A stretch of 64,000 bases of DNA from Synechococcus sp. (GTDB lineage Bacteria; Cyanobacteriota; Cyanobacteriia; PCC-6307; Cyanobiaceae), in contig JBJBDC010000001.1 in the NCBI GenBank assembly GCA_047285535.1, positions 1,952,136 to 2,016,135 of the forward strand, given 5' to 3'. This document shows, in pieces, positions 1-64,000 of this stretch. The translations under genes and the position numbers were made by a program. The first letter of the stretch is position 1. Every line of letters starts with the position of its first letter. Below the pieces are notes generated by a model. It was not told where the DNA came from. It made no database searches and was given only the letters and a program-made list of their open reading frames with translations.

Positions 1-144
1 TGCTAGTCCTTTGCTGGGTAAGACAACAGCAACCTGAAATCCCATCAACAAAGCTCTGCTTCAAGACGAAAGATTTGTAATGCTTGTGGCTTCATTGCTG
101 TGCCCTTGCCATAACAGGCCAATGGTTTCTCGCCTAAGAGGCGA

Positions 145-3100
145 ATGGCACCACCCTCCTCTTCAAAACCAAGCCGGCAAGGATCATCGGGCGGAGGCCA
201 AACAGCCAGGCAGCAGCCTGGTGGTTGGGGTGCTCAAGGCGCATCAGAAAGCGGATCCAACCAAAGCCAAGCCCAGGCCCACCTGATCCAGAGTCCAAGC
301 ATCAGCCTCCCAAAAGGAGGCGGCGCGATCCGAGGCATGGGTGAGAAGTTCAGCGCCAACCCGGTCACCGGCAGCGGTTCGATGACCGTGCCGATCGCTA
401 CCAGTCCTGGGCGGAGCGGCTTTGATCCTCAGCTCAGCCTGAGCTACGACTCTGGAGCAGGCAACGGGCCCTTCGGCTTCGGTTGGAGCTTGGCGCTGCC
501 CGCGATCACCCGCAAGACGGACCAAGGCCTGCCCCGCTACAGCGATTGGAGGAGCGATCCGCAGGAGGCGGATGTGTTCGTGCTCTCCGGAGCGGAAGAC
601 CTGGTGCCGGTGCTGCGCCAGGGGGCCGCAGAGCTGGAGATCCACGACGACGTGATCGATGGCTACCGGGTGCGCCGTTACCGCCCCCGCATTGAAGGCC
701 TCTTCGCCCGCATCGAGCGCTGGCAGTGGATCCCCACCAGCGCCGACCCGCGCCCGGAGGCCGAGCAGCGGGCTGATGTGCACTGGCGCTCGATCTCCAG
801 AGACAACATCCTCACGATTTACGGCGCCGATGCCGGCAGCCGTATCGCCGATCCCAAGGATCCCGAGCGCATCTTCAGCTGGCTGATCTGCGAAAGCCGT
901 GACGACAGAGGCAATGGCATCCGCTACCTCTATAAGGCGGAAGACGGCAACACCACCCTGCGGCCCGGGCAGGCTGATCCCTTCCGGGCCGCTCATCAAC
1001 GCAACCGTGGGACAGCGAACGATCTATCCCGCACCGCCCAGCGCTACCTGCAGCGCATCCTCTACGGCAACCGCAGGCCACTGCTCGATGCCCAGGGGCA
1101 ACGCCCGCGGCGATTGAGCAATCTGCCTGCCCCACCCACCGACAACACCGCCGACTGGCTGTTCGAGGTGCGCTTCGACTACGGCGAACTCAACTCAGAG
1201 GATCCCACCGGCACCCCCGAGCAGCCCTGGCTCTACCGCCCGGATGCCTTCTCTACCTACCGCAGCGGCTTCGAGGTACGCACCTGCCGCCGCTGCGAGC
1301 GGGTGCTGATGCTGCACCACATCCCCGATCAGGCCGCCACTGCCGATCGCCCCCTCCAGCCCGGGTACGAAGGCATGGTGCGCAGCACCGAGTTCGTCTA
1401 TGACGACGAGATTGATCCCACGCTCGCCAGCAAACCCGTCTACAGCTTCCTCAGCCAGGTTGTGCAACGGGGCTGGAAGCAGGAGGGCGACGCCATTACC
1501 ACCAAAACGCTGCCTCCTCTGGAGTTCCGCTACAGCCGGCCCACCCTTGGAGAAGACGTGGAGGAGGTTGATCCTGCCAACCTCGAGAACCTGCCGGTCG
1601 GCCTCGATGGCAGCTCTTATCGATGGGTTGACCTTCATGGTGAGGGGCTGCCCGGCATCCTCACCGAACAAGCTGGGGCATGGTTCTACAAGCGCAACCT
1701 CAGCCCGATGAGTCAACGGCTGCGGGCCGATGCCCAGGCCGATGTGGCCACCTTTGCCGCGCTGGAAACGGTCGCCAACCGGCCCAATGTGAGTCTGGCG
1801 GGTGGTGCCCAGATGCTCGATTTGGCCGGCGATGGCCTACCCGATGTGGTGAGCTTCAGCGCCCCCATACCGGGCCTCTATGAACACGACGGCGCCGAGG
1901 GCTGGCAGCCCTTCCGCTCCTTCCGCGAGCTGCCGAACATTGATTTCAACGACCCCAACCTGCGATTCGTCGACCTCGATGGCGACGGCCATGCCGATCT
2001 GTTGATCAGCGAAGGCGATGTGTTCGTGTGGCATCGCTCCCTTGAGGAAAAGGGGTTTGAGACTGCCCAGCGGGTGCCGCTGCCTTGGGACGAAGAAAAA
2101 GGTCCGCGGGTGGTGTTCGCCGACAGCAACGAAAGCATCCATCTGGCGGACATGAGCGGTGATGGACAGGCGGATGTGGTGCGCATCCGCGCCGGCGTCC
2201 ACGGCCGCGAGATCTGCTACTGGCCAAATCTGGGCTACGGTCACTTCGGGGCCAAGGTGTCGATGGATAACCCGCCCCTGTTCGATCATCCGGAACTGTT
2301 TGACCCCAAACGGCTACTGCTGGCCGACATCGATGGCAGCGGCACCACGGACCTGATCTACCTCCACGCCGAGGGGGTGCGGCTCTATTTCAACCAGGCG
2401 GGCAACGGCTGGAGCGACGCAGTGCCCCTGAAGGTGTTCCCGCCGATCCACAACATGGCCCAGGTGGCCACCGTGGATCTGCTGGGCAATGGCACCGCCT
2501 GCCTGGTGTGGTCGTCGCCGCTGGCGGGCGACAGCGGCCGCCAGATGCGCTACGTGCCGCTGATGACCGAAGGAAAGCCGCATCTGCTCACCACCAGCAT
2601 CAACAACCTCGGCGCCGAAACGCAGGTGCGCTATTGCTCTTCCCTGCGCTTCTACCTGGAGGACAAGCTCAACGGCAAACCCTGGATCACGCGCCTGCCG
2701 TTTCCGGTGCATGTGGTGGAGCGGGTGGAAACGATCGACCACATCAGCCGCAATCGCTTCGTCTCGCGCTATGCCTACCACCACGGTTATTTCGATGGCG
2801 AGGAAAGGGAATTCAGGGGCTTCGGCATGGTGGAGCAGTTCGATACCGAAGCATTCGAAGACTATGTCGTTGGCGTTCAGACAGCTGGAGGCTCACAAGA
2901 ACTGGCGCCTGAGCTGAACCAGCCGCCGGTCACGACCCGCACCTGGTATCACACCGGGGCATTTCTCGATCAGCCGCGAATCCTGCACCAGTACCGACAC
3001 GAGTACTACCAGCAAGAGCAGCACATCCCCGAGCCCTTCTTGCCTGCAGGTCTGAGTGCAGACGAACTGCGCGAATGCATTCGTGCCTTGAAGGGTCTGC

Positions 3101-6100
3101 CGCTACGGCAGGAGATCTACAGCCACGACGACTCGGCTGAACAAGAGCACCCATACACGGTCACGGAGAACAATTTCGAGATTCGCTGGCTTCAACCGCA
3201 TAGCAACCAGCGGCACGGCGTCTTTTTTCCGGTGGGCCGGGAATCCATCTCGCTCAACTACGAGCGCAATCCGGCCGACCCTCGCATCTCGCACACCTTC
3301 GGGCTGGAGCTGGATCAGTACGGCAACGTCCGTAAGTCCTGTTCGGTCGTGTATGGCCGCAAGATTGGCGACGCCTCCCTTCCCCCCGAGGTCAACCGCG
3401 ATCAGCAGCAGCGCTACATCACCTATGCCGAGGCGGACTACACGCCCGACATCGATCAAGCAGAGCCGATCGAATCCTACCGCTTGCGTGTGTCCTTCGA
3501 ATCCAGGAACTACGAGATCAACGGTATCGCTCCGGACGCTGCCTTCTTCCAGTTCGAGGAGATCAAGAACAAGATCGCCGCTGCCGCCCCGATCGACTAC
3601 GAAGTTGTCGCGGACAGCGTCACGCCACAGATTCGGCTGCTCTCCCACGGCCGCACGCTCTTCCTCGACAACGCGCTGAACCCCTTGCCATTGGGCCAAT
3701 GGGACTCACTGGGGCTCGACTACCAAAGCTACAAGCTCGTCTTCACTCCTGGCATCACGGCCGCCCATTACGCCGGCAAGGTGAGCGACGCCGAGTTTAC
3801 CGCTGCGGGATATGTGCACTTCGCTGGTGACGCCAACTGGTGGATAACCTCTGGCACGGCTGTCTATCCAGCAAATCCGCGCGACACTTTCTACCTCCCG
3901 ATCGGCACCAAGGATCCTTTCGGACTGGAAACGATTGCGACCTTCGATCAGCACGTCCTCCTGATCGAAAAGGTGGAGGTCAAGCAAGCCGCTTGGAACG
4001 TCGTCGCAGCGGTCAATGACTACCGCATCTTCGGCCCGATGCTGATGACAGACCCCAATGGGAACCGCTCGGCCGTCGAACACGACGAGTTGGGCATGGT
4101 GGTCAAGACCGCCATCATGGGCAAGGCTGGCTCGACGGATGGCGACACGCTGGCCGACCCGACCACGCGGATGGAATACGAGTTGTTCAACTGGAAGAAC
4201 AACCGCAAGCCCAACTTCGTGCATACCTTCGCGCGCGAGCAGCACGGCGCTGCCAATCCGCGCTGGCAGGAGAGTTATGCCTTCTCCAACGGAAGCGGCG
4301 GTGTGGCGATGGTCAAGGCCCAGGCGCATCCCGGCAAGGCGTTTAAGGTGAATATGGACGGCAGCAAAGCCGAAGTGGATGCCGATCCGCGTTGGGTGGG
4401 CAACGGGCGCACCGTGCTCAACAACAAGGGCAAGCCGGTCAAGCAGTACGAGCCTTACTTCAGTACCACCCACGAATACGAAGACGAAAAGGTGCTGCGT
4501 GAGATCGGCGTCACGCCCGTCCTCTACTACGACCCGGTCGGGCGCAACATCCGCACGCTGTTTCCCAACGGCACCTTCGCCAAGGTCGAGTTCACGCCCT
4601 GGTGGCAAAAAGTCTTTGACGCCAACGACACCGTCAAGCAAAGCCAGTGGTACGTCGACCGGGGCAGGCCTGATCCGACAGCAGAGCCCGAACCGCTGAA
4701 CGACCCGGAACGCCGCGCCGCCTGGCTTGCCTCCAAACACGCCGACACGCCTGGCGTCATCCATTTCGACAGCCTGGGCCGACCCGTCTACGCCGTTTCC
4801 GATTACGGCGAAGGAAAGACGGCGGCGGTGCGCTCGGAAAGCGACCTGACTGGGCGCCTCTCGACGATGTTCGATCAGCAGCAACGAGAAGTCGCAAGCG
4901 GCTTCGTTGGCATGGAGGACACCCCCATCGTCGGCGACAGCGCCGAGAAGGGCCGTCGCTGGACCTTCCAGAACGTGCTCGGTGCGCTGGTTAAGACCTG
5001 GGACGAACACGGCCGCCAGTTCCGCGCCGAGTACGACGAGTTGCACCGCCCTGTTAGCACCTTCGTGAAGCAGGCCGGACAAGGGGAGATCCTGTTCAAT
5101 TACATCGTCTATGGCGACCGTCTTGCCAATGCCGGGCAACTCAACCTGCTCGGCACCGCCCATCTGACCTTCGACCAAGCCGGCTTGATGCGAGTGCCGG
5201 AACTGGACTTCAAAGGTAACCCGAAGGCCGTCGATCGCATCCTGGCCAAGGACTACAAAAACGATCTCGACTGGAGCACTCTGCCAGGTCAAACAAATGT
5301 CACCGCCGTCCAAGCCGCCGCAGATCCCGAGCTGGAAGACGCCGAAGTCTTCTCCGCCAGTTCCTTGTACGACGCGCTGAATCGTCCAACTCGGGTCACG
5401 TTGCCCGATGGCACCATCATCATGCCCAGCTACAACGAGGCCAACTTCCTGACCTCACTGAAGGCGCAAATTCGTGGTCAAGGCAATTTCATCGAATTCC
5501 TCAAAGGCCAGGATTACGACGCCAAGGGCCAGCGCCAGTTCGCGCATTACGGCAACGAAGTCTTCACCCGCTACTTCTACGACCCCAAAACCTTCCGCCT
5601 GAGCAATCTGTTGACCTACAAGTCAGGTGCAGACCCGCAGACCCAAGGGCTGCAGAACCTGAACTACTGCTACGACCCGGTCGGCAACATCACCCAGATC
5701 CGCGACGACGCGCAGCAAACCCATTACTTCAACAACGCCGTCGTCAAGCCTGAAAGCCTGTACGAATACGACGCGATCTATCAGCTCTTCCGCGCCAGGG
5801 GTCGGGAACTCGCCGGTGGGGTTAACGACGCCATCTGCACGCACACCGATTTGGATTTCGTCCAACTTCCGCACCCAAACAATGTCAACGCGGTGCGCAA
5901 TTACACCGAGGAATACGAATACGACCTGCTCGGCAATATCAAGGTGATGAAACATCGCTTCCAATCCCAAGCCGGTATCGGTGGCGGCTGGACGCGCCAT
6001 TACCTTTATGCCTTTGACAACGCGCCGGGCAATCGCACCAACCGCCTAACCGCCACCAGCCAGCCAGGCGACCCGGATGCAGGCCCTTATACCGGCACCT

Positions 6101-7896
6101 ACGACTACGACGCCTACGGCAACATGACCCGCATGCCGCACCTAGCGGCCATGGACTGGAACTTCATGGACCAGTTGCACCGGGTGGACTTGGGCGGCGG
6201 CGGGACGGCTTATTACGTCTATGGCCTGGACGGTCAGCGTCTGCGCAAGGTGATCGAGCGCAACGGCAACCTGAAGCTCGAATGGATCTTTCTCGGCGCG
6301 GTGATGATCTTCCGCCGTCGTCGGCGCAACACCAACGATTTGCGTCTGGAACGCTGGACGGTCCACATCAGCGACAACACTGACCACATCGCGCAGGTGG
6401 ATACCAAGACGCGGGACGATGACAACGACGATCCGGCCAATCCGCTCAATGTTCCGCTCATTCGGTATCAGCATGCCAATCACCTCGGCTCAGCGGTGCT
6501 GGAGACAAACGAAGACAGCGACCTGATCTCCTATGAGGAGTACCACCCCTACGGCACCACGGCATATCGCTCGGCTAAACCTGGATTCGATATAAGTCTG
6601 AAGCGATATCGATTCAGCGGGAAGGAGCGGGATGACGAAACTGGGTTGTACTACATCGGCACGAGGTATTACGCGCTATGGCTTGGGAGATGGACTAGTA
6701 CTGATTCAGCTGGATTCGTTGACGGCGTCAACCTATATCGGTATTGCCGGAATTCCCCAACCGTCCATGTAGACCCCACAGGCCTCGATCCTGAGTACCT
6801 TCCCGGAACACCTGAGGATAGGCTCACACCTAAATCAACACAGGCTGAGCGTGAGGCGTTTGCGCGAAGAAGGGGATTCAGGGTTATCGATCCAAATCCA
6901 GAGCAGCAACGCTGGGTAGGGACACCAGAAGCTGGAAGTTGGGAATTGAGCCCTGAAGGAAGACTAGAGAGAATTACTCCAGAAGGAACGCACAGCAGTA
7001 AGCCAGCCCCTAGTACAGGAAATGAAGAACTAGCTACACCAGAACCCCCATTACCAAATAACCCATCTCCAGCGCCCACTCCTGAATCGTCAGAATCAAG
7101 TGATACGAGAAACGGAGAAGGTAGTGAGAGGAGTTTCTTTACCAGCAGCTTCTTCAAAGGATTGGCTGTGGGTCTTGCTGTCACTGTTGCTGTGGTGGCA
7201 GTCGTCGCAACAGGTGGAGCAGCTCTTGCTGCAATTGCGCCGGCTGCTTCAGCCGCAATTGCTTCATCTGGAGTTGGCACAGCAATCGCCATAGCCGGCA
7301 CAACGGTTGCTGTCGCCAACACTGTTCAATCGGTGCGTCAGCGTGATCTCTGGAATAACCCCATCTCGGAGGAGCAAGCCAACTTCAATCTTGGTCTAGG
7401 AGTGGGCTCTTTTGCTTCAGGAGCACTCTCACGCCCAATTTCTGGGGCTGTTAGTCCGCTCGGGCAAAGCTTAGGTCGCGGCGCAGGCCAAGGAATTGAA
7501 AACATGTCGTCAGGAATGTTTATCCCGGCATTGCCTGGTGGAGGAACTTTTGGAGGCGCCATTTCGACTACCGCGGCTGCGGGTGTGAATACAACGTCAG
7601 CTGTAACGGCAGCTGGCACTGCCATGGGAGCCAATGTTCTCATGATGTCCGGCAATCAGGGGGATGATTGGGATGACCAAGGCTGGCGTCCAAAGAAAGC
7701 CAAGGGAAAGACATTTCGCGGAGGAAGAAAGAGCTCTCGAGACAACTGGTATGGGTTTGATCGAGATAAAAATTTCGTCAGATGGTGGCATCGCCAAGGA
7801 AAGTCAGAATTTGGAGGAAATGATATTGATAACGCTGCAGAGGCCAAAGAGATCTATACCTACTGGGTTAGCATTGGAAAGCCGGCGCCAAAATGA
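145..7896 (+). CDS. Fused TcB-TcC toxin-complex subunit: SpvB N-terminal domain, FG-GAP/VCBS propeller repeats, TcdB mid domains, YD/RHS shell, RHS autoprotease and ~369-aa C-terminal cargo (2583 aa)
   Basis: SpvB-type start SLPKGGGAIRGMGEKF...LSLSYDSGAGNGPFGFGWSL; repeated DLxGDGxxD motifs; EFRGFGMVEQ; YDPVGNIT-type YD repeats; core YRFSGKERDDETGLYY...PTVHVDPTGL (D at 6772). Confidence 0.95.
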   Translation: MAPPSSSKPSRQGSSGGGQTARQQPGGWGAQGASESGSNQSQAQAHLIQSPSISLPKGGGAIRGMGEKFSANPVTGSGSMTVPIATSPGRSGFDPQLSLSYDSGAGNGPFGFGWSLALPAITRKTDQGLPRYSDWRSDPQEADVFVLSGAEDLVPVLRQGAAELEIHDDVIDGYRVRRYRPRIEGLFARIERWQWIPTSADPRPEAEQRADVHWRSISRDNILTIYGADAGSRIADPKDPERIFSWLICESRDDRGNGIRYLYKAEDGNTTLRPGQADPFRAAHQRNRGTANDLSRTAQRYLQRILYGNRRPLLDAQGQRPRRLSNLPAPPTDNTADWLFEVRFDYGELNSEDPTGTPEQPWLYRPDAFSTYRSGFEVRTCRRCERVLMLHHIPDQAATADRPLQPGYEGMVRSTEFVYDDEIDPTLASKPVYSFLSQVVQRGWKQEGDAITTKTLPPLEFRYSRPTLGEDVEEVDPANLENLPVGLDGSSYRWVDLHGEGLPGILTEQAGAWFYKRNLSPMSQRLRADAQADVATFAALETVANRPNVSLAGGAQMLDLAGDGLPDVVSFSAPIPGLYEHDGAEGWQPFRSFRELPNIDFNDPNLRFVDLDGDGHADLLISEGDVFVWHRSLEEKGFETAQRVPLPWDEEKGPRVVFADSNESIHLADMSGDGQADVVRIRAGVHGREICYWPNLGYGHFGAKVSMDNPPLFDHPELFDPKRLLLADIDGSGTTDLIYLHAEGVRLYFNQAGNGWSDAVPLKVFPPIHNMAQVATVDLLGNGTACLVWSSPLAGDSGRQMRYVPLMTEGKPHLLTTSINNLGAETQVRYCSSLRFYLEDKLNGKPWITRLPFPVHVVERVETIDHISRNRFVSRYAYHHGYFDGEEREFRGFGMVEQFDTEAFEDYVVGVQTAGGSQELAPELNQPPVTTRTWYHTGAFLDQPRILHQYRHEYYQQEQHIPEPFLPAGLSADELRECIRALKGLPLRQEIYSHDDSAEQEHPYTVTENNFEIRWLQPHSNQRHGVFFPVGRESISLNYERNPADPRISHTFGLELDQYGNVRKSCSVVYGRKIGDASLPPEVNRDQQQRYITYAEADYTPDIDQAEPIESYRLRVSFESRNYEINGIAPDAAFFQFEEIKNKIAAAAPIDYEVVADSVTPQIRLLSHGRTLFLDNALNPLPLGQWDSLGLDYQSYKLVFTPGITAAHYAGKVSDAEFTAAGYVHFAGDANWWITSGTAVYPANPRDTFYLPIGTKDPFGLETIATFDQHVLLIEKVEVKQAAWNVVAAVNDYRIFGPMLMTDPNGNRSAVEHDELGMVVKTAIMGKAGSTDGDTLADPTTRMEYELFNWKNNRKPNFVHTFAREQHGAANPRWQESYAFSNGSGGVAMVKAQAHPGKAFKVNMDGSKAEVDADPRWVGNGRTVLNNKGKPVKQYEPYFSTTHEYEDEKVLREIGVTPVLYYDPVGRNIRTLFPNGTFAKVEFTPWWQKVFDANDTVKQSQWYVDRGRPDPTAEPEPLNDPERRAAWLASKHADTPGVIHFDSLGRPVYAVSDYGEGKTAAVRSESDLTGRLSTMFDQQQREVASGFVGMEDTPIVGDSAEKGRRWTFQNVLGALVKTWDEHGRQFRAEYDELHRPVSTFVKQAGQGEILFNYIVYGDRLANAGQLNLLGTAHLTFDQAGLMRVPELDFKGNPKAVDRILAKDYKNDLDWSTLPGQTNVTAVQAAADPELEDAEVFSASSLYDALNRPTRVTLPDGTIIMPSYNEANFLTSLKAQIRGQGNFIEFLKGQDYDAKGQRQFAHYGNEVFTRYFYDPKTFRLSNLLTYKSGADPQTQGLQNLNYCYDPVGNITQIRDDAQQTHYFNNAVVKPESLYEYDAIYQLFRARGRELAGGVNDAICTHTDLDFVQLPHPNNVNAVRNYTEEYEYDLLGNIKVMKHRFQSQAGIGGGWTRHYLYAFDNAPGNRTNRLTATSQPGDPDAGPYTGTYDYDAYGNMTRMPHLAAMDWNFMDQLHRVDLGGGGTAYYVYGLDGQRLRKVIERNGNLKLEWIFLGAVMIFRRRRRNTNDLRLERWTVHISDNTDHIAQVDTKTRDDDNDDPANPLNVPLIRYQHANHLGSAVLETNEDSDLISYEEYHPYGTTAYRSAKPGFDISLKRYRFSGKERDDETGLYYIGTRYYALWLGRWTSTDSAGFVDGVNLYRYCRNSPTVHVDPTGLDPEYLPGTPEDRLTPKSTQAEREAFARRRGFRVIDPNPEQQRWVGTPEAGSWELSPEGRLERITPEGTHSSKPAPSTGNEELATPEPPLPNNPSPAPTPESSESSDTRNGEGSERSFFTSSFFKGLAVGLAVTVAVVAVVATGGAALAAIAPAASAAIASSGVGTAIAIAGTTVAVANTVQSVRQRDLWNNPISEEQANFNLGLGVGSFASGALSRPISGAVSPLGQSLGRGAGQGIENMSSGMFIPALPGGGTFGGAISTTAAAGVNTTSAVTAAGTAMGANVLMMSGNQGDDWDDQGWRPKKAKGKTFRGGRKSSRDNWYGFDRDKNFVRWWHRQGKSEFGGNDIDNAAEAKEIYTYWVSIGKPAPK

Positions 7897-8408
7897 ATGA
7901 CATTAAAACAGCCACATTTCATCAACTAATAGATCACATTAAGAGTGACGATTCGCATAGAATCATAGAAGCTGTCCGCGAGTGTGCCTCGCGTCAAGAA
8001 GAAGTCGCTGCTCCTTATTTGCTGAATATTCTCCAAGTGACCCAAGACGCTGCAGTGAGAAACGCCGCTGCGCTCGCTTTGAGCGATCTAAAGAATCCCG
8101 CCGCATTTGGCATATTAGTGGAGTTACTGAAAAGCGACCATGCCCGTGAAAGCCAGGGGACGCTTTTATATGCACTCGACACGTACGACTGTTCACCAAT
8201 CTTGCCCTTATTAGTAAATCTGGTTATTGATGGAAATTTTGAGGTTAGTCGACAAGCATTTAGCCTGATCTCTGGCATTGAAACTGAGCTAGACGATCGT
8301 GTTTGGCAAAGCTGTAGAGAACGACTACAGTCTGCAATTGTGGTTACCACAGAAGATCAGCGGCCAGTACTGGAGGAACTGCTCAAGCTGTTCGAGCAGG
8401 ATGAATAG
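7893..8408 (+). CDS. HEAT-repeat protein, putative immunity protein for the TcC cargo (171 aa)
   Basis: ATGA overlap with toxin stop; HEAT-like VRNAAALALSDL, EVSRQAFSLI; AT-rich like the cargo; immunity role inferred from position. Confidence 0.7.
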   Translation: MNDIKTATFHQLIDHIKSDDSHRIIEAVRECASRQEEVAAPYLLNILQVTQDAAVRNAAALALSDLKNPAAFGILVELLKSDHARESQGTLLYALDTYDCSPILPLLVNLVIDGNFEVSRQAFSLISGIETELDDRVWQSCRERLQSAIVVTTEDQRPVLEELLKLFEQDE

Positions 8409-8447
8409 GTGAGCTAGACCGCTTTTTTGAACTAGAAAACTTGGACG

Positions 8448-8675
8448 ATGGAACTTACGCTATTCACCGACCTAATCGACGCCCCCGGCAATGTCGCCGG
8501 CGGCCTGAAAGCCATCGTCAACCTGCCCTAAGCCGAAGGCGAAGCGATACTCCGGTCGCTAGACGAGACCTATCTCCTCATCAACACCACGCTCAACATG
8601 CTGTTCATCGGCCAGCAACTCGCCAATAACGCCCGCAGCGCCACTCGCGACAACCAACGCATCCCTCCTGTTTGA
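8448..8675 (+). pseudogene. Degraded hypothetical gene with in-frame stop
   Basis: Frame from ATG 8448 reads MELTLFTDLIDAPGNVAGGLKAIVNLP*(TAA 8529)AEGEAILRSLDETYLLINTTLNMLFIGQQLANNARSATRDNQRIPPV*; helical, protein-like on both sides of the stop. Confidence 0.55.
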
Positions 8676-9406
8676 AATGCACTGAGCACATTTCACCCTG
8701 TGCTAAGCCCCGAACGGATAAAAACAATTAAACGAGAACTCGCGTTTTTGAAAGTGCAGAGTCGACACGCCAAGACTCCAATCTGGCTTACCTACGTCTC
8801 TGTAATTCCGGCAGAAGAGCTTATTAACACCATGATTCCCCACCGGCTCTAACTACTCCTACGTGGTCTCCATCAATCAGCAACTGCTCTTGCTAAAGGT
8901 GGCGGCCGCCTGGTTCACCTACTGGTGATTCTTGATCCGTTTGACTCCACACCATCAGCGTGGATCTAGTCGTCAACGAGGCAGTGCAGTTGCAGCGACA
9001 AGGAGATTCTTTGGATCGTGAATCCGGCCGACTCTGCTTTTCTGCAACATTGCCAACTGCAGGGCCAAACGAAGAATAACCAGCTCTGGCCTCTGTCTTT
9101 GGTCTGAGTGCCGCAACATCTTCAAACGGCTCAAACCCTTACCACCTGAATCACCTGACACTTCAGGCCACTGTTGTCATAAAGGGAGAAGGCAACGGGA
9201 CCACCTAGTCCCCCACCTCAAAAAAACTATGGCTGCCTCCCCAGCTTCGGCCACTCCCCTCTACGCGGGGCCACACCCGATGGCAAGGCCCAGCTCGCCA
9301 AGAGCGCAGACCACGCCAACTGAATTCCTGATCGGTCGCGCCCCATCCAACCCACTCAATGGGATGGGGTGGGAATAACACTCATCATCGTGCGATTGGA
9401 ACACAA

Positions 9407-9435
9407 GCCTTCTCCCCGCGGTAGGGGGGCGTTTT
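9407..9435 (+). terminator. Possible intrinsic terminator upstream of tcA
   Basis: GCCTTCTCCCC-GCGGT-AGGGGGGC imperfect stem followed by GTTTT. Confidence 0.3.
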
Positions 9436-9497
9436 GAAAGCGATACGACGGACCTAGCGAGACCCCTAACGCAGTACGTACTTCCGAGGACTTTCAG

Positions 9498-12400
9498 ATG
9501 GAAAAAATCGTCGCCCCGATTTCGCGCATGATGAAAAATGCCGCGGTAGCGAACTTGCACGCGGCGTTGAAGGCCCTCGGCAGATCGCTGCCCGACATCG
9601 AGACGAAAACGAACTATTTCGGCAGCGAAACCGCAAAAAGCGTCGCTGCTCTGCAGGAGGCAGCCGGGCTCCAGCAAACGGGCGATGTGGATACCGCGAC
9701 TGCGAAGCATCTCAACAAAATACTGGCCGAAAAGGGCCTTTTCGACGATGCGCCACCCGACGGCGATGGCCGAGGTTCTGGCGGCAGCGAGCGGAACGGC
9801 AACACCGATAAGCCAGAAACGGTCCACGTCTTCGGGCGCGTGATCTCCCACAAGGAGCGCCCGGCACAGGGAGTGGTCACGATCTTCCGCGCAGCGTTCC
9901 GCACCGAGGAAAAACTGGTGGCGTTCGAAACGGACCAGAAGGGACGATACGAGGGCAAACTGATCCGCGATCCCGCCACGGGCCCGCTCAACATCTTTGC
10001 CCGAATTACGCTGAATAACGGCACGACGATCACCTCAGACCTTGTCTTCAACGCCGCGGGGAAGGTCGAACTAAACCTCAATGCCGCAGGTCGACTGATC
10101 CCGACTCAAAGCGTCTTCGAGGAGATCGAGACGAATGTCCGCATGGTCATCGGGTCTGCAGCCATCGCATCGCTGCGCGAAACCAGAACTCAGACTGATA
10201 TCACCTACCTGGCGCAGGACCGCAAGCTCGACCCCGAGATGCTGGCGCGCCGCGCGATGGCCGAACGCATCGGCAAGGCGCAGAAGATCGCCCCCGAAGT
10301 GATCTTCGCCTTCCTCGCGCAGAGCGAGCCTGCTGTTCTGCCTAGCTCCAGCCTGACCGCGACGCCGACGCAGGACGCAGCTGACGACCTCGAAAACCGG
10401 GTTTTTGCCGGGATCGTCACCCTCGACGAACCGACCCAGCGACGGATCCTGCAGAAAGCGATCGCCAAGGACCTTGTGCGCTTCGACATAGCAGAGGCCA
10501 TCGACGAGGCCATCAAGTCGCTGCGTACGCGACGGGGGCTTGTGCTGGCCAACGCACCCTTCGGGGCAGGCAAGAAGTCGATGAACGATCTGCTAAGTGC
10601 CACGAGCCTGAACCAGACCCAGCGCACAACCTTTGTGAACTACTCCATGAAGGTGCAGGCCGAAGGAGGCCTGCTCTGGGAGGCGTTGGAAATGAATGAG
10701 GCGATCCCGGCCGCCAAGCTCAGGGAGGCGCGTGCCACCTTCGCCTTCGGCGCGATGTCGAAGAATCACATCCCCTTTATCGAGTACGCCAAGGCCGCCC
10801 TGCCCGACGAGATGACCGGGGAACCCGGGCGGGTCGCCTACCTGACTTTGAAGGAATGGACCACCTTCCTCAACAGAGGAGTTGAAGCAGGCAAAGAAGT
10901 AATTCCAGACAATATCGACGGTGAGACCCAGGAGGATCGTGTTGGCGCCTTCGCGCAGATGCTGATGGAGCGTGCCGAAGATAACTATCCAGCGATGGCA
11001 ACGATTGGCCGCATCCGCGAACGCGACGACGTGAAGCTCGACGCCGCCGGAGAGCTGGTCGCAGCCGTGTCGAAGGTTCCGGACATGAATCTGCGGACGC
11101 TGAACATCAACGCAGTGCGGCTCGGGCGCGATGTGGCGCTGGGGGAGGAGACGCTGGCCAAGACGCTGCGCACCACGATCAAGATCGTCTCTGACATGTC
11201 CGACGAGTCGGTCGCTGATCTCAAGCGCGCGCAGCGGGCGGTGCGCCTTGCCCCTAACGCGACCGCGGCCGCGGCGCTGCTAGCCACAGGACAGGATTCG
11301 GCCCACCTGATCCACAAGCGAGGGCGCAGCAATTTCATCGCCGACGCGATCAAGGCGGGGATGACCGACCTGCAAGCGGGTCAGACCTTCAACCGCGCCA
11401 AGGCGAGTTATGGATATCTCGTCGCCCGCTTCCTTGAATACCGGCTCGATCTCGACAAGGCCTCGCCCGCGGCCGTGGGCGGCGCGTGGAAGAGCGACGA
11501 CCTGATCGCCGAGGTCGAAAACGACCCGTCGCTGCGGACCCTTTTCGGATCTCTCGACAGCTGCGGCTGCGAATGGTGCGAAAGCGTGCATGGCCCGGCT
11601 GCCTATCTGACCGACGTGCTGCGCTGGCTCGGCGAACGGCGGGCGAGGAGCGGCAGCGGCTTCGCAAGCGCCCGGGCGGTGCTGGAAGACCGGCGGGGGG
11701 ACATCCTCGACATCCTGCTGAACTGCCAGAACACCGACACGTTGATGCCCTACATCGACCTCGTGAACGAGGTGCTGGAAGAGGCCGTCTCGCCCACCGG
11801 CGTCGCACGGCAGACGAACTGGCGCAGCGAGGAGCTGATGGCCGAGCCCGAGCATGTCAACGATGACGCCTATGCCCTGCTCGCTGTGGCATCTCACGCG
11901 CCAGGCCTGCCCTTCGACCTGAGGGACACCGAAGCGCAGACCTATCTCGCCCATCTGCGCCTGACCCGGGCCGAGGTGATGGAGGCGCTCCGCAAGCAGA
12001 CCAACGGCCTGCCCTCAGAGCGCGACATCGCGGCGGCCTACTTCGGCATCTCCAATGCGGCGAGCGTCATCATTACGAAAGCCGACCCAGCGGCCCAGGC
12101 CACGTTCTGGGCCTACAGCGCACCCAGCGAGCTGATCCCCAACGCCTCGTGCGAGACGCTGATGGCACGGGCAGACATCTCCCACAACGATTTGGCGGAA
12201 TTACTGAACGTCGAATTCGTGAACGGCACCGCGCCGCGTTCGACATTCCAGCCGGAGTTCGAATGCGACCTGATCGACCGCCGGGTCACGCAGCTTTCGG
12301 TCGAGCGGCTCGACCGGATGAACCGCTTCATCCGCCTCTGGCGCCATCTTGGCTGGAAGATGTGGGAGCTCGACCGCGCGATCATGGCGATGGGCGGCGT

Positions 12401-15400
12401 GCTGAACGATGCGACGCTGCTCGGACTGATGCGGCTGCAGAAAATCCGCGATGCCTGGCGGCTCACCGTAGAGGAGGTGCTGGCCTTGATCGCACCTCTC
12501 GACATTCGGGTGCGCGACTGGCTGACGGGGGACGGACGGTCGCTCTACACCGACCTCTTCGAGGATCGCGCGGTACAGAACCCACCCGATCCTGACCTCT
12601 CCATCACCGCCGTGACCGCCGCGGTGCCGCCCGCGCTGATCGGCAGCAAGGCGGCGATCCTCTCGGCCAGCATCGCCATCACCGCCGACGATTTCGCTCT
12701 TCTAGTGCCGACCACCGCCGACCCCGATCTCGCCCTTCCCGTCGCGAGCGACCGTGCGTCACTGAGCGCTATTTCGCAGGTTTATCGCTTCTCGAGGCTG
12801 GGCCAGGTCCTTCGGCTGCGGGTGTCCGAGCTGCTGGACTTCGCCCGACTTGCCAGGGCGCCGCTGAATGCGGACGGGCGGGTCGATCCCTTCCAGACGG
12901 TGCAGACGCTGACCGATTTCCTGACAATGTTCAGCCGTCACTCGGCGAGCGGTCTTGCCATCGGGGAATCGCGCCACGCCACGACCTTCTGGCCCGAGTC
13001 CATCTTCGGCGCTGGGGACAGCGCGATCTCGGCCAATCTCGAAGAAATCCGCACTGCGCTTGCCGACCTTCGGGCCGAGACCATCGTGCCCGCGGAAGAG
13101 CGCGCCGCTGCGCTTGAGCGCCATTTGCCTGGGGTTGCAGACTTCAAGGATGCAGCGATCCGCGCAACCGCCATCGCGATCATCGACGACAGCTATGCCG
13201 ACACGCTCGCCAACCGGAACGCCTTCATCACCAGCCATTTCAGCGCGCTGATGCCGGTGGCCGCGGCCATCGCCGCCTTCGCGCCCTATGGCGGGCCGCC
13301 CGCCGGCGGCGATGCGGCGGTCGACGCGCGCAGGCTGATCGGGTTGCAGGCGGTCTACAACGCGCTCGGCCGCACCGCCATCACCGCCGCCGTAACAGGC
13401 CAGACCGGAGCCAGGTCGGAGGCCGAGGCGGCCGACTTCCTGTCCTGGTCCATGCAACGCAGCGGGCTCGACAGCCTCGGCGCGCTGATCCTGGCCGAGA
13501 GCGACTTCCTCACGCGCACCGCTGATGACAGCGCCTACCTCCTGACCGCCGACAGCACCGACATGCCCGATATCTTCGAGGCGGCGCAGCTCGTGGACAA
13601 GCTCGCCTTCATTAAGGAGGCGCTCGGCTGGAGCGATGCGCAGCTGATTTGGTTCGTCAGCAACGAAGGGAGCTTCGGATTACCACAGCTGACCGCGCTG
13701 CCCGTCAAGGCGGGCGACGGTCCCGCAGCCTTCGTGGAGTGGCTGACACTGCTGCGCTGGACGCAGGTCATGAACGCCTTCCCCAGCTCCGAGACCCTAT
13801 CGCTGCCAGGCATTCTCGGCCAGATCGGGAGCGCGGGTTACAACGCCACACAACTGGCCGAGGACCTCGCCGTCTGGACCCAGCGGGTACCCGAGACGAT
13901 GTCGGGTGCCATCGCCGAGCTTGCGCTTGCCTATCCCGGTGATTTCCGCACGGTCGGCGCCTACGAGCGGCTACTGACCGCGCTCGAGGTGATCAAGCTC
14001 GCCGGTGTGACCCCGGCCCAGCTCACCGCCTGGGCGCAGCCCGGCGTGACCCCTGCCGTGGCGCAGCAGATCAAGCTCGCCGCCAAGGCGCGCAATTCGC
14101 TCGATGAATGGCTGAAGAACGCGCCGCCGCTGCAGGACCGCCTGCGCGAGGCCAAGCGCGTCGCGCTCATTACCTACCTGACGACCCGACCCGCCTCAGC
14201 CGGACCGTCGTGGCGCGACGCGAACGCGCTATTCGCGCATTTCCTGATCGACCCCGAGATGACCGCCTGCCGCAAGTCCTCGCGGCTGGTGCAGGCCACG
14301 GGATCGCTGCAGCTTTTCGTGCAGCGCTGCCTGATGAACCTCGAACCCGCCGTGCTGGCCGATGGCGATGACGATGGCTGGAACGAATGGGACTGGATGT
14401 ATGCCTACCGCCTCTGGGAAGCCGCGCGGAAGGTCTTCCTCTGGCCCGAGAACGTGATCCGGCCCGAGCTCAACCGGATGAAATCCCCGGCGCTCCTGCA
14501 GCTTGAACAGAAGCTGTCGCAGATGGAGATGACCGAGGAGAACGCCGAGATCGCAATGGAGCAGTACCTCGAGACGCTTGACGGCATCGCGAATATGGAC
14601 GTCCTCGCCATGTACGAGGAAACGACTGGCCGCGACCGTCTCATTCACACGCTGGCCCGCACCAAGGGCCAGCCGCAGACCTACTACTACCGGCAGAGGG
14701 TCTTTCCCAACAACGCCGCATCCGCCTACTGGACGCCGTGGGAGAAGCTCGACATCGAGATCGGCGGCACGCCGATTTTCGGCTTCATCAACCGCAAGCT
14801 GCATCTCTTCTGGCTGTTCTTCACCAAGAGAGCGGACCCAACCCAGCGTATGCCTCCCTCGCAGGCGTCAAACCAGCCGCCGCCTGACACGATCAACATG
14901 TGGGAAATCCAGCTTTGCTGGTCAGTCCGGCGGCAAGGTCACTGGCAGCCGGCGCAGAAGGGCGAACGCAAGTGGTTCTACCCACAATTCCGACCCAAGC
15001 GCAGCTTCCACTTGCGCACCGCGGCCTATGCCGGCGACCGATTGGCGATCAACGTCTTCGTCTCAACCTCGCCGGAATTCAACGACTACGCCCCTTGGAC
15101 CTATTTGTCCACCAGTGTGGGAACAATCCAACTACAACGGGATCCGGTGCGGCATAACGAGGACACGCGACCTTTTCATGTCGCTCGCTTCGTCTTCAAG
15201 AGCAACGTGGACGAGATCCAGATGAGCCAACGCGGGCAGACCTACCCATCTGACATTTTCGGGGGCTCTTACGGGGCCGAGGCCGCCGAGATGAAAGAGC
15301 TGACAAACCCGCTCGCTGACCTAACCATGCCGACCGACATGAAATATGTCGGCCAGACGATTCAGAACCAGTCCGATAATGACTCGAACCTCCATGCCCT

Positions 15401-18400
15401 TCCGTCGGCGGGCCCGGCCCTGCGGCTTGACAGCGGCAAGCTGCTCGATGACGCGCCCGCCCCGTTCGGCATTGTCCCATCGTCGCAGCGCGCGCAGTTC
15501 GACTCAACCCGGCCCTTCTTCTACACCGATCGCGAGCGCAGCTTCTTCGTGCGGCCGACCAAGGAATGGCGCGTGGACCATTCCTTCACAACCGAGGAAC
15601 CTTCTCTGTCGGGGGTCACCGACTACAGGGTCAAATACACGTTCGACCGCAATTATCACCCGTTCACCGGCTTCTACCTCGACGAACTAGCAACCGGCGG
15701 GTTGAGTGGCTTATTCAAACGCTCGAACCAGCTTTCGCCACCCTCGTCCTTCAGCTTCGCCGAGTACGACCCCGAACAAATGGTCAAAGCCGACCATCCG
15801 AACGACATCGTCGATTTCGGATTCTCGGGGACTTATTCCCTTTACAACTGGGAATTACTGTTTCACGCTCCATTCCTGATTGCGAACCGGCTATCGGAGA
15901 ACCAGCGCTTTGACGAAGCGCTCAACTTCCTCCGCTACATCTTTAATCCGACTAATACCGGCAGCGATAACGCTCCGCAGCGGTTCTGGATCACGAAGCC
16001 TTTCTACCAAATGAGCTCCGGGGCTTATCACTCCAGCCGGATCGAACGCCTACTGGAACTCGTCAATGGCGGATCTTCAACTCATATAGCTCAAGTTGAG
16101 CAATGGCGCAACGATCCCTTCGATCCTCACATGCTCGCACGGCTCCGGCCCGTCGCCTATCAACGCGCCGTGGTGATGGCCTATATCGGCGCCCTGCTGG
16201 ACTGGGGTGAACAGGAGTTCCGGCGCTTCACCACCGAGAGCCTCAACCTCGCCACGCAATACTTCGTGCGTGCACAGGACCTGCTAGGACGGCGGCCCGA
16301 GACCGTTGTGGTCGACCGGCGCACCGAGGCGAAAAGCTTCCGCGAGGTCGAAACCGATCTTGACGCATTCGGCAACCTGCTGTCCGAGGTCGAGAACCTG
16401 CTGCCGCCTCCACCTCCAGGCGGCCCCGGCGGGTCAGAACCGCTGCCCCCGATCACCATCTTTTATTACTGCATCCCCGGAAACGACAAGCTTCTGGACT
16501 ACTGGGACCGAGTGGAGCGCAACCTCTTCAATCTGCGCCATTGCCGCGATATCGAAGGTGTCTCCAAGCCTTTACCACTTTTCGCGCCACCGATCGACCC
16601 GGCGATGCTGGTGCGAGCAGCGTCCGCAGGCATCGACCTCGCGACGCTGGCGGGCGGAACGGCCTCGGCTCTGCCGAAATACCGCTTCCGCTTTATCCTT
16701 CAGCGTGCCTACGACTTCGCCTCCCAGGTCGAGCGGTTGGGCGCGGCCCTGCTATCTGCCTTTGAACGCAAGGACGAGGTGGCGCTCGCTGAGCTGCGCG
16801 AAAGCCACGTGGCTGAAATCCACACGCTTCGCGAAGACATCGCGTCACTCCGAATCAATGAGGCCAAGGCCGAGTTGGACCGACTGAAGGAGTCCAAGAA
16901 ACTCGTCGGTCTTCGAGAAACGTTCTACAAGAAGAAGACCGAAACGCCGGTTGGTGTGTTGGAGACGATCGGCATCGGGCTGAAGGGAACGAGCTTCCTT
17001 TTGAGCAGCACCTCCTTCGGGCTGAAGCTTGCGAGCGGCGGGCTGTACTGGATACCTGACTTCCAAGGCGGTGCCTCTGGTGTGGGTGGCACCCCGCATG
17101 CAACGCTCAAAGCAGGTGGCAAGCAGGCTGGAGACAGCACCAAAACGCTCTCAGATGGCTTCAAGGAACTGGCCTACTTAGCTGACAAGGGTGCTGAACT
17201 GAGCTTCAAGATCCAGTATTTCCTCGACCGTCACAAGCAGTACGAACACCAGCTCAAGCTTGCCGAACAGGAGATTGTCGCGATCGAGAAGCAGGAGGCC
17301 AAGGCTGAGATCCTCCAACAGATCGCCGAGCAGGAGTCCGATGTTCAGAAGCAGCATTCCGAAAACGCCGAGGCAACGTTGGCTTTCTTGCGGTCGCGCT
17401 ACACCAACAAGGAGCTCTACGACTGGCTGATCGCGCAACTTTCGACGATCTATTTCCAGTCGTACCAGAGCGCATTCGCCATGGCGCTCTCTGCCGCGGC
17501 TTGCGCCGAACGCGAGGTGGGGCTGATCGGCACGAACTACATCAAGTTCGGCTACTGGGACAGCCTGCGCAAGGGCCTACTGTCGGGCGAGAAGCTGAGC
17601 CAAGACCTCAGACGGCTTGAGACGGCCTATCTCGACCGCAACCAGAGGCTCTACGAGATCCAGAAGGACGTCTCTGTGGCGCTTCTGGATGCGGAGGCCC
17701 TGCTGACCCTGCGTGCGACAGGGGCCTGCGAGATCGAAGTGCCCGAGCTGATCTTCGACTGCGACTATCCGGGCCACTACAAGCGCCGCATCAAGTCCGT
17801 CGCGATTACCATCCCAACTGTCGCAGGTCCTTACACCTCGGTCAATTGCAAACTGACGCTGCTACGCGACGAGATACGTCTGAACACAAGCCTCGCGCTG
17901 GGCTATCCGCGCACCTCGATGACCGATGACGACCGCTTCGCCGACAACTGGGCGGCGACTAATGCCATCGTGACCTCAAAGGCGATCAATGATGCTGGTC
18001 TCTTCGCGCTCGATCTCGAAGACGACCGCTATCTGCCTTTCGAGGGCGCGGGAGCCGTTGGCCGCTGGCGGATTGAGCTACCGGCCGACACCAATGCCTT
18101 CGCGCTCGATTCGGTTTCAGACGTCGTACTGCACCTCCGCTACACCGCGATGGAAGGCGGCGAGACACTTGCCGAGGCAGCACGCGCGGTCGCCTCGAAG
18201 CGCGAGGTAGCGAAAAGCGCCAGGATCATGCGCCTCGACCAGGCTTACGCCGCGGCATGGCAAAGTCTCGTCTCTGCTCCTGGCACTGGGCAGGATCAGG
18301 CAATGTCTCTCGCGTTCACCAAGGAGCTCTTGCCCTATCTCGACCGGGTCCGCGACCTGAAGGTGACGTCTATCGCCCTCTCCGCCATAGACGCAACCGG

Positions 18401-18641
18401 TGACCTGACAGCAGAGATTACGGCGCCAGGTGGGATGGTGGGAACCATCGAGATGACAACGGACAGCGACCTTGGTGGTCGCATCTCGGGCGATACAGCG
18501 GGCAGCTTCGCAGCGGGTGTGCCCCTAGGAGACTTCACGCTGAAGCTGCGCATGTCGACTGCCATGGACAACCGCTCCCTGACCGAAGCGGACCTGTCAG
18601 GTTTGTACGCCGTGGTCTTCTACGAAGCGGAACTGCCGTGA
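9498..18641 (+). CDS. TcA-like toxin-complex pore-forming subunit with N-terminal peptidoglycan-binding-like domain (3047 aa)
   Basis: GAGGA RBS; N-terminal VANLHAALKALG...FGSETAKSVAALQEAAGLQQTGDVD; VRP1/SpvA-like LFGSLDSCGCEWCESVHGPAAYL; neuraminidase-like region FLIDPEM...QLFVQRC...YRLWEAARKVFLWPEN; YNWELLFHAP; C-terminal TcB-binding domain DYPGHYKRRIKSV...YLPFEGAGAVGRWRIELP. Confidence 0.93.
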   Translation: MEKIVAPISRMMKNAAVANLHAALKALGRSLPDIETKTNYFGSETAKSVAALQEAAGLQQTGDVDTATAKHLNKILAEKGLFDDAPPDGDGRGSGGSERNGNTDKPETVHVFGRVISHKERPAQGVVTIFRAAFRTEEKLVAFETDQKGRYEGKLIRDPATGPLNIFARITLNNGTTITSDLVFNAAGKVELNLNAAGRLIPTQSVFEEIETNVRMVIGSAAIASLRETRTQTDITYLAQDRKLDPEMLARRAMAERIGKAQKIAPEVIFAFLAQSEPAVLPSSSLTATPTQDAADDLENRVFAGIVTLDEPTQRRILQKAIAKDLVRFDIAEAIDEAIKSLRTRRGLVLANAPFGAGKKSMNDLLSATSLNQTQRTTFVNYSMKVQAEGGLLWEALEMNEAIPAAKLREARATFAFGAMSKNHIPFIEYAKAALPDEMTGEPGRVAYLTLKEWTTFLNRGVEAGKEVIPDNIDGETQEDRVGAFAQMLMERAEDNYPAMATIGRIRERDDVKLDAAGELVAAVSKVPDMNLRTLNINAVRLGRDVALGEETLAKTLRTTIKIVSDMSDESVADLKRAQRAVRLAPNATAAAALLATGQDSAHLIHKRGRSNFIADAIKAGMTDLQAGQTFNRAKASYGYLVARFLEYRLDLDKASPAAVGGAWKSDDLIAEVENDPSLRTLFGSLDSCGCEWCESVHGPAAYLTDVLRWLGERRARSGSGFASARAVLEDRRGDILDILLNCQNTDTLMPYIDLVNEVLEEAVSPTGVARQTNWRSEELMAEPEHVNDDAYALLAVASHAPGLPFDLRDTEAQTYLAHLRLTRAEVMEALRKQTNGLPSERDIAAAYFGISNAASVIITKADPAAQATFWAYSAPSELIPNASCETLMARADISHNDLAELLNVEFVNGTAPRSTFQPEFECDLIDRRVTQLSVERLDRMNRFIRLWRHLGWKMWELDRAIMAMGGVLNDATLLGLMRLQKIRDAWRLTVEEVLALIAPLDIRVRDWLTGDGRSLYTDLFEDRAVQNPPDPDLSITAVTAAVPPALIGSKAAILSASIAITADDFALLVPTTADPDLALPVASDRASLSAISQVYRFSRLGQVLRLRVSELLDFARLARAPLNADGRVDPFQTVQTLTDFLTMFSRHSASGLAIGESRHATTFWPESIFGAGDSAISANLEEIRTALADLRAETIVPAEERAAALERHLPGVADFKDAAIRATAIAIIDDSYADTLANRNAFITSHFSALMPVAAAIAAFAPYGGPPAGGDAAVDARRLIGLQAVYNALGRTAITAAVTGQTGARSEAEAADFLSWSMQRSGLDSLGALILAESDFLTRTADDSAYLLTADSTDMPDIFEAAQLVDKLAFIKEALGWSDAQLIWFVSNEGSFGLPQLTALPVKAGDGPAAFVEWLTLLRWTQVMNAFPSSETLSLPGILGQIGSAGYNATQLAEDLAVWTQRVPETMSGAIAELALAYPGDFRTVGAYERLLTALEVIKLAGVTPAQLTAWAQPGVTPAVAQQIKLAAKARNSLDEWLKNAPPLQDRLREAKRVALITYLTTRPASAGPSWRDANALFAHFLIDPEMTACRKSSRLVQATGSLQLFVQRCLMNLEPAVLADGDDDGWNEWDWMYAYRLWEAARKVFLWPENVIRPELNRMKSPALLQLEQKLSQMEMTEENAEIAMEQYLETLDGIANMDVLAMYEETTGRDRLIHTLARTKGQPQTYYYRQRVFPNNAASAYWTPWEKLDIEIGGTPIFGFINRKLHLFWLFFTKRADPTQRMPPSQASNQPPPDTINMWEIQLCWSVRRQGHWQPAQKGERKWFYPQFRPKRSFHLRTAAYAGDRLAINVFVSTSPEFNDYAPWTYLSTSVGTIQLQRDPVRHNEDTRPFHVARFVFKSNVDEIQMSQRGQTYPSDIFGGSYGAEAAEMKELTNPLADLTMPTDMKYVGQTIQNQSDNDSNLHALPSAGPALRLDSGKLLDDAPAPFGIVPSSQRAQFDSTRPFFYTDRERSFFVRPTKEWRVDHSFTTEEPSLSGVTDYRVKYTFDRNYHPFTGFYLDELATGGLSGLFKRSNQLSPPSSFSFAEYDPEQMVKADHPNDIVDFGFSGTYSLYNWELLFHAPFLIANRLSENQRFDEALNFLRYIFNPTNTGSDNAPQRFWITKPFYQMSSGAYHSSRIERLLELVNGGSSTHIAQVEQWRNDPFDPHMLARLRPVAYQRAVVMAYIGALLDWGEQEFRRFTTESLNLATQYFVRAQDLLGRRPETVVVDRRTEAKSFREVETDLDAFGNLLSEVENLLPPPPPGGPGGSEPLPPITIFYYCIPGNDKLLDYWDRVERNLFNLRHCRDIEGVSKPLPLFAPPIDPAMLVRAASAGIDLATLAGGTASALPKYRFRFILQRAYDFASQVERLGAALLSAFERKDEVALAELRESHVAEIHTLREDIASLRINEAKAELDRLKESKKLVGLRETFYKKKTETPVGVLETIGIGLKGTSFLLSSTSFGLKLASGGLYWIPDFQGGASGVGGTPHATLKAGGKQAGDSTKTLSDGFKELAYLADKGAELSFKIQYFLDRHKQYEHQLKLAEQEIVAIEKQEAKAEILQQIAEQESDVQKQHSENAEATLAFLRSRYTNKELYDWLIAQLSTIYFQSYQSAFAMALSAAACAEREVGLIGTNYIKFGYWDSLRKGLLSGEKLSQDLRRLETAYLDRNQRLYEIQKDVSVALLDAEALLTLRATGACEIEVPELIFDCDYPGHYKRRIKSVAITIPTVAGPYTSVNCKLTLLRDEIRLNTSLALGYPRTSMTDDDRFADNWAATNAIVTSKAINDAGLFALDLEDDRYLPFEGAGAVGRWRIELPADTNAFALDSVSDVVLHLRYTAMEGGETLAEAARAVASKREVAKSARIMRLDQAYAAAWQSLVSAPGTGQDQAMSLAFTKELLPYLDRVRDLKVTSIALSAIDATGDLTAEITAPGGMVGTIEMTTDSDLGGRISGDTAGSFAAGVPLGDFTLKLRMSTAMDNRSLTEADLSGLYAVVFYEAELP

Positions 18642-19072
18642 TGGAACAGCCTCTGCAAACCTCCAGCGGCTCTGTCGATGCAGTGGAAGAAGTCGCGAGC
18701 AGGCTGGAGCCAGAGCGAGCGATTGCCCTGAAACGCGCGGTCAGCGTCCTGAAGGAATTTTACGATCCTCCAGCGATCTTCCTCTTTGGCTCATCAGCCA
18801 AAAACAAGGCCAGCACATTGAGCGATCTGGACCTTTTAATCCGCATGCAGAGCCGAGAAAGACGTAGCGCACGCGGCACCGAATTCAAAGAGGTGTTCCT
18901 TAGCAGCTATCCGCGGGTCGACCTCGTCGTCTTCAACGATGACGAGGTACGCCATCATCTCGCCAACCCGTATTCCTTCCTATCGAGTGTGATGGCTAGC
19001 GCACGGCCACTTTTTCTGAAATCGCCACATGACGAGCCGCTCCTGCAGGGTGCACGGGGACTGAACTATTAA
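18638..19072 (+). CDS. Minimal nucleotidyltransferase (MNT, Pol-beta superfamily)
   Basis: FLFGS-x10-DLD motif plus third Asp (RVDLVV); GTGA overlap with tcA stop. Confidence 0.85.
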   Translation: MMEQPLQTSSGSVDAVEEVASRLEPERAIALKRAVSVLKEFYDPPAIFLFGSSAKNKASTLSDLDLLIRMQSRERRSARGTEFKEVFLSSYPRVDLVVFNDDEVRHHLANPYSFLSSVMASARPLFLKSPHDEPLLQGARGLNY

Positions 19073-19148
19073 GGCGAGACCCGACGCGGTCTAGCCGGCT
19101 GAGCCTTCGCCATTGACCATGGTCCGATTCATATTGGCCACTTCATCG

Positions 19149-19262
19149 GAATTGCCCACCAACTTGCGTACATTCGATGATTCCACCATCACCGATGTGG
19201 TGTTTTGCGTCAGCTACACGCCAAGAGATGGCGGAAGCAGTTTCCGATCTCCGGTGCAAGCA
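19149..19262 (+). pseudogene. Relic of a second TcA C-terminal (TcB-binding) domain
   Basis: ELPTNLRTFDDSTITDVVFCVSYTPRDGG aligns by eye with ELPADTNAFALDSVSDVVLHLRYTAMEGG of the intact tcA (~18075-18160). Confidence 0.7.
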
Positions 19263-19304
19263 ATCGTCGCTCTAGACCACCTCAGATGTTGGCCTTACCC
19301 ATAG

Positions 19305-19570
19305 CGGCCGAAAGCAAAGAAAAGGAATTGATTTCTGATTTTGCAAATCAGCTGGAAGCTTATGAATTTGGATTCATTCTGGCCTTAACAGAATATTTTG
19401 AAAATGCAGAATCTATTGATCTTGTAGCGAAATCAGGCTCCAAAGACGGAGATAAAGAGGCGGTTTTAAATACTCTCAACAGATATTGAGCAGGCCTCAC
19501 TCTATACAAAGACAAAATAGATTCAGTGCTGTCTCTCATCAAAGAGCAATCGATACAATCCTGGTACTGA
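19305..19570 (+). pseudogene. AT-rich gene fragment of unknown family with in-frame stop
   Basis: AAESKEKELISDFANQLEAYEFGF...LNRY*(TGA 19487)AGLTLYKDKIDSVLSLIKEQ; no start codon; much lower GC than flanks. Confidence 0.45.
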
Positions 19571-20621
19571 GCCCATCCTGTTTGGTCCTGTTCACAACCC
19601 GTGGAAGCTTGGGCGTAGCGCCGACGGGTCCAGCGGTGGATCAGCAGCAGCTGTTGCCGCAGGGATTATCCCGCTCGCGCATGCCAATGACGGGGGTGGC
19701 TCGATTCGTATTCCCGCCTCTTGCAACGGCCTGGTGAGTCTCAACCCATCCCGTGACCGGGTCCAAACGGGCCCAGACTATTCCGACCCCCTCTGTGGAC
19801 TGACCTGTGAGTTTGTCGTTTCACGCAGCGTGCGTGATTGTGCGACCTTATTGGACAGTGTGGCGGGGGCCGATGTGGGCGCGTCGGGACTGCCTCTACC
19901 ACCCACCCGTCCCTATCGAGCAGAGGCTGGCATCTAACCTGGTCGACTGCGGATCGCGTGGACGACGACACCGGCATCCGGAGACAAGGTGGATCCAAAA
20001 TGCGAGAAAGACGTGCACGAGACCGTCCAGTTGCTGCAAGACCTCGGCCATACCCTTGTCGAAGATCGCCCCAGGTATGACTGGGACGAATTTCTTGACA
20101 ATATTCACGTCATTTGAACCAGCGCCAATGCCAAGGCGCTGAACGAGTTGGCCTCCATCATGGGCCGTACGCTTGGACCGGAGACTCTCGAGTCAGTCAC
20201 CTTGGCCTGCTGCAAAGACGGTGAGCGCTACTCAGCTGTTGATTTGCTCAACGCCATGGACCATAGAGGACGCCTATCCCGCCTGGTTGGTCGTTTCTTC
20301 CAAGAGATTGATGTCTTGGTGATGCCAACAATTGCTTGCCTACCTGCTGCACACGGCGAGATTAATCAGAACCGACCCGGCATGACCGCCATGGAATGGA
20401 CCCTCCACGTCTTTTCCTATGCGCCCCTCACTCCTCTGTTTAATTCCACGGGCCAGCCTTCCATCGCACTGCCTTTGCACTGAAGCAGCGATGGGCTTCC
20501 CGTCGGGGTCCAATTTGCAAGTCGACGCGGCGATAAAGCCACACTGTTGCGCGTGGCTTCTCAGCTTGAGCAGGCGCGACCCTGGGCGAACAAGCGACCA
20601 CCTGTCCATGTGGCGAACTGA
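19560..20621 (+). pseudogene. Amidase-signature family pseudogene (5'-truncated, three nonsense codons)
   Basis: [23 protein letters not shown]...[38 protein letters not shown]; in-frame stops at 19935, 20115 and 20481. Confidence 0.9.
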
Positions 20622-21132
20622 CCCAACACTGGAGAAGCAACGATGCAATAGGGATCAGACGAACCACGCCTCGCCACTCTCGTGGTAGTGGACAGAGATC
20701 CTGCTTGCCTGTCACTAACGCCTACCTGGATAGGGAACGGATCACCACTGAGGTCCTCCCTTTGTAAGGCCATTGGGCACACAGCAGCAGGCCAGCAGAA
20801 CACGGGAAGCGATGGTGCACCAGGAGGCCAGAAAGATATTGTCATCCGATAGCAATGGTCTGCTGCTGAGAGGCGCTGTGGCGGCAAAGCCAGGGGGGTG
20901 GAGCAGAGGCTGACGCAGTGTCAGCGAGTGTTGCCAGAAAGCACCACGATCAAGGAGGATTGATCAGAACGACGGATCAACAACCCAATCGTGTCGTTGC
21001 ATTGAACAGGATCAGGAGAGAACCTTGCATTCCTTGTCCACGCTTCTTAGATCAAGATAAAGAGGAAAATAACATCATTCAATCTGAGCTATTTTCAGGA
21101 CTCATTGAAAATACAAAACGGAGAACAATTGA

Positions 21133-21981
21133 ATGCATGATGCAAAGAAAATTAATCAATCTAATCCAAGCGCTGGGTACTATCCCGCACCAGGATGGGA
21201 ATGGCAAAATCCCGATCCAAAGACCTATCTCGTCGACAACAACTTAGCCCAATACGCCCAGTCCTGGATTTTAAATCTGGTTGAGTTTGTTCATTGGCTC
21301 CCTTTCATTCCGACGTTCATTCTCTCTTTTATTATTTTTCAGCATGCCGACTCGTTACGCACGCTTCTCGGCAGCGACATTCAAGTCTTTTTGATCTTGC
21401 TCAGCCCCTTAGTGCAAACATTCGGAGGGCTTATGGGCATCACAATGCATGAGTACGAAGGCTGGCAAGTCGCCTTGTTTCAGAACCCACTCGACACTGA
21501 CTTCAACATCAGAGATTGCAATAACGAATGGCTGCGAGAAGTAGCCTACAAACTGTTATTTTTCTTACAAGGTGCAGGTCTTTTAGCGTTTTCACTGGGC
21601 GTCTTTGGCATTAACAAAATCACACTGAGTTTTGCTCTTATCAGTGGAGTTATTGCATTCATTGGCCCCCAGAACCCAAAGGCAACGTTCACCTTCAACA
21701 AGCAGCCCGTCTTCCCTCTGGCCCTGTCAATACTGGCAGTATTTATCATCAATGCCATAGTCAACTTTATTGCTTATTTTTATTTATTTGATGCGGCTCT
21801 TATCAAAGCACATTTACCGATCATTCTCGCAGGAACAGCTCCTCTTCTCCTGATGCTCGGTGGCGTAATTGAAGGTGTTATCGCCGAATCAACATTCAAC
21901 CAGTGGTGGCATTTTATCGCAGTAGTCTTTCTCAATCTTGGCATGGTGGTTCAGATTTATTTCTTCAAATTACTATGGTGA
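21133..21981 (+). CDS. Multi-pass membrane protein of unknown function (282 aa)
   Basis: Long AT-rich ORF with ~7-8 hydrophobic segments. Confidence 0.8.
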   Translation: MHDAKKINQSNPSAGYYPAPGWEWQNPDPKTYLVDNNLAQYAQSWILNLVEFVHWLPFIPTFILSFIIFQHADSLRTLLGSDIQVFLILLSPLVQTFGGLMGITMHEYEGWQVALFQNPLDTDFNIRDCNNEWLREVAYKLLFFLQGAGLLAFSLGVFGINKITLSFALISGVIAFIGPQNPKATFTFNKQPVFPLALSILAVFIINAIVNFIAYFYLFDAALIKAHLPIILAGTAPLLLMLGGVIEGVIAESTFNQWWHFIAVVFLNLGMVVQIYFFKLLW

Positions 21982-22318
21982 TCCTATAATTCATTACCAT
22001 GCACAACTCCTCACATCAGCCTGGGCTACGGATGCCTTCAATCAAATGAAGTTGTGCATGAACTGGAATTTATTTCAATGCGTTTGATCCTGGTTATACC
22101 CCAAAATTAACCATGACATCAACGCTTGGGCTCGCCGGTCCCAGGGAGCGCTCAGTGTGCTCTAACAGGAAGTGTTCTTTGCTGCCCTCACCATGGCAGC
22201 AAGCTGTCACAACATCCGGACGCCATAGCAACGCATCAACATCAAACTGTTGCTGTTGATTAGCGACTGAAACTGAGCACCCGTTAGCGCAGCATCCCGA
22301 GACGACTGAGTCGTTCGA

Positions 22319-23074
22319 TCAGATCCGTGTCATGACCGAAAAACTTGATGCTTGCCAAGTCCCATCTACGGAATATTCAATTACAGATTTTTGGAGCAGC
22401 CCAGCGTCACAGCACCAGTAGCTTTCAAAGGAGAATGCTTGGGTGATGTCATCAACCGAGGGAAGAGAGGCAGCTCCTCTATCGTGAAAATACACCAGCT
22501 TCGCTGACAAGGACGTGTCAACGCGAGATTCAAACTCATCAAAACTTGAGTGGGGCCAGCTTTGATTAGTGAACGTTCTTTTGGAGACACGCCAGGACCC
22601 AACCATCAAAGAATCATCCATCAAACTGTCGTTTAATGGAGCAGTCAAACCATCGGCTTCTCGAATCAAGGTTCTAGAAAAAACCCCTTGCGTTCGATCA
22701 AACAGAAACACCTGCCTATGCCTTCTTTTGGCTTTAATAAATGAAAATTCAACTTTCGAGACTTCATCTTCTTTCATTGCAAGTGTAGCCGCACAGAAAG
22801 CACCGCCCGGAAAATAGATATACTCTTTGGTGAATGATTTAAGACGCATCATAATTTCCTTTTCAGGATCTCCACCGCCAAGCCCTTGATTCGCATCCCA
22901 AAGTCTCAGACGAAAATCAAGGCAATTCTTTTCCTCCGATTGCTTGAACTCCAGTCTTGATAAAGACTGAGAGATCATCGTCATTCGATCATCATAGCGA
23001 GTGAAAGTACCATTCCAGTCGCCAAGATTTTCGCAGACAGCCTTCCACTGCATCTCAAAGCTCGATTGGTCCAT
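22319..23074 (-). CDS. DUF3598-family cyanobacterial beta-barrel protein
   Basis: QWxxxxENLGDWNGTFTR N-terminus and two-barrel pattern; start moved from 23113 to ATG 23074. Confidence 0.7.
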   Translation of the reverse strand: MDQSSFEMQWKAVCENLGDWNGTFTRYDDRMTMISQSLSRLEFKQSEEKNCLDFRLRLWDANQGLGGGDPEKEIMMRLKSFTKEYIYFPGGAFCAATLAMKEDEVSKVEFSFIKAKRRHRQVFLFDRTQGVFSRTLIREADGLTAPLNDSLMDDSLMVGSWRVSKRTFTNQSWPHSSFDEFESRVDTSLSAKLVYFHDRGAASLPSVDDITQAFSFESYWCCDAGLLQKSVIEYSVDGTWQASSFSVMTRI

Positions 23075-23549
23075 CACTAGTCCTCTCCCATGGAAACCAC
23101 ATTGCGCCAGCAATCAATCAAGCAACGCAGGATATCGATTCGGCAAATTGATTTTCTTGACTGGTGCTATCTAGACGTGAACTTTGTCAACCAGTCAGCA
23201 CAGAAACAAGGGCGTCACCCAGAACTCTCCTCCATCCCCTCATCACGTCTCAGATGTCCGAACAGAGGAGTCGGAATGTCGCCACAGTTTTCAAAGCTGC
23301 CGACGGGCTGCGTTGAGGACGCGCACTGAACAAAAGCCACCGGCCTTGAGGGTCCCTGCGGAACCGTTTCAGCGTCAGCCTGGCCTGCTCCGCCTGAAAT
23401 CGGCCATAGGATTGAGCCGAGGAGTGCCATCCCACAGTCAAGTCATCAGCACCATCACGTCACCGAACCATCGTCATCCGCCCCTCAAGACAAGCAGGCA
23501 GGAGCTGGATGATCACCGGGTCGCCTGAAGCCTTGACCATCCTTCAACC

Positions 23550-24389
23550 ATGACTGACATCGTCAAGCCTGTGCATCAAGCGGACTACGTGCTCGGTCAT
23601 TCAGTCCGAGAGCTCAATCGACTGGAACAACAGGAACTCCTGATCGGCCCCTTCACCCGTCGTTCCTTTCGTGAAGCCGGTATCAAGCCTGGATTTCGCG
23701 TGCTGGATATCGGTAGCGGCGTCGGCGATGTGAGCTTTCTCACCGCCGACATGGTCGGTGCAGACGGCACTGTTGTAGGCATCGATCGTTCAGCGACCGC
23801 CGTCGCAACGGCGCGTCGTCACGCAGAAACCCGTGGTGTCCTCAATGTCGACTTTCACGTTGGCGATCCAACAGAACGAAGCTTTGAACAGCCGTTCGAC
23901 GCCGTTGTTGGCCGTTACGTCTTGCTGTTTCAACCAGAGATCCCTCGATTTCTAAGCAACCTGAGAAGTCATCTGAAGCCGGGCGGCCTCATGATTTTTC
24001 ATGAGCCTGATCTGTGCAGCCTTCGCTCTCAGCCACCAGCTCCTGCCTACGACCGTTGCAGTGACTGGATCTACGAAGCGTTTCGCCTGAGTGGCAACGA
24101 AGTCAACATGGCGGCTCGCATCCTTGAGGCCTTCATGCAGGCCGACCTGCCCACTCCCCAGTTGAGAATGGAAACCTATCTGGCAGGACCTTCTCAGTGC
24201 TCGCCCTGGCTGAACGCCATGGCAGAACTGGCCGAAAGCCTGCTCACAGCCATGGTGTCATTTGGAATTGCCACGGCTGAGGACGTTGCCACTGAGAGCC
24301 TAGTCATGCGCATGCAACACGACATCAACCAGAGCAACAGCGTTGTCTTCGGTCGCACTGAAGTCTGCGCCTGGTCTCAACTCCCCTGA
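23550..24389 (+). CDS. Class I SAM-dependent methyltransferase
   Basis: VLDIGSGVGD motif I, VVGIDRS, FDAVVGR, LKPGG. Confidence 0.9.
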   Translation: MTDIVKPVHQADYVLGHSVRELNRLEQQELLIGPFTRRSFREAGIKPGFRVLDIGSGVGDVSFLTADMVGADGTVVGIDRSATAVATARRHAETRGVLNVDFHVGDPTERSFEQPFDAVVGRYVLLFQPEIPRFLSNLRSHLKPGGLMIFHEPDLCSLRSQPPAPAYDRCSDWIYEAFRLSGNEVNMAARILEAFMQADLPTPQLRMETYLAGPSQCSPWLNAMAELAESLLTAMVSFGIATAEDVATESLVMRMQHDINQSNSVVFGRTEVCAWSQLP

Positions 24390-24551
24390 GATCAGCACTT
24401 CAGCAGGATGCGCGACAGTCACGACGATGGCATGAGCACCCGTTCAGGCACCTGATCAGCAACGGCATCAACCGCGTGACCCTGCAACTGGTGTTGATGC
24501 TGGAGGCGATCTGCTGCGGAACAGGCATCCAGCCACCTCGAGGGGAGCAGA

Positions 24552-25391
24552 TCATCGACTTCTGTCAGACCCCAGATAAAAACGAGCACAGTTGCTGCCC
24601 CAGAACCCCTTGGCCTGCTCCGGTTCGAGGTGACGCACATAGGCCCGTGCCAGCCCCTCGACCTGCTCATAGCCTGCCGCCAGCAGGCAGACCGGCCAGT
24701 CGCTGCCGAACATCAACCGCTCAGGCTGGAACGCCTCGAACACCACGTCGAGGTAGGGCCGGAAGTCGGCGACGTCCCAATTCTGATGATCGGCCTCGGT
24801 CACCAGGCCCGAGACCTTGCAGCAGACGTTCGGATGGAGGGCCAGCTCCTGGATCAGAGAGGCCCAGGGCTCGATGACCCCCTCCCGAATCCTCGGCTTG
24901 GCGATGTGATCGAGGACGAAGGCCTGCTCCGGACACCGCTGCACGAGTTCGATCGCAGCGGGCAGCTGGCTCGGATAGATCACAAGGTCATAGGTCAGCC
25001 CGAACTGACGCAGCGCCCCAATGCCGCGCACCACCGACGGCCGGACAAGAAATCGGGCATCGGGCTCGTCCTGCGCAAGGTGGCGGACGCCAACGAATCG
25101 AGGGTGCTCCGCCAGAGACGCCAGGCTGTCCTCAACCCGATCGGACTGGAGGTCCACCCAGCCGACCACTCCCTTCACACTCGGATCCGCATCGGCCAGT
25201 CCCAGAAGCCACCATGATTCAGCCAGCGACTGACGCGCCTCCACAACGATGGAACCGTCGAACCCCAGCGACCGGTGAATCCGCCCGAGGTCCTCAGGCA
25301 GCCAGTCACGCTGAAGAGCTGATCCCTGCGGGATCCAGGGATGCTCAGCGGCGGTGTATCTCCAGAAATGCTGGTGAGCGTCGATCTTCAT
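24552..25391 (-). CDS. Amidohydrolase_2 family protein (L-fuconolactonase-like)
   Basis: IDAHQHFW, GVRH, LDHIAKP, CKVSG, RLMFGSDWPVC. Confidence 0.9.
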   Translation of the reverse strand: MKIDAHQHFWRYTAAEHPWIPQGSALQRDWLPEDLGRIHRSLGFDGSIVVEARQSLAESWWLLGLADADPSVKGVVGWVDLQSDRVEDSLASLAEHPRFVGVRHLAQDEPDARFLVRPSVVRGIGALRQFGLTYDLVIYPSQLPAAIELVQRCPEQAFVLDHIAKPRIREGVIEPWASLIQELALHPNVCCKVSGLVTEADHQNWDVADFRPYLDVVFEAFQPERLMFGSDWPVCLLAAGYEQVEGLARAYVRHLEPEQAKGFWGSNCARFYLGSDRSR

Positions 25392-25550
25392 AGACTCATG
25401 TTGTCAGCACACCACAGCACTGGCAGCTTGGATGGTGCAGGCAGCAGAACCCCCTGTTCAGGCCCCAACGCGTCAAGAGGGTTGATGAGGCCGTGGCGTT
25501 CCCTCCAGGAAATGGCTATGAAAACTAGCGGCCGAGCCAGAGATGCACCG

Positions 25551-26810
25551 ATGAAATCCGGCCTGTTCTGCACGCTCTGGATCGGACTGCTGGTGATGGA
25601 GGCTCTGTCGGTCACCGCTGCCGCTGAGATGGCTGCACCGCCGATTGTGGTGGGTGACCCCAGGGTCCGCTGCGAGGACGATCCCAGTTGCATGAATCGC
25701 CTGCACCCCGCGATTCCCACGGTGGCGGAAGCAGCACCCGGACAACGGATCGTTTTCCATAGCCGCGATGCCTTCGATCTGACGCTCGACCCGGATCAGT
25801 GGTCCAGCGCAAAGACCATTCCCCGCCGCGGAGTGGGAATCGCCCATGCCCTGACGGGTCCGGTCTCCATCATCGGCGCCAAAGCGGGAGACGTTCTGGC
25901 TGTCACCATCGAGAGGATCGAACCAGCCAAGGTCGGCTGGACCCAGGCGGGGGCCTTCGGCTTTGCCGCCGACCGGTTCGGCAGCGACGAACTCTTCATC
26001 GTCTGGCGTCTGAACGACCGCGAGGCCGTCAGTGATGCACTGCCGGGTATCCGCATCCCCAACAGCAGTTTCCCGGGGGTGGTGACCACTCTGCCCAGCA
26101 AGCAGTTTCTTGCGACGGTGCTGGCGCGGGAAACAGAACTGCTGAACGCAGGCGGCAGCGTCTTCAATCCTGACCCTGACGAAGCTAGACCTACAGCAGT
26201 GTGTGGGCCGGGGGGGACGCACGCAGCGGAATGCCTGCGAACGGTGCCACCACGGGAGCAGGGCGGCAACATGGACATCCGTTACCTCACTGCCGGCACC
26301 ACGGTTTATCTGCCCTGCATGGTGGATGGTTGCGGACTCGCGGTTGGCGACTTTCACTATGCACAGGGCGATGGAGAAGTGTCCGGATCTGCGATCGAGA
26401 TGGGCGGAAGCCTCACGGTCACGACCAGGATTGCCACCAATCCTCCGGATCTGTCCTATGGCCCTCACTATGAAGGCCCCGCTTCGGCACTGACCATTCC
26501 GTCCCGTCGCTTTTACGCCGTCACTGGAATCCCGGTCAAAGAACCGGGAACCGTTCCCTCGGATCTGGCTTATCTGGCCTCCCCGAAACTTGCGGGACTG
26601 AGCAACCTCTCAGGAAACATCAGCCTCGCTGCCCAGAACGCTTTGGCCGCCATGATCGACTACATCACAAGGAACTACGGCTACAGCCGGATTCAGGCCT
26701 ACCTCATCGCCAGCGTTGCCGTCGATCTGCGGATCACACAACTCGTTGATGTCCCGAACATGGGAGTGACTGCCATCCTGCCCTTGGACATCTTTGTTGG
26801 GCGCGACTAG
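25551..26810 (+). CDS. Acetamidase/formamidase (FmdA/AmdA) family protein with apparent signal peptide
   Basis: NRLHP, HALTGPV, GGNMD, GDFHYAQGDGEV, QLVDVPN; ORF open from 25341 but that overlaps the divergent gene, so ATG 25551 preferred. Confidence 0.88.
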   Translation: MKSGLFCTLWIGLLVMEALSVTAAAEMAAPPIVVGDPRVRCEDDPSCMNRLHPAIPTVAEAAPGQRIVFHSRDAFDLTLDPDQWSSAKTIPRRGVGIAHALTGPVSIIGAKAGDVLAVTIERIEPAKVGWTQAGAFGFAADRFGSDELFIVWRLNDREAVSDALPGIRIPNSSFPGVVTTLPSKQFLATVLARETELLNAGGSVFNPDPDEARPTAVCGPGGTHAAECLRTVPPREQGGNMDIRYLTAGTTVYLPCMVDGCGLAVGDFHYAQGDGEVSGSAIEMGGSLTVTTRIATNPPDLSYGPHYEGPASALTIPSRRFYAVTGIPVKEPGTVPSDLAYLASPKLAGLSNLSGNISLAAQNALAAMIDYITRNYGYSRIQAYLIASVAVDLRITQLVDVPNMGVTAILPLDIFVGRD

Positions 26811-26959
26811 CAGCTTGCGGCTTGCGCTGAGTGTTCAGACAAATGCCACGGGCTGAACGGGGGAGTGTGCATCCCTTCGCAACACGCCAATGAACTCCAG
26901 TCGCAAGGAAAGACGAGTGGCCAAGAAACTGAACTGATTCAGCGATGGAGGGCCTCATC

Positions 26960-26996
26960 GCCATGAAGCCTTCAGATGGTCTGAAGGCTTCATGGC
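26960..26996. repeat. Perfect 17-bp inverted repeat with 3-nt loop
   Basis: GCCATGAAGCCTTCAGA-TGG-TCTGAAGGCTTCATGGC between convergent genes. Confidence 0.95.
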
Positions 26997-27018
26997 TGCC
27001 AACGGGTGAGACCTGGCT

Positions 27019-27453
27019 TCAGGCCCCGAGCCACTGCAGCGACACCCTGCGCTGGCGTGGACCGTCGAGCTCCACCAGCATCACGTCTTGATACTGCCCC
27101 AATTGCAGTTCTCCCTTGCTGACATTCACGATGACCTCATTGCCAAGCATCAGAGCCTGCAGATGAGCATGGGCATTGCGCGGTTCATCGTCTGGGATGC
27201 CGTGGCGTAATTCCAAGTCGTCATGCTTCCAGGCAGCACCTGGGGGTGCCTGCTGGCTCAGCCATCGCTTCAGATCCATCAACAACCGTTCCTCCATTTC
27301 ATTGATGATCACGGCGGTGGTGGTGTGCTGACCTGACACAACGACGGCGCCATCACCTCGACCCTGAATCTGAACGAAGCGACGTAGCTCTGCCGTGAGA
27401 GGCAGACATTGAAAGGGTGCCTCAGTGCGGAGGCTCAGGAGCTGGGATGTCAT
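27019..27453 (-). CDS. yjbQ: YjbQ/UPF0047 family (secondary thiamine-phosphate synthase-like)
   Basis: HTTTAVIINE, NAHAHL, LGQYQ...ELDGPR. Confidence 0.9.
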   Translation of the reverse strand: MTSQLLSLRTEAPFQCLPLTAELRRFVQIQGRGDGAVVVSGQHTTTAVIINEMEERLLMDLKRWLSQQAPPGAAWKHDDLELRHGIPDDEPRNAHAHLQALMLGNEVIVNVSKGELQLGQYQDVMLVELDGPRQRRVSLQWLGA

Positions 27454-27501
27454 GCCGTCATGCTGGCGTCTAGAACAGCTCCATGGTCTAGGAGACATTG
27501 C

Positions 27502-27678
27502 ATGGCCCTGATTCCCCGCTGGCAGTACATGACAGACACGAGCAAGGCATTGGTCAAGCGCGGTGTGGTGAGTGTGCTGGTGCTGTTTGTGGCGATCGTG
27601 GTTTTACGGGGGCTGCTGCCCTGGGTGCTGCTGGGACTGGTCGCCTGGTTCGTTTGGACCTGGGTCCGAGGGCGCTGA
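27502..27678 (+). CDS. Small membrane protein of a picocyanobacterial type
   Basis: MALIPRWQYMT... followed by two hydrophobic stretches; AGGAG RBS. Confidence 0.7.
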   Translation: MALIPRWQYMTDTSKALVKRGVVSVLVLFVAIVVLRGLLPWVLLGLVAWFVWTWVRGR

Positions 27679-28050
27679 CATCGATCGCTTGCCGCTCAAG
27701 GTGGCTGGACAGCTGCGATGGCGGCCAACCTTCAACGATGGAGATCAGAGCAACAGCGCCAACCTGGATGTGAGCCACCAGCTCGATCCAAGCCTTCACC
27801 CATCGCGGTGGGTGAACAAAATCATTCAGCGTGATCCATAAATCGCCCTCTCCAATCAAAAGCGATCCACAACAGAGGCGAACAAAGTCTCAGAGAATAA
27901 AAAACAAACAAAGCTGGTACATAGCCTGCATCAAGCCATTAATCCAAAACCAAAAGGCCAAACGAAGCGACCTGATGAATTGAGCCCAAGAAGAGCGAAA
28001 CTGTTACAATTAACCTTCAACAATTAGCCATAAAAAGAGTCACGGCCAAC

Positions 28051-28416
28051 ATGTTTAAGGTGATCAAAAACATTAAACTTCACTGGCTCAACATCAGTAT
28101 AATCATCTTTTTGGCGATCACCATTCTGTCGCTGCACCCTCTTGACAACCTGCCTGAAGCGCCAGGATCCGACAAAACACACCATTTCATTTCATACGCA
28201 GCGCTTGCCTATCCCACCGCACTACGCAAGCCAAATCGATGGCTTTATATCATTACATTGTTTGCAATTTATAGCGGCCTCATGGAGTTAATCCAGCCTC
28301 ATGTCAATCGCTACGGGGAATGGATGGATTTTCTAGCCAATATTGGTGGACTACTCCTTGGCGTCATACTGGCCCTTTTAACCAACACACTTGAGAAACA
28401 AACTGGAAACCAATAA
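28051..28416 (+). CDS. VanZ-like membrane protein
   Basis: DKTHHFISY, ELIQPHVNR, DFLAN motifs. Confidence 0.85.
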   Translation: MFKVIKNIKLHWLNISIIIFLAITILSLHPLDNLPEAPGSDKTHHFISYAALAYPTALRKPNRWLYIITLFAIYSGLMELIQPHVNRYGEWMDFLANIGGLLLGVILALLTNTLEKQTGNQ

Positions 28417-28530
28417 ACCTGAGCGATAGAGACTGGAAGGCTATCTTTAATTTCCTCAACCCCCCATCCAGTTCAACAGCAGAACCAGCAAACACCTGCT
28501 TTCAATATCAATCAAGACTCCAGTGAAATG

Positions 28531-28561
28531 TTGATGACATGACATATTGATGACATGACAT
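28531..28561. repeat. Tandem direct repeat TTGATGACATGACAT x2
   Basis: Copies at 28531-28545 and 28547-28561. Confidence 0.9.
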
Positions 28562-28810
28562 CCGATCAGCAGCCAGCTCCTCGGACGGACTCAATGGAAA
28601 CAACAACTCCATTCAAAACGCTATTGCTTCATGAGCTGGTTGCAGAAAAAAGAAAAAAGCAAAGCGTCCACCTCAGGAAAGACTCCTTGCATCGGCCATT
28701 GCATTAGTGATTGCATCGCGCAATCCATGGCTGATTGCATCGCCTCACCAACTGGCTTCATGGGTGTTGGCGATCCAAAGCATCAACGGCAGCGAGCGCC
28801 CAGCCCATGA

Positions 28811-29701
28811 TCACCTTCCAGCGGGGGTGAAGCGCATGCTCAAATCCAACCAGGAGCTGCGGGTCACCGGAGCACTGGTGGAAATCAAATCAACCCCCGT
28901 AGGCGCATAAGCCCTGAGATCAGCAGGGTTCACCCCAGAGGCTTCAAGCACAACAGGAGAGCCTCCTGCTCGATCCAACGCCAGGGACCGCAGGATCGGC
29001 ACCAAAGAACTGAGCTCCTGCGCAGAGAATTCATCCAACAGCACACCGTCAGCACCAGCCGCCACCGCGGCTTCCGCCTCCTTCACCGTTTCCGCCTCAA
29101 CAATCACTCGCGCGGGCCAGGGAGCCTCAGCCCGCACGGCCTTGATGGCGGAGGCAACACCACCCGCCCAGGCCAGGTGATTTTCCTTGAGCATTGCCGC
29201 ATCATCCAGACCCATCCGATGATTGATCCCGCCACCACAACGGACGGCATATTTCTCGAGATCCCTTAAGCCAGGAGTCGTTTTACGGGTGTCCACCAAC
29301 TGCACACCACTGCCCTCAAGGTGTTGAACCAGGACCGCTGTCGCTGTGGCAATACCAGACAGATGCATCACCAAATTGAGTGCGGTGCGTTCCAGCGCCA
29401 CCAACACCTCGGCCGGGCCATGGAGCTCCAAGAGCCGATCCCCAACCGCAATCCCTACCCCATCACGCACCAACAGCTGAAGTTCAACCTGGTGTCCACA
29501 AGGCCCCACCAGCTCAGACAGCAACGGTTGGAGCAACACACCCCCGCAGAACACACCATCGGCTTTAGCGAGCCAATGCGCCCCAGCCGATTGTCCTCGG
29601 ACCGCAGAGGCAGAAAGATCACCGCGACCCAGATCTTCCTGCAACCAGTCACCCAGCCTGCGGCGAAGACCTGGGGTGATGGCAAGCGTGCTGGACGCCA
29701 T
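28811..29701 (-). CDS. nadC: Nicotinate-nucleotide pyrophosphorylase (carboxylating)
   Basis: EDLGRGD, DTRKTTPGLR, NHRMGLDD, KENH. Confidence 0.97.
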   Translation of the reverse strand: MASSTLAITPGLRRRLGDWLQEDLGRGDLSASAVRGQSAGAHWLAKADGVFCGGVLLQPLLSELVGPCGHQVELQLLVRDGVGIAVGDRLLELHGPAEVLVALERTALNLVMHLSGIATATAVLVQHLEGSGVQLVDTRKTTPGLRDLEKYAVRCGGGINHRMGLDDAAMLKENHLAWAGGVASAIKAVRAEAPWPARVIVEAETVKEAEAAVAAGADGVLLDEFSAQELSSLVPILRSLALDRAGGSPVVLEASGVNPADLRAYAPTGVDLISTSAPVTRSSWLDLSMRFTPAGR

Positions 29702-29770
29702 CAGAAATCATGAGTGGACGTCGCTTCATGATGACCGCAATTCCTCGATGAGAACGAAAGCGAACCAGGA

Positions 29771-31138
29771 TCACTTGCCGATGCAGAAGCGTGAAAAGAT
29801 CCGATCCAAGATCGACTCCGTGAGTTGCTCTCCTGTGATCTCACCAAGGCTATGGATCGCCTGGCGCAAGTCGATCGTCCAAAAATCCCAGGGCAGGCCA
29901 TCAGCCGCCACCTGCTGACTGCGGGCCAGGGCCTCAGCCGCCGTAGCCGCCAGATCAGACTGACGCTGATTCAAGGCCAGAAGCAGGGGCTGTTCGCCCA
30001 AACCGCCACAACCCGCAAGCAGAGCCTGGACCAGATCCTGCTCGCCAGCGCCTGTGACTGCACTCAGGCGTACATCAGCAACTGCCTGAGGCCCGGAATC
30101 AAGATCTGCTTTGTTACCTACCCGTAGATAGGGCACCCCCTCGGGCATCAATGCCAGCAGGTCCTGATCCTCCTCAGTCCACCCCTGAGTCAAATCAAAC
30201 AACAGCACCACCAGATCGGCACTCGCCAACGCGTCGTGACTGCGGGCAATGCCCAACTGTTCCACTGCATCATCAGTGGACCTGATCCCTGCGGTATCCA
30301 ACAGGGTGATCGGAACCCCATCCAGGACGATCTCACTTTCAAGCAAATCCCTTGTCGTGCCTGGCAAGTCGGTCACAATCGAGCGCTGCTGGCGACTGAG
30401 CCTATTGAGCAAAGAGCTTTTTCCCACATTGGGGCGGCCCACCAGCGCAACCCTCAAGCCATGGCGTAGAACAGCCCCTCTCTCTCCATCGGCAACGAGC
30501 GCGAGCAGGTCTGAGCGCACGGACTGCAACTCCTGCAACAACGCCTCACCATCCAAAGGGGGTAGATCCTCCTCAAAGTCCACTCGGGCCTCCAGCTCAC
30601 TGAGCTGATTGAGTAATCGCTGCCGCAAGGCCATCATTTTTGTCTGGACCCCGCCATCGAGTCCGGCCATCGCCAACTGAGCGGCGCGCTCACTGCGTGC
30701 CGCCACCAGATCACTCATCGCCTCAGCACGGGTGAGATCAAGACGACCGTTCAGCACCGCACGCTGGCTGAATTCGCCAGGCAGGGCTCGTCGCACTCCT
30801 GGCTGCTCCAGAACTCGAGCCAGGACCCGCTGCACAGCAATCACCCCGCCGTGACAATGAATCTCCACGACATTTTCACCGGTGAAACTGCGTGGCGCCA
30901 ACATCAGGAGCACGAGCACTTCATCGAGTCGTTCCACTCCATCCGCAGCGACAACATGGCCATACAGAACCCGGTGGCTCTCCCAAGGTTGTTGTCCAGG
31001 AATCAGCGTGATCGCAGCAACAGCAGCTAACGCCTTGGGCCCCGACACACGAATGACAGCAATGCCACCCTGACCTGGTGCCACGGCACTTGCAATCGCC
31101 GCGATCGTCAGCGTCTGATCTGGCCCAATCCCAGACAT
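29771..31138 (-). CDS. mnmE: tRNA modification GTPase MnmE/TrmE
   Basis: TIAAIAS, HCHGG, GRPNVGKSS, DTAGIR, C-terminal FCIGK. Confidence 0.97.
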   Translation of the reverse strand: MSGIGPDQTLTIAAIASAVAPGQGGIAVIRVSGPKALAAVAAITLIPGQQPWESHRVLYGHVVAADGVERLDEVLVLLMLAPRSFTGENVVEIHCHGGVIAVQRVLARVLEQPGVRRALPGEFSQRAVLNGRLDLTRAEAMSDLVAARSERAAQLAMAGLDGGVQTKMMALRQRLLNQLSELEARVDFEEDLPPLDGEALLQELQSVRSDLLALVADGERGAVLRHGLRVALVGRPNVGKSSLLNRLSRQQRSIVTDLPGTTRDLLESEIVLDGVPITLLDTAGIRSTDDAVEQLGIARSHDALASADLVVLLFDLTQGWTEEDQDLLALMPEGVPYLRVGNKADLDSGPQAVADVRLSAVTGAGEQDLVQALLAGCGGLGEQPLLLALNQRQSDLAATAAEALARSQQVAADGLPWDFWTIDLRQAIHSLGEITGEQLTESILDRIFSRFCIGK

Positions 31139-31218
31139 TCCTCTAGCCCTGCGACCATCACACACTCCTTCCTACGATCCCAGAGCTTCCACTGCCGCAC
31201 TGGCGGCTAGAAGGTTCG

Positions 31219-31710
31219 ATGAAGCGATTGCGGACCAAATTGCAGCGCCGCTTTGGCCGATGGCTGCAGTGGCTCTGGCAACAGGAAGGAACCGCAGGCC
31301 AGAGAGCACGTGGACTTGCAGCAGGGGTCTTTTGCGGATGCTTTCCCTTCTTTGGATTTCAGACCTTGCTGGGGGTTGGCCTGGCGAGCCTTGTACGAGG
31401 CAACCATTTGATCGCCGCTGCTGGCACCTGGATCAGTAACCCCTTCACCTATGTACCGCTGTTTTGGTTCAACTACCGCTTAGGGGCTGTGCTGCTGGGC
31501 CAAGGCGCTGGCTGGCCAGGATTCAATAACATGAATCAGACAATGCTCGCCACGGCGGGATGGGATGTCATGAGCAGACTCCTGCTTGGCTCCACCCTGA
31601 CTGGAACAGCGTTGAGCCTCCTCGCCTGGTGGTTCACCCTGCGCTGGCTGCAACCCAAAAGGGACAGGGCCATGCCCCCGCTGCTTCATCAACAACAGAG
31701 GAAGAGATGA
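31219..31710 (+). CDS. DUF2062 membrane protein
   Basis: GLAAGVFCGCFPFFG, WISNPFT. Confidence 0.85.
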   Translation: MKRLRTKLQRRFGRWLQWLWQQEGTAGQRARGLAAGVFCGCFPFFGFQTLLGVGLASLVRGNHLIAAAGTWISNPFTYVPLFWFNYRLGAVLLGQGAGWPGFNNMNQTMLATAGWDVMSRLLLGSTLTGTALSLLAWWFTLRWLQPKRDRAMPPLLHQQQRKR

Positions 31711-32006
31711 TTGACTCCAACAAGAATCCTTGCCATTCCAAATAACAAGGTCTTAATGAAATCAATATCTCAAAACTTTCCCGCCAATCAGGTAACCACA
31801 GGGTCCTGACAGTCGAAAACCTGAACCAGAAAGCCAACACCTAAAACAATCAAAATCCACTGACATATTCAATCACCCATTGCATCACAATGACGCAGAA
31901 AGATTCAGCATGCCCTTCACCACTGATTCGAACGATGAACAGCGTCCACTCAAACTCATCACGACTGCATGGTCCTTAGCAGCATCCTCTTTTTCAACAT
32001 CATTAA

Positions 32007-33494
32007 TTATGGAAACGGGGTTTCTGTGGAATCCGTCATCACTGTTGCAAGCCATTCCCTAAAAGGCTCCCAGTCATCTTTCTGATCAATCGATTCCCAA
32101 AGAGTTTCAATCAAGGACCGAGTCGGAGTCTGCCTTAAATTCCACTGTGTCATGCGCTCAAGAACTGAAGGTCTTGACGCAGATTCAGCCGACTCAAGAG
32201 CATGCATCTGCATCCACCAGGCATCCCGCCAACGTTGCCATGTCTCCCTGGCTGGAGCCGGAGCGTCAGACAAAAAGACAGGCAAACTATCGGGTTCTTG
32301 CGGCAAACCACCGCCTTGGATCGTCGAAGCCAGACCATCAAAAAAATCTCCATAACTCACTGGCCAGGTCGCCATTAAATCCACTGTGGCTCCAACCAAA
32401 TTCTCATCACTCTCAACATCACAATTGGGGTTCAATCCCAACCGCCTCAAAAAGCAGAAACGATAATGATCTTGATAGATACTTTTGTAGCGTTCAAGTG
32501 ACTGCTCCATCGGCGATCTAGGCACCAACATGGCTAGCGGATTCTGAAGAAGGCGAAGATTCTTATGACAAATCGCCGGCTGACGGCCATAGGCATAGAG
32601 GCAGGTCTGATCGAAATAGGCTGCTGTGAAACTTGGATCCCAACGATCCAAAAAAGCAAATGGTCCGTAGTCAAAACTTTCACCAGCCAGCGACATGTTG
32701 TCGGTGTTGAGCACTCCATGCACAAAGCCGGCAGCCATCCACTCAGCTGCCAAGCGAGCCACTCGTTCCACAAGCTCCCCGTAGAACGCCAGCAGCTGAC
32801 ACTCCAACGCTGCACGGTCTCCATCAGGAGCAGGATGGGCTGCCGCCACTTCGGGGTAATACACGGCGATGACATGACGCAATAAACGCTCCAACCCTGG
32901 AGGATCCCGCAAATACAACAGTCTTTCGCACGTACCGAAACGCAGATGGGTCCGCGCCATCCGAACCATGACCGCACTCCTCGTCGGCGATGGCTCATCC
33001 CCACGCCATAGCTCCTCGCCGGTTTCGATCAACGACAGTGTGCGACTGGTGGTCACGCCAAGACGATGCAACGCCTCGGAGGCGATCAGCTCTCGTACGC
33101 CTCCCTTCAATGTGAGGCGTCCATCCCCACCACGACTCCAAGGAGTGGTGCCACTCCCCTTGGTGCCAAGGTCTTGAAGCTGGCCCATCCGATCTCGGAG
33201 CTGGCCATAAAGGAAGCCGCGGCCATCCCCGAGCTGGGGGTTATAGGTACCGAACTGATAGCCGTGATAGCGGAGAGCCAGCAGGGGGAAGCGGTGTTCA
33301 AAACGGCCATAGGCCATCTCCACATCGTGATCACTCACGCCGCCAGGATCTACCCCTAGCTGAATCAACACTGTGTCGTTGCGAAAGCGCAGTTGGGTAC
33401 GAGGAAAGGATGCCGGCTCAACCACATCCCAATAAGCATCCCCCAAACCCTCAAGCGAGGATTCAAAAGGCAAAGACAGAAGCGGATTGCTCAA
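32007..33494 (-). CDS. selO: Protein adenylyltransferase SelO/YdiU family
   Basis: YHGYQFG, QLGDGRG, KGSGTTPWSRGGDGR, GFVHGVLNTDN, DYGPF. Confidence 0.95.
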   Translation of the reverse strand: MSNPLLSLPFESSLEGLGDAYWDVVEPASFPRTQLRFRNDTVLIQLGVDPGGVSDHDVEMAYGRFEHRFPLLALRYHGYQFGTYNPQLGDGRGFLYGQLRDRMGQLQDLGTKGSGTTPWSRGGDGRLTLKGGVRELIASEALHRLGVTTSRTLSLIETGEELWRGDEPSPTRSAVMVRMARTHLRFGTCERLLYLRDPPGLERLLRHVIAVYYPEVAAAHPAPDGDRAALECQLLAFYGELVERVARLAAEWMAAGFVHGVLNTDNMSLAGESFDYGPFAFLDRWDPSFTAAYFDQTCLYAYGRQPAICHKNLRLLQNPLAMLVPRSPMEQSLERYKSIYQDHYRFCFLRRLGLNPNCDVESDENLVGATVDLMATWPVSYGDFFDGLASTIQGGGLPQEPDSLPVFLSDAPAPARETWQRWRDAWWMQMHALESAESASRPSVLERMTQWNLRQTPTRSLIETLWESIDQKDDWEPFREWLATVMTDSTETPFP

Positions 33495-35830
33495 CCCTGG
33501 CCGGTGCGTGCGATGTCGATGACATCGGCCATCGAACGGATCTGAGCCATGGTGCGCTGCAATTGTGCAGCACTCCCTAGTTCCACCATCAAATCGATCC
33601 GAGCAGGCTTGCCGTAAGACGTTTTCACTTGGGCATCACTGACGTTGATCGAGCCGTCAGATAAACGCATCAGGATGTCCTTCAAAATCCCAACACGATC
33701 AATCACTTCAATGCGCAAGTGGGCTGGATACCGAGGCCCCCCCCCCTCTTGCAGTGTGGGATTCCAACGCACTGGCAATCGACGTTCCATAGGAATCGAT
33801 TCCACATTGGGGCAGTCTTGGCGATGAATCGTGATGCCGTGATTGCCAAGGGCCACTGCGCCCAAAATTGGTTCTCCTGGCAGCGGACTGCAACATCCGC
33901 CGAGGCGGTGATCCAAACCCTCAATACCGAGAATCGGCTCCGCTCCTGCCGATGGAATCTCTCGATAGGTCGTCTGCTCAGACTGTTTGACGAGCTGCCT
34001 GGCGACATCTTCATTCGTGAGAGGCTCCTCCACAGCAGCCGTTTGCAGACGAATTTCCTCGCGCAAACGGTTGAGCACCTGCTGCAAGGTCAGAGCACCA
34101 AAACCAAGACCAGCGAGCAAGTCGTCGGTGGTTTGCAGATTGCAACGTTCGGCCACCCTGCTCATGGCTTCACTACCAAGCAAGGCATCAAAACCACTGC
34201 GCCCCAGTTCGCGTTCAAGCAGGGTCTTACCGCGATCGATCGTCTCATCACGATGGCTGCGTTTGTACCACTGACGGATCCGATTTCGTGCTGTTGGAGT
34301 GGCGACAAAATTGAGCCAATCCAAGCTTGGATGGGCATTTTTCGTGGTCAGAATATCTACAAAGTCACCATTTTGAAGCGGAGTTGACAAGGGTGAAAGC
34401 CGATCATTAATTCTCACTCCATGACAATGATTTCCCACTTCAGAATGAATTCGAAACGCGAAGTCAACGGCTGTTGAACCCTTACGAAGACCGACGACAT
34501 CTCCTTTCGGAGTAAAGACAAAGACTTCCTCGTCGAACAGGTCCTCCTTGATCGAGGCCAAGTAGTCGTTGTGATCATCAGCACCACCCTCCTGCTGCCA
34601 GTCCACGAGCTGACGCAACCAGTTAAAACGCTCCGTATCCCCACCAGCAGCAGGGGATCCCCCCTCCTTGTATTTCCAGTGAGCAGCAATGCCAAACTCC
34701 GCGACTTGATGCATGTCCAACGTGCGGATCTGCACCTCGATCGGACGATGACGGCCAATCACAGCGGTATGAAGTGATTGATAACCATTCGGCTTGGGAA
34801 GCCCGATGTAATCCTTAAAACGTCCAGGGATCGGCCTAAACGTGTCATGCACAACGGCCAGGGCGCGATAGCAGCCTTCTACATTCGGCGTGAGGATCCG
34901 CAGCGCGGCCACGTCATAAATCTCGTGAAACTCCTTCTGCTGGCGCTGCATCTTGGTCCAGATGCCATAGAGATGCTTCGGCCTGCCACTCACCTCACAG
35001 CTCTCGAGACCTGCGGCAGCCAAGCGATCACGAAGAAGCTGAACGGTCACCGAGAGACGTTCCTCCCGATCACTGCGCTTGGTGGATACCTCCTGCTGCA
35101 TCTCGCGGAAGGCATCAGGCTCCAGCAATTTGAATGAGAGATCTTCGAGTTCCCATTTGAAGCGGCCAATCCCAAGGCGATTCGCAAGCGGGGCATAGAT
35201 CTCCCGTGTTTCCCTGGCGATGCGCTGGCGTTTCTCCTCCTTGAGCGCCCCAAGCGTGCGCATGTTGTGCAAACGGTCCGCCAACTTCACCAAAACAACG
35301 CGGATATCGCTGGCCATCGCCAGGAACATCTTGCGCAGATTCTCAGCTTGAGCCTCCGTGCGATTGGTGAAGTGAAGACCTCCCAGCTTCGTGACCCCTT
35401 CAACCAGCTCACGAACCTCAGGTCCGAAGTGACTCTCCACCTGATGTGGTGTCACATCGGTGTCTTCAACCACATCGTGCAGGAAACCTGCGGCAATCAC
35501 GCTGGCGCTCGCCCCGATATCTCGAAGCAGATCTGCCACCGCAACCGGATGCACGATGTAGGGATCACCGCTGGCGCGAAACTGCCCTTCATGGAGTTGA
35601 AATGCAAAATCAAAGGCAGCCGCTAACAGTGCTTCAGGATCGGTCGGACAGCTGTGACCAATGCCTGGAGGAACGTGAAGCAAACACTCCCGCAACCAAT
35701 CGGGAAGAACGATGCCGTAATCATCAGGCGATCGAACCGGACGCTCACGCAATGCCGTTAAGGCACAGGCCCGAGAACTTGATCCAGGCTGAGTCTGAGT
35801 AGGATCCGGTGCAGAGGTTGCGATGAGCAT
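33491..35830 (-). CDS. spoT: Bifunctional (p)ppGpp synthetase/hydrolase (HD, SYN, TGS, ACT)
   Basis: FLHDVVEDT, KLADRLHNMRTL, KPNGYQSLHT, AAHWKYKE; start uncertain (ORF open to 35887). Confidence 0.96.
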   Translation of the reverse strand: MLIATSAPDPTQTQPGSSSRACALTALRERPVRSPDDYGIVLPDWLRECLLHVPPGIGHSCPTDPEALLAAAFDFAFQLHEGQFRASGDPYIVHPVAVADLLRDIGASASVIAAGFLHDVVEDTDVTPHQVESHFGPEVRELVEGVTKLGGLHFTNRTEAQAENLRKMFLAMASDIRVVLVKLADRLHNMRTLGALKEEKRQRIARETREIYAPLANRLGIGRFKWELEDLSFKLLEPDAFREMQQEVSTKRSDREERLSVTVQLLRDRLAAAGLESCEVSGRPKHLYGIWTKMQRQQKEFHEIYDVAALRILTPNVEGCYRALAVVHDTFRPIPGRFKDYIGLPKPNGYQSLHTAVIGRHRPIEVQIRTLDMHQVAEFGIAAHWKYKEGGSPAAGGDTERFNWLRQLVDWQQEGGADDHNDYLASIKEDLFDEEVFVFTPKGDVVGLRKGSTAVDFAFRIHSEVGNHCHGVRINDRLSPLSTPLQNGDFVDILTTKNAHPSLDWLNFVATPTARNRIRQWYKRSHRDETIDRGKTLLERELGRSGFDALLGSEAMSRVAERCNLQTTDDLLAGLGFGALTLQQVLNRLREEIRLQTAAVEEPLTNEDVARQLVKQSEQTTYREIPSAGAEPILGIEGLDHRLGGCCSPLPGEPILGAVALGNHGITIHRQDCPNVESIPMERRLPVRWNPTLQEGGGPRYPAHLRIEVIDRVGILKDILMRLSDGSINVSDAQVKTSYGKPARIDLMVELGSAAQLQRTMAQIRSMADVIDIARTGQG

Positions 35831-35885
35831 CCGACCCGGCAGGTGCATCCATGGTATGTAGGCATGAGGCACTGTGCTTTCTTTC

Positions 35886-37499
35886 ATGCCCGATGCGCCT
35901 GGAACGGTTCTGACACTTAACCAATTGCGTCTGCGTTATCCAGGAAGTGAGACCTGGACACTGGATGGTTTGAATCTCAGCCTGAGCTCAGGAGACCGCT
36001 TAGCACTCGTTGGACCCTCAGGATGCGGGAAAAGCACAGTTGCTAGGGCTGCCTTGCAACTGTTACCTCCAGGCAGCCAATGTGAGGGAGAACTGCGTTT
36101 AAACGGTCAAGACCCCCGACACCTGAGTCGTCGCGACCTGCGAGACCTGCGCGGAGAAGCGGTTGGCCTGGTCTTCCAAGACCCGATGACTCGACTCAAT
36201 CCACTCATGACCGTGGGCGGTCACTTAATCGATACTCTTGCCGCCCATCGTTCAGCCATGGGGAAACAAGAGCGACGGGAACGTGCTGAAACGCTGCTGG
36301 AACAAGTGGGGATTGGAGCAGAGCGCTTTCGTGCCTATCCCCACGAATTCAGTGGTGGAATGCGACAACGACTCGCCATCGCTCTTGCGATTGCTCTGGC
36401 CCCACCCCTTGTCATCGCCGATGAACCAACCACCAGCCTTGACGTTGCCGTTGCCGGACAAGTGATGGCGGTACTGCGCAATCTCTGTGAAGAGCTGGGA
36501 AGCGCCCTGCTGCTGATCACCCATGACCTGGCCATGGCCCACCGCTGGTGCGACGACATGGCGGTACTGGACGGTGGACGACTCGTCGAGGAAAACAGCA
36601 GTGATCAACTGCTGACCCATCCCCAATCAGAGATCGGGAAGCGGCTGGTGACTGCCGCCAGGGCCCGAGAGGGAGGGCAAACACCGATCACCCCTGAAAG
36701 CACAGCAGTGCTGCAAGTCTCAGGCTTGCGCTGTTGGCACAATCTTGGAGGACCACCCTGGTCACCCACGTGGCTGAAAGCGGTGGATGGCGTGAGCTTC
36801 ACCCTGGAATCAGGCGAAACATTGGGGGTGGTGGGTGGCTCTGGCTGCGGAAAAAGCACCCTCTGCCGGGCTTTGATGGGACTCACCCCGATCCGGGGTG
36901 GACAGGTTTGGCTCCAAAAACAAAACCTGCTCCAGTTAAAGGGCAGCGCTGAACGACGAGCCAGACGCAGCATGCAGATGGTGTTTCAAGACCCACTGGC
37001 CTGCCTGAATCCTGCCCTCACCATCGCTGACGCGATCGCTGATCCCCTGTTAATTCATGGCCTCGCCTCGCGAGCAGCAGCTCGAGAACGGGCACGAGAA
37101 CTGCTTGAACTTGTGGGACTCGTACCAGCAGAACTTTTTCAGAACCGACTGCCCAAGCAACTCTCTGGAGGCCAACAACAGCGGGTTGCGATTGCACGCG
37201 CTTTGGCTCTTGGCCCAAACGTGCTGATCTGCGATGAAAGTGTGAGCATGCTTGATGCAGAAATCCAAGCTGAAGTGCTTGCACTGCTGCGACGTCTTCA
37301 GAGGGATCTAGGCCTGGCAATGATCTTCGTAACCCATGACCTCTCGGTGGCGAGTGGCTTCTGCCACCGCGTGATCGTGCTTGATCATGGCCGCGTTGTG
37401 GAGGAAGGCCCTGGAGATCAATTACTACGCGAGCCCGAAGCAGCAATTACGAAAATACTAGTAGAAGCCTGTCCAAGGCTGCCATCCCATGGCCAATGA
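35886..37499 (+). CDS. Dipeptide/oligopeptide-type ABC transporter, tandem ATPase domains
   Basis: Two Walker A motifs (GPSGCGKS, GGSGCGKS), FSGGMRQR and LSGGQQQR signatures. Confidence 0.93.
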   Translation: MPDAPGTVLTLNQLRLRYPGSETWTLDGLNLSLSSGDRLALVGPSGCGKSTVARAALQLLPPGSQCEGELRLNGQDPRHLSRRDLRDLRGEAVGLVFQDPMTRLNPLMTVGGHLIDTLAAHRSAMGKQERRERAETLLEQVGIGAERFRAYPHEFSGGMRQRLAIALAIALAPPLVIADEPTTSLDVAVAGQVMAVLRNLCEELGSALLLITHDLAMAHRWCDDMAVLDGGRLVEENSSDQLLTHPQSEIGKRLVTAARAREGGQTPITPESTAVLQVSGLRCWHNLGGPPWSPTWLKAVDGVSFTLESGETLGVVGGSGCGKSTLCRALMGLTPIRGGQVWLQKQNLLQLKGSAERRARRSMQMVFQDPLACLNPALTIADAIADPLLIHGLASRAAARERARELLELVGLVPAELFQNRLPKQLSGGQQQRVAIARALALGPNVLICDESVSMLDAEIQAEVLALLRRLQRDLGLAMIFVTHDLSVASGFCHRVIVLDHGRVVEEGPGDQLLREPEAAITKILVEACPRLPSHGQ

Positions 37500-38191
37500 G
37501 CCAGAGTCAACCGCCTGTTAACGACGCCAAACGGGTCTTACGCATCAAGACCTTACTTCGAGATATCGACGTGATCGTATGCATCTATCCCTACGCGTTC
37601 GCGTTTCAGCAACTCGCGACAGTCATTGGGATCAGCAGTCATAAAAATCGACACTTTTTCTCATCCAGACAAGAGTCACTGCGCGTTCTCAAGCAGGCCG
37701 AAACTTCCTTCCTGATTTTGATTTCCGAGAAGTTGAAAGATGGATCCGGCCTTGATCTGCTCCGAGAGATCAAGCGAGTGAATCCATGTCATCTCTGCAT
37801 TGTGGTGCTCAACCAAAACAGCTTGAGCGCTCAACGATTGGCACGCAAACTTCATGCGGATGCCTGCATTAATGAGCAAAGCATGCAAGAAAGCAGGGGA
37901 GTTTTAATCGAAGCACTTGAGGCAGTGCAAAGAGGGAAAAAATATATCGATCCAACACTTCCAGGCCTCAATCCGTCCTTACACCCAGTGGATGAACTGC
38001 CGCTCTCGGAGCGACAGCTTGAGATTTTGAGGCTGGTGGCTGATGGCTTCTGCAACCGTGAAATCGCCGCCCAACTCAACATCACCACGAACACTGTTCG
38101 CGATCACTTCAGCGAAGTGATGAGACGCCTTGAGGTCTCCAACCGCGCCAGCGCCGTATCCACTGCATTCCAACTGGGTTTGTTGCCCTAG
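37496..38191 (+). CDS. LuxR-family regulator with degenerate receiver domain
   Basis: C-terminal LSERQLEILRLVADG..NREIA.QL.I...TV..H HTH; ATGA overlap with ABC gene. Confidence 0.88.
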   Translation: MSQSQPPVNDAKRVLRIKTLLRDIDVIVCIYPYAFAFQQLATVIGISSHKNRHFFSSRQESLRVLKQAETSFLILISEKLKDGSGLDLLREIKRVNPCHLCIVVLNQNSLSAQRLARKLHADACINEQSMQESRGVLIEALEAVQRGKKYIDPTLPGLNPSLHPVDELPLSERQLEILRLVADGFCNREIAAQLNITTNTVRDHFSEVMRRLEVSNRASAVSTAFQLGLLP

Positions 38192-38336
38192 GTCCATTGA
38201 TTCCCAAGACAACCATCCATTTGGAGGATGTTCATAGGCGTCGAATGGAGCGGGAATGGAGCAACAGCGCGATCCATCTCTGCGTTATTCACCCTCAGAC
38301 ACAGGTTCTGCTTTTGGAGTCAGACCTCAGTCATAA

Positions 38337-41300
38337 GTGAGAGCTGAGATGACATCGTCCCCCCCGATACCTAGGGCCATGACAACAACTCACTCCTTGC
38401 AAATCTCCATCTCAGGGAATATTTGGTGGGATGGCTTCACGGCTGAAGTAACCCTCAAGAACAATTCCTCCCAAGATCTTGACAGCTGGAGCTACAGCTT
38501 TGACAGTCCGCATCTGATTAATACCACTCCTTGGGGTGCAGAAATCACCTCTGTTGTTCTTCCAGAAGGTCTCACGAGATACACACTGACCGGAAAAGAC
38601 TGGGGAGCAAGTATTCCAGCTGGGAAATCGATCACCGTTGGCTTTAACGGAACACAGGGAATCAGCCTTGGGACCGAAGGACAACTGACAGCTCAAGACC
38701 TGATGAAGCCAAGCGCATCATTCAGTGAACAATCTGATGCCAATGAGCAGGATCGTCCTGAAGTCTTCAGTGAAGCATTCAATACAGAGACTGACAGTGT
38801 TGAAGGGTCATCCGACGGGATGCCATCAGAAGTGATGCCATCAACGGAGATGTCATCCCACCAGAGCATGGATCAGGATATGCATGCACACGACATGCAT
38901 TCCAACGCAGACTCTGGCGACTATATCGACATCACCAGTTGGGGCACATTCCATGGCTCTAATCACAACTCTGAGCACAATGAATTAGTGGGTGGTCGCA
39001 CAGCGATCACTACAGAAGCCTTGGTGGCGTACAACGGCCTCAGAAACTTTGCCGGCCTGGAAGCAGTTGAGCTTGAAACTGTTGGCAAGTGGGCGTTTGC
39101 AAACCAATTAACGAATAACTCCCAGGGATGGGGGAATGACGAGACAGGAGTAGGGCTTTGGTATGCGATGCAAGGAGCCAAGGTGGCCTGGATCGCCGAT
39201 GCGTTATACAAACCACAGATTTTGGCTGACATTCAACGCACCGCTCGTTTGGGATCAGAAGCAGATGTCATGGCGATGGTAAGAGAATTCGGCCATGAAG
39301 GATTTGCCGATTACCTTGAAACTTCTGGGGTGCAAACTGCATTTATCAACACATTAAAAATGGAGCCCCATTATGGCGGCTGGATGCATGGAAGAACCCA
39401 TGGCTTTCTTAACATTGAAAATGTCGCTATTGCCCATGATATCAATCATTTAACAGTTCTAAGCTGGGACCAGGAACAGCCCTTCATGAATGACACCTTC
39501 GACTGGCCACAATGGCCTGCATTAGATGTAACCAATGCGACGGTGATTAACTATTACCAAGGGATTGTTGCACTCGGAGATCCTCTGAGTCAAAACCTTG
39601 AGGCTCTACCAAGCAGCAAGGGGGCGACAGCCAATACGAAGGTCATAGAGGAGAACTCCCAGGAGGGATCATCGCCAATAGCGGAGGGTTTGGTGATGGA
39701 GAACCCCATGGACATGTCATCAGAAATGATGTCATCCGATGAGGGCGTGGATCAGGGAATGCATGCACACGAAATGCATTCCGGCGCAGCCAATATCGCA
39801 CCATTAACTGAACAATCTGCAACTGATCAGCAAGCCCAGATTGAGGTGCTCAACGAAGCATCAAATGAAGAACTCAACAGCATGAACATGCCATCAGAAG
39901 TGATGCCATCAACGGAGATGTCATCCCACCAGAGCATGGATCACGACATGCATTCCAACGCAGACTCTGGCGACTATATCGACATCACCAGTTGGGGCAC
40001 ATTCCATGGCTCTAATCACAACTCTGAGCACAATGAATTAGTGGGTGGTCGCACAGCGATCACTACAGAAGCCTTGGTGGCGTACAACGGCCTCAGAAAC
40101 TTTGCCGGCCTGGAAGCAGTTGAGCTTGAAACTGTTGGCAAGTGGGCGTTTGCAAACCAATTAACGAATAACTCCCAGGGATGGGGGAATGACGAGACAG
40201 GAGTAGGGCTTTGGTATGCGATGCAAGGAGCCAAGGTGGCCTGGATCGCCGATGCGTTATACAAACCACAGATTTTGGCTGACATTCAACGCACCGCTCG
40301 TTTGGGATCAGAAGCAGATGTCATGGCGATGGTAAGAGAATTCGGCCATGAAGGATTTGCCGATTACCTTGAAACTTCTGGGGTGCAAACTGCATTTATC
40401 AACACATTAAAAATGGAGCCCCATTATGGCGGCTGGATGCATGGAAGAACCCATGGCTTTCTTAACATTGAAAATGTCGCTATTGCCCATGATATCAATC
40501 ATTTAACAGTTCTAAGCTGGGACCAGGAACAGCCCTTCATGAATGACACCTTCGACTGGCCACAATGGCCTGCATTAGATGTAACCAATGCGACGGTGAT
40601 TAACTATTACCAAGGGATTGTTGCACTCGGAGATCCTCTGAGTCAAAACCTTGAGGGCTTATCAAATAGTGGAGCCGTGACACCCGATCCGCTGGGATTC
40701 CAAGACCCCTTCATGCCGGATCCAGCTCCTCAGGAGTCAGCCCCAGACGAAGTCCAGGCGCCATACCCAGAATTGCTGGAGGCTGTTGTTGGCAATGGCA
40801 ATGAGCCGGCGCCCGAAGCGTCCCAGCCCAACCAAGCCGCAACCACTGCAATCCCACCTGAGAACTCGCCTGAAATCAATGGTGGACTTGAAGTTGAGGT
40901 CAGCGGAAGTATCTGGTGGGAAGGGTTCACCGCTGAGCTGGCTGTGAAAAATACGGGCTCAGCAGACCTAGAGCATTGGAGCTTTAGTTTTGATAGCCCC
41001 CATGGCATTCAAGGGCAGCCTTGGGGAGCGGAAGTCACCTCCGTTGAGCTGGCCAACGGCCTGGTTCGACATACCATTTCCGGAGCGGAATGGGGCAGCT
41101 CGATTCGCGCCGGCGAGACAATCAAAGTTGGATTTAACGGCATTCAAGGCCATTCAATCGGCACCAGTGGAGATCTAACTGAGGGGTTGCTTTTTCACTC
41201 AGCCGTTGTGGACGGTTCGTCTGGCTCAGATCAGCAGGATGTGCCCAATGCACCTGCGATTCCAGAGCCGCAGGAAACGATCAGCGCGAATTCCGCCTCC

Positions 41301-42728
41301 GATCCTGTCCGCAGGCCAAGTGCTGATCAAGCCTCGTACCAGCAGGCCTTGGAGTTATCACTGCTCTTTTATGAAGCCAATCGCAGCGGTGATCTCGATG
41401 AAGCCTCCAATCGCATTCCCTGGCGTGGGGACTCTGGCCTGAATGATGGGCGTGATGGTATTTATTTTGGAGATTCTGCTCCTGCAAATTTACAGTCTGG
41501 TGTCAGCCTAGATCTCACTGGTGGTTATCACGATGCCGGCGATCATGTGAAATTTGGATTGCCATTGGCATCCACCTTAAGCACATTGGCTTGGGGCGGA
41601 ATTGAGTTTGCTGATGGCTATCAAATTGCGGATCAGACCGACGAGCTTTTAAGCACTGTGAAATGGGGTACTGATTATTTACTCAAGGCTCATCAAGTTG
41701 ATTCCAATGGCAAGACGGAGTTCTTTATTGCTCAGGTCGGAGATGGCCAGGCCGATCATGCACTCTGGAGTTCGCCTGAGAGCCAGTCGATTCCTCGCCC
41801 AGCTTTAGCGATCACCGCTGAGAAGCCAGGATCTGATGTCGCTGCTGCGAGTGCTGCTGCATTGGCATCAGCATCGGTGCTCTTTCGAGACAATGGTGAG
41901 ATTGCTTATGCCGATGAGTTGCTGAGCAATGCGCAGTCTTTGTTTGATTTTGCAGTTACTTATCAGGGCAAGTATTCCGATTCGATTCCCTCTGTTCAGC
42001 CTTTCTATAACTCCTGGAGTGGTTTCCAAGATGAGCTGGCTTACGGCGGTCTTTGGCTGGCTCGGGGCCTCGAGGCGGCTGGTCAAGATGGATCGGGTTA
42101 CCAATTGGAAGCTCAAGATCGCTATCACTCCTTGATTGGAGGCCTGAATAAGGCCTGGGCTCCAAATTGGGATGATGCGTCCTATGGGACTGCTGTAATG
42201 CTTGCCCAGGATCTCAATGATCAAAGAGCTCTGGGCGATGTCTCCTCATGGCTTGATAGTTGGGTCTCAGGAGAGCAAGGACCTCAAATCACTGAAGGCG
42301 GTTTGAGGTTTGTTGATCAGTGGGGATCTCTTCGCTATTCCGCGAACACCGCCATGCTTGCGGGGGTTGTTGCGGACTCCATTACAAATCCAGGAGGGGC
42401 ATACAGCGAACTTGCTGTCAATTCCATTGATTACATCCTTGGGGATAACCCAAGAGAATCGAGTTATATCGTTGGCTTCGGTGAGAATTCACCTCAACAG
42501 CCACATCACAGGGCTGCTTCTGGTGTGGGGTGGGACGAATTTAACTCTTCGGAAGCGAATGAGTACGTCTTGTATGGAGCTTTGGTGGGAGGTCCCAACA
42601 GTGCTGATGACTTTGCTTATAACGATCAACGTTGGGATTACATCTCGAATGAGGTGGCCATTGATTACAACTCTGGTTTGACGGGTGCCTTGGCTTTTGC
42701 AGCTCAAAACAGCTCGGAATTTGGCTAG
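38337..42728 (+). CDS. Multidomain GH9 endoglucanase: CBM2-like, two identical His-rich unknown domains, second CBM2-like, GH9 catalytic domain
   Basis: WWDGFTAEVTLKN...VGFNG and WWEGFTAELAVKN...VGFNG; GH9 motifs WRGDSG, GGYHDAGD, HHRAAS, NEVAIDYN. Confidence 0.9.
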   Translation: MRAEMTSSPPIPRAMTTTHSLQISISGNIWWDGFTAEVTLKNNSSQDLDSWSYSFDSPHLINTTPWGAEITSVVLPEGLTRYTLTGKDWGASIPAGKSITVGFNGTQGISLGTEGQLTAQDLMKPSASFSEQSDANEQDRPEVFSEAFNTETDSVEGSSDGMPSEVMPSTEMSSHQSMDQDMHAHDMHSNADSGDYIDITSWGTFHGSNHNSEHNELVGGRTAITTEALVAYNGLRNFAGLEAVELETVGKWAFANQLTNNSQGWGNDETGVGLWYAMQGAKVAWIADALYKPQILADIQRTARLGSEADVMAMVREFGHEGFADYLETSGVQTAFINTLKMEPHYGGWMHGRTHGFLNIENVAIAHDINHLTVLSWDQEQPFMNDTFDWPQWPALDVTNATVINYYQGIVALGDPLSQNLEALPSSKGATANTKVIEENSQEGSSPIAEGLVMENPMDMSSEMMSSDEGVDQGMHAHEMHSGAANIAPLTEQSATDQQAQIEVLNEASNEELNSMNMPSEVMPSTEMSSHQSMDHDMHSNADSGDYIDITSWGTFHGSNHNSEHNELVGGRTAITTEALVAYNGLRNFAGLEAVELETVGKWAFANQLTNNSQGWGNDETGVGLWYAMQGAKVAWIADALYKPQILADIQRTARLGSEADVMAMVREFGHEGFADYLETSGVQTAFINTLKMEPHYGGWMHGRTHGFLNIENVAIAHDINHLTVLSWDQEQPFMNDTFDWPQWPALDVTNATVINYYQGIVALGDPLSQNLEGLSNSGAVTPDPLGFQDPFMPDPAPQESAPDEVQAPYPELLEAVVGNGNEPAPEASQPNQAATTAIPPENSPEINGGLEVEVSGSIWWEGFTAELAVKNTGSADLEHWSFSFDSPHGIQGQPWGAEVTSVELANGLVRHTISGAEWGSSIRAGETIKVGFNGIQGHSIGTSGDLTEGLLFHSAVVDGSSGSDQQDVPNAPAIPEPQETISANSASDPVRRPSADQASYQQALELSLLFYEANRSGDLDEASNRIPWRGDSGLNDGRDGIYFGDSAPANLQSGVSLDLTGGYHDAGDHVKFGLPLASTLSTLAWGGIEFADGYQIADQTDELLSTVKWGTDYLLKAHQVDSNGKTEFFIAQVGDGQADHALWSSPESQSIPRPALAITAEKPGSDVAAASAAALASASVLFRDNGEIAYADELLSNAQSLFDFAVTYQGKYSDSIPSVQPFYNSWSGFQDELAYGGLWLARGLEAAGQDGSGYQLEAQDRYHSLIGGLNKAWAPNWDDASYGTAVMLAQDLNDQRALGDVSSWLDSWVSGEQGPQITEGGLRFVDQWGSLRYSANTAMLAGVVADSITNPGGAYSELAVNSIDYILGDNPRESSYIVGFGENSPQQPHHRAASGVGWDEFNSSEANEYVLYGALVGGPNSADDFAYNDQRWDYISNEVAIDYNSGLTGALAFAAQNSSEFG
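38889..40656 (+). repeat. Direct repeat ~715 bp (38889-39603 and 39942-40656, offset 1053)
   Basis: No mismatch seen in the stretches compared by eye; identical antisense ORFs 38963..39232 and 40016..40285; extra 5' match 38820-38876 / 39888-39943 with a 15-bp indel. Confidence 0.95.
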
Positions 42729-43726
42729 ATCCAAGTCCTAAGTTTGTTCAAAAGCCGCTCCATTACCTCCGGTAATGGAGCTTGAAACACCATTCGCTCT
42801 CCGCTGATCGGGTGGTCCAGGCCCAGCTGTATGGCATGGAGTGCCTGCCCCGCCAGCTCCACCGGCAATTTCCTGCAGCGACTATAGGTCGGGTCCCCAA
42901 CCACAGGGTGATGCATGTGCGCGCAATGCACCCGAATCTGGTGCGTTCGTCCTGTATCGAGCTTGAAACGTAACAAGGAATAATCACCCAGTCGCTCTTC
43001 CAGCTTCCAGTGCGTGCGCGCATAGCGGCCGTTTTCATCACTCACCACCGCATATTTTTTGCGATCCACAGGGTGACGACCAATCGCACCAACAATCGTG
43101 CCCACTTCACCCTGAGGCACTCCATGGACCACGGCTACATACTCACGGGACGCAATCCTTTTTTGGATCTGTACTTGCAGCCGAACCAAGGCCTCCTGAG
43201 ACTTGGCAATGACGATGCATCCCGTGGTGTCCTTATCCAGGCGATGGACAATTCCTGGCCGCAATTTTCCGCTAATCCCAGGTAAGTCCTGGCAGTGATG
43301 CAAGAGACCGTTCACCAAGGTTCCATCTTTATTCCCTGGTGCAGGGTGCACCGTGAGTCCAGCCGGCTTATTGATCACGATCAAGTCTTCGTCTTCAAAG
43401 AGCACATCGAGATCCATCGGCTCAGGCTTGAGATAAGGCAAAGGTTCTGGCGGCGGCATCCATAGCTGCACCTGATCTCCATTGCGAAGAGGGGTTTTGG
43501 CTTTTCCCGCCTGGCCATTCACCCGCACATATCCCGCATCAATGAACTTCTGAATCCGGGCCCGGCTTTGCTCAGATCTCTGACTCACCAACCAGCGATC
43601 CAACCGCATGGGCAGCGGTTTGGCATAGGTGAGCGTTACCAGATCCCCTTCTCCCTCTCCGAAGACATGCGTAAATTCCTCCTCAGGCAAAGGGGATCGT
43701 CTCCGTCCTTGGCCTTGAACGCTCAA
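42725..43726 (-). CDS. rluD: RluA/RluD-family 23S rRNA pseudouridine synthase
   Basis: S4 domain, NKPAG, HRLDKDTTG, TGRTHQIRVH. Confidence 0.93.
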   Translation of the reverse strand: MSVQGQGRRRSPLPEEEFTHVFGEGEGDLVTLTYAKPLPMRLDRWLVSQRSEQSRARIQKFIDAGYVRVNGQAGKAKTPLRNGDQVQLWMPPPEPLPYLKPEPMDLDVLFEDEDLIVINKPAGLTVHPAPGNKDGTLVNGLLHHCQDLPGISGKLRPGIVHRLDKDTTGCIVIAKSQEALVRLQVQIQKRIASREYVAVVHGVPQGEVGTIVGAIGRHPVDRKKYAVVSDENGRYARTHWKLEERLGDYSLLRFKLDTGRTHQIRVHCAHMHHPVVGDPTYSRCRKLPVELAGQALHAIQLGLDHPISGERMVFQAPLPEVMERLLNKLRTWI

Positions 43727-44601
43727 GCGTCCCCCTGGTCCGGTAATTCCAGAGCAATCCTGCCCAAGGCGGACTTGCGAAAATCATCCAACAACCGCTG
43801 AGCCATCCGTGCCGTATCACCAGAGGTATGACGTTCGGCCGTTGCCTCCAGCCAAAACGCAGGATCAGCAGTAGGCCCGGCTACTGGGGTGCCATAACGC
43901 GCTTCGAGGATTGGCAAGATCACACCAGCAGCCTCCTGAGACTTCAAGCCAATGAGCAAATGCAGAAAAGCCTGCGCCACGAGTTCGCCGTCATAAGCCG
44001 CCTGACCAATGTCATCGCAGAGCGCCAGATTGAGAGCCGCCTGTTGGTTGTCCAGGCGCGGGGGGAGCACACCTGGAGCATCAAGCAGGTCGAGATCCTG
44101 ACCAAGTCGAACCCAGCGCAATGTGCGGGTCACACCAGCACGACGGGCACTAGCCACAACCTTTTGCTTCACCAGGCGATTGATCAAAGCTGACTTGCCA
44201 ACGTTGGGGAACCCCAAGGTGAGAGCTCGTACCGGCCGCGGCCGCATGCCCCGGCTACGGCGGCGTTCATTGAGTTGATCCCCAGCACGGATCGCCGCTT
44301 GCTGAACCTGCTTCACACCAGTGCCGGCCTTGGCGTCACACCAGACCGTGCGTTGCCCCCGAAGCTTGAACCAATGCTCCCAACCTTGACGGGCCTCTGT
44401 CGTGACCATGTCACGGCGATTGATCACCAAGAGATGGTGTTTTCCCTTAATCCAGCGATTGAGATGTGGATGTCCCGTGGATAGCGGAATGCGGGCATCA
44501 CGCACTTCGATGACGAGATCCACCTTGTCGAGGTGACGCTTGAGCTGCTGTTCCGCCTTGGCGATATGCCCGGGATACCACTGAATCGCTGGTGAACTCA
44601 C
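43723..44601 (-). CDS. rbgA: Ribosome biogenesis GTPase YlqF/RbgA
   Basis: IQWYPGH, DARIP, GFPNVGKS, DAPG. Confidence 0.95.
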   Translation of the reverse strand: MSSPAIQWYPGHIAKAEQQLKRHLDKVDLVIEVRDARIPLSTGHPHLNRWIKGKHHLLVINRRDMVTTEARQGWEHWFKLRGQRTVWCDAKAGTGVKQVQQAAIRAGDQLNERRRSRGMRPRPVRALTLGFPNVGKSALINRLVKQKVVASARRAGVTRTLRWVRLGQDLDLLDAPGVLPPRLDNQQAALNLALCDDIGQAAYDGELVAQAFLHLLIGLKSQEAAGVILPILEARYGTPVAGPTADPAFWLEATAERHTSGDTARMAQRLLDDFRKSALGRIALELPDQGDA

Positions 44602-44981
44602 GGCACCACCAGAACCGGACAAGGGGCCAGCTGAATCACCCGCGCTGCCGTGCCGCCACTTTCAGCTTCTACATTCACGCCGCGGGTGCCCATCACAATC
44701 ACATCCACATTCAACTCGTCTGCCACGTCACAAATCACAAACGCCGGCAGCCCCTCACGCTCGACCACCTCACAGGACACCCCTACCTGCGCAAAGCGCT
44801 CCCTTGTCTCGGCCAATAAGGTTGCCACCGCTTGATGGTCATGCATCTCAGGACGCTCAGGTTGCACCACAGACAAGACGATCAGCCTGCTGTTGTGACT
44901 GCGTGCCAAGTCAAGAGCTTTTGTCGCTGTCTCAAAAGCTTCTCGACTCTGATCGAGTGGAAACAAAACGGTCTCAAACAT
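44598..44981 (-). CDS. Universal stress protein
   Basis: VIVMGTRG, APCPVLVV. Confidence 0.93.
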   Translation of the reverse strand: MFETVLFPLDQSREAFETATKALDLARSHNSRLIVLSVVQPERPEMHDHQAVATLLAETRERFAQVGVSCEVVEREGLPAFVICDVADELNVDVIVMGTRGVNVEAESGGTAARVIQLAPCPVLVVP

Positions 44982-45071
44982 TGGGCCACCTCCGTTAGTA
45001 CCCCTCTTTTTCAGTGCTAGCGCGTAATCGGGTTAATCTCACCGCGTTTTCACACCTCACGACATATCCAA

Positions 45072-46280
45072 ATGGCGAAGCGTTCTCTGGCCAAGCTGAA
45101 CACCGGTGACTTGAATGGCAAACGCGTTCTTGTGCGGGTTGATTTCAACGTGCCTCTGAACGACGCCGGTGAGATCACAGACGACACCCGCATTCGAGCA
45201 GCACTGCCCACGATTCAGGATCTGATCGGTAAGGGCGCCAAAGTGATTTTGGCGGCTCACTTCGGTCGCCCCAAGGGACAAGTGAATGAAACGATGCGCC
45301 TGACTCCTGTTGCCGGGCGTTTAAGTGAACTACTCAACAAGCCTGTCACTAAAACTGACAGCTGCATTGGCCCGGATGCAGAAGCAAAAGTCAACGCCAT
45401 GGCAACCGGCGATGTCGTGCTGCTCGAAAACGTGCGCTTTTTTGGTGAAGAAGAGAAAAACGACGCTGATTTCGCCCAGAAGCTTGCAGGGTTGGCAGAT
45501 GTCTACGTCAACGATGCCTTTGGTGCAGCGCACCGTGCCCACGCCTCAACTGAAGGCGTAACCAAATTCCTCAAGCCATCCGTGGCTGGCTTCTTGATGG
45601 AGAAAGAACTTCAGTACCTACAAGGTGCTGTGGATGATCCCAAGCGTCCTTTGGCCGCGATCGTTGGCGGTTCCAAAGTGAGCAGCAAGATCGGCGTCCT
45701 TGAAGCCTTGATCGACAAGTGCGACAAGGTACTCATCGGCGGCGGCATGATCTTCACCTTCTATAAAGCCCGTGGCCTCGCCGTCGGCAAAAGCCTCGTG
45801 GAAGAAGACAAGCTTGAGCTTGCGAAAGAACTAGAGGCCAAAGCCAAAGCCAAAGGCGTTGAGCTGCTTCTACCCACCGATGTTGTGCTAGCCGACAACT
45901 TCGCTCCCGATGCCAATAGTCAAGTGGCAGATGTAACGGCCATCCCAGACGGCTGGATGGGACTGGACATCGGTCCCGATGCCATCAAAGTGTTCCAAGC
46001 AGCCCTGGCCGATTGCAAGACCGTGATCTGGAACGGGCCGATGGGCGTGTTTGAGTTCGACAAATTCGCCGCAGGCACCAACGCCATTGCCACAAGCCTG
46101 GCCGAACTCAGCGGTAAGGGCTGCTGCACCATCATTGGTGGTGGTGATTCCGTAGCTGCCGTTGAGAAAGCAGGTCTGGCGGCCCAGATGTCACACATCT
46201 CCACCGGTGGTGGCGCCAGTCTTGAACTCCTGGAAGGCAAAGTGCTTCCAGGCGTTGCAGCACTCGATGACGCCGCCTGA
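45072..46280 (+). CDS. pgk: Phosphoglycerate kinase
   Basis: [32 protein letters not shown]. Confidence 0.99.
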
Positions 46281-46310
46281 TTCAGGCTTCAACATCCGGC
46301 TGAGCATGCA

Positions 46311-46742
46311 TCAGCTGAGCGGCAGGCCGTTTCGATTGAAACGGCCTTTTTTGCGCAATCCACCCTTCTCAGACCGTGGAGGAAGGCCCAGTCGTTGCCG
46401 TTCAACATTCATCGCGGCACGTGCCTCTTGATACAGCTTGCGACGACCCTGGCGTTGTTCTTGCTTGCACAGTCGGAAGGCATCCACCGTAGTGGCAGAT
46501 CGCACACATTGTTGCCGAGCTGCCAACAGTGCTTTTTGCTGATCAAAGGTATTGATCTCCCAACGCCGCCGAGCCTCAAACAATTGTTGCTTCTGAGCAT
46601 CCGTGAGATTGGATCGATCAGCACGCAACCGCATGGGAGAGTCAGCCCATCCTGAGCTTGGGTGAAGAGAGGCGGCTGCCAATGCAGCACAAGGAATGAC
46701 CAGATAACGCTTCCAATGTTTAAAGATGACCATGACAATCAT
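46311..46742 (-). CDS. Hypothetical exported helical protein
   Basis: Signal-like N-terminus then basic coiled helices; start uncertain. Confidence 0.6.
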   Translation of the reverse strand: MIVMVIFKHWKRYLVIPCAALAAASLHPSSGWADSPMRLRADRSNLTDAQKQQLFEARRRWEINTFDQQKALLAARQQCVRSATTVDAFRLCKQEQRQGRRKLYQEARAAMNVERQRLGLPPRSEKGGLRKKGRFNRNGLPLS

Positions 46743-46828
46743 TAAATTGACGTCCTCATCCTGAAAGGGATCTGCGGGCAAGTTCTGACCGAAACGGTCA
46801 GGAAGCATGACCGGATCTAACCCGGCGG

Positions 46829-47842
46829 TTGACCCGAGCCACTGAACGGGACCTGTTCCTGAAACCATCCAAAAGATCTCTCACAATCTGGAGCGTCTCA
46901 ATCCTGAAACTCGCCTCTGACGCTCTCCCCGTCATCACCCCCCCTGCACCAGTGGCCATGGTGGGTCTAGGTGCGCTTGGATTACCGATCGCCGTCAATC
47001 TGCGCCGCGCTGGTTACCAACTCCAAGTGCACACCCGCAGCCGCGCAGCGGAAACAGCACCAGAACTTCAGAACGCTGAAGGGCTTGCATTGACCTCCCA
47101 TAGCTCTCCAGCCAAGGCCGTGAACGGTTGTCAAGCCCTGCTGCTTTGCGTCAGCGATGACGCCGCTGTGCGCACAGTTCTATGGGGCGAAAACGGAGCA
47201 GGTCCTTGCCTAACAGAAGGAACCGTGGTGATTGATTGCTCCACAATCGCCCCAGCCACAGCGGAAGCCATGGCCGAGCAACTGGAGGAACGTGGGGTTC
47301 ACTACATCGATGCTCCAGTCACTGGTGGCACAGAAGGAGCCAAGGCCGGGACTCTCACAGTGCTTTGCGGAGGCTTGAAGTCCACTGTCCATCGCGTGAG
47401 CCCCTTACTGGAGACGATTGGACGCTCGATCCATTACTTCGGGCCCGTTGGCAGTGGCCAAAAGGTTAAAGCGGTCAATCAGGTTCTCGTCGCTGGAAGC
47501 TATGCCGCTGTCGCAGAAGCCATGGCCTTGGGACAACATTTAAGACTTCCCATGGAACAGGTTGTGGCAGCCCTTCAGCACGGCGCTGCCGGCTCATGGG
47601 CTCTGCAACACCGCTCCGCAGCCATGCTTGAGGATCGTTACCCCCTTGGATTCAAGCTCAAGCTCCATCACAAAGATCTGGAGATTGCTGTGGCTGCCGC
47701 AAGCGAATTGCAATTAGAGCTCCCCATTACCCAACTGGTTCTTGAACAAGAAGCGAAACTGATGAAACAGGGGCTTGGAAACAAAGATGTGTCCGCCCTT
47801 CGACGTTGCTTGCCTTCGCAACCGAATCAGGGCTTGAGCTGA
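46829..47842 (+). CDS. NAD(P)-dependent oxidoreductase, 3-hydroxyisobutyrate dehydrogenase family
   Basis: GLGALG, DCST, DAPVTGG, KAVNQ, KDL; true start probably ~46905-46958. Confidence 0.9.
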   Translation: MTRATERDLFLKPSKRSLTIWSVSILKLASDALPVITPPAPVAMVGLGALGLPIAVNLRRAGYQLQVHTRSRAAETAPELQNAEGLALTSHSSPAKAVNGCQALLLCVSDDAAVRTVLWGENGAGPCLTEGTVVIDCSTIAPATAEAMAEQLEERGVHYIDAPVTGGTEGAKAGTLTVLCGGLKSTVHRVSPLLETIGRSIHYFGPVGSGQKVKAVNQVLVAGSYAAVAEAMALGQHLRLPMEQVVAALQHGAAGSWALQHRSAAMLEDRYPLGFKLKLHHKDLEIAVAAASELQLELPITQLVLEQEAKLMKQGLGNKDVSALRRCLPSQPNQGLS

Positions 47843-48579
47843 CTCTTGTCATCCACAACCCGAACCTGCTTGCTGACGCTCACCACCCCCTCGGGATGGA
47901 CCAATAAAGCAGCCCAATTTTGAACACCAGGTTTAAAAGGAGCTTGAACTGACTTGAATAATCCGCCACCGCCTAGGGGCTGAAGCTGAATCGTTGGACT
48001 CTCTTGGCCCATGACCTGCAGAGGGGTAAGAGCGATCAAGCCACCTGCCAATAATGCATCTCCCAAGGGCTCATCCACCACGACATCAAAGTCATAACGA
48101 CTTCCAGTAAGGACGCTATCTGGAATCATCAGACTGATGGGAAGCGAGTTCCTAGCACTGGTCATGATCGATTGAGCACTCAGAATTTCCTGATCACTAA
48201 TCAATCCACGCTCAGTCCTCACCGCTAAACGCTGATTGGCAGAGAAGGAATAACTCAAACCATCCTGCTGGCGGGTTCCACTAACGGCGATTTGGAAGGT
48301 TGATCGACCATCTGAAGTTGGAGTGCCTGGGCTGACCGACCAACGCAATTGAGGGAAACGACTGCGGAAAAGGCGATACCGCCCCTCGAGTTCACCCAGT
48401 TGATCAGGCGCAAAGAGAGACTTCAACGAAGCGACGTTACCCTCAGTCTCATTGAGAGCAAGTTCCAATTTCCGACTGAAATCAATTGATTCCTGGGTGA
48501 CAGCCCGAGTCAACAAGGGGAAAGAAAGGGCGGAGCCAAGTAATAACGAAACCAACGAGGCACGGAGAGCCCTAGACAT
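47827..48579 (-). CDS. Conserved cyanobacterial exported hypothetical protein
   Basis: Signal-like N-terminus; GGGGLFKSVQAP motif; position next to murG. Confidence 0.7.
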   Translation of the reverse strand: MSRALRASLVSLLLGSALSFPLLTRAVTQESIDFSRKLELALNETEGNVASLKSLFAPDQLGELEGRYRLFRSRFPQLRWSVSPGTPTSDGRSTFQIAVSGTRQQDGLSYSFSANQRLAVRTERGLISDQEILSAQSIMTSARNSLPISLMIPDSVLTGSRYDFDVVVDEPLGDALLAGGLIALTPLQVMGQESPTIQLQPLGGGGLFKSVQAPFKPGVQNWAALLVHPEGVVSVSKQVRVVDDKSQLKP

Positions 48580-48637
48580 GAAGTCGTCCCCTAAGTCCAT
48601 CTAAGTTAGGGCGCGCTCCCGTGCTCCGCACATCCTT

Positions 48638-49717
48638 ATGCCACGGCTTCTGATCGCTGCCAGCGGCACCGGCGGACACTTATTTCCAGCACTCTCGGTT
48701 GCCGACGCCTTACCGGAGCCATGGAGCGTTCGTTGGGTGGGTGTTCCCGATCGTCTGGAAAACAGCCTGATCCCCGGGCATTATCCACTCACCACAGTCA
48801 AAGCCGGTGGCTTGCAAGGTCGTGGGCTTCGCAAAATCATTCAAATGCTGCAGTTGCTGGCCGCCAGCGGCAGCATGCGCCGACTGATCCGACGAGAAGG
48901 CATCGACGCTGTCTTCACAACCGGCGGATATATCGCGGCACCAGCAATCCTGGCGGCACGTTGGTGTGGCATTCCAGTGGTGCTCCATGAATCGAATGCC
49001 ATTCCAGGCAGGGTCACACGGTTACTGGGTCGCTGTTGTACCCGTGTTGCGGTGGGGCTGGAGGCGGCCGCACTGCGCATCCCCGGCTGCCGAGCCATGG
49101 TGACCGGCACTCCGGTCAGGACGGCTTTCCTCGAGAAACACCCAATTCCAAAGTGGGTTCCTGAGGGCGATGGCCCACTTCTTGTGGTGATCGGTGGCAG
49201 CCAAGGGGCTTTAGGACTCAACCGAATGACACGAGTGCTGTTTCCCGCGCTGCTGAACAGCGGCTGTCGCATCGTGCATCTCACCGGCAGCAATGACCCC
49301 GACGTGGGTTGTATCGAGCACCCCCTCCTGGTGGAGCGTTCCTTCAGCGATGAGATTCCAGCCTTGCTGCAACATGCCGACCTCGCCATCAGCAGAGCCG
49401 GAGCAGGAAGTTTGAGTGAACTGGCTGTGAGCGGAACACCCAGCGTGCTGGTGCCCTTCCCCCAAGCGGCTGATCGTCATCAAGATGCCAATGCCGCCTG
49501 TGCTGCGGCCATCGCCGCTGCCGTCATCGTGCATCAGCACGATCCAGGCGAACATACCCTTCGCGACACGGTCTGGCGTCTGCTTGGGCCAAGGCTTCGT
49601 GGGGGATGCAAACCAGCCGATGACCCACTACTCAAGATGGGGCAAGCCATGCATGAACTCGGTGTTGAAGACGCGGATCAGAAGCTTGTGGAACTACTCA
49701 AAGACCTCGTGCCCTAA
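48638..49717 (+). CDS. murG: Lipid II GlcNAc transferase MurG
   Basis: [30 protein letters not shown]. Confidence 0.95.
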
Positions 49718-50795
49718 CGCGCTGGAAGGCACGCATGATCCGTCGATTGTCACGACGAGTTTGTAGGCCAATCCGCAACCATCGGTCACCCAAACCCTCG
49801 AAAGAACGACAATCCCTGAGCAAGACTCCCTGAGCAGCGATCTGCTCGCGAAGCTCCAATAAAGACTGCTCACCCTGAATCAGCAAATAATTGGCAGCCG
49901 AGGGGTAGGCCTTGAATCCAGGGATGGCATCAAGTTGTTCCCGCAACCAGGTGCCCTCCTCTTGCACCCACTGCTGAACACGCTTTTGCCACCGCTGCAA
50001 GCCAACAGGATCGTTCATCACAGCGATTCCAGCGGCCATCGCCAAGCCATTCACGGGCCACGGATCTCGCCACGAGCGCCATCGACGGAGACGATCTGGA
50101 GCCGCAATCGCATAACCAAGACGCAAACCTGCAATCGCAAAGAGCTTCGTGAGACTGCGAATCACCACAAGGTTGGGATGGTCTGCCACCAAAGCAAGCA
50201 AGGATTGGTCCTCTCCACCTGGCACTAAAGGCAGGAAGGCCTCATCACAGATCACAAGCGAATGGCTCTCCAGCAACGGTTCCAGCGAACAACGGCTCCA
50301 GAGCTGACCTGTGGGGTTATGGGGATTTGTAATCCACACAACATCAGTCGCATTCGGGGATGCAAACGGAAACGGCTGAGGCCAGCTGTCACCCCACTCA
50401 AGGGGCAGAGGCAACCCTTCGATCGCCCCACCCCAACACGCCAAAGCCCGGAAATAATCAGCAAATCCAGGCTGAGGAAGAGCGTTGGTGCCACAGACGG
50501 CCGCATCACGACCAACCCATGTGAACAACTCAGCTGCCCCATTCCCTCCAAGCACCTGCTCCGGATCCACGTCATGCCATGACGCGATTGCAGATCTCAA
50601 ATCAGCCTGATCACGATCTGGATAATCGCGCAAATCGCGACTCCTGATCGCAGCGGCGAGAGTCTTGCCAAGAACATCTGGTGGAGGAAATGGCACCAAA
50701 GAGGCGCTCGCATCCAGCAGCTGGGCAGGCTGCATCCCCAGCCGCCGGGCTTCTTGGCTGAGATTCCCTCCATGGGGAGGAAGGCCGTTGCTCAC
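49698..50795 (-). CDS. cobD: Threonine-phosphate decarboxylase CobD-like PLP enzyme
   Basis: [29 protein letters not shown]; start uncertain. Confidence 0.82.
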
Positions 50796-50915
50796 GCCGA
50801 CTGGTCTTGGATTCCCCCATCCTGCTCCCATGCTCTGCCAAAAGGTTCTGCCCAGGCGCATGGTCGACGAGGAGAAGGAAGACCGATACAACGCAGTACA
50901 ACCAAGTCAGCTCCC

Positions 50916-51725
50916 GTGTTCAACCTCTATCGCTGGATGCCGCTACTGGGTTTATTGCTAGTCGCAGGCCCTGTCGAAGCCAACAGCACTGACGATCTCA
51001 TCAAAGTGCTCCAGAACGGTGAGTGCCGAAACTGCCGCTTGGCCGATGCGGACCTCGTCCATGCCGATCTACGCGATGCCGACTTAAGAGATGCGCAACT
51101 CCAGCGAGCCAATCTTGGGGAAGCCCAACTTGATGGGGCTGACTTAAGCGGGGCCAACCTCAGCTTCACCAGCTTGCGCGGGGCCTCGCTCCGCGGCGCC
51201 AATCTCCAAGGGAGCATCCTGCATGGCACCGACCTGCGGTTTGCCGATCTCAGTGGAGCTCAGCTGAACCCGAACGCTCTGGAGAGGGCCCACTGGCAGG
51301 GGGCCACTGGCATCAGCCCTGGCATTCAAAGTCATGCTGCGCTGCACAATGCCGGCGTCGAAGCCACACAGGCCGGTCGATTAGCGCAAGCTGAACAACT
51401 TTTTAGTGCAGCGATTCGTCGTGCTCCCAAAGAGCCTTTGAGCTGGGTTGCGAGAGGGATCACGCGCAGCGAACAGGCCAAGGATGAATTGGCCGCACAA
51501 GACTTCGGTTACGCCGCTGCATTGTTTGAGCAGCAAGGGGCATTGACTTGGGCCGAACAGCTCAATCAAGCAGCCAACTCAATCAGCAAACGACGCTTTA
51601 AGCCAACCCAACAACAATCTGGCAACGGTCTTGGCAATCAACTGCTCGAGGGCACGATCAGCGGACTTCGCATGCTTGCACCTCTGGCAGCGAAAGCACT
51701 GATTCCACTTGGACTTGGACTCTGA
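50916..51725 (+). CDS. Pentapeptide-repeat protein with TPR-like C-terminus
   Basis: A(D/N)Lxx repeats after CRNC; signal-like N-terminus. Confidence 0.9.
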   Translation: MFNLYRWMPLLGLLLVAGPVEANSTDDLIKVLQNGECRNCRLADADLVHADLRDADLRDAQLQRANLGEAQLDGADLSGANLSFTSLRGASLRGANLQGSILHGTDLRFADLSGAQLNPNALERAHWQGATGISPGIQSHAALHNAGVEATQAGRLAQAEQLFSAAIRRAPKEPLSWVARGITRSEQAKDELAAQDFGYAAALFEQQGALTWAEQLNQAANSISKRRFKPTQQQSGNGLGNQLLEGTISGLRMLAPLAAKALIPLGLGL

Positions 51726-51748
51726 TGCAAAAGACCAAGAACGCTTGA

Positions 51749-54067
51749 TTAGAACCCACTCATCACCTGCCTGGCGGCTGGAAGACTGGGTTGATATCCA
51801 TAGCCATAGCTCCCTCCTTCTTGATCATTAATAATGCGAGGTGTTACGAGGATGACTAATTCATTTTTAGTCCTAGTGCCGCCGGAAGAACGGAAAAACT
51901 GACCAATTAGAGGCAAGTCACCAAGAATTGGCCACTTGGTCACTAGCTGTTTATCAGAATCTGAAATCACTCCGGTGAGAATGAGAGTTTGACCATCACG
52001 AACGCGGACACGGCCGGTGTCAAGCGTACGGCTATTAATCACATCTACCTTGCCACAAGTTCCCGCATCCACAGTTTTACTCGACACGGAAATCTCAGGA
52101 GACAAAGAGAAAGAGACAAAACCATTATCATCAATTTTCTCAATCCTTGCACCAAACGTGAGCCCCGCATTGCCAAAGGTAGGCTCACAAAATGCAATTC
52201 CATTCGTGTCTTGCTTGACCTTATAGCCTGTGATCAATCGCTCTCCAACCGACACCAACGCCTCATTACTCTTTTCCCTGCCAATCTTGCCATCGGCAGA
52301 AATTTTCTCAGAATCACTACCCGAAGATTTTTCGCTGCCCTCCTGCAGTATTAATGTTGGATTAGCGAGAATTTTTGTCGAAGACGAGACGATCTGCGCC
52401 CGCAAGAAATCAAAAAATTGATTCGTAGGATAACGAAAACGAGATGGTGCTTTATACGTGAGTTTCCCATCCTGATCAACCTCACTCACCCCTGGCTGCA
52501 AGGGGTTGTCATCTGTACCAAAATCAGGCCGAAGAGGCAGTCCTGCACTCCCAGAATCGAGCATGGTTGGTGAGCCAGGAAGCGGAAAAGGCACAGTCGG
52601 CTGATCAACGAATCCCTCACCTCCAACAAGAGCACCCGTTCCAGGAAGAAGGGTTGTTTTACCATCGGCCGTGTAACTCCCTGGCAATCCACCTTCACTG
52701 TTTCCGGGAGGCTTGTATGCACCAAAATTGGCCAGCAATTGTCCATCCTGACTCACAATAAATGCGTTACCAGAGCGAAAAGCGAAGCTGTTGGAGATTT
52801 GAGAATCATTGTCTAAATTAATATCAAGAATCTGAACTGTTAACGCCACTTGCCTCTGGCGCAGATCAATTTGCTTCAGATAGCTTTCTGCAACCGCGAC
52901 GAGTCTTGAATCACCAACAAGCGTAATCGTCTGTAATCGAGAATCTGTTGTACCGGCCAGACCTCGCAAAGGTCCAACTGTGGACCCATAGGTTTCAACA
53001 CTTGTCAGGGTGGATGTACTAGCCGTGACATTTGCTGCATTGTTGGCGGGAGTGCCAGTTGAGACTGTTTCCTGAGACGTCAGCTGAGTGGTGTTGACTT
53101 TGCTGATTGAGGCACCCAGGCTCGCAAGATAGTCCGCAGCAGAGTCAGCGCTGGCCTGATTGAGTCGATACACCTTTGAAACCTGTGGTCCAAACGTTTT
53201 CGCTGACACCGCAGAACCAACAAGCAAGGTCCGTCCATCGAGCTTCCCTTGAAGTCCAGATGCCAGCAACACTCCATTGAATGCTCTGGCATAACTCTCA
53301 TTTTGAAATGCCATTGAGACCAAACTCGCGTTCTGCGCGACAGCAGAGTCCCCATCAGCATCCGAACCATCCCCTACATACACAAAGCCATATCCACCCA
53401 GCCTTGCTAAGGCCATCAAGGCATCTTTCGCCGGCGCATTATTCAGTGTGAGTGTGACCGGCGGACCACTCACATTCACATAACTCCGGTTCTGCAGAAC
53501 CATTGTTCCCACCGCAATATCGCCTAGAGGTGGCGCCACAGCACGCGGGCGCAGGGGTGGGGCGTATTGCGTTTGAGGGACGCGCCCAGGGGTCGTCAGA
53601 TTCAAGCGCCCTGTCTCAAGCACCGGCATGGCAACCAACCCTGAAAACTCGAGGATCAGATCACGACCATCTGCACTCACAAGCGGTTCCTCCAGGGCCT
53701 GACCATTGCTGGGAACCACTTTCAACGCATACTCGCTACCGCTACCCACCAAAGATGCCGACTGAATTCCAGCGGCTGAATCCGTTAAACGCACCTGACC
53801 ATGACGGACCCCAGGAGCACCCTGGGTCTGCAAACGTCCCTCCCAAACTTGACCATTGAGACGCTGCTGAAGCTGGGGCTGGGCACCAACCCCTTCAATC
53901 ACCAGTTCCACGCCACCATTAACGCGACGCAGCCGCATGTTCATACTGCCAAGGTTCTGAGCCCTGATCGCCCGGGATCCTCCTAGACCAAAAATTACGT
54001 CGCACTCAGCGAAGGCAAGGCTGCCGAACAAAGCCAAAGGAATCAGGCGGGAGAGTCTCGAGGGCAT
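51749..54067 (-). CDS. pilQ: Type IV pilus secretin PilQ (GspD family)
   Basis: VRDGQTLILTGVI, KWPILGDLPLIGQFFR, ELVILVTPRI. Confidence 0.9.
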   Translation of the reverse strand: MPSRLSRLIPLALFGSLAFAECDVIFGLGGSRAIRAQNLGSMNMRLRRVNGGVELVIEGVGAQPQLQQRLNGQVWEGRLQTQGAPGVRHGQVRLTDSAAGIQSASLVGSGSEYALKVVPSNGQALEEPLVSADGRDLILEFSGLVAMPVLETGRLNLTTPGRVPQTQYAPPLRPRAVAPPLGDIAVGTMVLQNRSYVNVSGPPVTLTLNNAPAKDALMALARLGGYGFVYVGDGSDADGDSAVAQNASLVSMAFQNESYARAFNGVLLASGLQGKLDGRTLLVGSAVSAKTFGPQVSKVYRLNQASADSAADYLASLGASISKVNTTQLTSQETVSTGTPANNAANVTASTSTLTSVETYGSTVGPLRGLAGTTDSRLQTITLVGDSRLVAVAESYLKQIDLRQRQVALTVQILDINLDNDSQISNSFAFRSGNAFIVSQDGQLLANFGAYKPPGNSEGGLPGSYTADGKTTLLPGTGALVGGEGFVDQPTVPFPLPGSPTMLDSGSAGLPLRPDFGTDDNPLQPGVSEVDQDGKLTYKAPSRFRYPTNQFFDFLRAQIVSSSTKILANPTLILQEGSEKSSGSDSEKISADGKIGREKSNEALVSVGERLITGYKVKQDTNGIAFCEPTFGNAGLTFGARIEKIDDNGFVSFSLSPEISVSSKTVDAGTCGKVDVINSRTLDTGRVRVRDGQTLILTGVISDSDKQLVTKWPILGDLPLIGQFFRSSGGTRTKNELVILVTPRIINDQEGGSYGYGYQPSLPAARQVMSGF

Positions 54068-54154
54068 GCCCAGGCCTGGATTTCAGAAGATATGGGCGGA
54101 TGGTATCGAGCCACACCCCGAAGAGCCAGCCTTGAAAGAACGCCCTGAGCCCTC

Positions 54155-54889
54155 TCAGAACGGGGGCTTGGCCTTTGCTGCTGGTGCTGCTTTGGGCTGA
54201 TCTGCCTCGGGCACTTTGTCAAAAAAACTAAGCCTGAGCTTGAGCTCAGTCAGCGCTGGCCCCACGGCCGCCGTCTCCTCCTCATCCCCCGGTGACGCAA
54301 CGGCTTTGAGTTCAAGATCACTGGGCTGCACGAGGAGTGCCAGTTGCTCCATTTCGCGTAAGAACTGAAGCAGCCCCTCATAGGGGCCATTCACTTGAAG
54401 CAACACCGCACTTTTTTCAAACCCCTTCCTCTCCAGGGGAGCTTGGACATGTTCTGCATCCCCTTTCTTCTTTTGATTGGTTGATTTTGCGGGATCATCG
54501 GTCACGGCAGGAGCAACGGAGACCGGTTCATAGCGTTCAATCACCACTCCGCTCTCAGCCGATGCACGACTCAACTGAGTGAGAAAGGTCTGGATCTGGC
54601 CACGACCCGCGATCAAGCGCAAGATCAGATCTTGCTGTTGCTGAGCCGCCAAAAGCTTTCCTTCCGCATCCTTGACTCGACCTCGCATCAACGGCAGCGA
54701 CTGCTTCTTCACTTGCAGCTCTGCGATCCGGCTCATTCGTTCCCCGGATTCCAACCAATGGGGCAGTCCGACAATCGCAAACAGCCCAATACCCATCAAG
54801 GCACCGACAACCAAGGGAGTGCCGACTAACACACGCTGACGGGTGAGAGATTTCAGCCAAGGACTACTTGTGCCGCTCAGATTCGTCAC
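54155..54889 (-). CDS. pilO: PilO-like pilus assembly protein
   Basis: Single TM helix, coiled coil, GPYEGLLQFL; GTG start overlaps pilN stop; operon position. Confidence 0.7.
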   Translation of the reverse strand: MTNLSGTSSPWLKSLTRQRVLVGTPLVVGALMGIGLFAIVGLPHWLESGERMSRIAELQVKKQSLPLMRGRVKDAEGKLLAAQQQQDLILRLIAGRGQIQTFLTQLSRASAESGVVIERYEPVSVAPAVTDDPAKSTNQKKKGDAEHVQAPLERKGFEKSAVLLQVNGPYEGLLQFLREMEQLALLVQPSDLELKAVASPGDEEETAAVGPALTELKLRLSFFDKVPEADQPKAAPAAKAKPPF

Positions 54890-55578
54890 AAGTTCACTCC
54901 TTGCTGCTGGAGCAACCGAGACCGCTCCGCCAACCCATCTGCTCCCAACTCCTGAAGCTGAATCATGGATAAACGGGTCTTCGTATTGAGAGCCCACTCC
55001 ATGCTGAACGTCACAACTGGAGCATCACTATCTGCTCGAGTGACCTTCACCACCTTGACGCCTTGTTCTCCTGTGATCGGGAGTTGACTCAAAGAGAGTC
55101 CTAGGGCATTGATGCGTTCCAAGGGGCCTGGTGACTGTCCAATCTGAACTCTTCCCAACAGTTTGATCTGTGCGTCTCCGACCACTAACTCCTGCAATTG
55201 AATGCCTGCAGGAGTGACGCGTCTGAGCTGCTCTAACAAAGGAGAGCCTACGGGGAACGCCACGAGCTGTTTGGCGATCTTGAGGCTGTCTTGATTGAGT
55301 GTGGAAGTCTGAGTCCGCAGGCGCCGCAACTGGTTTTCCATCGAAGTCGTGCGTTGAGCAATCAATGCCAGCGACTCCAACTGCTGCTGTTGCTGGCTTC
55401 CCCGCCAGCTCACCCATGCGGTAACCGCTAAGCAGATCAAAAACACCGCCCCGCCAAGCCAAGCACCACGCCTCAGCAAGAGGCGAGTAGGGACAAAAGG
55501 GTCAGCCTGAGCGGGCAAACCCAACTCGATGCGCCGCTCACGGAGCAAATCAACTGAGGTTCTTGCCATTTCATTCAT
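54886..55578 (-). CDS. pilN: PilN-like pilus assembly protein
   Basis: DLL N-terminus, TM helix, coiled coil, LEQLRRVTPAGIQL. Confidence 0.75.
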   Translation of the reverse strand: MNEMARTSVDLLRERRIELGLPAQADPFVPTRLLLRRGAWLGGAVFLICLAVTAWVSWRGSQQQQQLESLALIAQRTTSMENQLRRLRTQTSTLNQDSLKIAKQLVAFPVGSPLLEQLRRVTPAGIQLQELVVGDAQIKLLGRVQIGQSPGPLERINALGLSLSQLPITGEQGVKVVKVTRADSDAPVVTFSMEWALNTKTRLSMIQLQELGADGLAERSRLLQQQGVNL

Positions 55579-56471
55579 CCTCTGTGGTCCGAGGGTGCCT
55601 TCAGGGCCAGCTGAAGCAGCGACATCTCACCATCTGAGACAAGCGGGCCATGGAGATCAGTGGCATGACCAGTCGCCCAACATCCCTGCCAACTTGGCCC
55701 CGCGGTAATCCACCAGCTGCGGCTTCCATCAACCTGTCGCCGCCTCCCATCCCACGCCTCAAGCAGAAGCAACACCTCCTCTCTCAACGACATGACCTGG
55801 GTCGATTGCAAGGCAACATCCAGTTCAGGCCAGCCATCGCACAACACCACGAGGCGCCACATACCGTTTTGCTCAATCACCCAAACCCACTCTCCCTGCC
55901 ATGGTTCGATGCAAACCTGAAGCGCTCTCCACGCGGCAACCAGAAGCCACTCCGCTTGATAAAGACTGATATCTGCCAAGGCCACCGTATCGATCCAGGC
56001 CTGGAGCATCAACCGATCAGCGCCTACCACCATGGCCATGCCCCTCTCATCCATCGGGGTCATAGCGAGATAGGAATCATGCCATTGCAGCGGCCAGTTC
56101 ATTTCAGGCGAAAGCTCACGCAGGTTGCTCGCGTCATCAAGACCTGAAGCCCCCTCGAGCAGACGCCAATGGCAACTCGGCAGAGGCAACAACAGTTCCA
56201 ATTCCACAGAGACAGGTGCAATGTTCTGTTCCAAGAGAAGATCCGCCACCGTTTCAGCAAGCGCCTGGCGTTGAAGCGGTACCCCTCTTCGGCAGAGATC
56301 AGGAGGAAGGTCGGCATGAACCAGCCGCTGCTCATCCCGATCCCTCCAAGACAAACTCAGGGCATGATCATCAGCAGCTAGCACCACCCGTCTTCGGCTG
56401 ATCAAGCTGTTGAGCTGAACCAGCAGCCCATCGAAGGCAGGGAAGCGATCGCGAATTACGGCCAGCTCCAA
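55575..56471 (-). CDS. pilM: Divergent PilM-like protein
   Basis: First gene of an overlapping MNOQ-type operon; assignment mainly from position. Confidence 0.55.
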   Translation of the reverse strand: MELAVIRDRFPAFDGLLVQLNSLISRRRVVLAADDHALSLSWRDRDEQRLVHADLPPDLCRRGVPLQRQALAETVADLLLEQNIAPVSVELELLLPLPSCHWRLLEGASGLDDASNLRELSPEMNWPLQWHDSYLAMTPMDERGMAMVVGADRLMLQAWIDTVALADISLYQAEWLLVAAWRALQVCIEPWQGEWVWVIEQNGMWRLVVLCDGWPELDVALQSTQVMSLREEVLLLLEAWDGRRRQVDGSRSWWITAGPSWQGCWATGHATDLHGPLVSDGEMSLLQLALKAPSDHRG

Positions 56472-56518
56472 GTTCTGCTCCTAAGGAAGACATGAACAAC
56501 TTCCTGGAAGCGTATCGA

Positions 56519-57697
56519 CTACTTCCAGGGCGCGCCGCTTCCTACGGCTTCACTCAGATGGCGAAAGCCATGGCGATCCAACTGGCAGATCAAACCATCC
56601 AAAATGCGCGGAACAAGATCGGGGCCTTCGAAAATCCAACCGGTGTACAACTGCACCAGAGATGCACCTGCAACAATCCGCTCCCAGGCGGATTCTGCCG
56701 ATGAAATCCCCCCTACACCAATCAACGGCAGGGCAGGACCAGCACTCGCGCGTAGCCTTCGAATAACCTCCACCGCTCGATAACGGAGTGGATCACCACT
56801 GAGCCCCCCAGCTTCTTCAGCAAGGGTTTTGCCGGTTTGCGCAATCCGACGCTGCTCCAAACCAAGCCGATTCAAGCTTGTATTCACCGCGATGACTCCC
56901 GCCAAGCCTTCCTCGTAAGCCAGCCGAGCGATGCCGTCAATGGCATCGTCTTCGAGATCAGGAGCAATCTTGACCAGAAGTGGAGGGCAGGCTCGAAGCC
57001 GGCGCAACCGCTCGACCAAACGGCGCAATTGGGTTGAATCCTGAAGGTCTCGCAATCCAGGAGTATTGGGAGAACTCACATTGATCACGGCGTAATCCGC
57101 CCATGGAGCAAGATGTTCCAGTGAAGCGGCGTAGTCATCAGGGGCCTGCTCCAGAGGAGTCACTTTTGATTTGCCGAAATTAATCCCGAGCACAGCAGGA
57201 CGATGTCCTGGCGCCGGCAAAGATTGACGCTCAAGAGTGCGCTGCATGGCCTCAGCACCGTTGTTGTTAAATCCCATGCGATTGATGGCAGCCCGTTCAG
57301 CGGCAAGCCGAAACAACCGCGGCCTTGGGTTTCCGGGTTGACCATGCCAAGTGACCGTCCCCACTTCGGCAAACCCAAAACCAAAGCAATCCCAAACACC
57401 TGCCGCAACGCCGTTTTTGTCGAACCCCGCAGCCAAGCCCACTGGATTACTGAATCGACAACCAAACAGGACTTGCTCTAAGCGAAGATTTCGCCGCCGA
57501 AGTTCAGTCGCCACTCCGTCTAGGACTGAGGAGATCCCAGGCCAATGACGACGAATGCTGACCTGGGCGAGGGCCTGCAAGGCCGCCTGACTGAGCTGTT
57601 CTGCATCCACGCCCTCATCCCTGGCCAACTGCGGGCCAATCCATCGCCGATAAAAACTGGCGGTGGATAACACTCCGAGGGATGACGCATCAGCCAT
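56519..57697 (-). CDS. pyrD: Quinone-dependent dihydroorotate dehydrogenase
   Basis: [32 protein letters not shown]. Confidence 0.97.
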
Positions 57698-57705
57698 CTG
57701 GCCTC

Positions 57706-58437
57706 CTAGGTCTCTAACGATCCTGCCGGGTCGCGTCGCAACCGCCAGAGATCATTCTCCATAGGCTCGACGATCCAGTCACGCCAACGCCAAGAAGCTT
57801 GACGTTCAGACAACCGACTGAATGGCTGCTCTACCAACTGAGCCAACTCCACCACAGTCAATGCATACCCTCCCGCAGCCAAGCGATCGGCGAGTTCGAG
57901 GCGATTGAGAAGTTTCTGCAAGGACTTCGGTGCCACATCCTCCGACGGCTGACGACTTGAGGCGAGTGTGGGAATGACCTCTTGCTGTCCCCTGGAATAA
58001 GCCACTGCAATCTGATCCACTCTGTCGTTATCGGGATCTCCGCTATGCCCTTTCACGTACCTGAGCGGAACATCCTCCAGCCGAGCTCGATCCAACGCCT
58101 GCCAAAGATCCTGATTGAGTACTGGCTTGCCCGCCGCCGTGCGCCAGCCCTTGCGCTTCCAACCAGACATCCAGCGACTGAGTCCATCGATCAGATATTT
58201 GCTGTCGGTTCGTAGCGTGAGATCAGGATGAAGCGGCAACTCGGCCAAGCGTTGCAAGATGGCAAGAGCAGCTTGCAACTCCATACGGTTGTTTGTGGTA
58301 GCCGGATCCGCACCACCAAATTCCTCCACACTGCCGTCTTCAAAACGAATCAACGCACCCCAGCCACCCGGTCCTGGATTACCGCTGCAGGCACCATCCG
58401 TCGCTGCTGCGACGACGCGACCACGTCCATCAGCCAT
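57706..58437 (-). CDS. rnhA: Ribonuclease HI with C-terminal extension
   Basis: [30 protein letters not shown]. Confidence 0.95.
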
Positions 58438-58499
58438 TGATTCCACCACCTAATTTTCGGTACAACAGGTTGTTGTTCTCCATCTTGGAGTCACCGTTT

Positions 58500-59198
58500 A
58501 TGCGGCGAACTTACCTCCGGCTGCTGCTTCTGACCGGAACGGCATTGATGCTGGGGGCCACTTCAGCGGCACTACCAGTGTGGGCCCGCTCCCTCTTTGA
58601 TAGCGAGCCACTTCAACAAGACCAATTCGCGATCCTTGCACGAGCAGTTGGGCAGGACCGCTGGAAGCTGCTGGTCCTGGAACAGATCAAGGCCAGGCCT
58701 CTCTGCTGGGAAAATCGTACCGATGGACTGGTTCTGCCATCCCTGAATGGCTTTGATTTCACTGGCATTTGCAGCCGTTACCTCGACAGCAACGGCTATT
58801 CCCTTCGCACTGGAGGCCAAGACACAAAGAAATCTGTTCGATTACGTCTGCATCAAGGACGCAGTGGTCTTGAGCTTCAAGCGATGGAGCCCAACAGCAG
58901 CACCGCAGTCGTCGTTGCCAGGGCAGGGCAAGTCAAACGGAACAAAGATGCCTTCGTCAAACTTGAATTGGAACCAGGCTGGGAACTCGAGCGACGGGCT
59001 TATAAGGGACGAAAACTGAGCCATCTGTATTTCGCCAACAGTGAGTCCCTCAATCAGTTAATGGCTAAGACCTCAAAACGCCCGAACCAAACAGTATTGA
59101 TGTCTACTGTGATGCAATCCCTAAAACCACCAAGCTCCTCCTCAGCCTTTGCGAGAAAGGGGCCCATTCGTCTTGAAGTGATTCCCTTCCGTCCCTAA
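58500..59198 (+). CDS. DUF3747 exported protein
   Basis: LEQIK...CW, FDFTGICSRYLDSNGYSLR. Confidence 0.85.
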   Translation: MRRTYLRLLLLTGTALMLGATSAALPVWARSLFDSEPLQQDQFAILARAVGQDRWKLLVLEQIKARPLCWENRTDGLVLPSLNGFDFTGICSRYLDSNGYSLRTGGQDTKKSVRLRLHQGRSGLELQAMEPNSSTAVVVARAGQVKRNKDAFVKLELEPGWELERRAYKGRKLSHLYFANSESLNQLMAKTSKRPNQTVLMSTVMQSLKPPSSSSAFARKGPIRLEVIPFRP

Positions 59199-59270
59199 CC
59201 AGCCGCTAAGGACAGTTGAAGGAGCGGAAACCTCAAGCCCGTGAATGAAGCGAATCTTCTTAAATTCAAG

Positions 59271-59365
59271 GTGTGAGGAGTGTAATCGCCTCTTCAGGGT
59301 CGAAACTAGGAAAGACTCCTGAACGCCTTGATGATCAGCCTTGCCTTTGGCAGGGCTCTTTTTTT
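59271..59365 (+). ncRNA. yfr2: Yfr2-family small RNA (candidate)
   Basis: TAAATT -10 box at 59261; 5' GTGTGAGGAG; stem TTCAGG-GTC/GAC-T-CCTGAA with GAAACTAGGAAA loop; own terminator. Confidence 0.7.
59337..59365 (+). terminator. Intrinsic terminator
   Basis: AGCCTTGCC-TTT-GGCAGGGCT then T7. Confidence 0.85.
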
Positions 59366-59389
59366 GCCTTAGACACCACATCAATTGAC

Positions 59390-59414
59390 AAAAAAGCCGG
59401 CTCTGAGAACCGGC
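59390..59414 (-). terminator. Intrinsic terminator of the rplJL operon
   Basis: Minus strand GCCGGTTCTCAGAGCCGGC-TTTTTT. Confidence 0.8.
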
Positions 59415-59469
59415 AGGAATCAATGTCAGGAATGAGTCCCAGTTGATGAACAACTTGAGCTCAAGGGGG

Positions 59470-59859
59470 TCACTTGACTGTGACCTTGCCCCCAACCTCT
59501 TCGATGGTCTTTTTCAAGGCTTCAGCATCATCCTTAGAGACGCCCTCCTTGATGGTCTTAGGAGCAGCTTCGACCATGGCCTTTGCATCGCCAAGGCCTA
59601 GACCAGTGGCTTCGCGAACAGCCTTGAGAACTTTGATCTTGGCGGAAGCATCAAAGCTTTCCAGAACAACATCAAATTCGGTCTTCTCTTCAGCCGCTTC
59701 GCCACCGCCACCAGCAGCGCCAGGTGCAGCCATCACCACACCCGCAGATGCAGCAGCAGAAACACCAAATGCATCCTCAATTTGCTTAACAAGCTCGGAA
59801 GCTTCTAGCAATGAGAGCTTTTTTAGTGATTCAAGAATTTCGTCAGTTTGTGCAGACAT
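59470..59859 (-). CDS. rplL: 50S ribosomal protein L7/L12
   Basis: [22 protein letters not shown]. Confidence 0.98.
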
Positions 59860-59907
59860 GATTGGGAATCAGCAACAGATCAGGAAAAAAAGTGAGGTCG
59901 AAGACGA

Positions 59908-60435
59908 TCAGCTTTCGCCGCTATCGGCGTGCTGCTTGAGCGCTCTTGCAAGACCGGAGGGAACCTCGTTGATACCCACAGCGACCTTGGTGGTCACTGC
60001 GTTGATAGCACCAGCGATCTGAGCAATGAGTACTTCCTTGGTGGGAAGTTCCCCAATCGCTTTGATCTCATCGTGAGAGAGAAGCTTGCCTTCGAAAAGG
60101 CCGCCCTTGGTCTCAGATTTTTTGGTCTCTTTCTGAAAGGCCTGAACGGCCTTCACAGCACCACCGATATCGCCCTTAATCAGGACGAATGCATTGGTTC
60201 CGCTAAGAAGAGAGTCGAGGCTTGACCAAACACTGTCACCATCGATGGCACGACGCATCAAGGTGTTTTTTGTCACCTTGCAAACGCCATTGCTGGCCTG
60301 CAGACGCGTCCGCAGATCAGACATTTCCTTGATGGAGAGGCCCTGGTGATCCAGAACCAGTGTCATTTCGGCCTCGCCAAGAAGCTGTTTAAGCTCCTCG
60401 ACGATCTGTTGCTTGTTCTCCAGAGTGCGGCCCAT
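59908..60435 (-). CDS. rplJ: 50S ribosomal protein L10
   Basis: [15 protein letters not shown]. Confidence 0.98.
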
Positions 60436-60454
60436 AGGGATTAGATCGGAGGAA

Positions 60455-60604
60455 CAAGCTGGACACGCGGCCGATTCAGTCCTCCAGAAGGAGACGAGGC
60501 CGCGTGTCGATCCAATCCATGGGACAAATCGTCGCGTTTACCTCGGCAGGACTTATGCAACATGCTCAACTGAGTCGAGCTGCTACAACCTGCTGTCTCA
60601 GGCC
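60455..60604 (-). promoter_or_regulatory. L10 leader (autogenous control RNA)
   Basis: Minus strand CCTGAGACAGCAGG...TAAGTCCTGCCGAGG, matching the L10-leader core, followed by GACACGCGGCC/GGCCGCGTGTC hairpin. Confidence 0.8.
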
Positions 60605-60658
60605 GGGCGCGTGCCCGTGAGCTGGCAATAGCCAGCCCATAAATTTACATCACTGTCT

Positions 60659-61366
60659 TCAGCCTTCTTGGTCGATGTCCTGCAATAACGCAACGTCAAC
60701 TTCGACAGAAGGCCCCATGGTGGAAGTGACGTAAAGACTTTTCCAGTAACGACCTTTGGCACCACTGGGCTTATTGCGATCAATGGTTTCCTGCAGAGTT
60801 TTGAGGTTCGCCAACAAGGCCTCTGCGGTAAAACTCGCTTTGCCAAACCGAACGTGAACGATGCCAGTGCGGTCAGCACGAAATTCAAGCTTGCCCGCTT
60901 TAAATTCCTGGATCGCAGAAGCCAAGTCAGTTGTAACCGTTCCTGCCTTGGGATTCGGCATCAAGCCACGAGGACCAAGAACCCGGCCGAGTTTCGCGAC
61001 CTTGGGCATCATGTCCGGGGTCGCAATCAGCAAGTCGAAATTCATTTCACCCTTGGAGATGATCTCAACAAGGTCTTCATCGCCAGCAAGCTCAGCCCCT
61101 GCAGCTTTGGCCTCAGCCACTTTTTCACCTCGGGTAATGACCGCTATACGAACCGTTTGACCGGTGCCGTTGGGAAGCGCGACCGTGGTGCGTAGCTGTT
61201 GATCGGTGTATTTAGGGTCGATACCAAGGCGCACATGCGCCTCCATCGTCTCGTCGAATTTGGCTGTAGCGTTTTCCTTGACCAGCTGAATGGCTTCAAG
61301 AGGCTGGTAGGCACGATCCTCGATTTTGGTAACGAGGCTGGCCAGGCGTTTAGAGAGTTTGGGCAT
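60659..61366 (-). CDS. rplA: 50S ribosomal protein L1
   Basis: [19 protein letters not shown]. Confidence 0.98.
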
Positions 61367-61375
61367 GACAGGTAT

Positions 61376-61404
61376 GGGGTTCAGGCGACCCTGAGGTCTC
61401 CCCC
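61376..61404 (-). promoter_or_regulatory. Putative L1-binding operator upstream of rplA
   Basis: Minus strand GGGGGAG-ACC-TCAG-GGT-CGCCTGAA-CCCC: two helices with an asymmetric internal loop like L1 mRNA targets. Confidence 0.6.
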
Positions 61405-61442
61405 GAAATCAGTGAATGGAACAAACAACGAACGCAGAGCGT

Positions 61443-61868
61443 TCAGTCGCTAACGGAAACACCCATATTGCGGGCGGTCCCTTCGATGATGCGCATCGCC
61501 GACTCAACACTGGTGCAGTTGAGGTCGGGAAGCTTCGTTTTGGCGATCTCCTCAAGCTGGGAGCGGTTGATGGAGCCAACACTGCCCTTGGCTGACTCAC
61601 CGGAACCTTTTTGAATTCCAGCAGCCTTGGTGATCAGCACCGAAGCGGGAGGCGTTTTGGTGATGAAGGTGAAACTACGGTCTTCAAAAACCGAAATTTC
61701 CACCGGAATCACAAATCCGGCCTTGTCCTGGGTGCGAGCGTTGTACTCCTTGCAGAACGCCATGATGTTGACCCCGTGCTGACCGAGGGCAGGACCCACC
61801 GGTGGTGCGGGGTTGGCTTTGCCGGCCTGCAGGGCCAGCTTGATCACAGCTACGACTTTCTTGGCCAT
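61443..61868 (-). CDS. rplK: 50S ribosomal protein L11
   Basis: [17 protein letters not shown]. Confidence 0.98.
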
Positions 61869-61977
61869 CGGCAAGCGGAGTTGAACATCTGCGGATCATC
61901 GAACCCTTGGGTCCGATGCGGCGAAATGGAAAACCACCTCGAGGGCCGCCCTCCGCAGGGAGACGGCCGCCGCTTCA

Positions 61978-62646
61978 TTAATTCTGTTTGCTGATCTGAG
62001 AAAACTCAAGTTCTACTGGTGTTTCACGGCCAAAGATCGACAACAACGCTTTGAGTTTGCTTCGTTCCCCAGACACCTCGATGACCTCGCCTTGGAAATC
62101 TTTAAAAGGACCTGCTGTGACGAGAATTTGATCCCCCTCGGCAAGATCCACTTTCACGACAGTCTTCTTCTCGGCCGCCCGCTTAAAGATCCGGTCCACC
62201 TCAGAGCGACTCAGCGGTCTGGGCTTGATGTGGCCTCTTGCCTTACCAGTGGCTCGTCGATCTTCGGCACCAACAAAATTGATGACATTTGGAGTACTTC
62301 TCACGGCCATCATCGTGTCCTCATCCAGGACCATCCTGACAAGCACATAACCAGGGAACACCTTCTCCTCTGTGGATTGACGACTTCCGTCTTTCTTGAC
62401 TTTCACGGCCGGAGTCTCTGGAATCTCAATCTCAAGGATGCGATTGCTCACCCCAAGCGTGACGGCACGCTGTTCAAGCGTGGCTTTGACTTTTTTCTCG
62501 CAGCTTGAGGCCACCTGCACCGCATACCAACGAGCGATGGATGTGCGAGCTGGGATCGACTCGAGCGTGCCCTCCTCTCCCTCATTAGGAGCTGGAAGAT
62601 CCAGCACCTCTTGACTCTCCTGCTGGGTTATATCGAGGTCAGACAC
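61978..62646 (-). CDS. nusG: Transcription termination/antitermination factor NusG
   Basis: WYAVQ, FPGYVLV, GPF, IFGRETPVEL. Confidence 0.97.
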   Translation of the reverse strand: MSDLDITQQESQEVLDLPAPNEGEEGTLESIPARTSIARWYAVQVASSCEKKVKATLEQRAVTLGVSNRILEIEIPETPAVKVKKDGSRQSTEEKVFPGYVLVRMVLDEDTMMAVRSTPNVINFVGAEDRRATGKARGHIKPRPLSRSEVDRIFKRAAEKKTVVKVDLAEGDQILVTAGPFKDFQGEVIEVSGERSKLKALLSIFGRETPVELEFSQISKQN

Positions 62647-62697
62647 GGATGCGGACGAAAAATGGGGACGAATGTGAGCTGCTGAGGGAACAACAGA

Positions 62698-62937
62698 TCA
62701 ACGGAACACCTGTGAGGCAGCCCAGCCATAAAAACGACTGAGAGCAGAAATGGCTGCTGCCGAGAGGCTCACCATCAAGATCACAGCCACTGATTCACTG
62801 AAGAGCTGCTGCCGGCTAGGCCAGACCACCAGTTTGAGCTCTTCAAAGGTGGCCACTAAAAAACCACCCCTCCGGCCTGTTGCAGCCGGTTGTTGTGGGG
62901 AAGCTGTTTCGGTGTCCTCAGAAGTGGGGCTGGTCAC
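62698..62937 (-). CDS. secE: Preprotein translocase subunit SecE
   Basis: ELKLVVWPSR plus TM helix; upstream of nusG. Confidence 0.93.
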   Translation of the reverse strand: MTSPTSEDTETASPQQPAATGRRGGFLVATFEELKLVVWPSRQQLFSESVAVILMVSLSAAAISALSRFYGWAASQVFR

Positions 62938-63016
62938 GAATGTTGCGATGCCGGAACTGACGCCGGTGCCAAAAGCACATGACGACAATGAATCATCCTA
63001 CTTGACGCTTATCAGC

Positions 63017-64000
63017 TCAGCTCTCCGCTTCAAATCGAAAGGGTTCATTCGAACTCTCACCGGAGTGCACACGAATCGCCTGAGCCCCCTTGAACCGTTC
63101 TTCCAGCATTTCTGTCGCCAGCGGGTTCTCTACGTGGCGACGCAAGACCCGTCGCAAGGGTCTGGCGCCATATTCCGGCTCAAAACCAAGAGTCGCCAGG
63201 TCATGAGCCACCTCATCATCGATACGCAGCTCGAGACCCTGTTCCGCCAGGAGACGGGTCAGATCGGCGAGCTGCAAACGCACAATCCGCTCCAAATCAT
63301 GCACTCCAAGCGGACGGAAGCGAATGACTTCATCAATGCGGTTCAAGAATTCAGGCCTGAAATGATGGGCAAGCGCATCGTCAACGACGGAATCGAGCGC
63401 CTGCGCGACCTCCGCGTCATCCCCCGATTGGGCTTGCCGTGACGAATCAAGAATGGCCCGACTAGCCAAGTTGCTGGTCATGACCACCACGGTGTGGCGA
63501 AAGTCCACGGTGCGACCTTGGGAATCCGTGAGCCGACCATCGTCGAGAACTTGCAGCAGCACGTTGAACACATCGGGATGTGCTTTCTCAACTTCATCAA
63601 GTAGCAACAACGCATAGGGACGACGCCGAACAGCCTCTGTGAGCTGTCCCCCTTCCTCGTAGCCCACATAACCGGGAGGAGCCCCAAGCAAACGCGCCAC
63701 CGCATTCCGCTCCATGAACTCACTCATATCGAGACGTACGAGTGCCTCTTCCTCATCAAACAAGAGGGCACCAAGCGCTTTAGCCAGCTCCGTCTTGCCC
63801 ACTCCTGTGGGTCCTAAAAACAAAAAGGAGCCCACTGGACGACGAGGATCTTTCATGCCGGCACGGGCACGACGAATCGCAGCCGCTACAGCCTGGACAG
63901 CCTCTGGCTGGCCTATGACCCGCTCTTCGAGACGCTGCTCAAGCTCCAGCAGCTTCTGACGCTCAGCCGCCAGGAGCCGCTGTATCGGAATCCCAGTCCA
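63017..64000 (-). CDS. clpB: ClpB-family AAA+ chaperone, 3' part (runs off the window)
   Basis: [45 protein letters not shown]. Confidence 0.92.

Follow-up and report, generated by a model that had tools for sequence, protein, structure and literature searches.

The window analysed here is a stretch of 64,000 nucleotides of Synechococcus sp. DNA. It holds four co-oriented open reading frames (ORFs) on the + strand between positions 145 and 19072, where the preliminary description had placed them. A fused tcB-tcC gene is followed by an overlapping HEAT-repeat gene, by tcA and by a small nucleotidyltransferase gene. The features are as follows.

145..7896, + strand: tcB-tcC fusion, an intact ORF of 2583 aa from the first ATG
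6757..6786, + strand: end of the RHS core, PTVHVDPTGL, which matches the PxxxxDxxG self-cleavage motif of TcC proteins
6787..7134, + strand: tip part 1 (tip residues 1-115), linker, acidic (pI 4.69) and rich in proline
7135..7671, + strand: tip part 2 (tip residues ~116-295), pre-toxin module, hydrophobic and rich in Gly and Ala, with VLMMSG at its end
7702..7893, + strand: tip part 3, basic helical toxin domain (~64 aa, pI 9.9), an unnamed domain
7893..8408, + strand: HEAT-repeat gene (171 aa; HEAT_2), overlapping tcB-tcC by 4 nt at ATGA
8409..9497, no strand: spacer of 1.09 kb between the HEAT gene and tcA, with short ORFs only
9498..18641, + strand: tcA, an intact ORF of 3047 aa, assigned with Pfam
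18638..19072, + strand: minimal nucleotidyltransferase (144 aa; NTP_transf_2 and Polbeta in Pfam)
19149..19286, + strand: relic of the 3' part of another tcA, recognized by blastx and alignment

Both large proteins have the domain content of a Tc toxin. SpvB, TcdB_toxin_midN, TcdB_toxin_midC, RHS_repeat, VRP1, Neuraminidase, TcA_TcB_BD and PG_binding_1, which the preliminary description had named for an HMM scan, are matched in Pfam, and the Pfam and NCBIfam scores of the Tc parts lie well over their cut-offs except for VRP1 (25.5 bits versus 22). In its TcB part the fusion (P0001) has an N-terminal SpvB domain (PF03534, E 6.5e-99), a beta-propeller, and the TcdB middle N and C regions (PF12256 and PF12255), with a match to FG-GAP_3 (PF13517). 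Its TcC part has RHS repeats (RHS_repeat), an RHS-associated core (Rhs_assc_core, TIGR03696, residues 2133-2214; NCBIfam) and the PxxxxDxxG motif defined for TcC proteins (PMC7861908). PTVHVDPTGL ends at residue 2214, which leaves a tip of 369 aa and 38.4 kDa, below the 40 kDa limit reported for TcC tips (PMC7861908). The true tcB-tcC start is uncertain because the database copy of the protein (P0268, 2519 aa) begins 64 codons later and is 64 aa shorter than the longest ORF.

TcA (P0003) has a C-terminal TcB-binding domain (PF18276, 17289-18149, E 4.3e-106, covering positions 1-287 of 287), ABC_toxin_N (PF20220, E 5.8e-39), a neuraminidase-like shell (PF18413, E 1.4e-24) and VRP1. A PG_binding_1 domain lies at residues 14-72 (9537-9713; 37.8 bits versus a cut-off of 23 in Pfam) and is only a putative peptidoglycan binder. 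Among six cyanobacterial TcAs scanned, PG_binding_1 is above cut-off in the window TcA only; the scores for G226 and G513 are 22.8 and 16.6 bits, and the TcAs of G631, G477 and G024 gave no match. PF01471 occurs in 18 of the 34 TcA-related proteins among the matches listed, the window TcA included, and a literature search found no peptidoglycan-binding TcA among the titles listed. The closest TcA relative among the matches listed, named Aphanothece, is 80% identical over the N-terminal 700 aa. Judged from its sequence, the locus is an intact, horizontally acquired Tc (ABC) toxin locus that consists of TcA and a TcB-TcC fusion.

Foreign origin is suggested by base composition: the Tc genes have GC contents of 0.60-0.66, whereas the genome averages 0.506. 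There is an integrase 15 kb upstream of the locus, and no tRNA gene that could serve as an integration site occurs in the window or the 20 kb upstream. The genome holds one Tc locus only, and a search for TcA_TcB_BD matched 0 of 16 genomes of the same genus and 2 of 300 other genomes of the family. The flank is Synechococcus-like core, as had been described: its PGK falls in a 90%-identity cluster with proteins named Synechococcus sp. WH 7805, Vulcanococcus and Cyanobium. The preliminary description had considered that the island might be a chimeric assembly from another organism. The locus is not an assembly chimera: single contigs bridge island and core genes at even depth, one (X1, 35,823 nt) spanning window positions 6001-23211 with 0 differences and another (X3, 22,629 nt) spanning 16221-26000, although both runs may be the source data of the genome. 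The genome itself is one contig, 99.99% complete with 0.15% contamination.

No recognizable gene or orphan cassette was found in the spacer, whose sequence is unique in the genome; three of its short ORFs have no Pfam match, blastx of the spacer against the proteins gathered in this analysis gave none, and a promoter and terminator scan gave about the shuffled expectation. No Rfam families occur in window positions 1-24000. The nucleotidyltransferase gene overlaps the tcA stop by 4 nt from its GTG start and by 1 nt from the next ATG. It was considered as a part of the Tc system and rejected, being absent from all five other cyanobacterial Tc loci, and it stands between tcA and the relic of another tcA 3' end. 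This relic matches residues 3042-3079 of P0226 (50% identity, E 1e-6) and 17 further TcA proteins in blastx, and aligns to residues 2860-2900 of the window TcA. The nucleotidyltransferase is a passenger gene outside the Tc system. An assignment to MntA/HepT (type VII) toxin-antitoxin systems fails, with the MntA model NF047752 scoring 28 bits versus a cut-off of 60; no HEPN partner was found, the next ORFs having no Pfam family, and PADLOC gives only weak PDC-S09 matches.

Sequence comparison divides the 369-aa cargo into a linker that varies, a hydrophobic pre-toxin module that is conserved and a basic helical domain that can be swapped. The linker shares from 23 of 111 up to 102 of 115 positions with five relatives. 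The pre-toxin module is 48-75% identical in five other TcB-TcC proteins, three of which have unrelated terminal domains, and it matches no Pfam family at E<=10. A membrane-spanning pre-toxin segment had been proposed. The hydrophobic run is present (Kyte-Doolittle means up to 2.3 over residues ~2331-2390), and hydropathy is the sole basis for regarding it as membrane-spanning. The module resembles PT-TG only in hydrophobicity and glycine richness. PT-TG itself (PF14449) has no match in the tip at E<=10, and neither Tc nor HEAT immunity is mentioned in the available text of the PT-TG survey paper (PMC13483458).

Swapping of the terminal domain is evident among close relatives. At the core end, the fusion shares 65-89% identity with 119 TcB-TcC-like proteins, which belong to many phyla. 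Tips were delimited by alignment to the RHS core end and then clustered, and those of 119 proteins (65-100% identical at the core end) form 10 clusters. The cluster with the window's tip has six members, three with the window toxin domain and three with unrelated ends (20-24% identity); the swap point is sharp and lies directly after VLMMSG. For one unrelated end there is a precomputed PF09000 match, placed in that end by elimination. More distant loci vary as well, and a survey of homologous loci, suggested earlier as a check, revealed that both the tip and the downstream gene differ across other cyanobacterial Tc loci. Five such loci have cores 30-54% identical to that of the window and unrelated tips, and both the HEAT gene and the toxin domain are absent from all five. 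The G226 tip matches SsdA_C, a domain of a single-strand DNA deaminase toxin (29.7 bits versus 27); no immunity gene was found after it, and the gap between tcBC and tcA holds a transposase-associated gene (DDE_Tnp_1_assoc) on the other strand. In G631 and G477, tcBC and tcA are only 259 and 165 nt apart, respectively, too close for an intervening immunity gene. The G513 gene in this position encodes a PDDEXK_3 protein and is not an obvious immunity candidate. In G024, a gene with TM and NUDIX features after the tip is a candidate immunity gene; the tip looked LysM-like or phospholipase-like by eye and has no Pfam family at E<=1e-4.

The terminal toxin domain has the alignment signature FRGG-K-RD-WYG ... 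F-RWWHR-GK ... GGxD ... W ... GKP-K and is modelled with pLDDT >90 across its last ~45 residues. It has no Pfam family at E<=10, nor has the tip as a whole apart from a chance match at 0.064. Foldseek gives nothing at E<=0.001 in the PDB, the ESM Atlas has no usable match, and the best hit of a wide VIA-align search (Z 3.3, rmsd 3.2, 51 aligned) is uninformative for a small helical domain. Tox-REHH was considered as a lead and set apart by description only, its partners being Imm22, SUKH, CdiI-like and Imm24; the word HEAT is absent from the available text of the Tox-REHH paper (bioRxiv 10.64898/2026.09.22.753552). An exhaustive protein search matched 169 clusters at E<=0.001, 69 of them at E<=1e-10, and the domain is C-terminal in nearly all matches listed (exceptions include P0124, P0169 and P0211). 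The 40 longer matches scanned comprise 13 RHS-type carriers, four with PT-HINT (one also RHS), three with eCIS_core (one also PT-TG), one with DUF6443 and 20 without a family. PT-TG accompanies the toxin domain in one other carrier (P0176), and one metagenome carrier has a Tox-PAAR-like N-terminus.

The HEAT protein (P0002; HEAT_2, PF13646, 41.4 bits versus a cut-off of 27.7 in Pfam) has a pI of 4.58, no signal peptide to the eye, and 62 homologues besides itself. HEAT-family loci were fetched via the HEAT gene (52 from genomes and 48 from metagenomes) and scanned with an HMM of the toxin domain. The domain lies directly upstream of the HEAT homologue in 35 of the 100 loci (10 of 52 genome and 25 of 48 metagenome loci), in other phyla. 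All full-length matches share the strand of the HEAT match and precede it by 6-135 nt; in one locus (L110) the domain is split across two adjacent frames. Carriers within these loci are RHS and Tox-PAAR-like; the RHS, PT-HINT and eCIS_core carriers from the exhaustive search are known from proteins only, their gene neighbours not being visible. More distant HEAT homologues may not be immunity genes because 65 of the 100 loci have no toxin domain and many of these have housekeeping neighbours.

Structure prediction points to a direct partnership. The toxin-HEAT complex is modelled with an ipSAE of 0.88 (median of three runs) versus 0.01 for the best control. In calibration, 116 of 157 solved complexes reach the ipSAE mark, as do 2 of 215 mismatched pairs; these counts hold only roughly because our own alignments were used. 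Runs share at least 82% of contacts, with a partner pLDDT of at least 63. The toxin domain and HEAT protein are predicted to bind through conserved residues: the modelled contacts include N57, L61, G89, T90, Y93, F116, E117 and V118 of HEAT and H60, R61, K64 and D71 of the toxin, which fall in invariant or near-invariant columns.

The locus combines a conserved delivery part and a variable tip with an immunity-like gene directly downstream, as in polymorphic toxins. The preliminary description had read it as a Tc complex with the organization of a polymorphic toxin-immunity system, and that reading is well sustained by a two-gene cassette conserved behind other delivery domains and in other phyla, by predicted binding and by the terminal-domain swap among close TcB-TcC relatives. 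We are highly confident that the pair is a toxin-immunity cassette in which the overlapping HEAT gene encodes the cognate immunity protein of the toxin domain, a conclusion drawn from gene order and sequence conservation. A swappable tip with its own antidote gene is the layout typical of bacterial warfare toxins. Functional delivery of this cassette by the Tc machine is probable.

A mechanism can be proposed on this basis. The cargo would be cut at PTVHVDPTGL and stay in the RHS cocoon. Release of the holotoxin would probably be by lysis because neither Tc protein seems, by eye, to have a signal peptide. TcA would act as the translocation channel and inject the cargo across the target membrane, and the HEAT protein would shield the producer and its kin. 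The terminal domain may act on a conserved cytoplasmic target, probably nucleic acid, because the toxin is basic, its immunity protein is acidic and shows no signal peptide to the eye, and conserved His, Arg, Lys and Asp residues are buried in the modelled interface; a nucleic-acid target can only be inferred, because the domain has no fold or family match. If the target is bacterial, the role of the hydrophobic module would be to bring the small domain out of the periplasm and through the inner membrane.

The preliminary description had suggested that the syringe is aimed at bacteria. The clues it used (an immunity-like gene, a hydrophobic segment and PG_binding_1) are all present, and a bacterial target is neither shown nor excluded. 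Tentatively, and with somewhat less than even confidence, we lean slightly towards neighbouring bacteria over grazers as the target. Other carriers of the toxin domain are classical polymorphic toxins, TcA carries PG_binding_1, and an orphan HEAT gene occurs elsewhere. In L078, a marine bacterium that otherwise shares nothing with this genome has an intact HEAT gene only, 99.5% identical over 605 nt. The toxin domain is missing, the last ~15 nt of the toxin ORF are retained, and the HEAT module is flanked on both sides by the same seven bases, TATAGGC. This orphan could be the remnant of a lost toxin gene or a defence against another carrier. Against a bacterial target, any toxin whose target is shared by the producer needs an immunity gene, whoever the victim is, and the toxin domain is also borne by eCIS-type cargo in three cases, eukaryotes being a frequent target of eCIS. 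PG_binding_1 above its cut-off in the window TcA only, and the narrow gaps in G631 and G477, likewise count against it. We know of no Tc toxin shown to act on bacteria. A bolder form of the bacterial reading, which we consider unlikely in its entirety, is that this would be the first antibacterial Tc injectosome in the open ocean, in which TcA crosses the outer membrane of prey and the module crosses the inner membrane, while unrelated marine bacteria survive by acquiring the matching HEAT immunity gene on a mobile piece of 0.6 kb. If true, the TcB-TcC fusions that form a large, nearly identical clade across phyla would amount to a widespread means of antibacterial delivery that has been overlooked.

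The Tc machine and its cargo may instead be aimed at eukaryotic predators such as flagellates and ciliates, a serious if doubtful possibility. The complex would fire at the acidified food-vacuole membrane once the cell is eaten or lysed, and the HEAT protein would only protect the producer, the toxin having a universal target. Grazing is a main cause of picocyanobacterial death. TcA retains the neuraminidase-like and VRP1 shell parts of known toxins, the seeming lack of signal peptides (by eye) fits release by lysis or digestion, and eCIS cargo is found among carriers of the same domain; nevertheless, the other carriers are RHS, PT-HINT and PAAR-like. Every characterized Tc toxin acts on eukaryotic cells, and a eukaryotic target is the current understanding in the Discussion of PMC7861908. 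Host-directed effectors, however, are distinguished by having no immunity genes (Zhang et al. 2012, PMC3482391), and it is difficult to see why an unrelated bacterium would have a toxin-less HEAT gene with 99.5% DNA identity if the toxin were never encountered by bacteria.

It is improbable that the toxin domain and HEAT gene are a selfish, addiction-like (toxin-antitoxin-like) mobile module that landed at an RHS tip, in which case the pair would reveal little about the use of the Tc machine. Ten metagenome loci (L102, L103, L106, L120-123, L111, L114 and L115) do contain the toxin as a stand-alone ORF (76-89 aa) that has its own start codon and precedes a HEAT gene, the GC content of the toxin domain and HEAT gene (0.43-0.49) is unlike that of both neighbours, and the L078 module lies between TATAGGC copies. 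However, the window domain is fused in frame behind the Tc-conserved pre-toxin module, where the swap point is sharp, the same arrangement occurs in two other TcB-TcC proteins, and start-less orphan tips (L007, L035, L079, L101 and L119) are typical of RHS displacement and not of toxin-antitoxin modules. Very improbable is a recently acquired, unused locus, intact only through recent transfer and neither expressed nor assembled in its host: strain specificity (0 of 16 same-genus genomes), foreign GC, the adjacent tcA relic, a tcA split into two ORFs in G024 and the transposase-associated gene inside the G226 locus would fit it, but the 2583-aa and 3047-aa ORFs have no stop codons, a second closed genome has a TcA (P0266) of the same 90%-identity cluster and the same 3047-aa length, and pieces of the tip, tcA and flank occur at >=95% identity in marine metagenome runs X4 and X5.

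Tc toxins are otherwise studied as insect or animal toxins and as protein-delivery tools. Here, a complete Tc system has a cargo and antidote from the interbacterial toxin pool, in a host group that is among the most abundant marine phototrophs. New elements are an unnamed toxin domain, defined along with its family of HEAT-type immunity proteins, a hydrophobic pre-toxin module that is conserved and has a sharply placed swap point, and a large clade of TcB-TcC fusions spread over phyla by transfer. Whether a Tc syringe can act on bacteria becomes a directly testable question. Our literature search, with subscription journals outside its scope, yielded neither an immunity gene described for a locus with TcA nor an antibacterial Tc toxin, and no publication on a Tc toxin in Synechococcus.

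According to the available text of PMC7861908, a 2021 survey that covered 1,608 Tc loci and left out BC fusions detected no immunity genes, and it judged that their absence fits a target that is eukaryotic only. Zhang et al. 2012 (PMC3482391) described SpvB-RHS proteins with polymorphic tips and immunity proteins, and HEAT-repeat proteins as immunity proteins ('Imm-HEAT'). The window HEAT protein qualifies as Imm-HEAT by its HEAT_2 match and adjacency to a polymorphic toxin; Pfam has no separate Imm-HEAT model. The reported Imm-HEAT partners are Ntox34 and Tox-REase-7 (PMC3482391), neither of which matches the window tip at E<=10. TcdB/TcaC-type polymorphic toxins (SpvB, beta-propeller and RHS, with tips and immunity genes) embody the same idea as the window locus, which differs in including a full TcA. 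In the available text of PMC3482391, neither the term TcdA nor any link of these toxins to a TcA channel gene was found, and cyanobacteria are absent from the phylum list for the TcdB/TcaC pathway.

With T6SS Rhs pairs, such as RhsA/RhsI of Pseudomonas protegens, the locus shares an RHS cocoon, an immunity gene directly downstream, a self-cleaved C-terminal toxin (cleavage being predicted here), tip displacement and orphan cassettes (PMC8765631, PMC8636562). It differs in having no PAAR or VgrG-binding part, a TcB-like N-terminus, and TcA instead of the T6SS as its delivery partner. With Photorhabdus TcdA1-TcdB2-TccC3 and YenTc of Yersinia entomophaga it shares the ABC_toxin_N, neuraminidase-like and TcB-binding domains of TcA, the SpvB, beta-propeller and TcdB mid domains of TcB, and the RHS cocoon, PxxxxDxxG motif and tip of <40 kDa of TcC. 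The window TcA is presumably ~500 aa longer than TcdA1. Burkholderia pseudomallei ABA52082.1, likened by description only, is likewise a single-gene B-C fusion (PMC7861908). Compared with insecticidal Tc toxins, TcB and TcC are here fused and encoded upstream of tcA, PG_binding_1 is present at the N-terminus of TcA, the cargo joins a TM-rich module to a small domain common to interbacterial toxins, an immunity gene overlaps tcC, and the host is a free-living marine phototroph.

The genome is a single 3.03-Mb contig (99.99% complete, 0.15% contamination) with a single Tc locus; the window covers its positions 1952136-2016135. The preliminary description had placed four co-oriented ORFs in this locus; all four were found at its coordinates, and a relic follows them.

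Features of the Tc locus (window coordinates)
145-7896, + strand: tcB-tcC fusion; 2583 aa with SpvB, FG-GAP, TcdB_toxin_midN, midC and RHS repeats (Pfam)
7893-8408, + strand: HEAT-repeat gene; 171 aa, overlapping the fusion gene by 4 nt
9498-18641, + strand: tcA; 3047 aa with PG_binding_1 (residues 14-72), VRP1, ABC_toxin_N, neuraminidase-like and full-length TcB-binding domains
18638-19072, + strand: minimal nucleotidyltransferase; small ORF after tcA
19149-19286, + strand: relic of another tcA 3' end, just after the nucleotidyltransferase

The product of 145-7896 is a TcB-TcC fusion whose RHS-associated core occupies residues 2133-2214 and ends in PTVHVDPTGL; its start is uncertain because the database copy lacks 64 aa relative to the longest ORF. 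No recognisable gene was found in the 1.09-kb spacer between the HEAT gene and tcA. As MntA, the nucleotidyltransferase scored 28 bits against a cut-off of 60; it has weak PADLOC matches only, and no HEPN partner was found for it. It is read as a passenger at a recombination scar, and the tcA relic marks where the end of tcA was once replaced or received an insertion.

Tc genes have GC contents of 0.60-0.66 compared to 0.506 for the genome. The 20 kb upstream of the window carry a tyrosine integrase and assorted accessory genes, while ordinary cyanobacterial genes make up the right flank of the island; the window's PGK shares a 90%-identity cluster with proteins named Synechococcus, Vulcanococcus and Cyanobium. 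The integrase, at 5241-6215 of the upstream stretch L002 (about 14-15 kb from the window), lies within a mixed-GC stretch (0.43-0.60), and the variable island therefore reaches well past the Tc genes; no tRNA gene was found near the integrase. Also upstream, L002:12380-14462 (5.7-7.8 kb from the window) holds a 536-aa ORF that has no family assignment and whose end is overlapped by a gene for a SLATT/DUF4231 two-TM effector; the pair may be a defence module, and PADLOC gave no match for it. In the window, a 111-aa ORF (20148-20483) is probably a gene fragment in the island's decayed edge because its match to the Amidase family model (445 positions) is confined to positions 319-421. A 1463-aa protein at 38337-42728 combines a CBM_2 cellulose-binding module (two matched stretches) with a GH9 glycoside hydrolase domain, an enzyme that is unexpected in a picocyanobacterium. 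Among genomes searched, TcA_TcB_BD is present in none of 16 of the same genus, 2 of 300 others of the same family and 7 of 400 others of the same phylum. A chimeric assembly, which the preliminary description had proposed to check by mapping reads over the island-core junction, is very unlikely because public-run contigs bridge locus and flank: one of 35,823 nt spans window 6001-23211 and another of 22,629 nt spans 16221-26000, both with zero differences and even depth, in runs that may be the source data of the genome itself. Small pieces of the tip, tcA and flank also occur at at least 95% identity in two marine metagenome runs from another study.

The tip, i.e., the 369 aa of TcC after the RHS core (38.4 kDa, pI 5.9), matched no Pfam family. 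When its last 94 aa served as query in an exhaustive phmmer search, 169 clusters matched at E<=0.001, and the match is the C-terminal end in nearly all listed proteins, which range from 47 to 1999 aa, with a few rows placing it elsewhere. Forty longer matches were scanned for carrier domains: RHS-type domains occur in 13, PT-HINT in four (one also with RHS), eCIS_core in three (one also with PT-TG) and DUF6443 in one, and 20 have no family. A hydrophobic stretch precedes the toxin domain in 24 of the 51 matches of 250 aa or more from the exhaustive search, a figure without a control. For the HEAT protein, 62 homologues were found, each around 170 aa long, and loci fetched through this family (52 genome and 48 metagenome) come from Myxococcota, Actinoplanes, Paenibacillus, Planococcus, Alphaproteobacteria and others. 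The toxin-domain HMM is positive in 10 of the genome and 25 of the metagenome loci, where all full-length matches lie on the same strand, 6-135 nt upstream of the HEAT match; in one locus (L110) the domain is broken across two adjacent frames. In these loci the domain is carried, among others, by RHS proteins (one of 1671 aa, others shorter), by a Tox-PAAR-like protein, and by start-less orphan tips and stand-alone ORFs. In ten metagenome loci (L102, L103, L106, L111, L114, L115 and L120-L123) the domain forms a stand-alone ORF (76-89 aa, own start codon) with the HEAT gene behind it, an arrangement that resembles a two-gene toxin-antitoxin module. The toxin domain was not found in the remaining 65 of the 100 HEAT-family loci; some of these adjoin SUKH, SUFU, DUF2247, DUF4279 or DMP19 genes and many adjoin housekeeping genes, so distant HEAT homologues are not all shown as immunity genes.

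A complex of the HEAT protein with the last 94 aa of the tip was modelled in three runs, each protein with its natural alignment. The median ipSAE was 0.88 versus 0.01 for the best control. In the calibration, 116 of 157 solved complexes reached this mark, as did 2 of 215 mismatched pairs; these counts hold only roughly here, because custom alignments were used for the model. Contact agreement among the runs was at least 82% and partner pLDDT at least 63. The modelled interface involves invariant or near-invariant HEAT residues (N57, L61, G89, T90, Y93, F116, E117 and V118) and near-invariant toxin residues (H60, R61, K64 and D71), and the model supports binding of the HEAT protein to the tip end. 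The preliminary description's claim of a toxin-immunity layout is thus well supported, both by the paired domain and HEAT gene in other loci and by predicted binding. The tip's terminal domain (residues ~2520-2583 of the fusion) and the HEAT gene very probably constitute a toxin-immunity cassette, and its functional delivery by the Tc complex is likely. The AlphaFold model of the toxin domain is a small helical domain for which fold comparison gave no informative match. A basic toxin domain (pI 9.9) paired with an acidic HEAT protein (pI 4.58), in whose sequence no signal peptide was seen when read by eye, would point to a cytoplasmic target, possibly nucleic acid.

Tips appear to have been exchanged among relatives of the fusion. 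With the core end (residues 1700-2214) as query, 5444 proteins were retrieved at E<=0.001; the best 119 of these, with the window's own excluded, are 65-89% identical over the core end. The majority have a length of 2500-2600 aa and contain SpvB and TcdB domains. Names in this set range over Aphanothece, Halomonas, Paracoccus, Rhodococcus, Arthrobacter, Microbacterium, Paenibacillus, Roseiflexus, Acidobacteria and Verrucomicrobia, and because source names are so varied at this identity, wide horizontal spread of the clade is suggested. The clade of fusions to which these 119 (P0269-P0387) belong is very large and, by source names, includes Gram-positive and Gram-negative phyla. P0269, with an 89% identical core end and the window-type toxin domain, and the HEAT homologue P0007 both derive from a JGI contig of 15,241 nt, and their genes probably lie side by side. 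Tips were clustered for the 119 of 120 listed proteins (window's own included) whose alignment reaches the core end, which gave 10 clusters of 98, 6, 4, 3, 2, 2, 1, 1, 1 and 1. A strongly hydrophobic stretch occurs in 115 of the 119. The family common to 98 has long glycine-zipper-like hydrophobic ends in the three members read. In the window's cluster of six, a variable linker starts a three-part tip and is followed by a hydrophobic Gly/Ala-rich module (48-75% identity) with VLMMSG at its end; the terminal part is the window-type toxin domain in three, which are three of the 120 listed proteins, and is unrelated (20-24% identity) in the other three. One of these unrelated ends has a precomputed match, placed there by elimination, to PF09000, a cytotoxic-domain family. 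The sharp swap point after VLMMSG is a polymorphic-toxin signature.

In five other cyanobacterial Tc loci (G226, G024, G631, G477 and G513) tcA likewise comes after a tcB-tcC fusion. Their cores are 30-54% identical to the window's and their tips are unrelated; the HEAT gene, toxin domain and nucleotidyltransferase are absent from all five. The G226 tip matches the single-strand DNA deaminase toxin domain SsdA_C (29.7 bits versus a cut-off of 27), and a transposase-associated ORF lies between its tcBC and tcA; a PDDEXK_3 gene has this position in G513. The G024 tcA is two separate ORFs. The gene after the G024 TcC tip (L064:561-1691) encodes an N-terminal membrane part (TM) and a C-terminal NUDIX domain, and may be another type of immunity or accessory gene. 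The survey suggested earlier therefore bears out variation in both the tip and the downstream gene over cyanobacterial Tc loci, but not a universal immunity gene, with the tcBC-tcA interval in G631 and G477 too short for any gene.

Bacteria as the target of the syringe are tentatively proposed, at slightly less than an even chance, and an aim at grazers is a somewhat less probable alternative. The preliminary description had counted the TcA N-terminus as a clue to bacteria. A search with the N-terminal 700 aa listed 34 proteins, the window's TcA among them, and PF01471 occurs in 18 of these, a proportion biased upward because the query itself contains PF01471. Among six cyanobacterial TcAs, PG_binding_1 exceeds the cut-off only in the window's, two are borderline or weak, and three begin with a CarboxypepD_reg-like domain instead. 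PG_binding_1 is thus a recurrent add-on and is weak evidence on target. An orphan HEAT gene bears on the bacterial reading. A metagenome locus (L078:9986-10590) matches window 7878-8482 at 99.5% DNA identity over 605 nt; the HEAT ORF is intact (98% protein identity), of the toxin ORF just the final ~15 nt are kept, and the toxin domain was not found in the locus. The remaining 15 kb, with genes for a Ser/Thr kinase, a PEGA protein, an IS91 transposase and FG-GAP/ASPIC proteins, has nothing in common with the window's genome (DNA E<=1e-10, protein E<=1e-5), so that the host is not a picocyanobacterium. TATAGGC stands on both sides of the shared module and looks like the target-site duplication of a putative 0.6-kb mobile unit, and the IS91-type transposase lies 4.3 kb from it. 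A toxin-less immunity gene in an unrelated marine bacterium is expected if bacteria meet the toxin; alternatively, the gene may be a leftover or may protect its host from some other carrier of this domain. Song et al. 2021 (PMC7861908) report no immunity protein for any of the Tc loci that they examined, and took this as fitting eukaryotic targets.

No paper joining 'Tc toxin' with 'Synechococcus' was found, and no immunity gene in a TcA-containing locus or peptidoglycan-binding TcA was reported in the literature covered, subscription journals and supplements being outside its scope. According to Song et al. 2021 (PMC7861908), TcC tips are polymorphic, with 99.8% of them smaller than 40 kDa and a pI below 7 in 36.5%; B-C fusions were excluded from that study. 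In the accessible text of Zhang et al. 2012 (PMC3482391), Imm-HEAT is paired with other toxins, the phylum list for the 'TcdB/TcaC' pathway is without cyanobacteria, and this pathway already stands among polymorphic toxins with immunity proteins.
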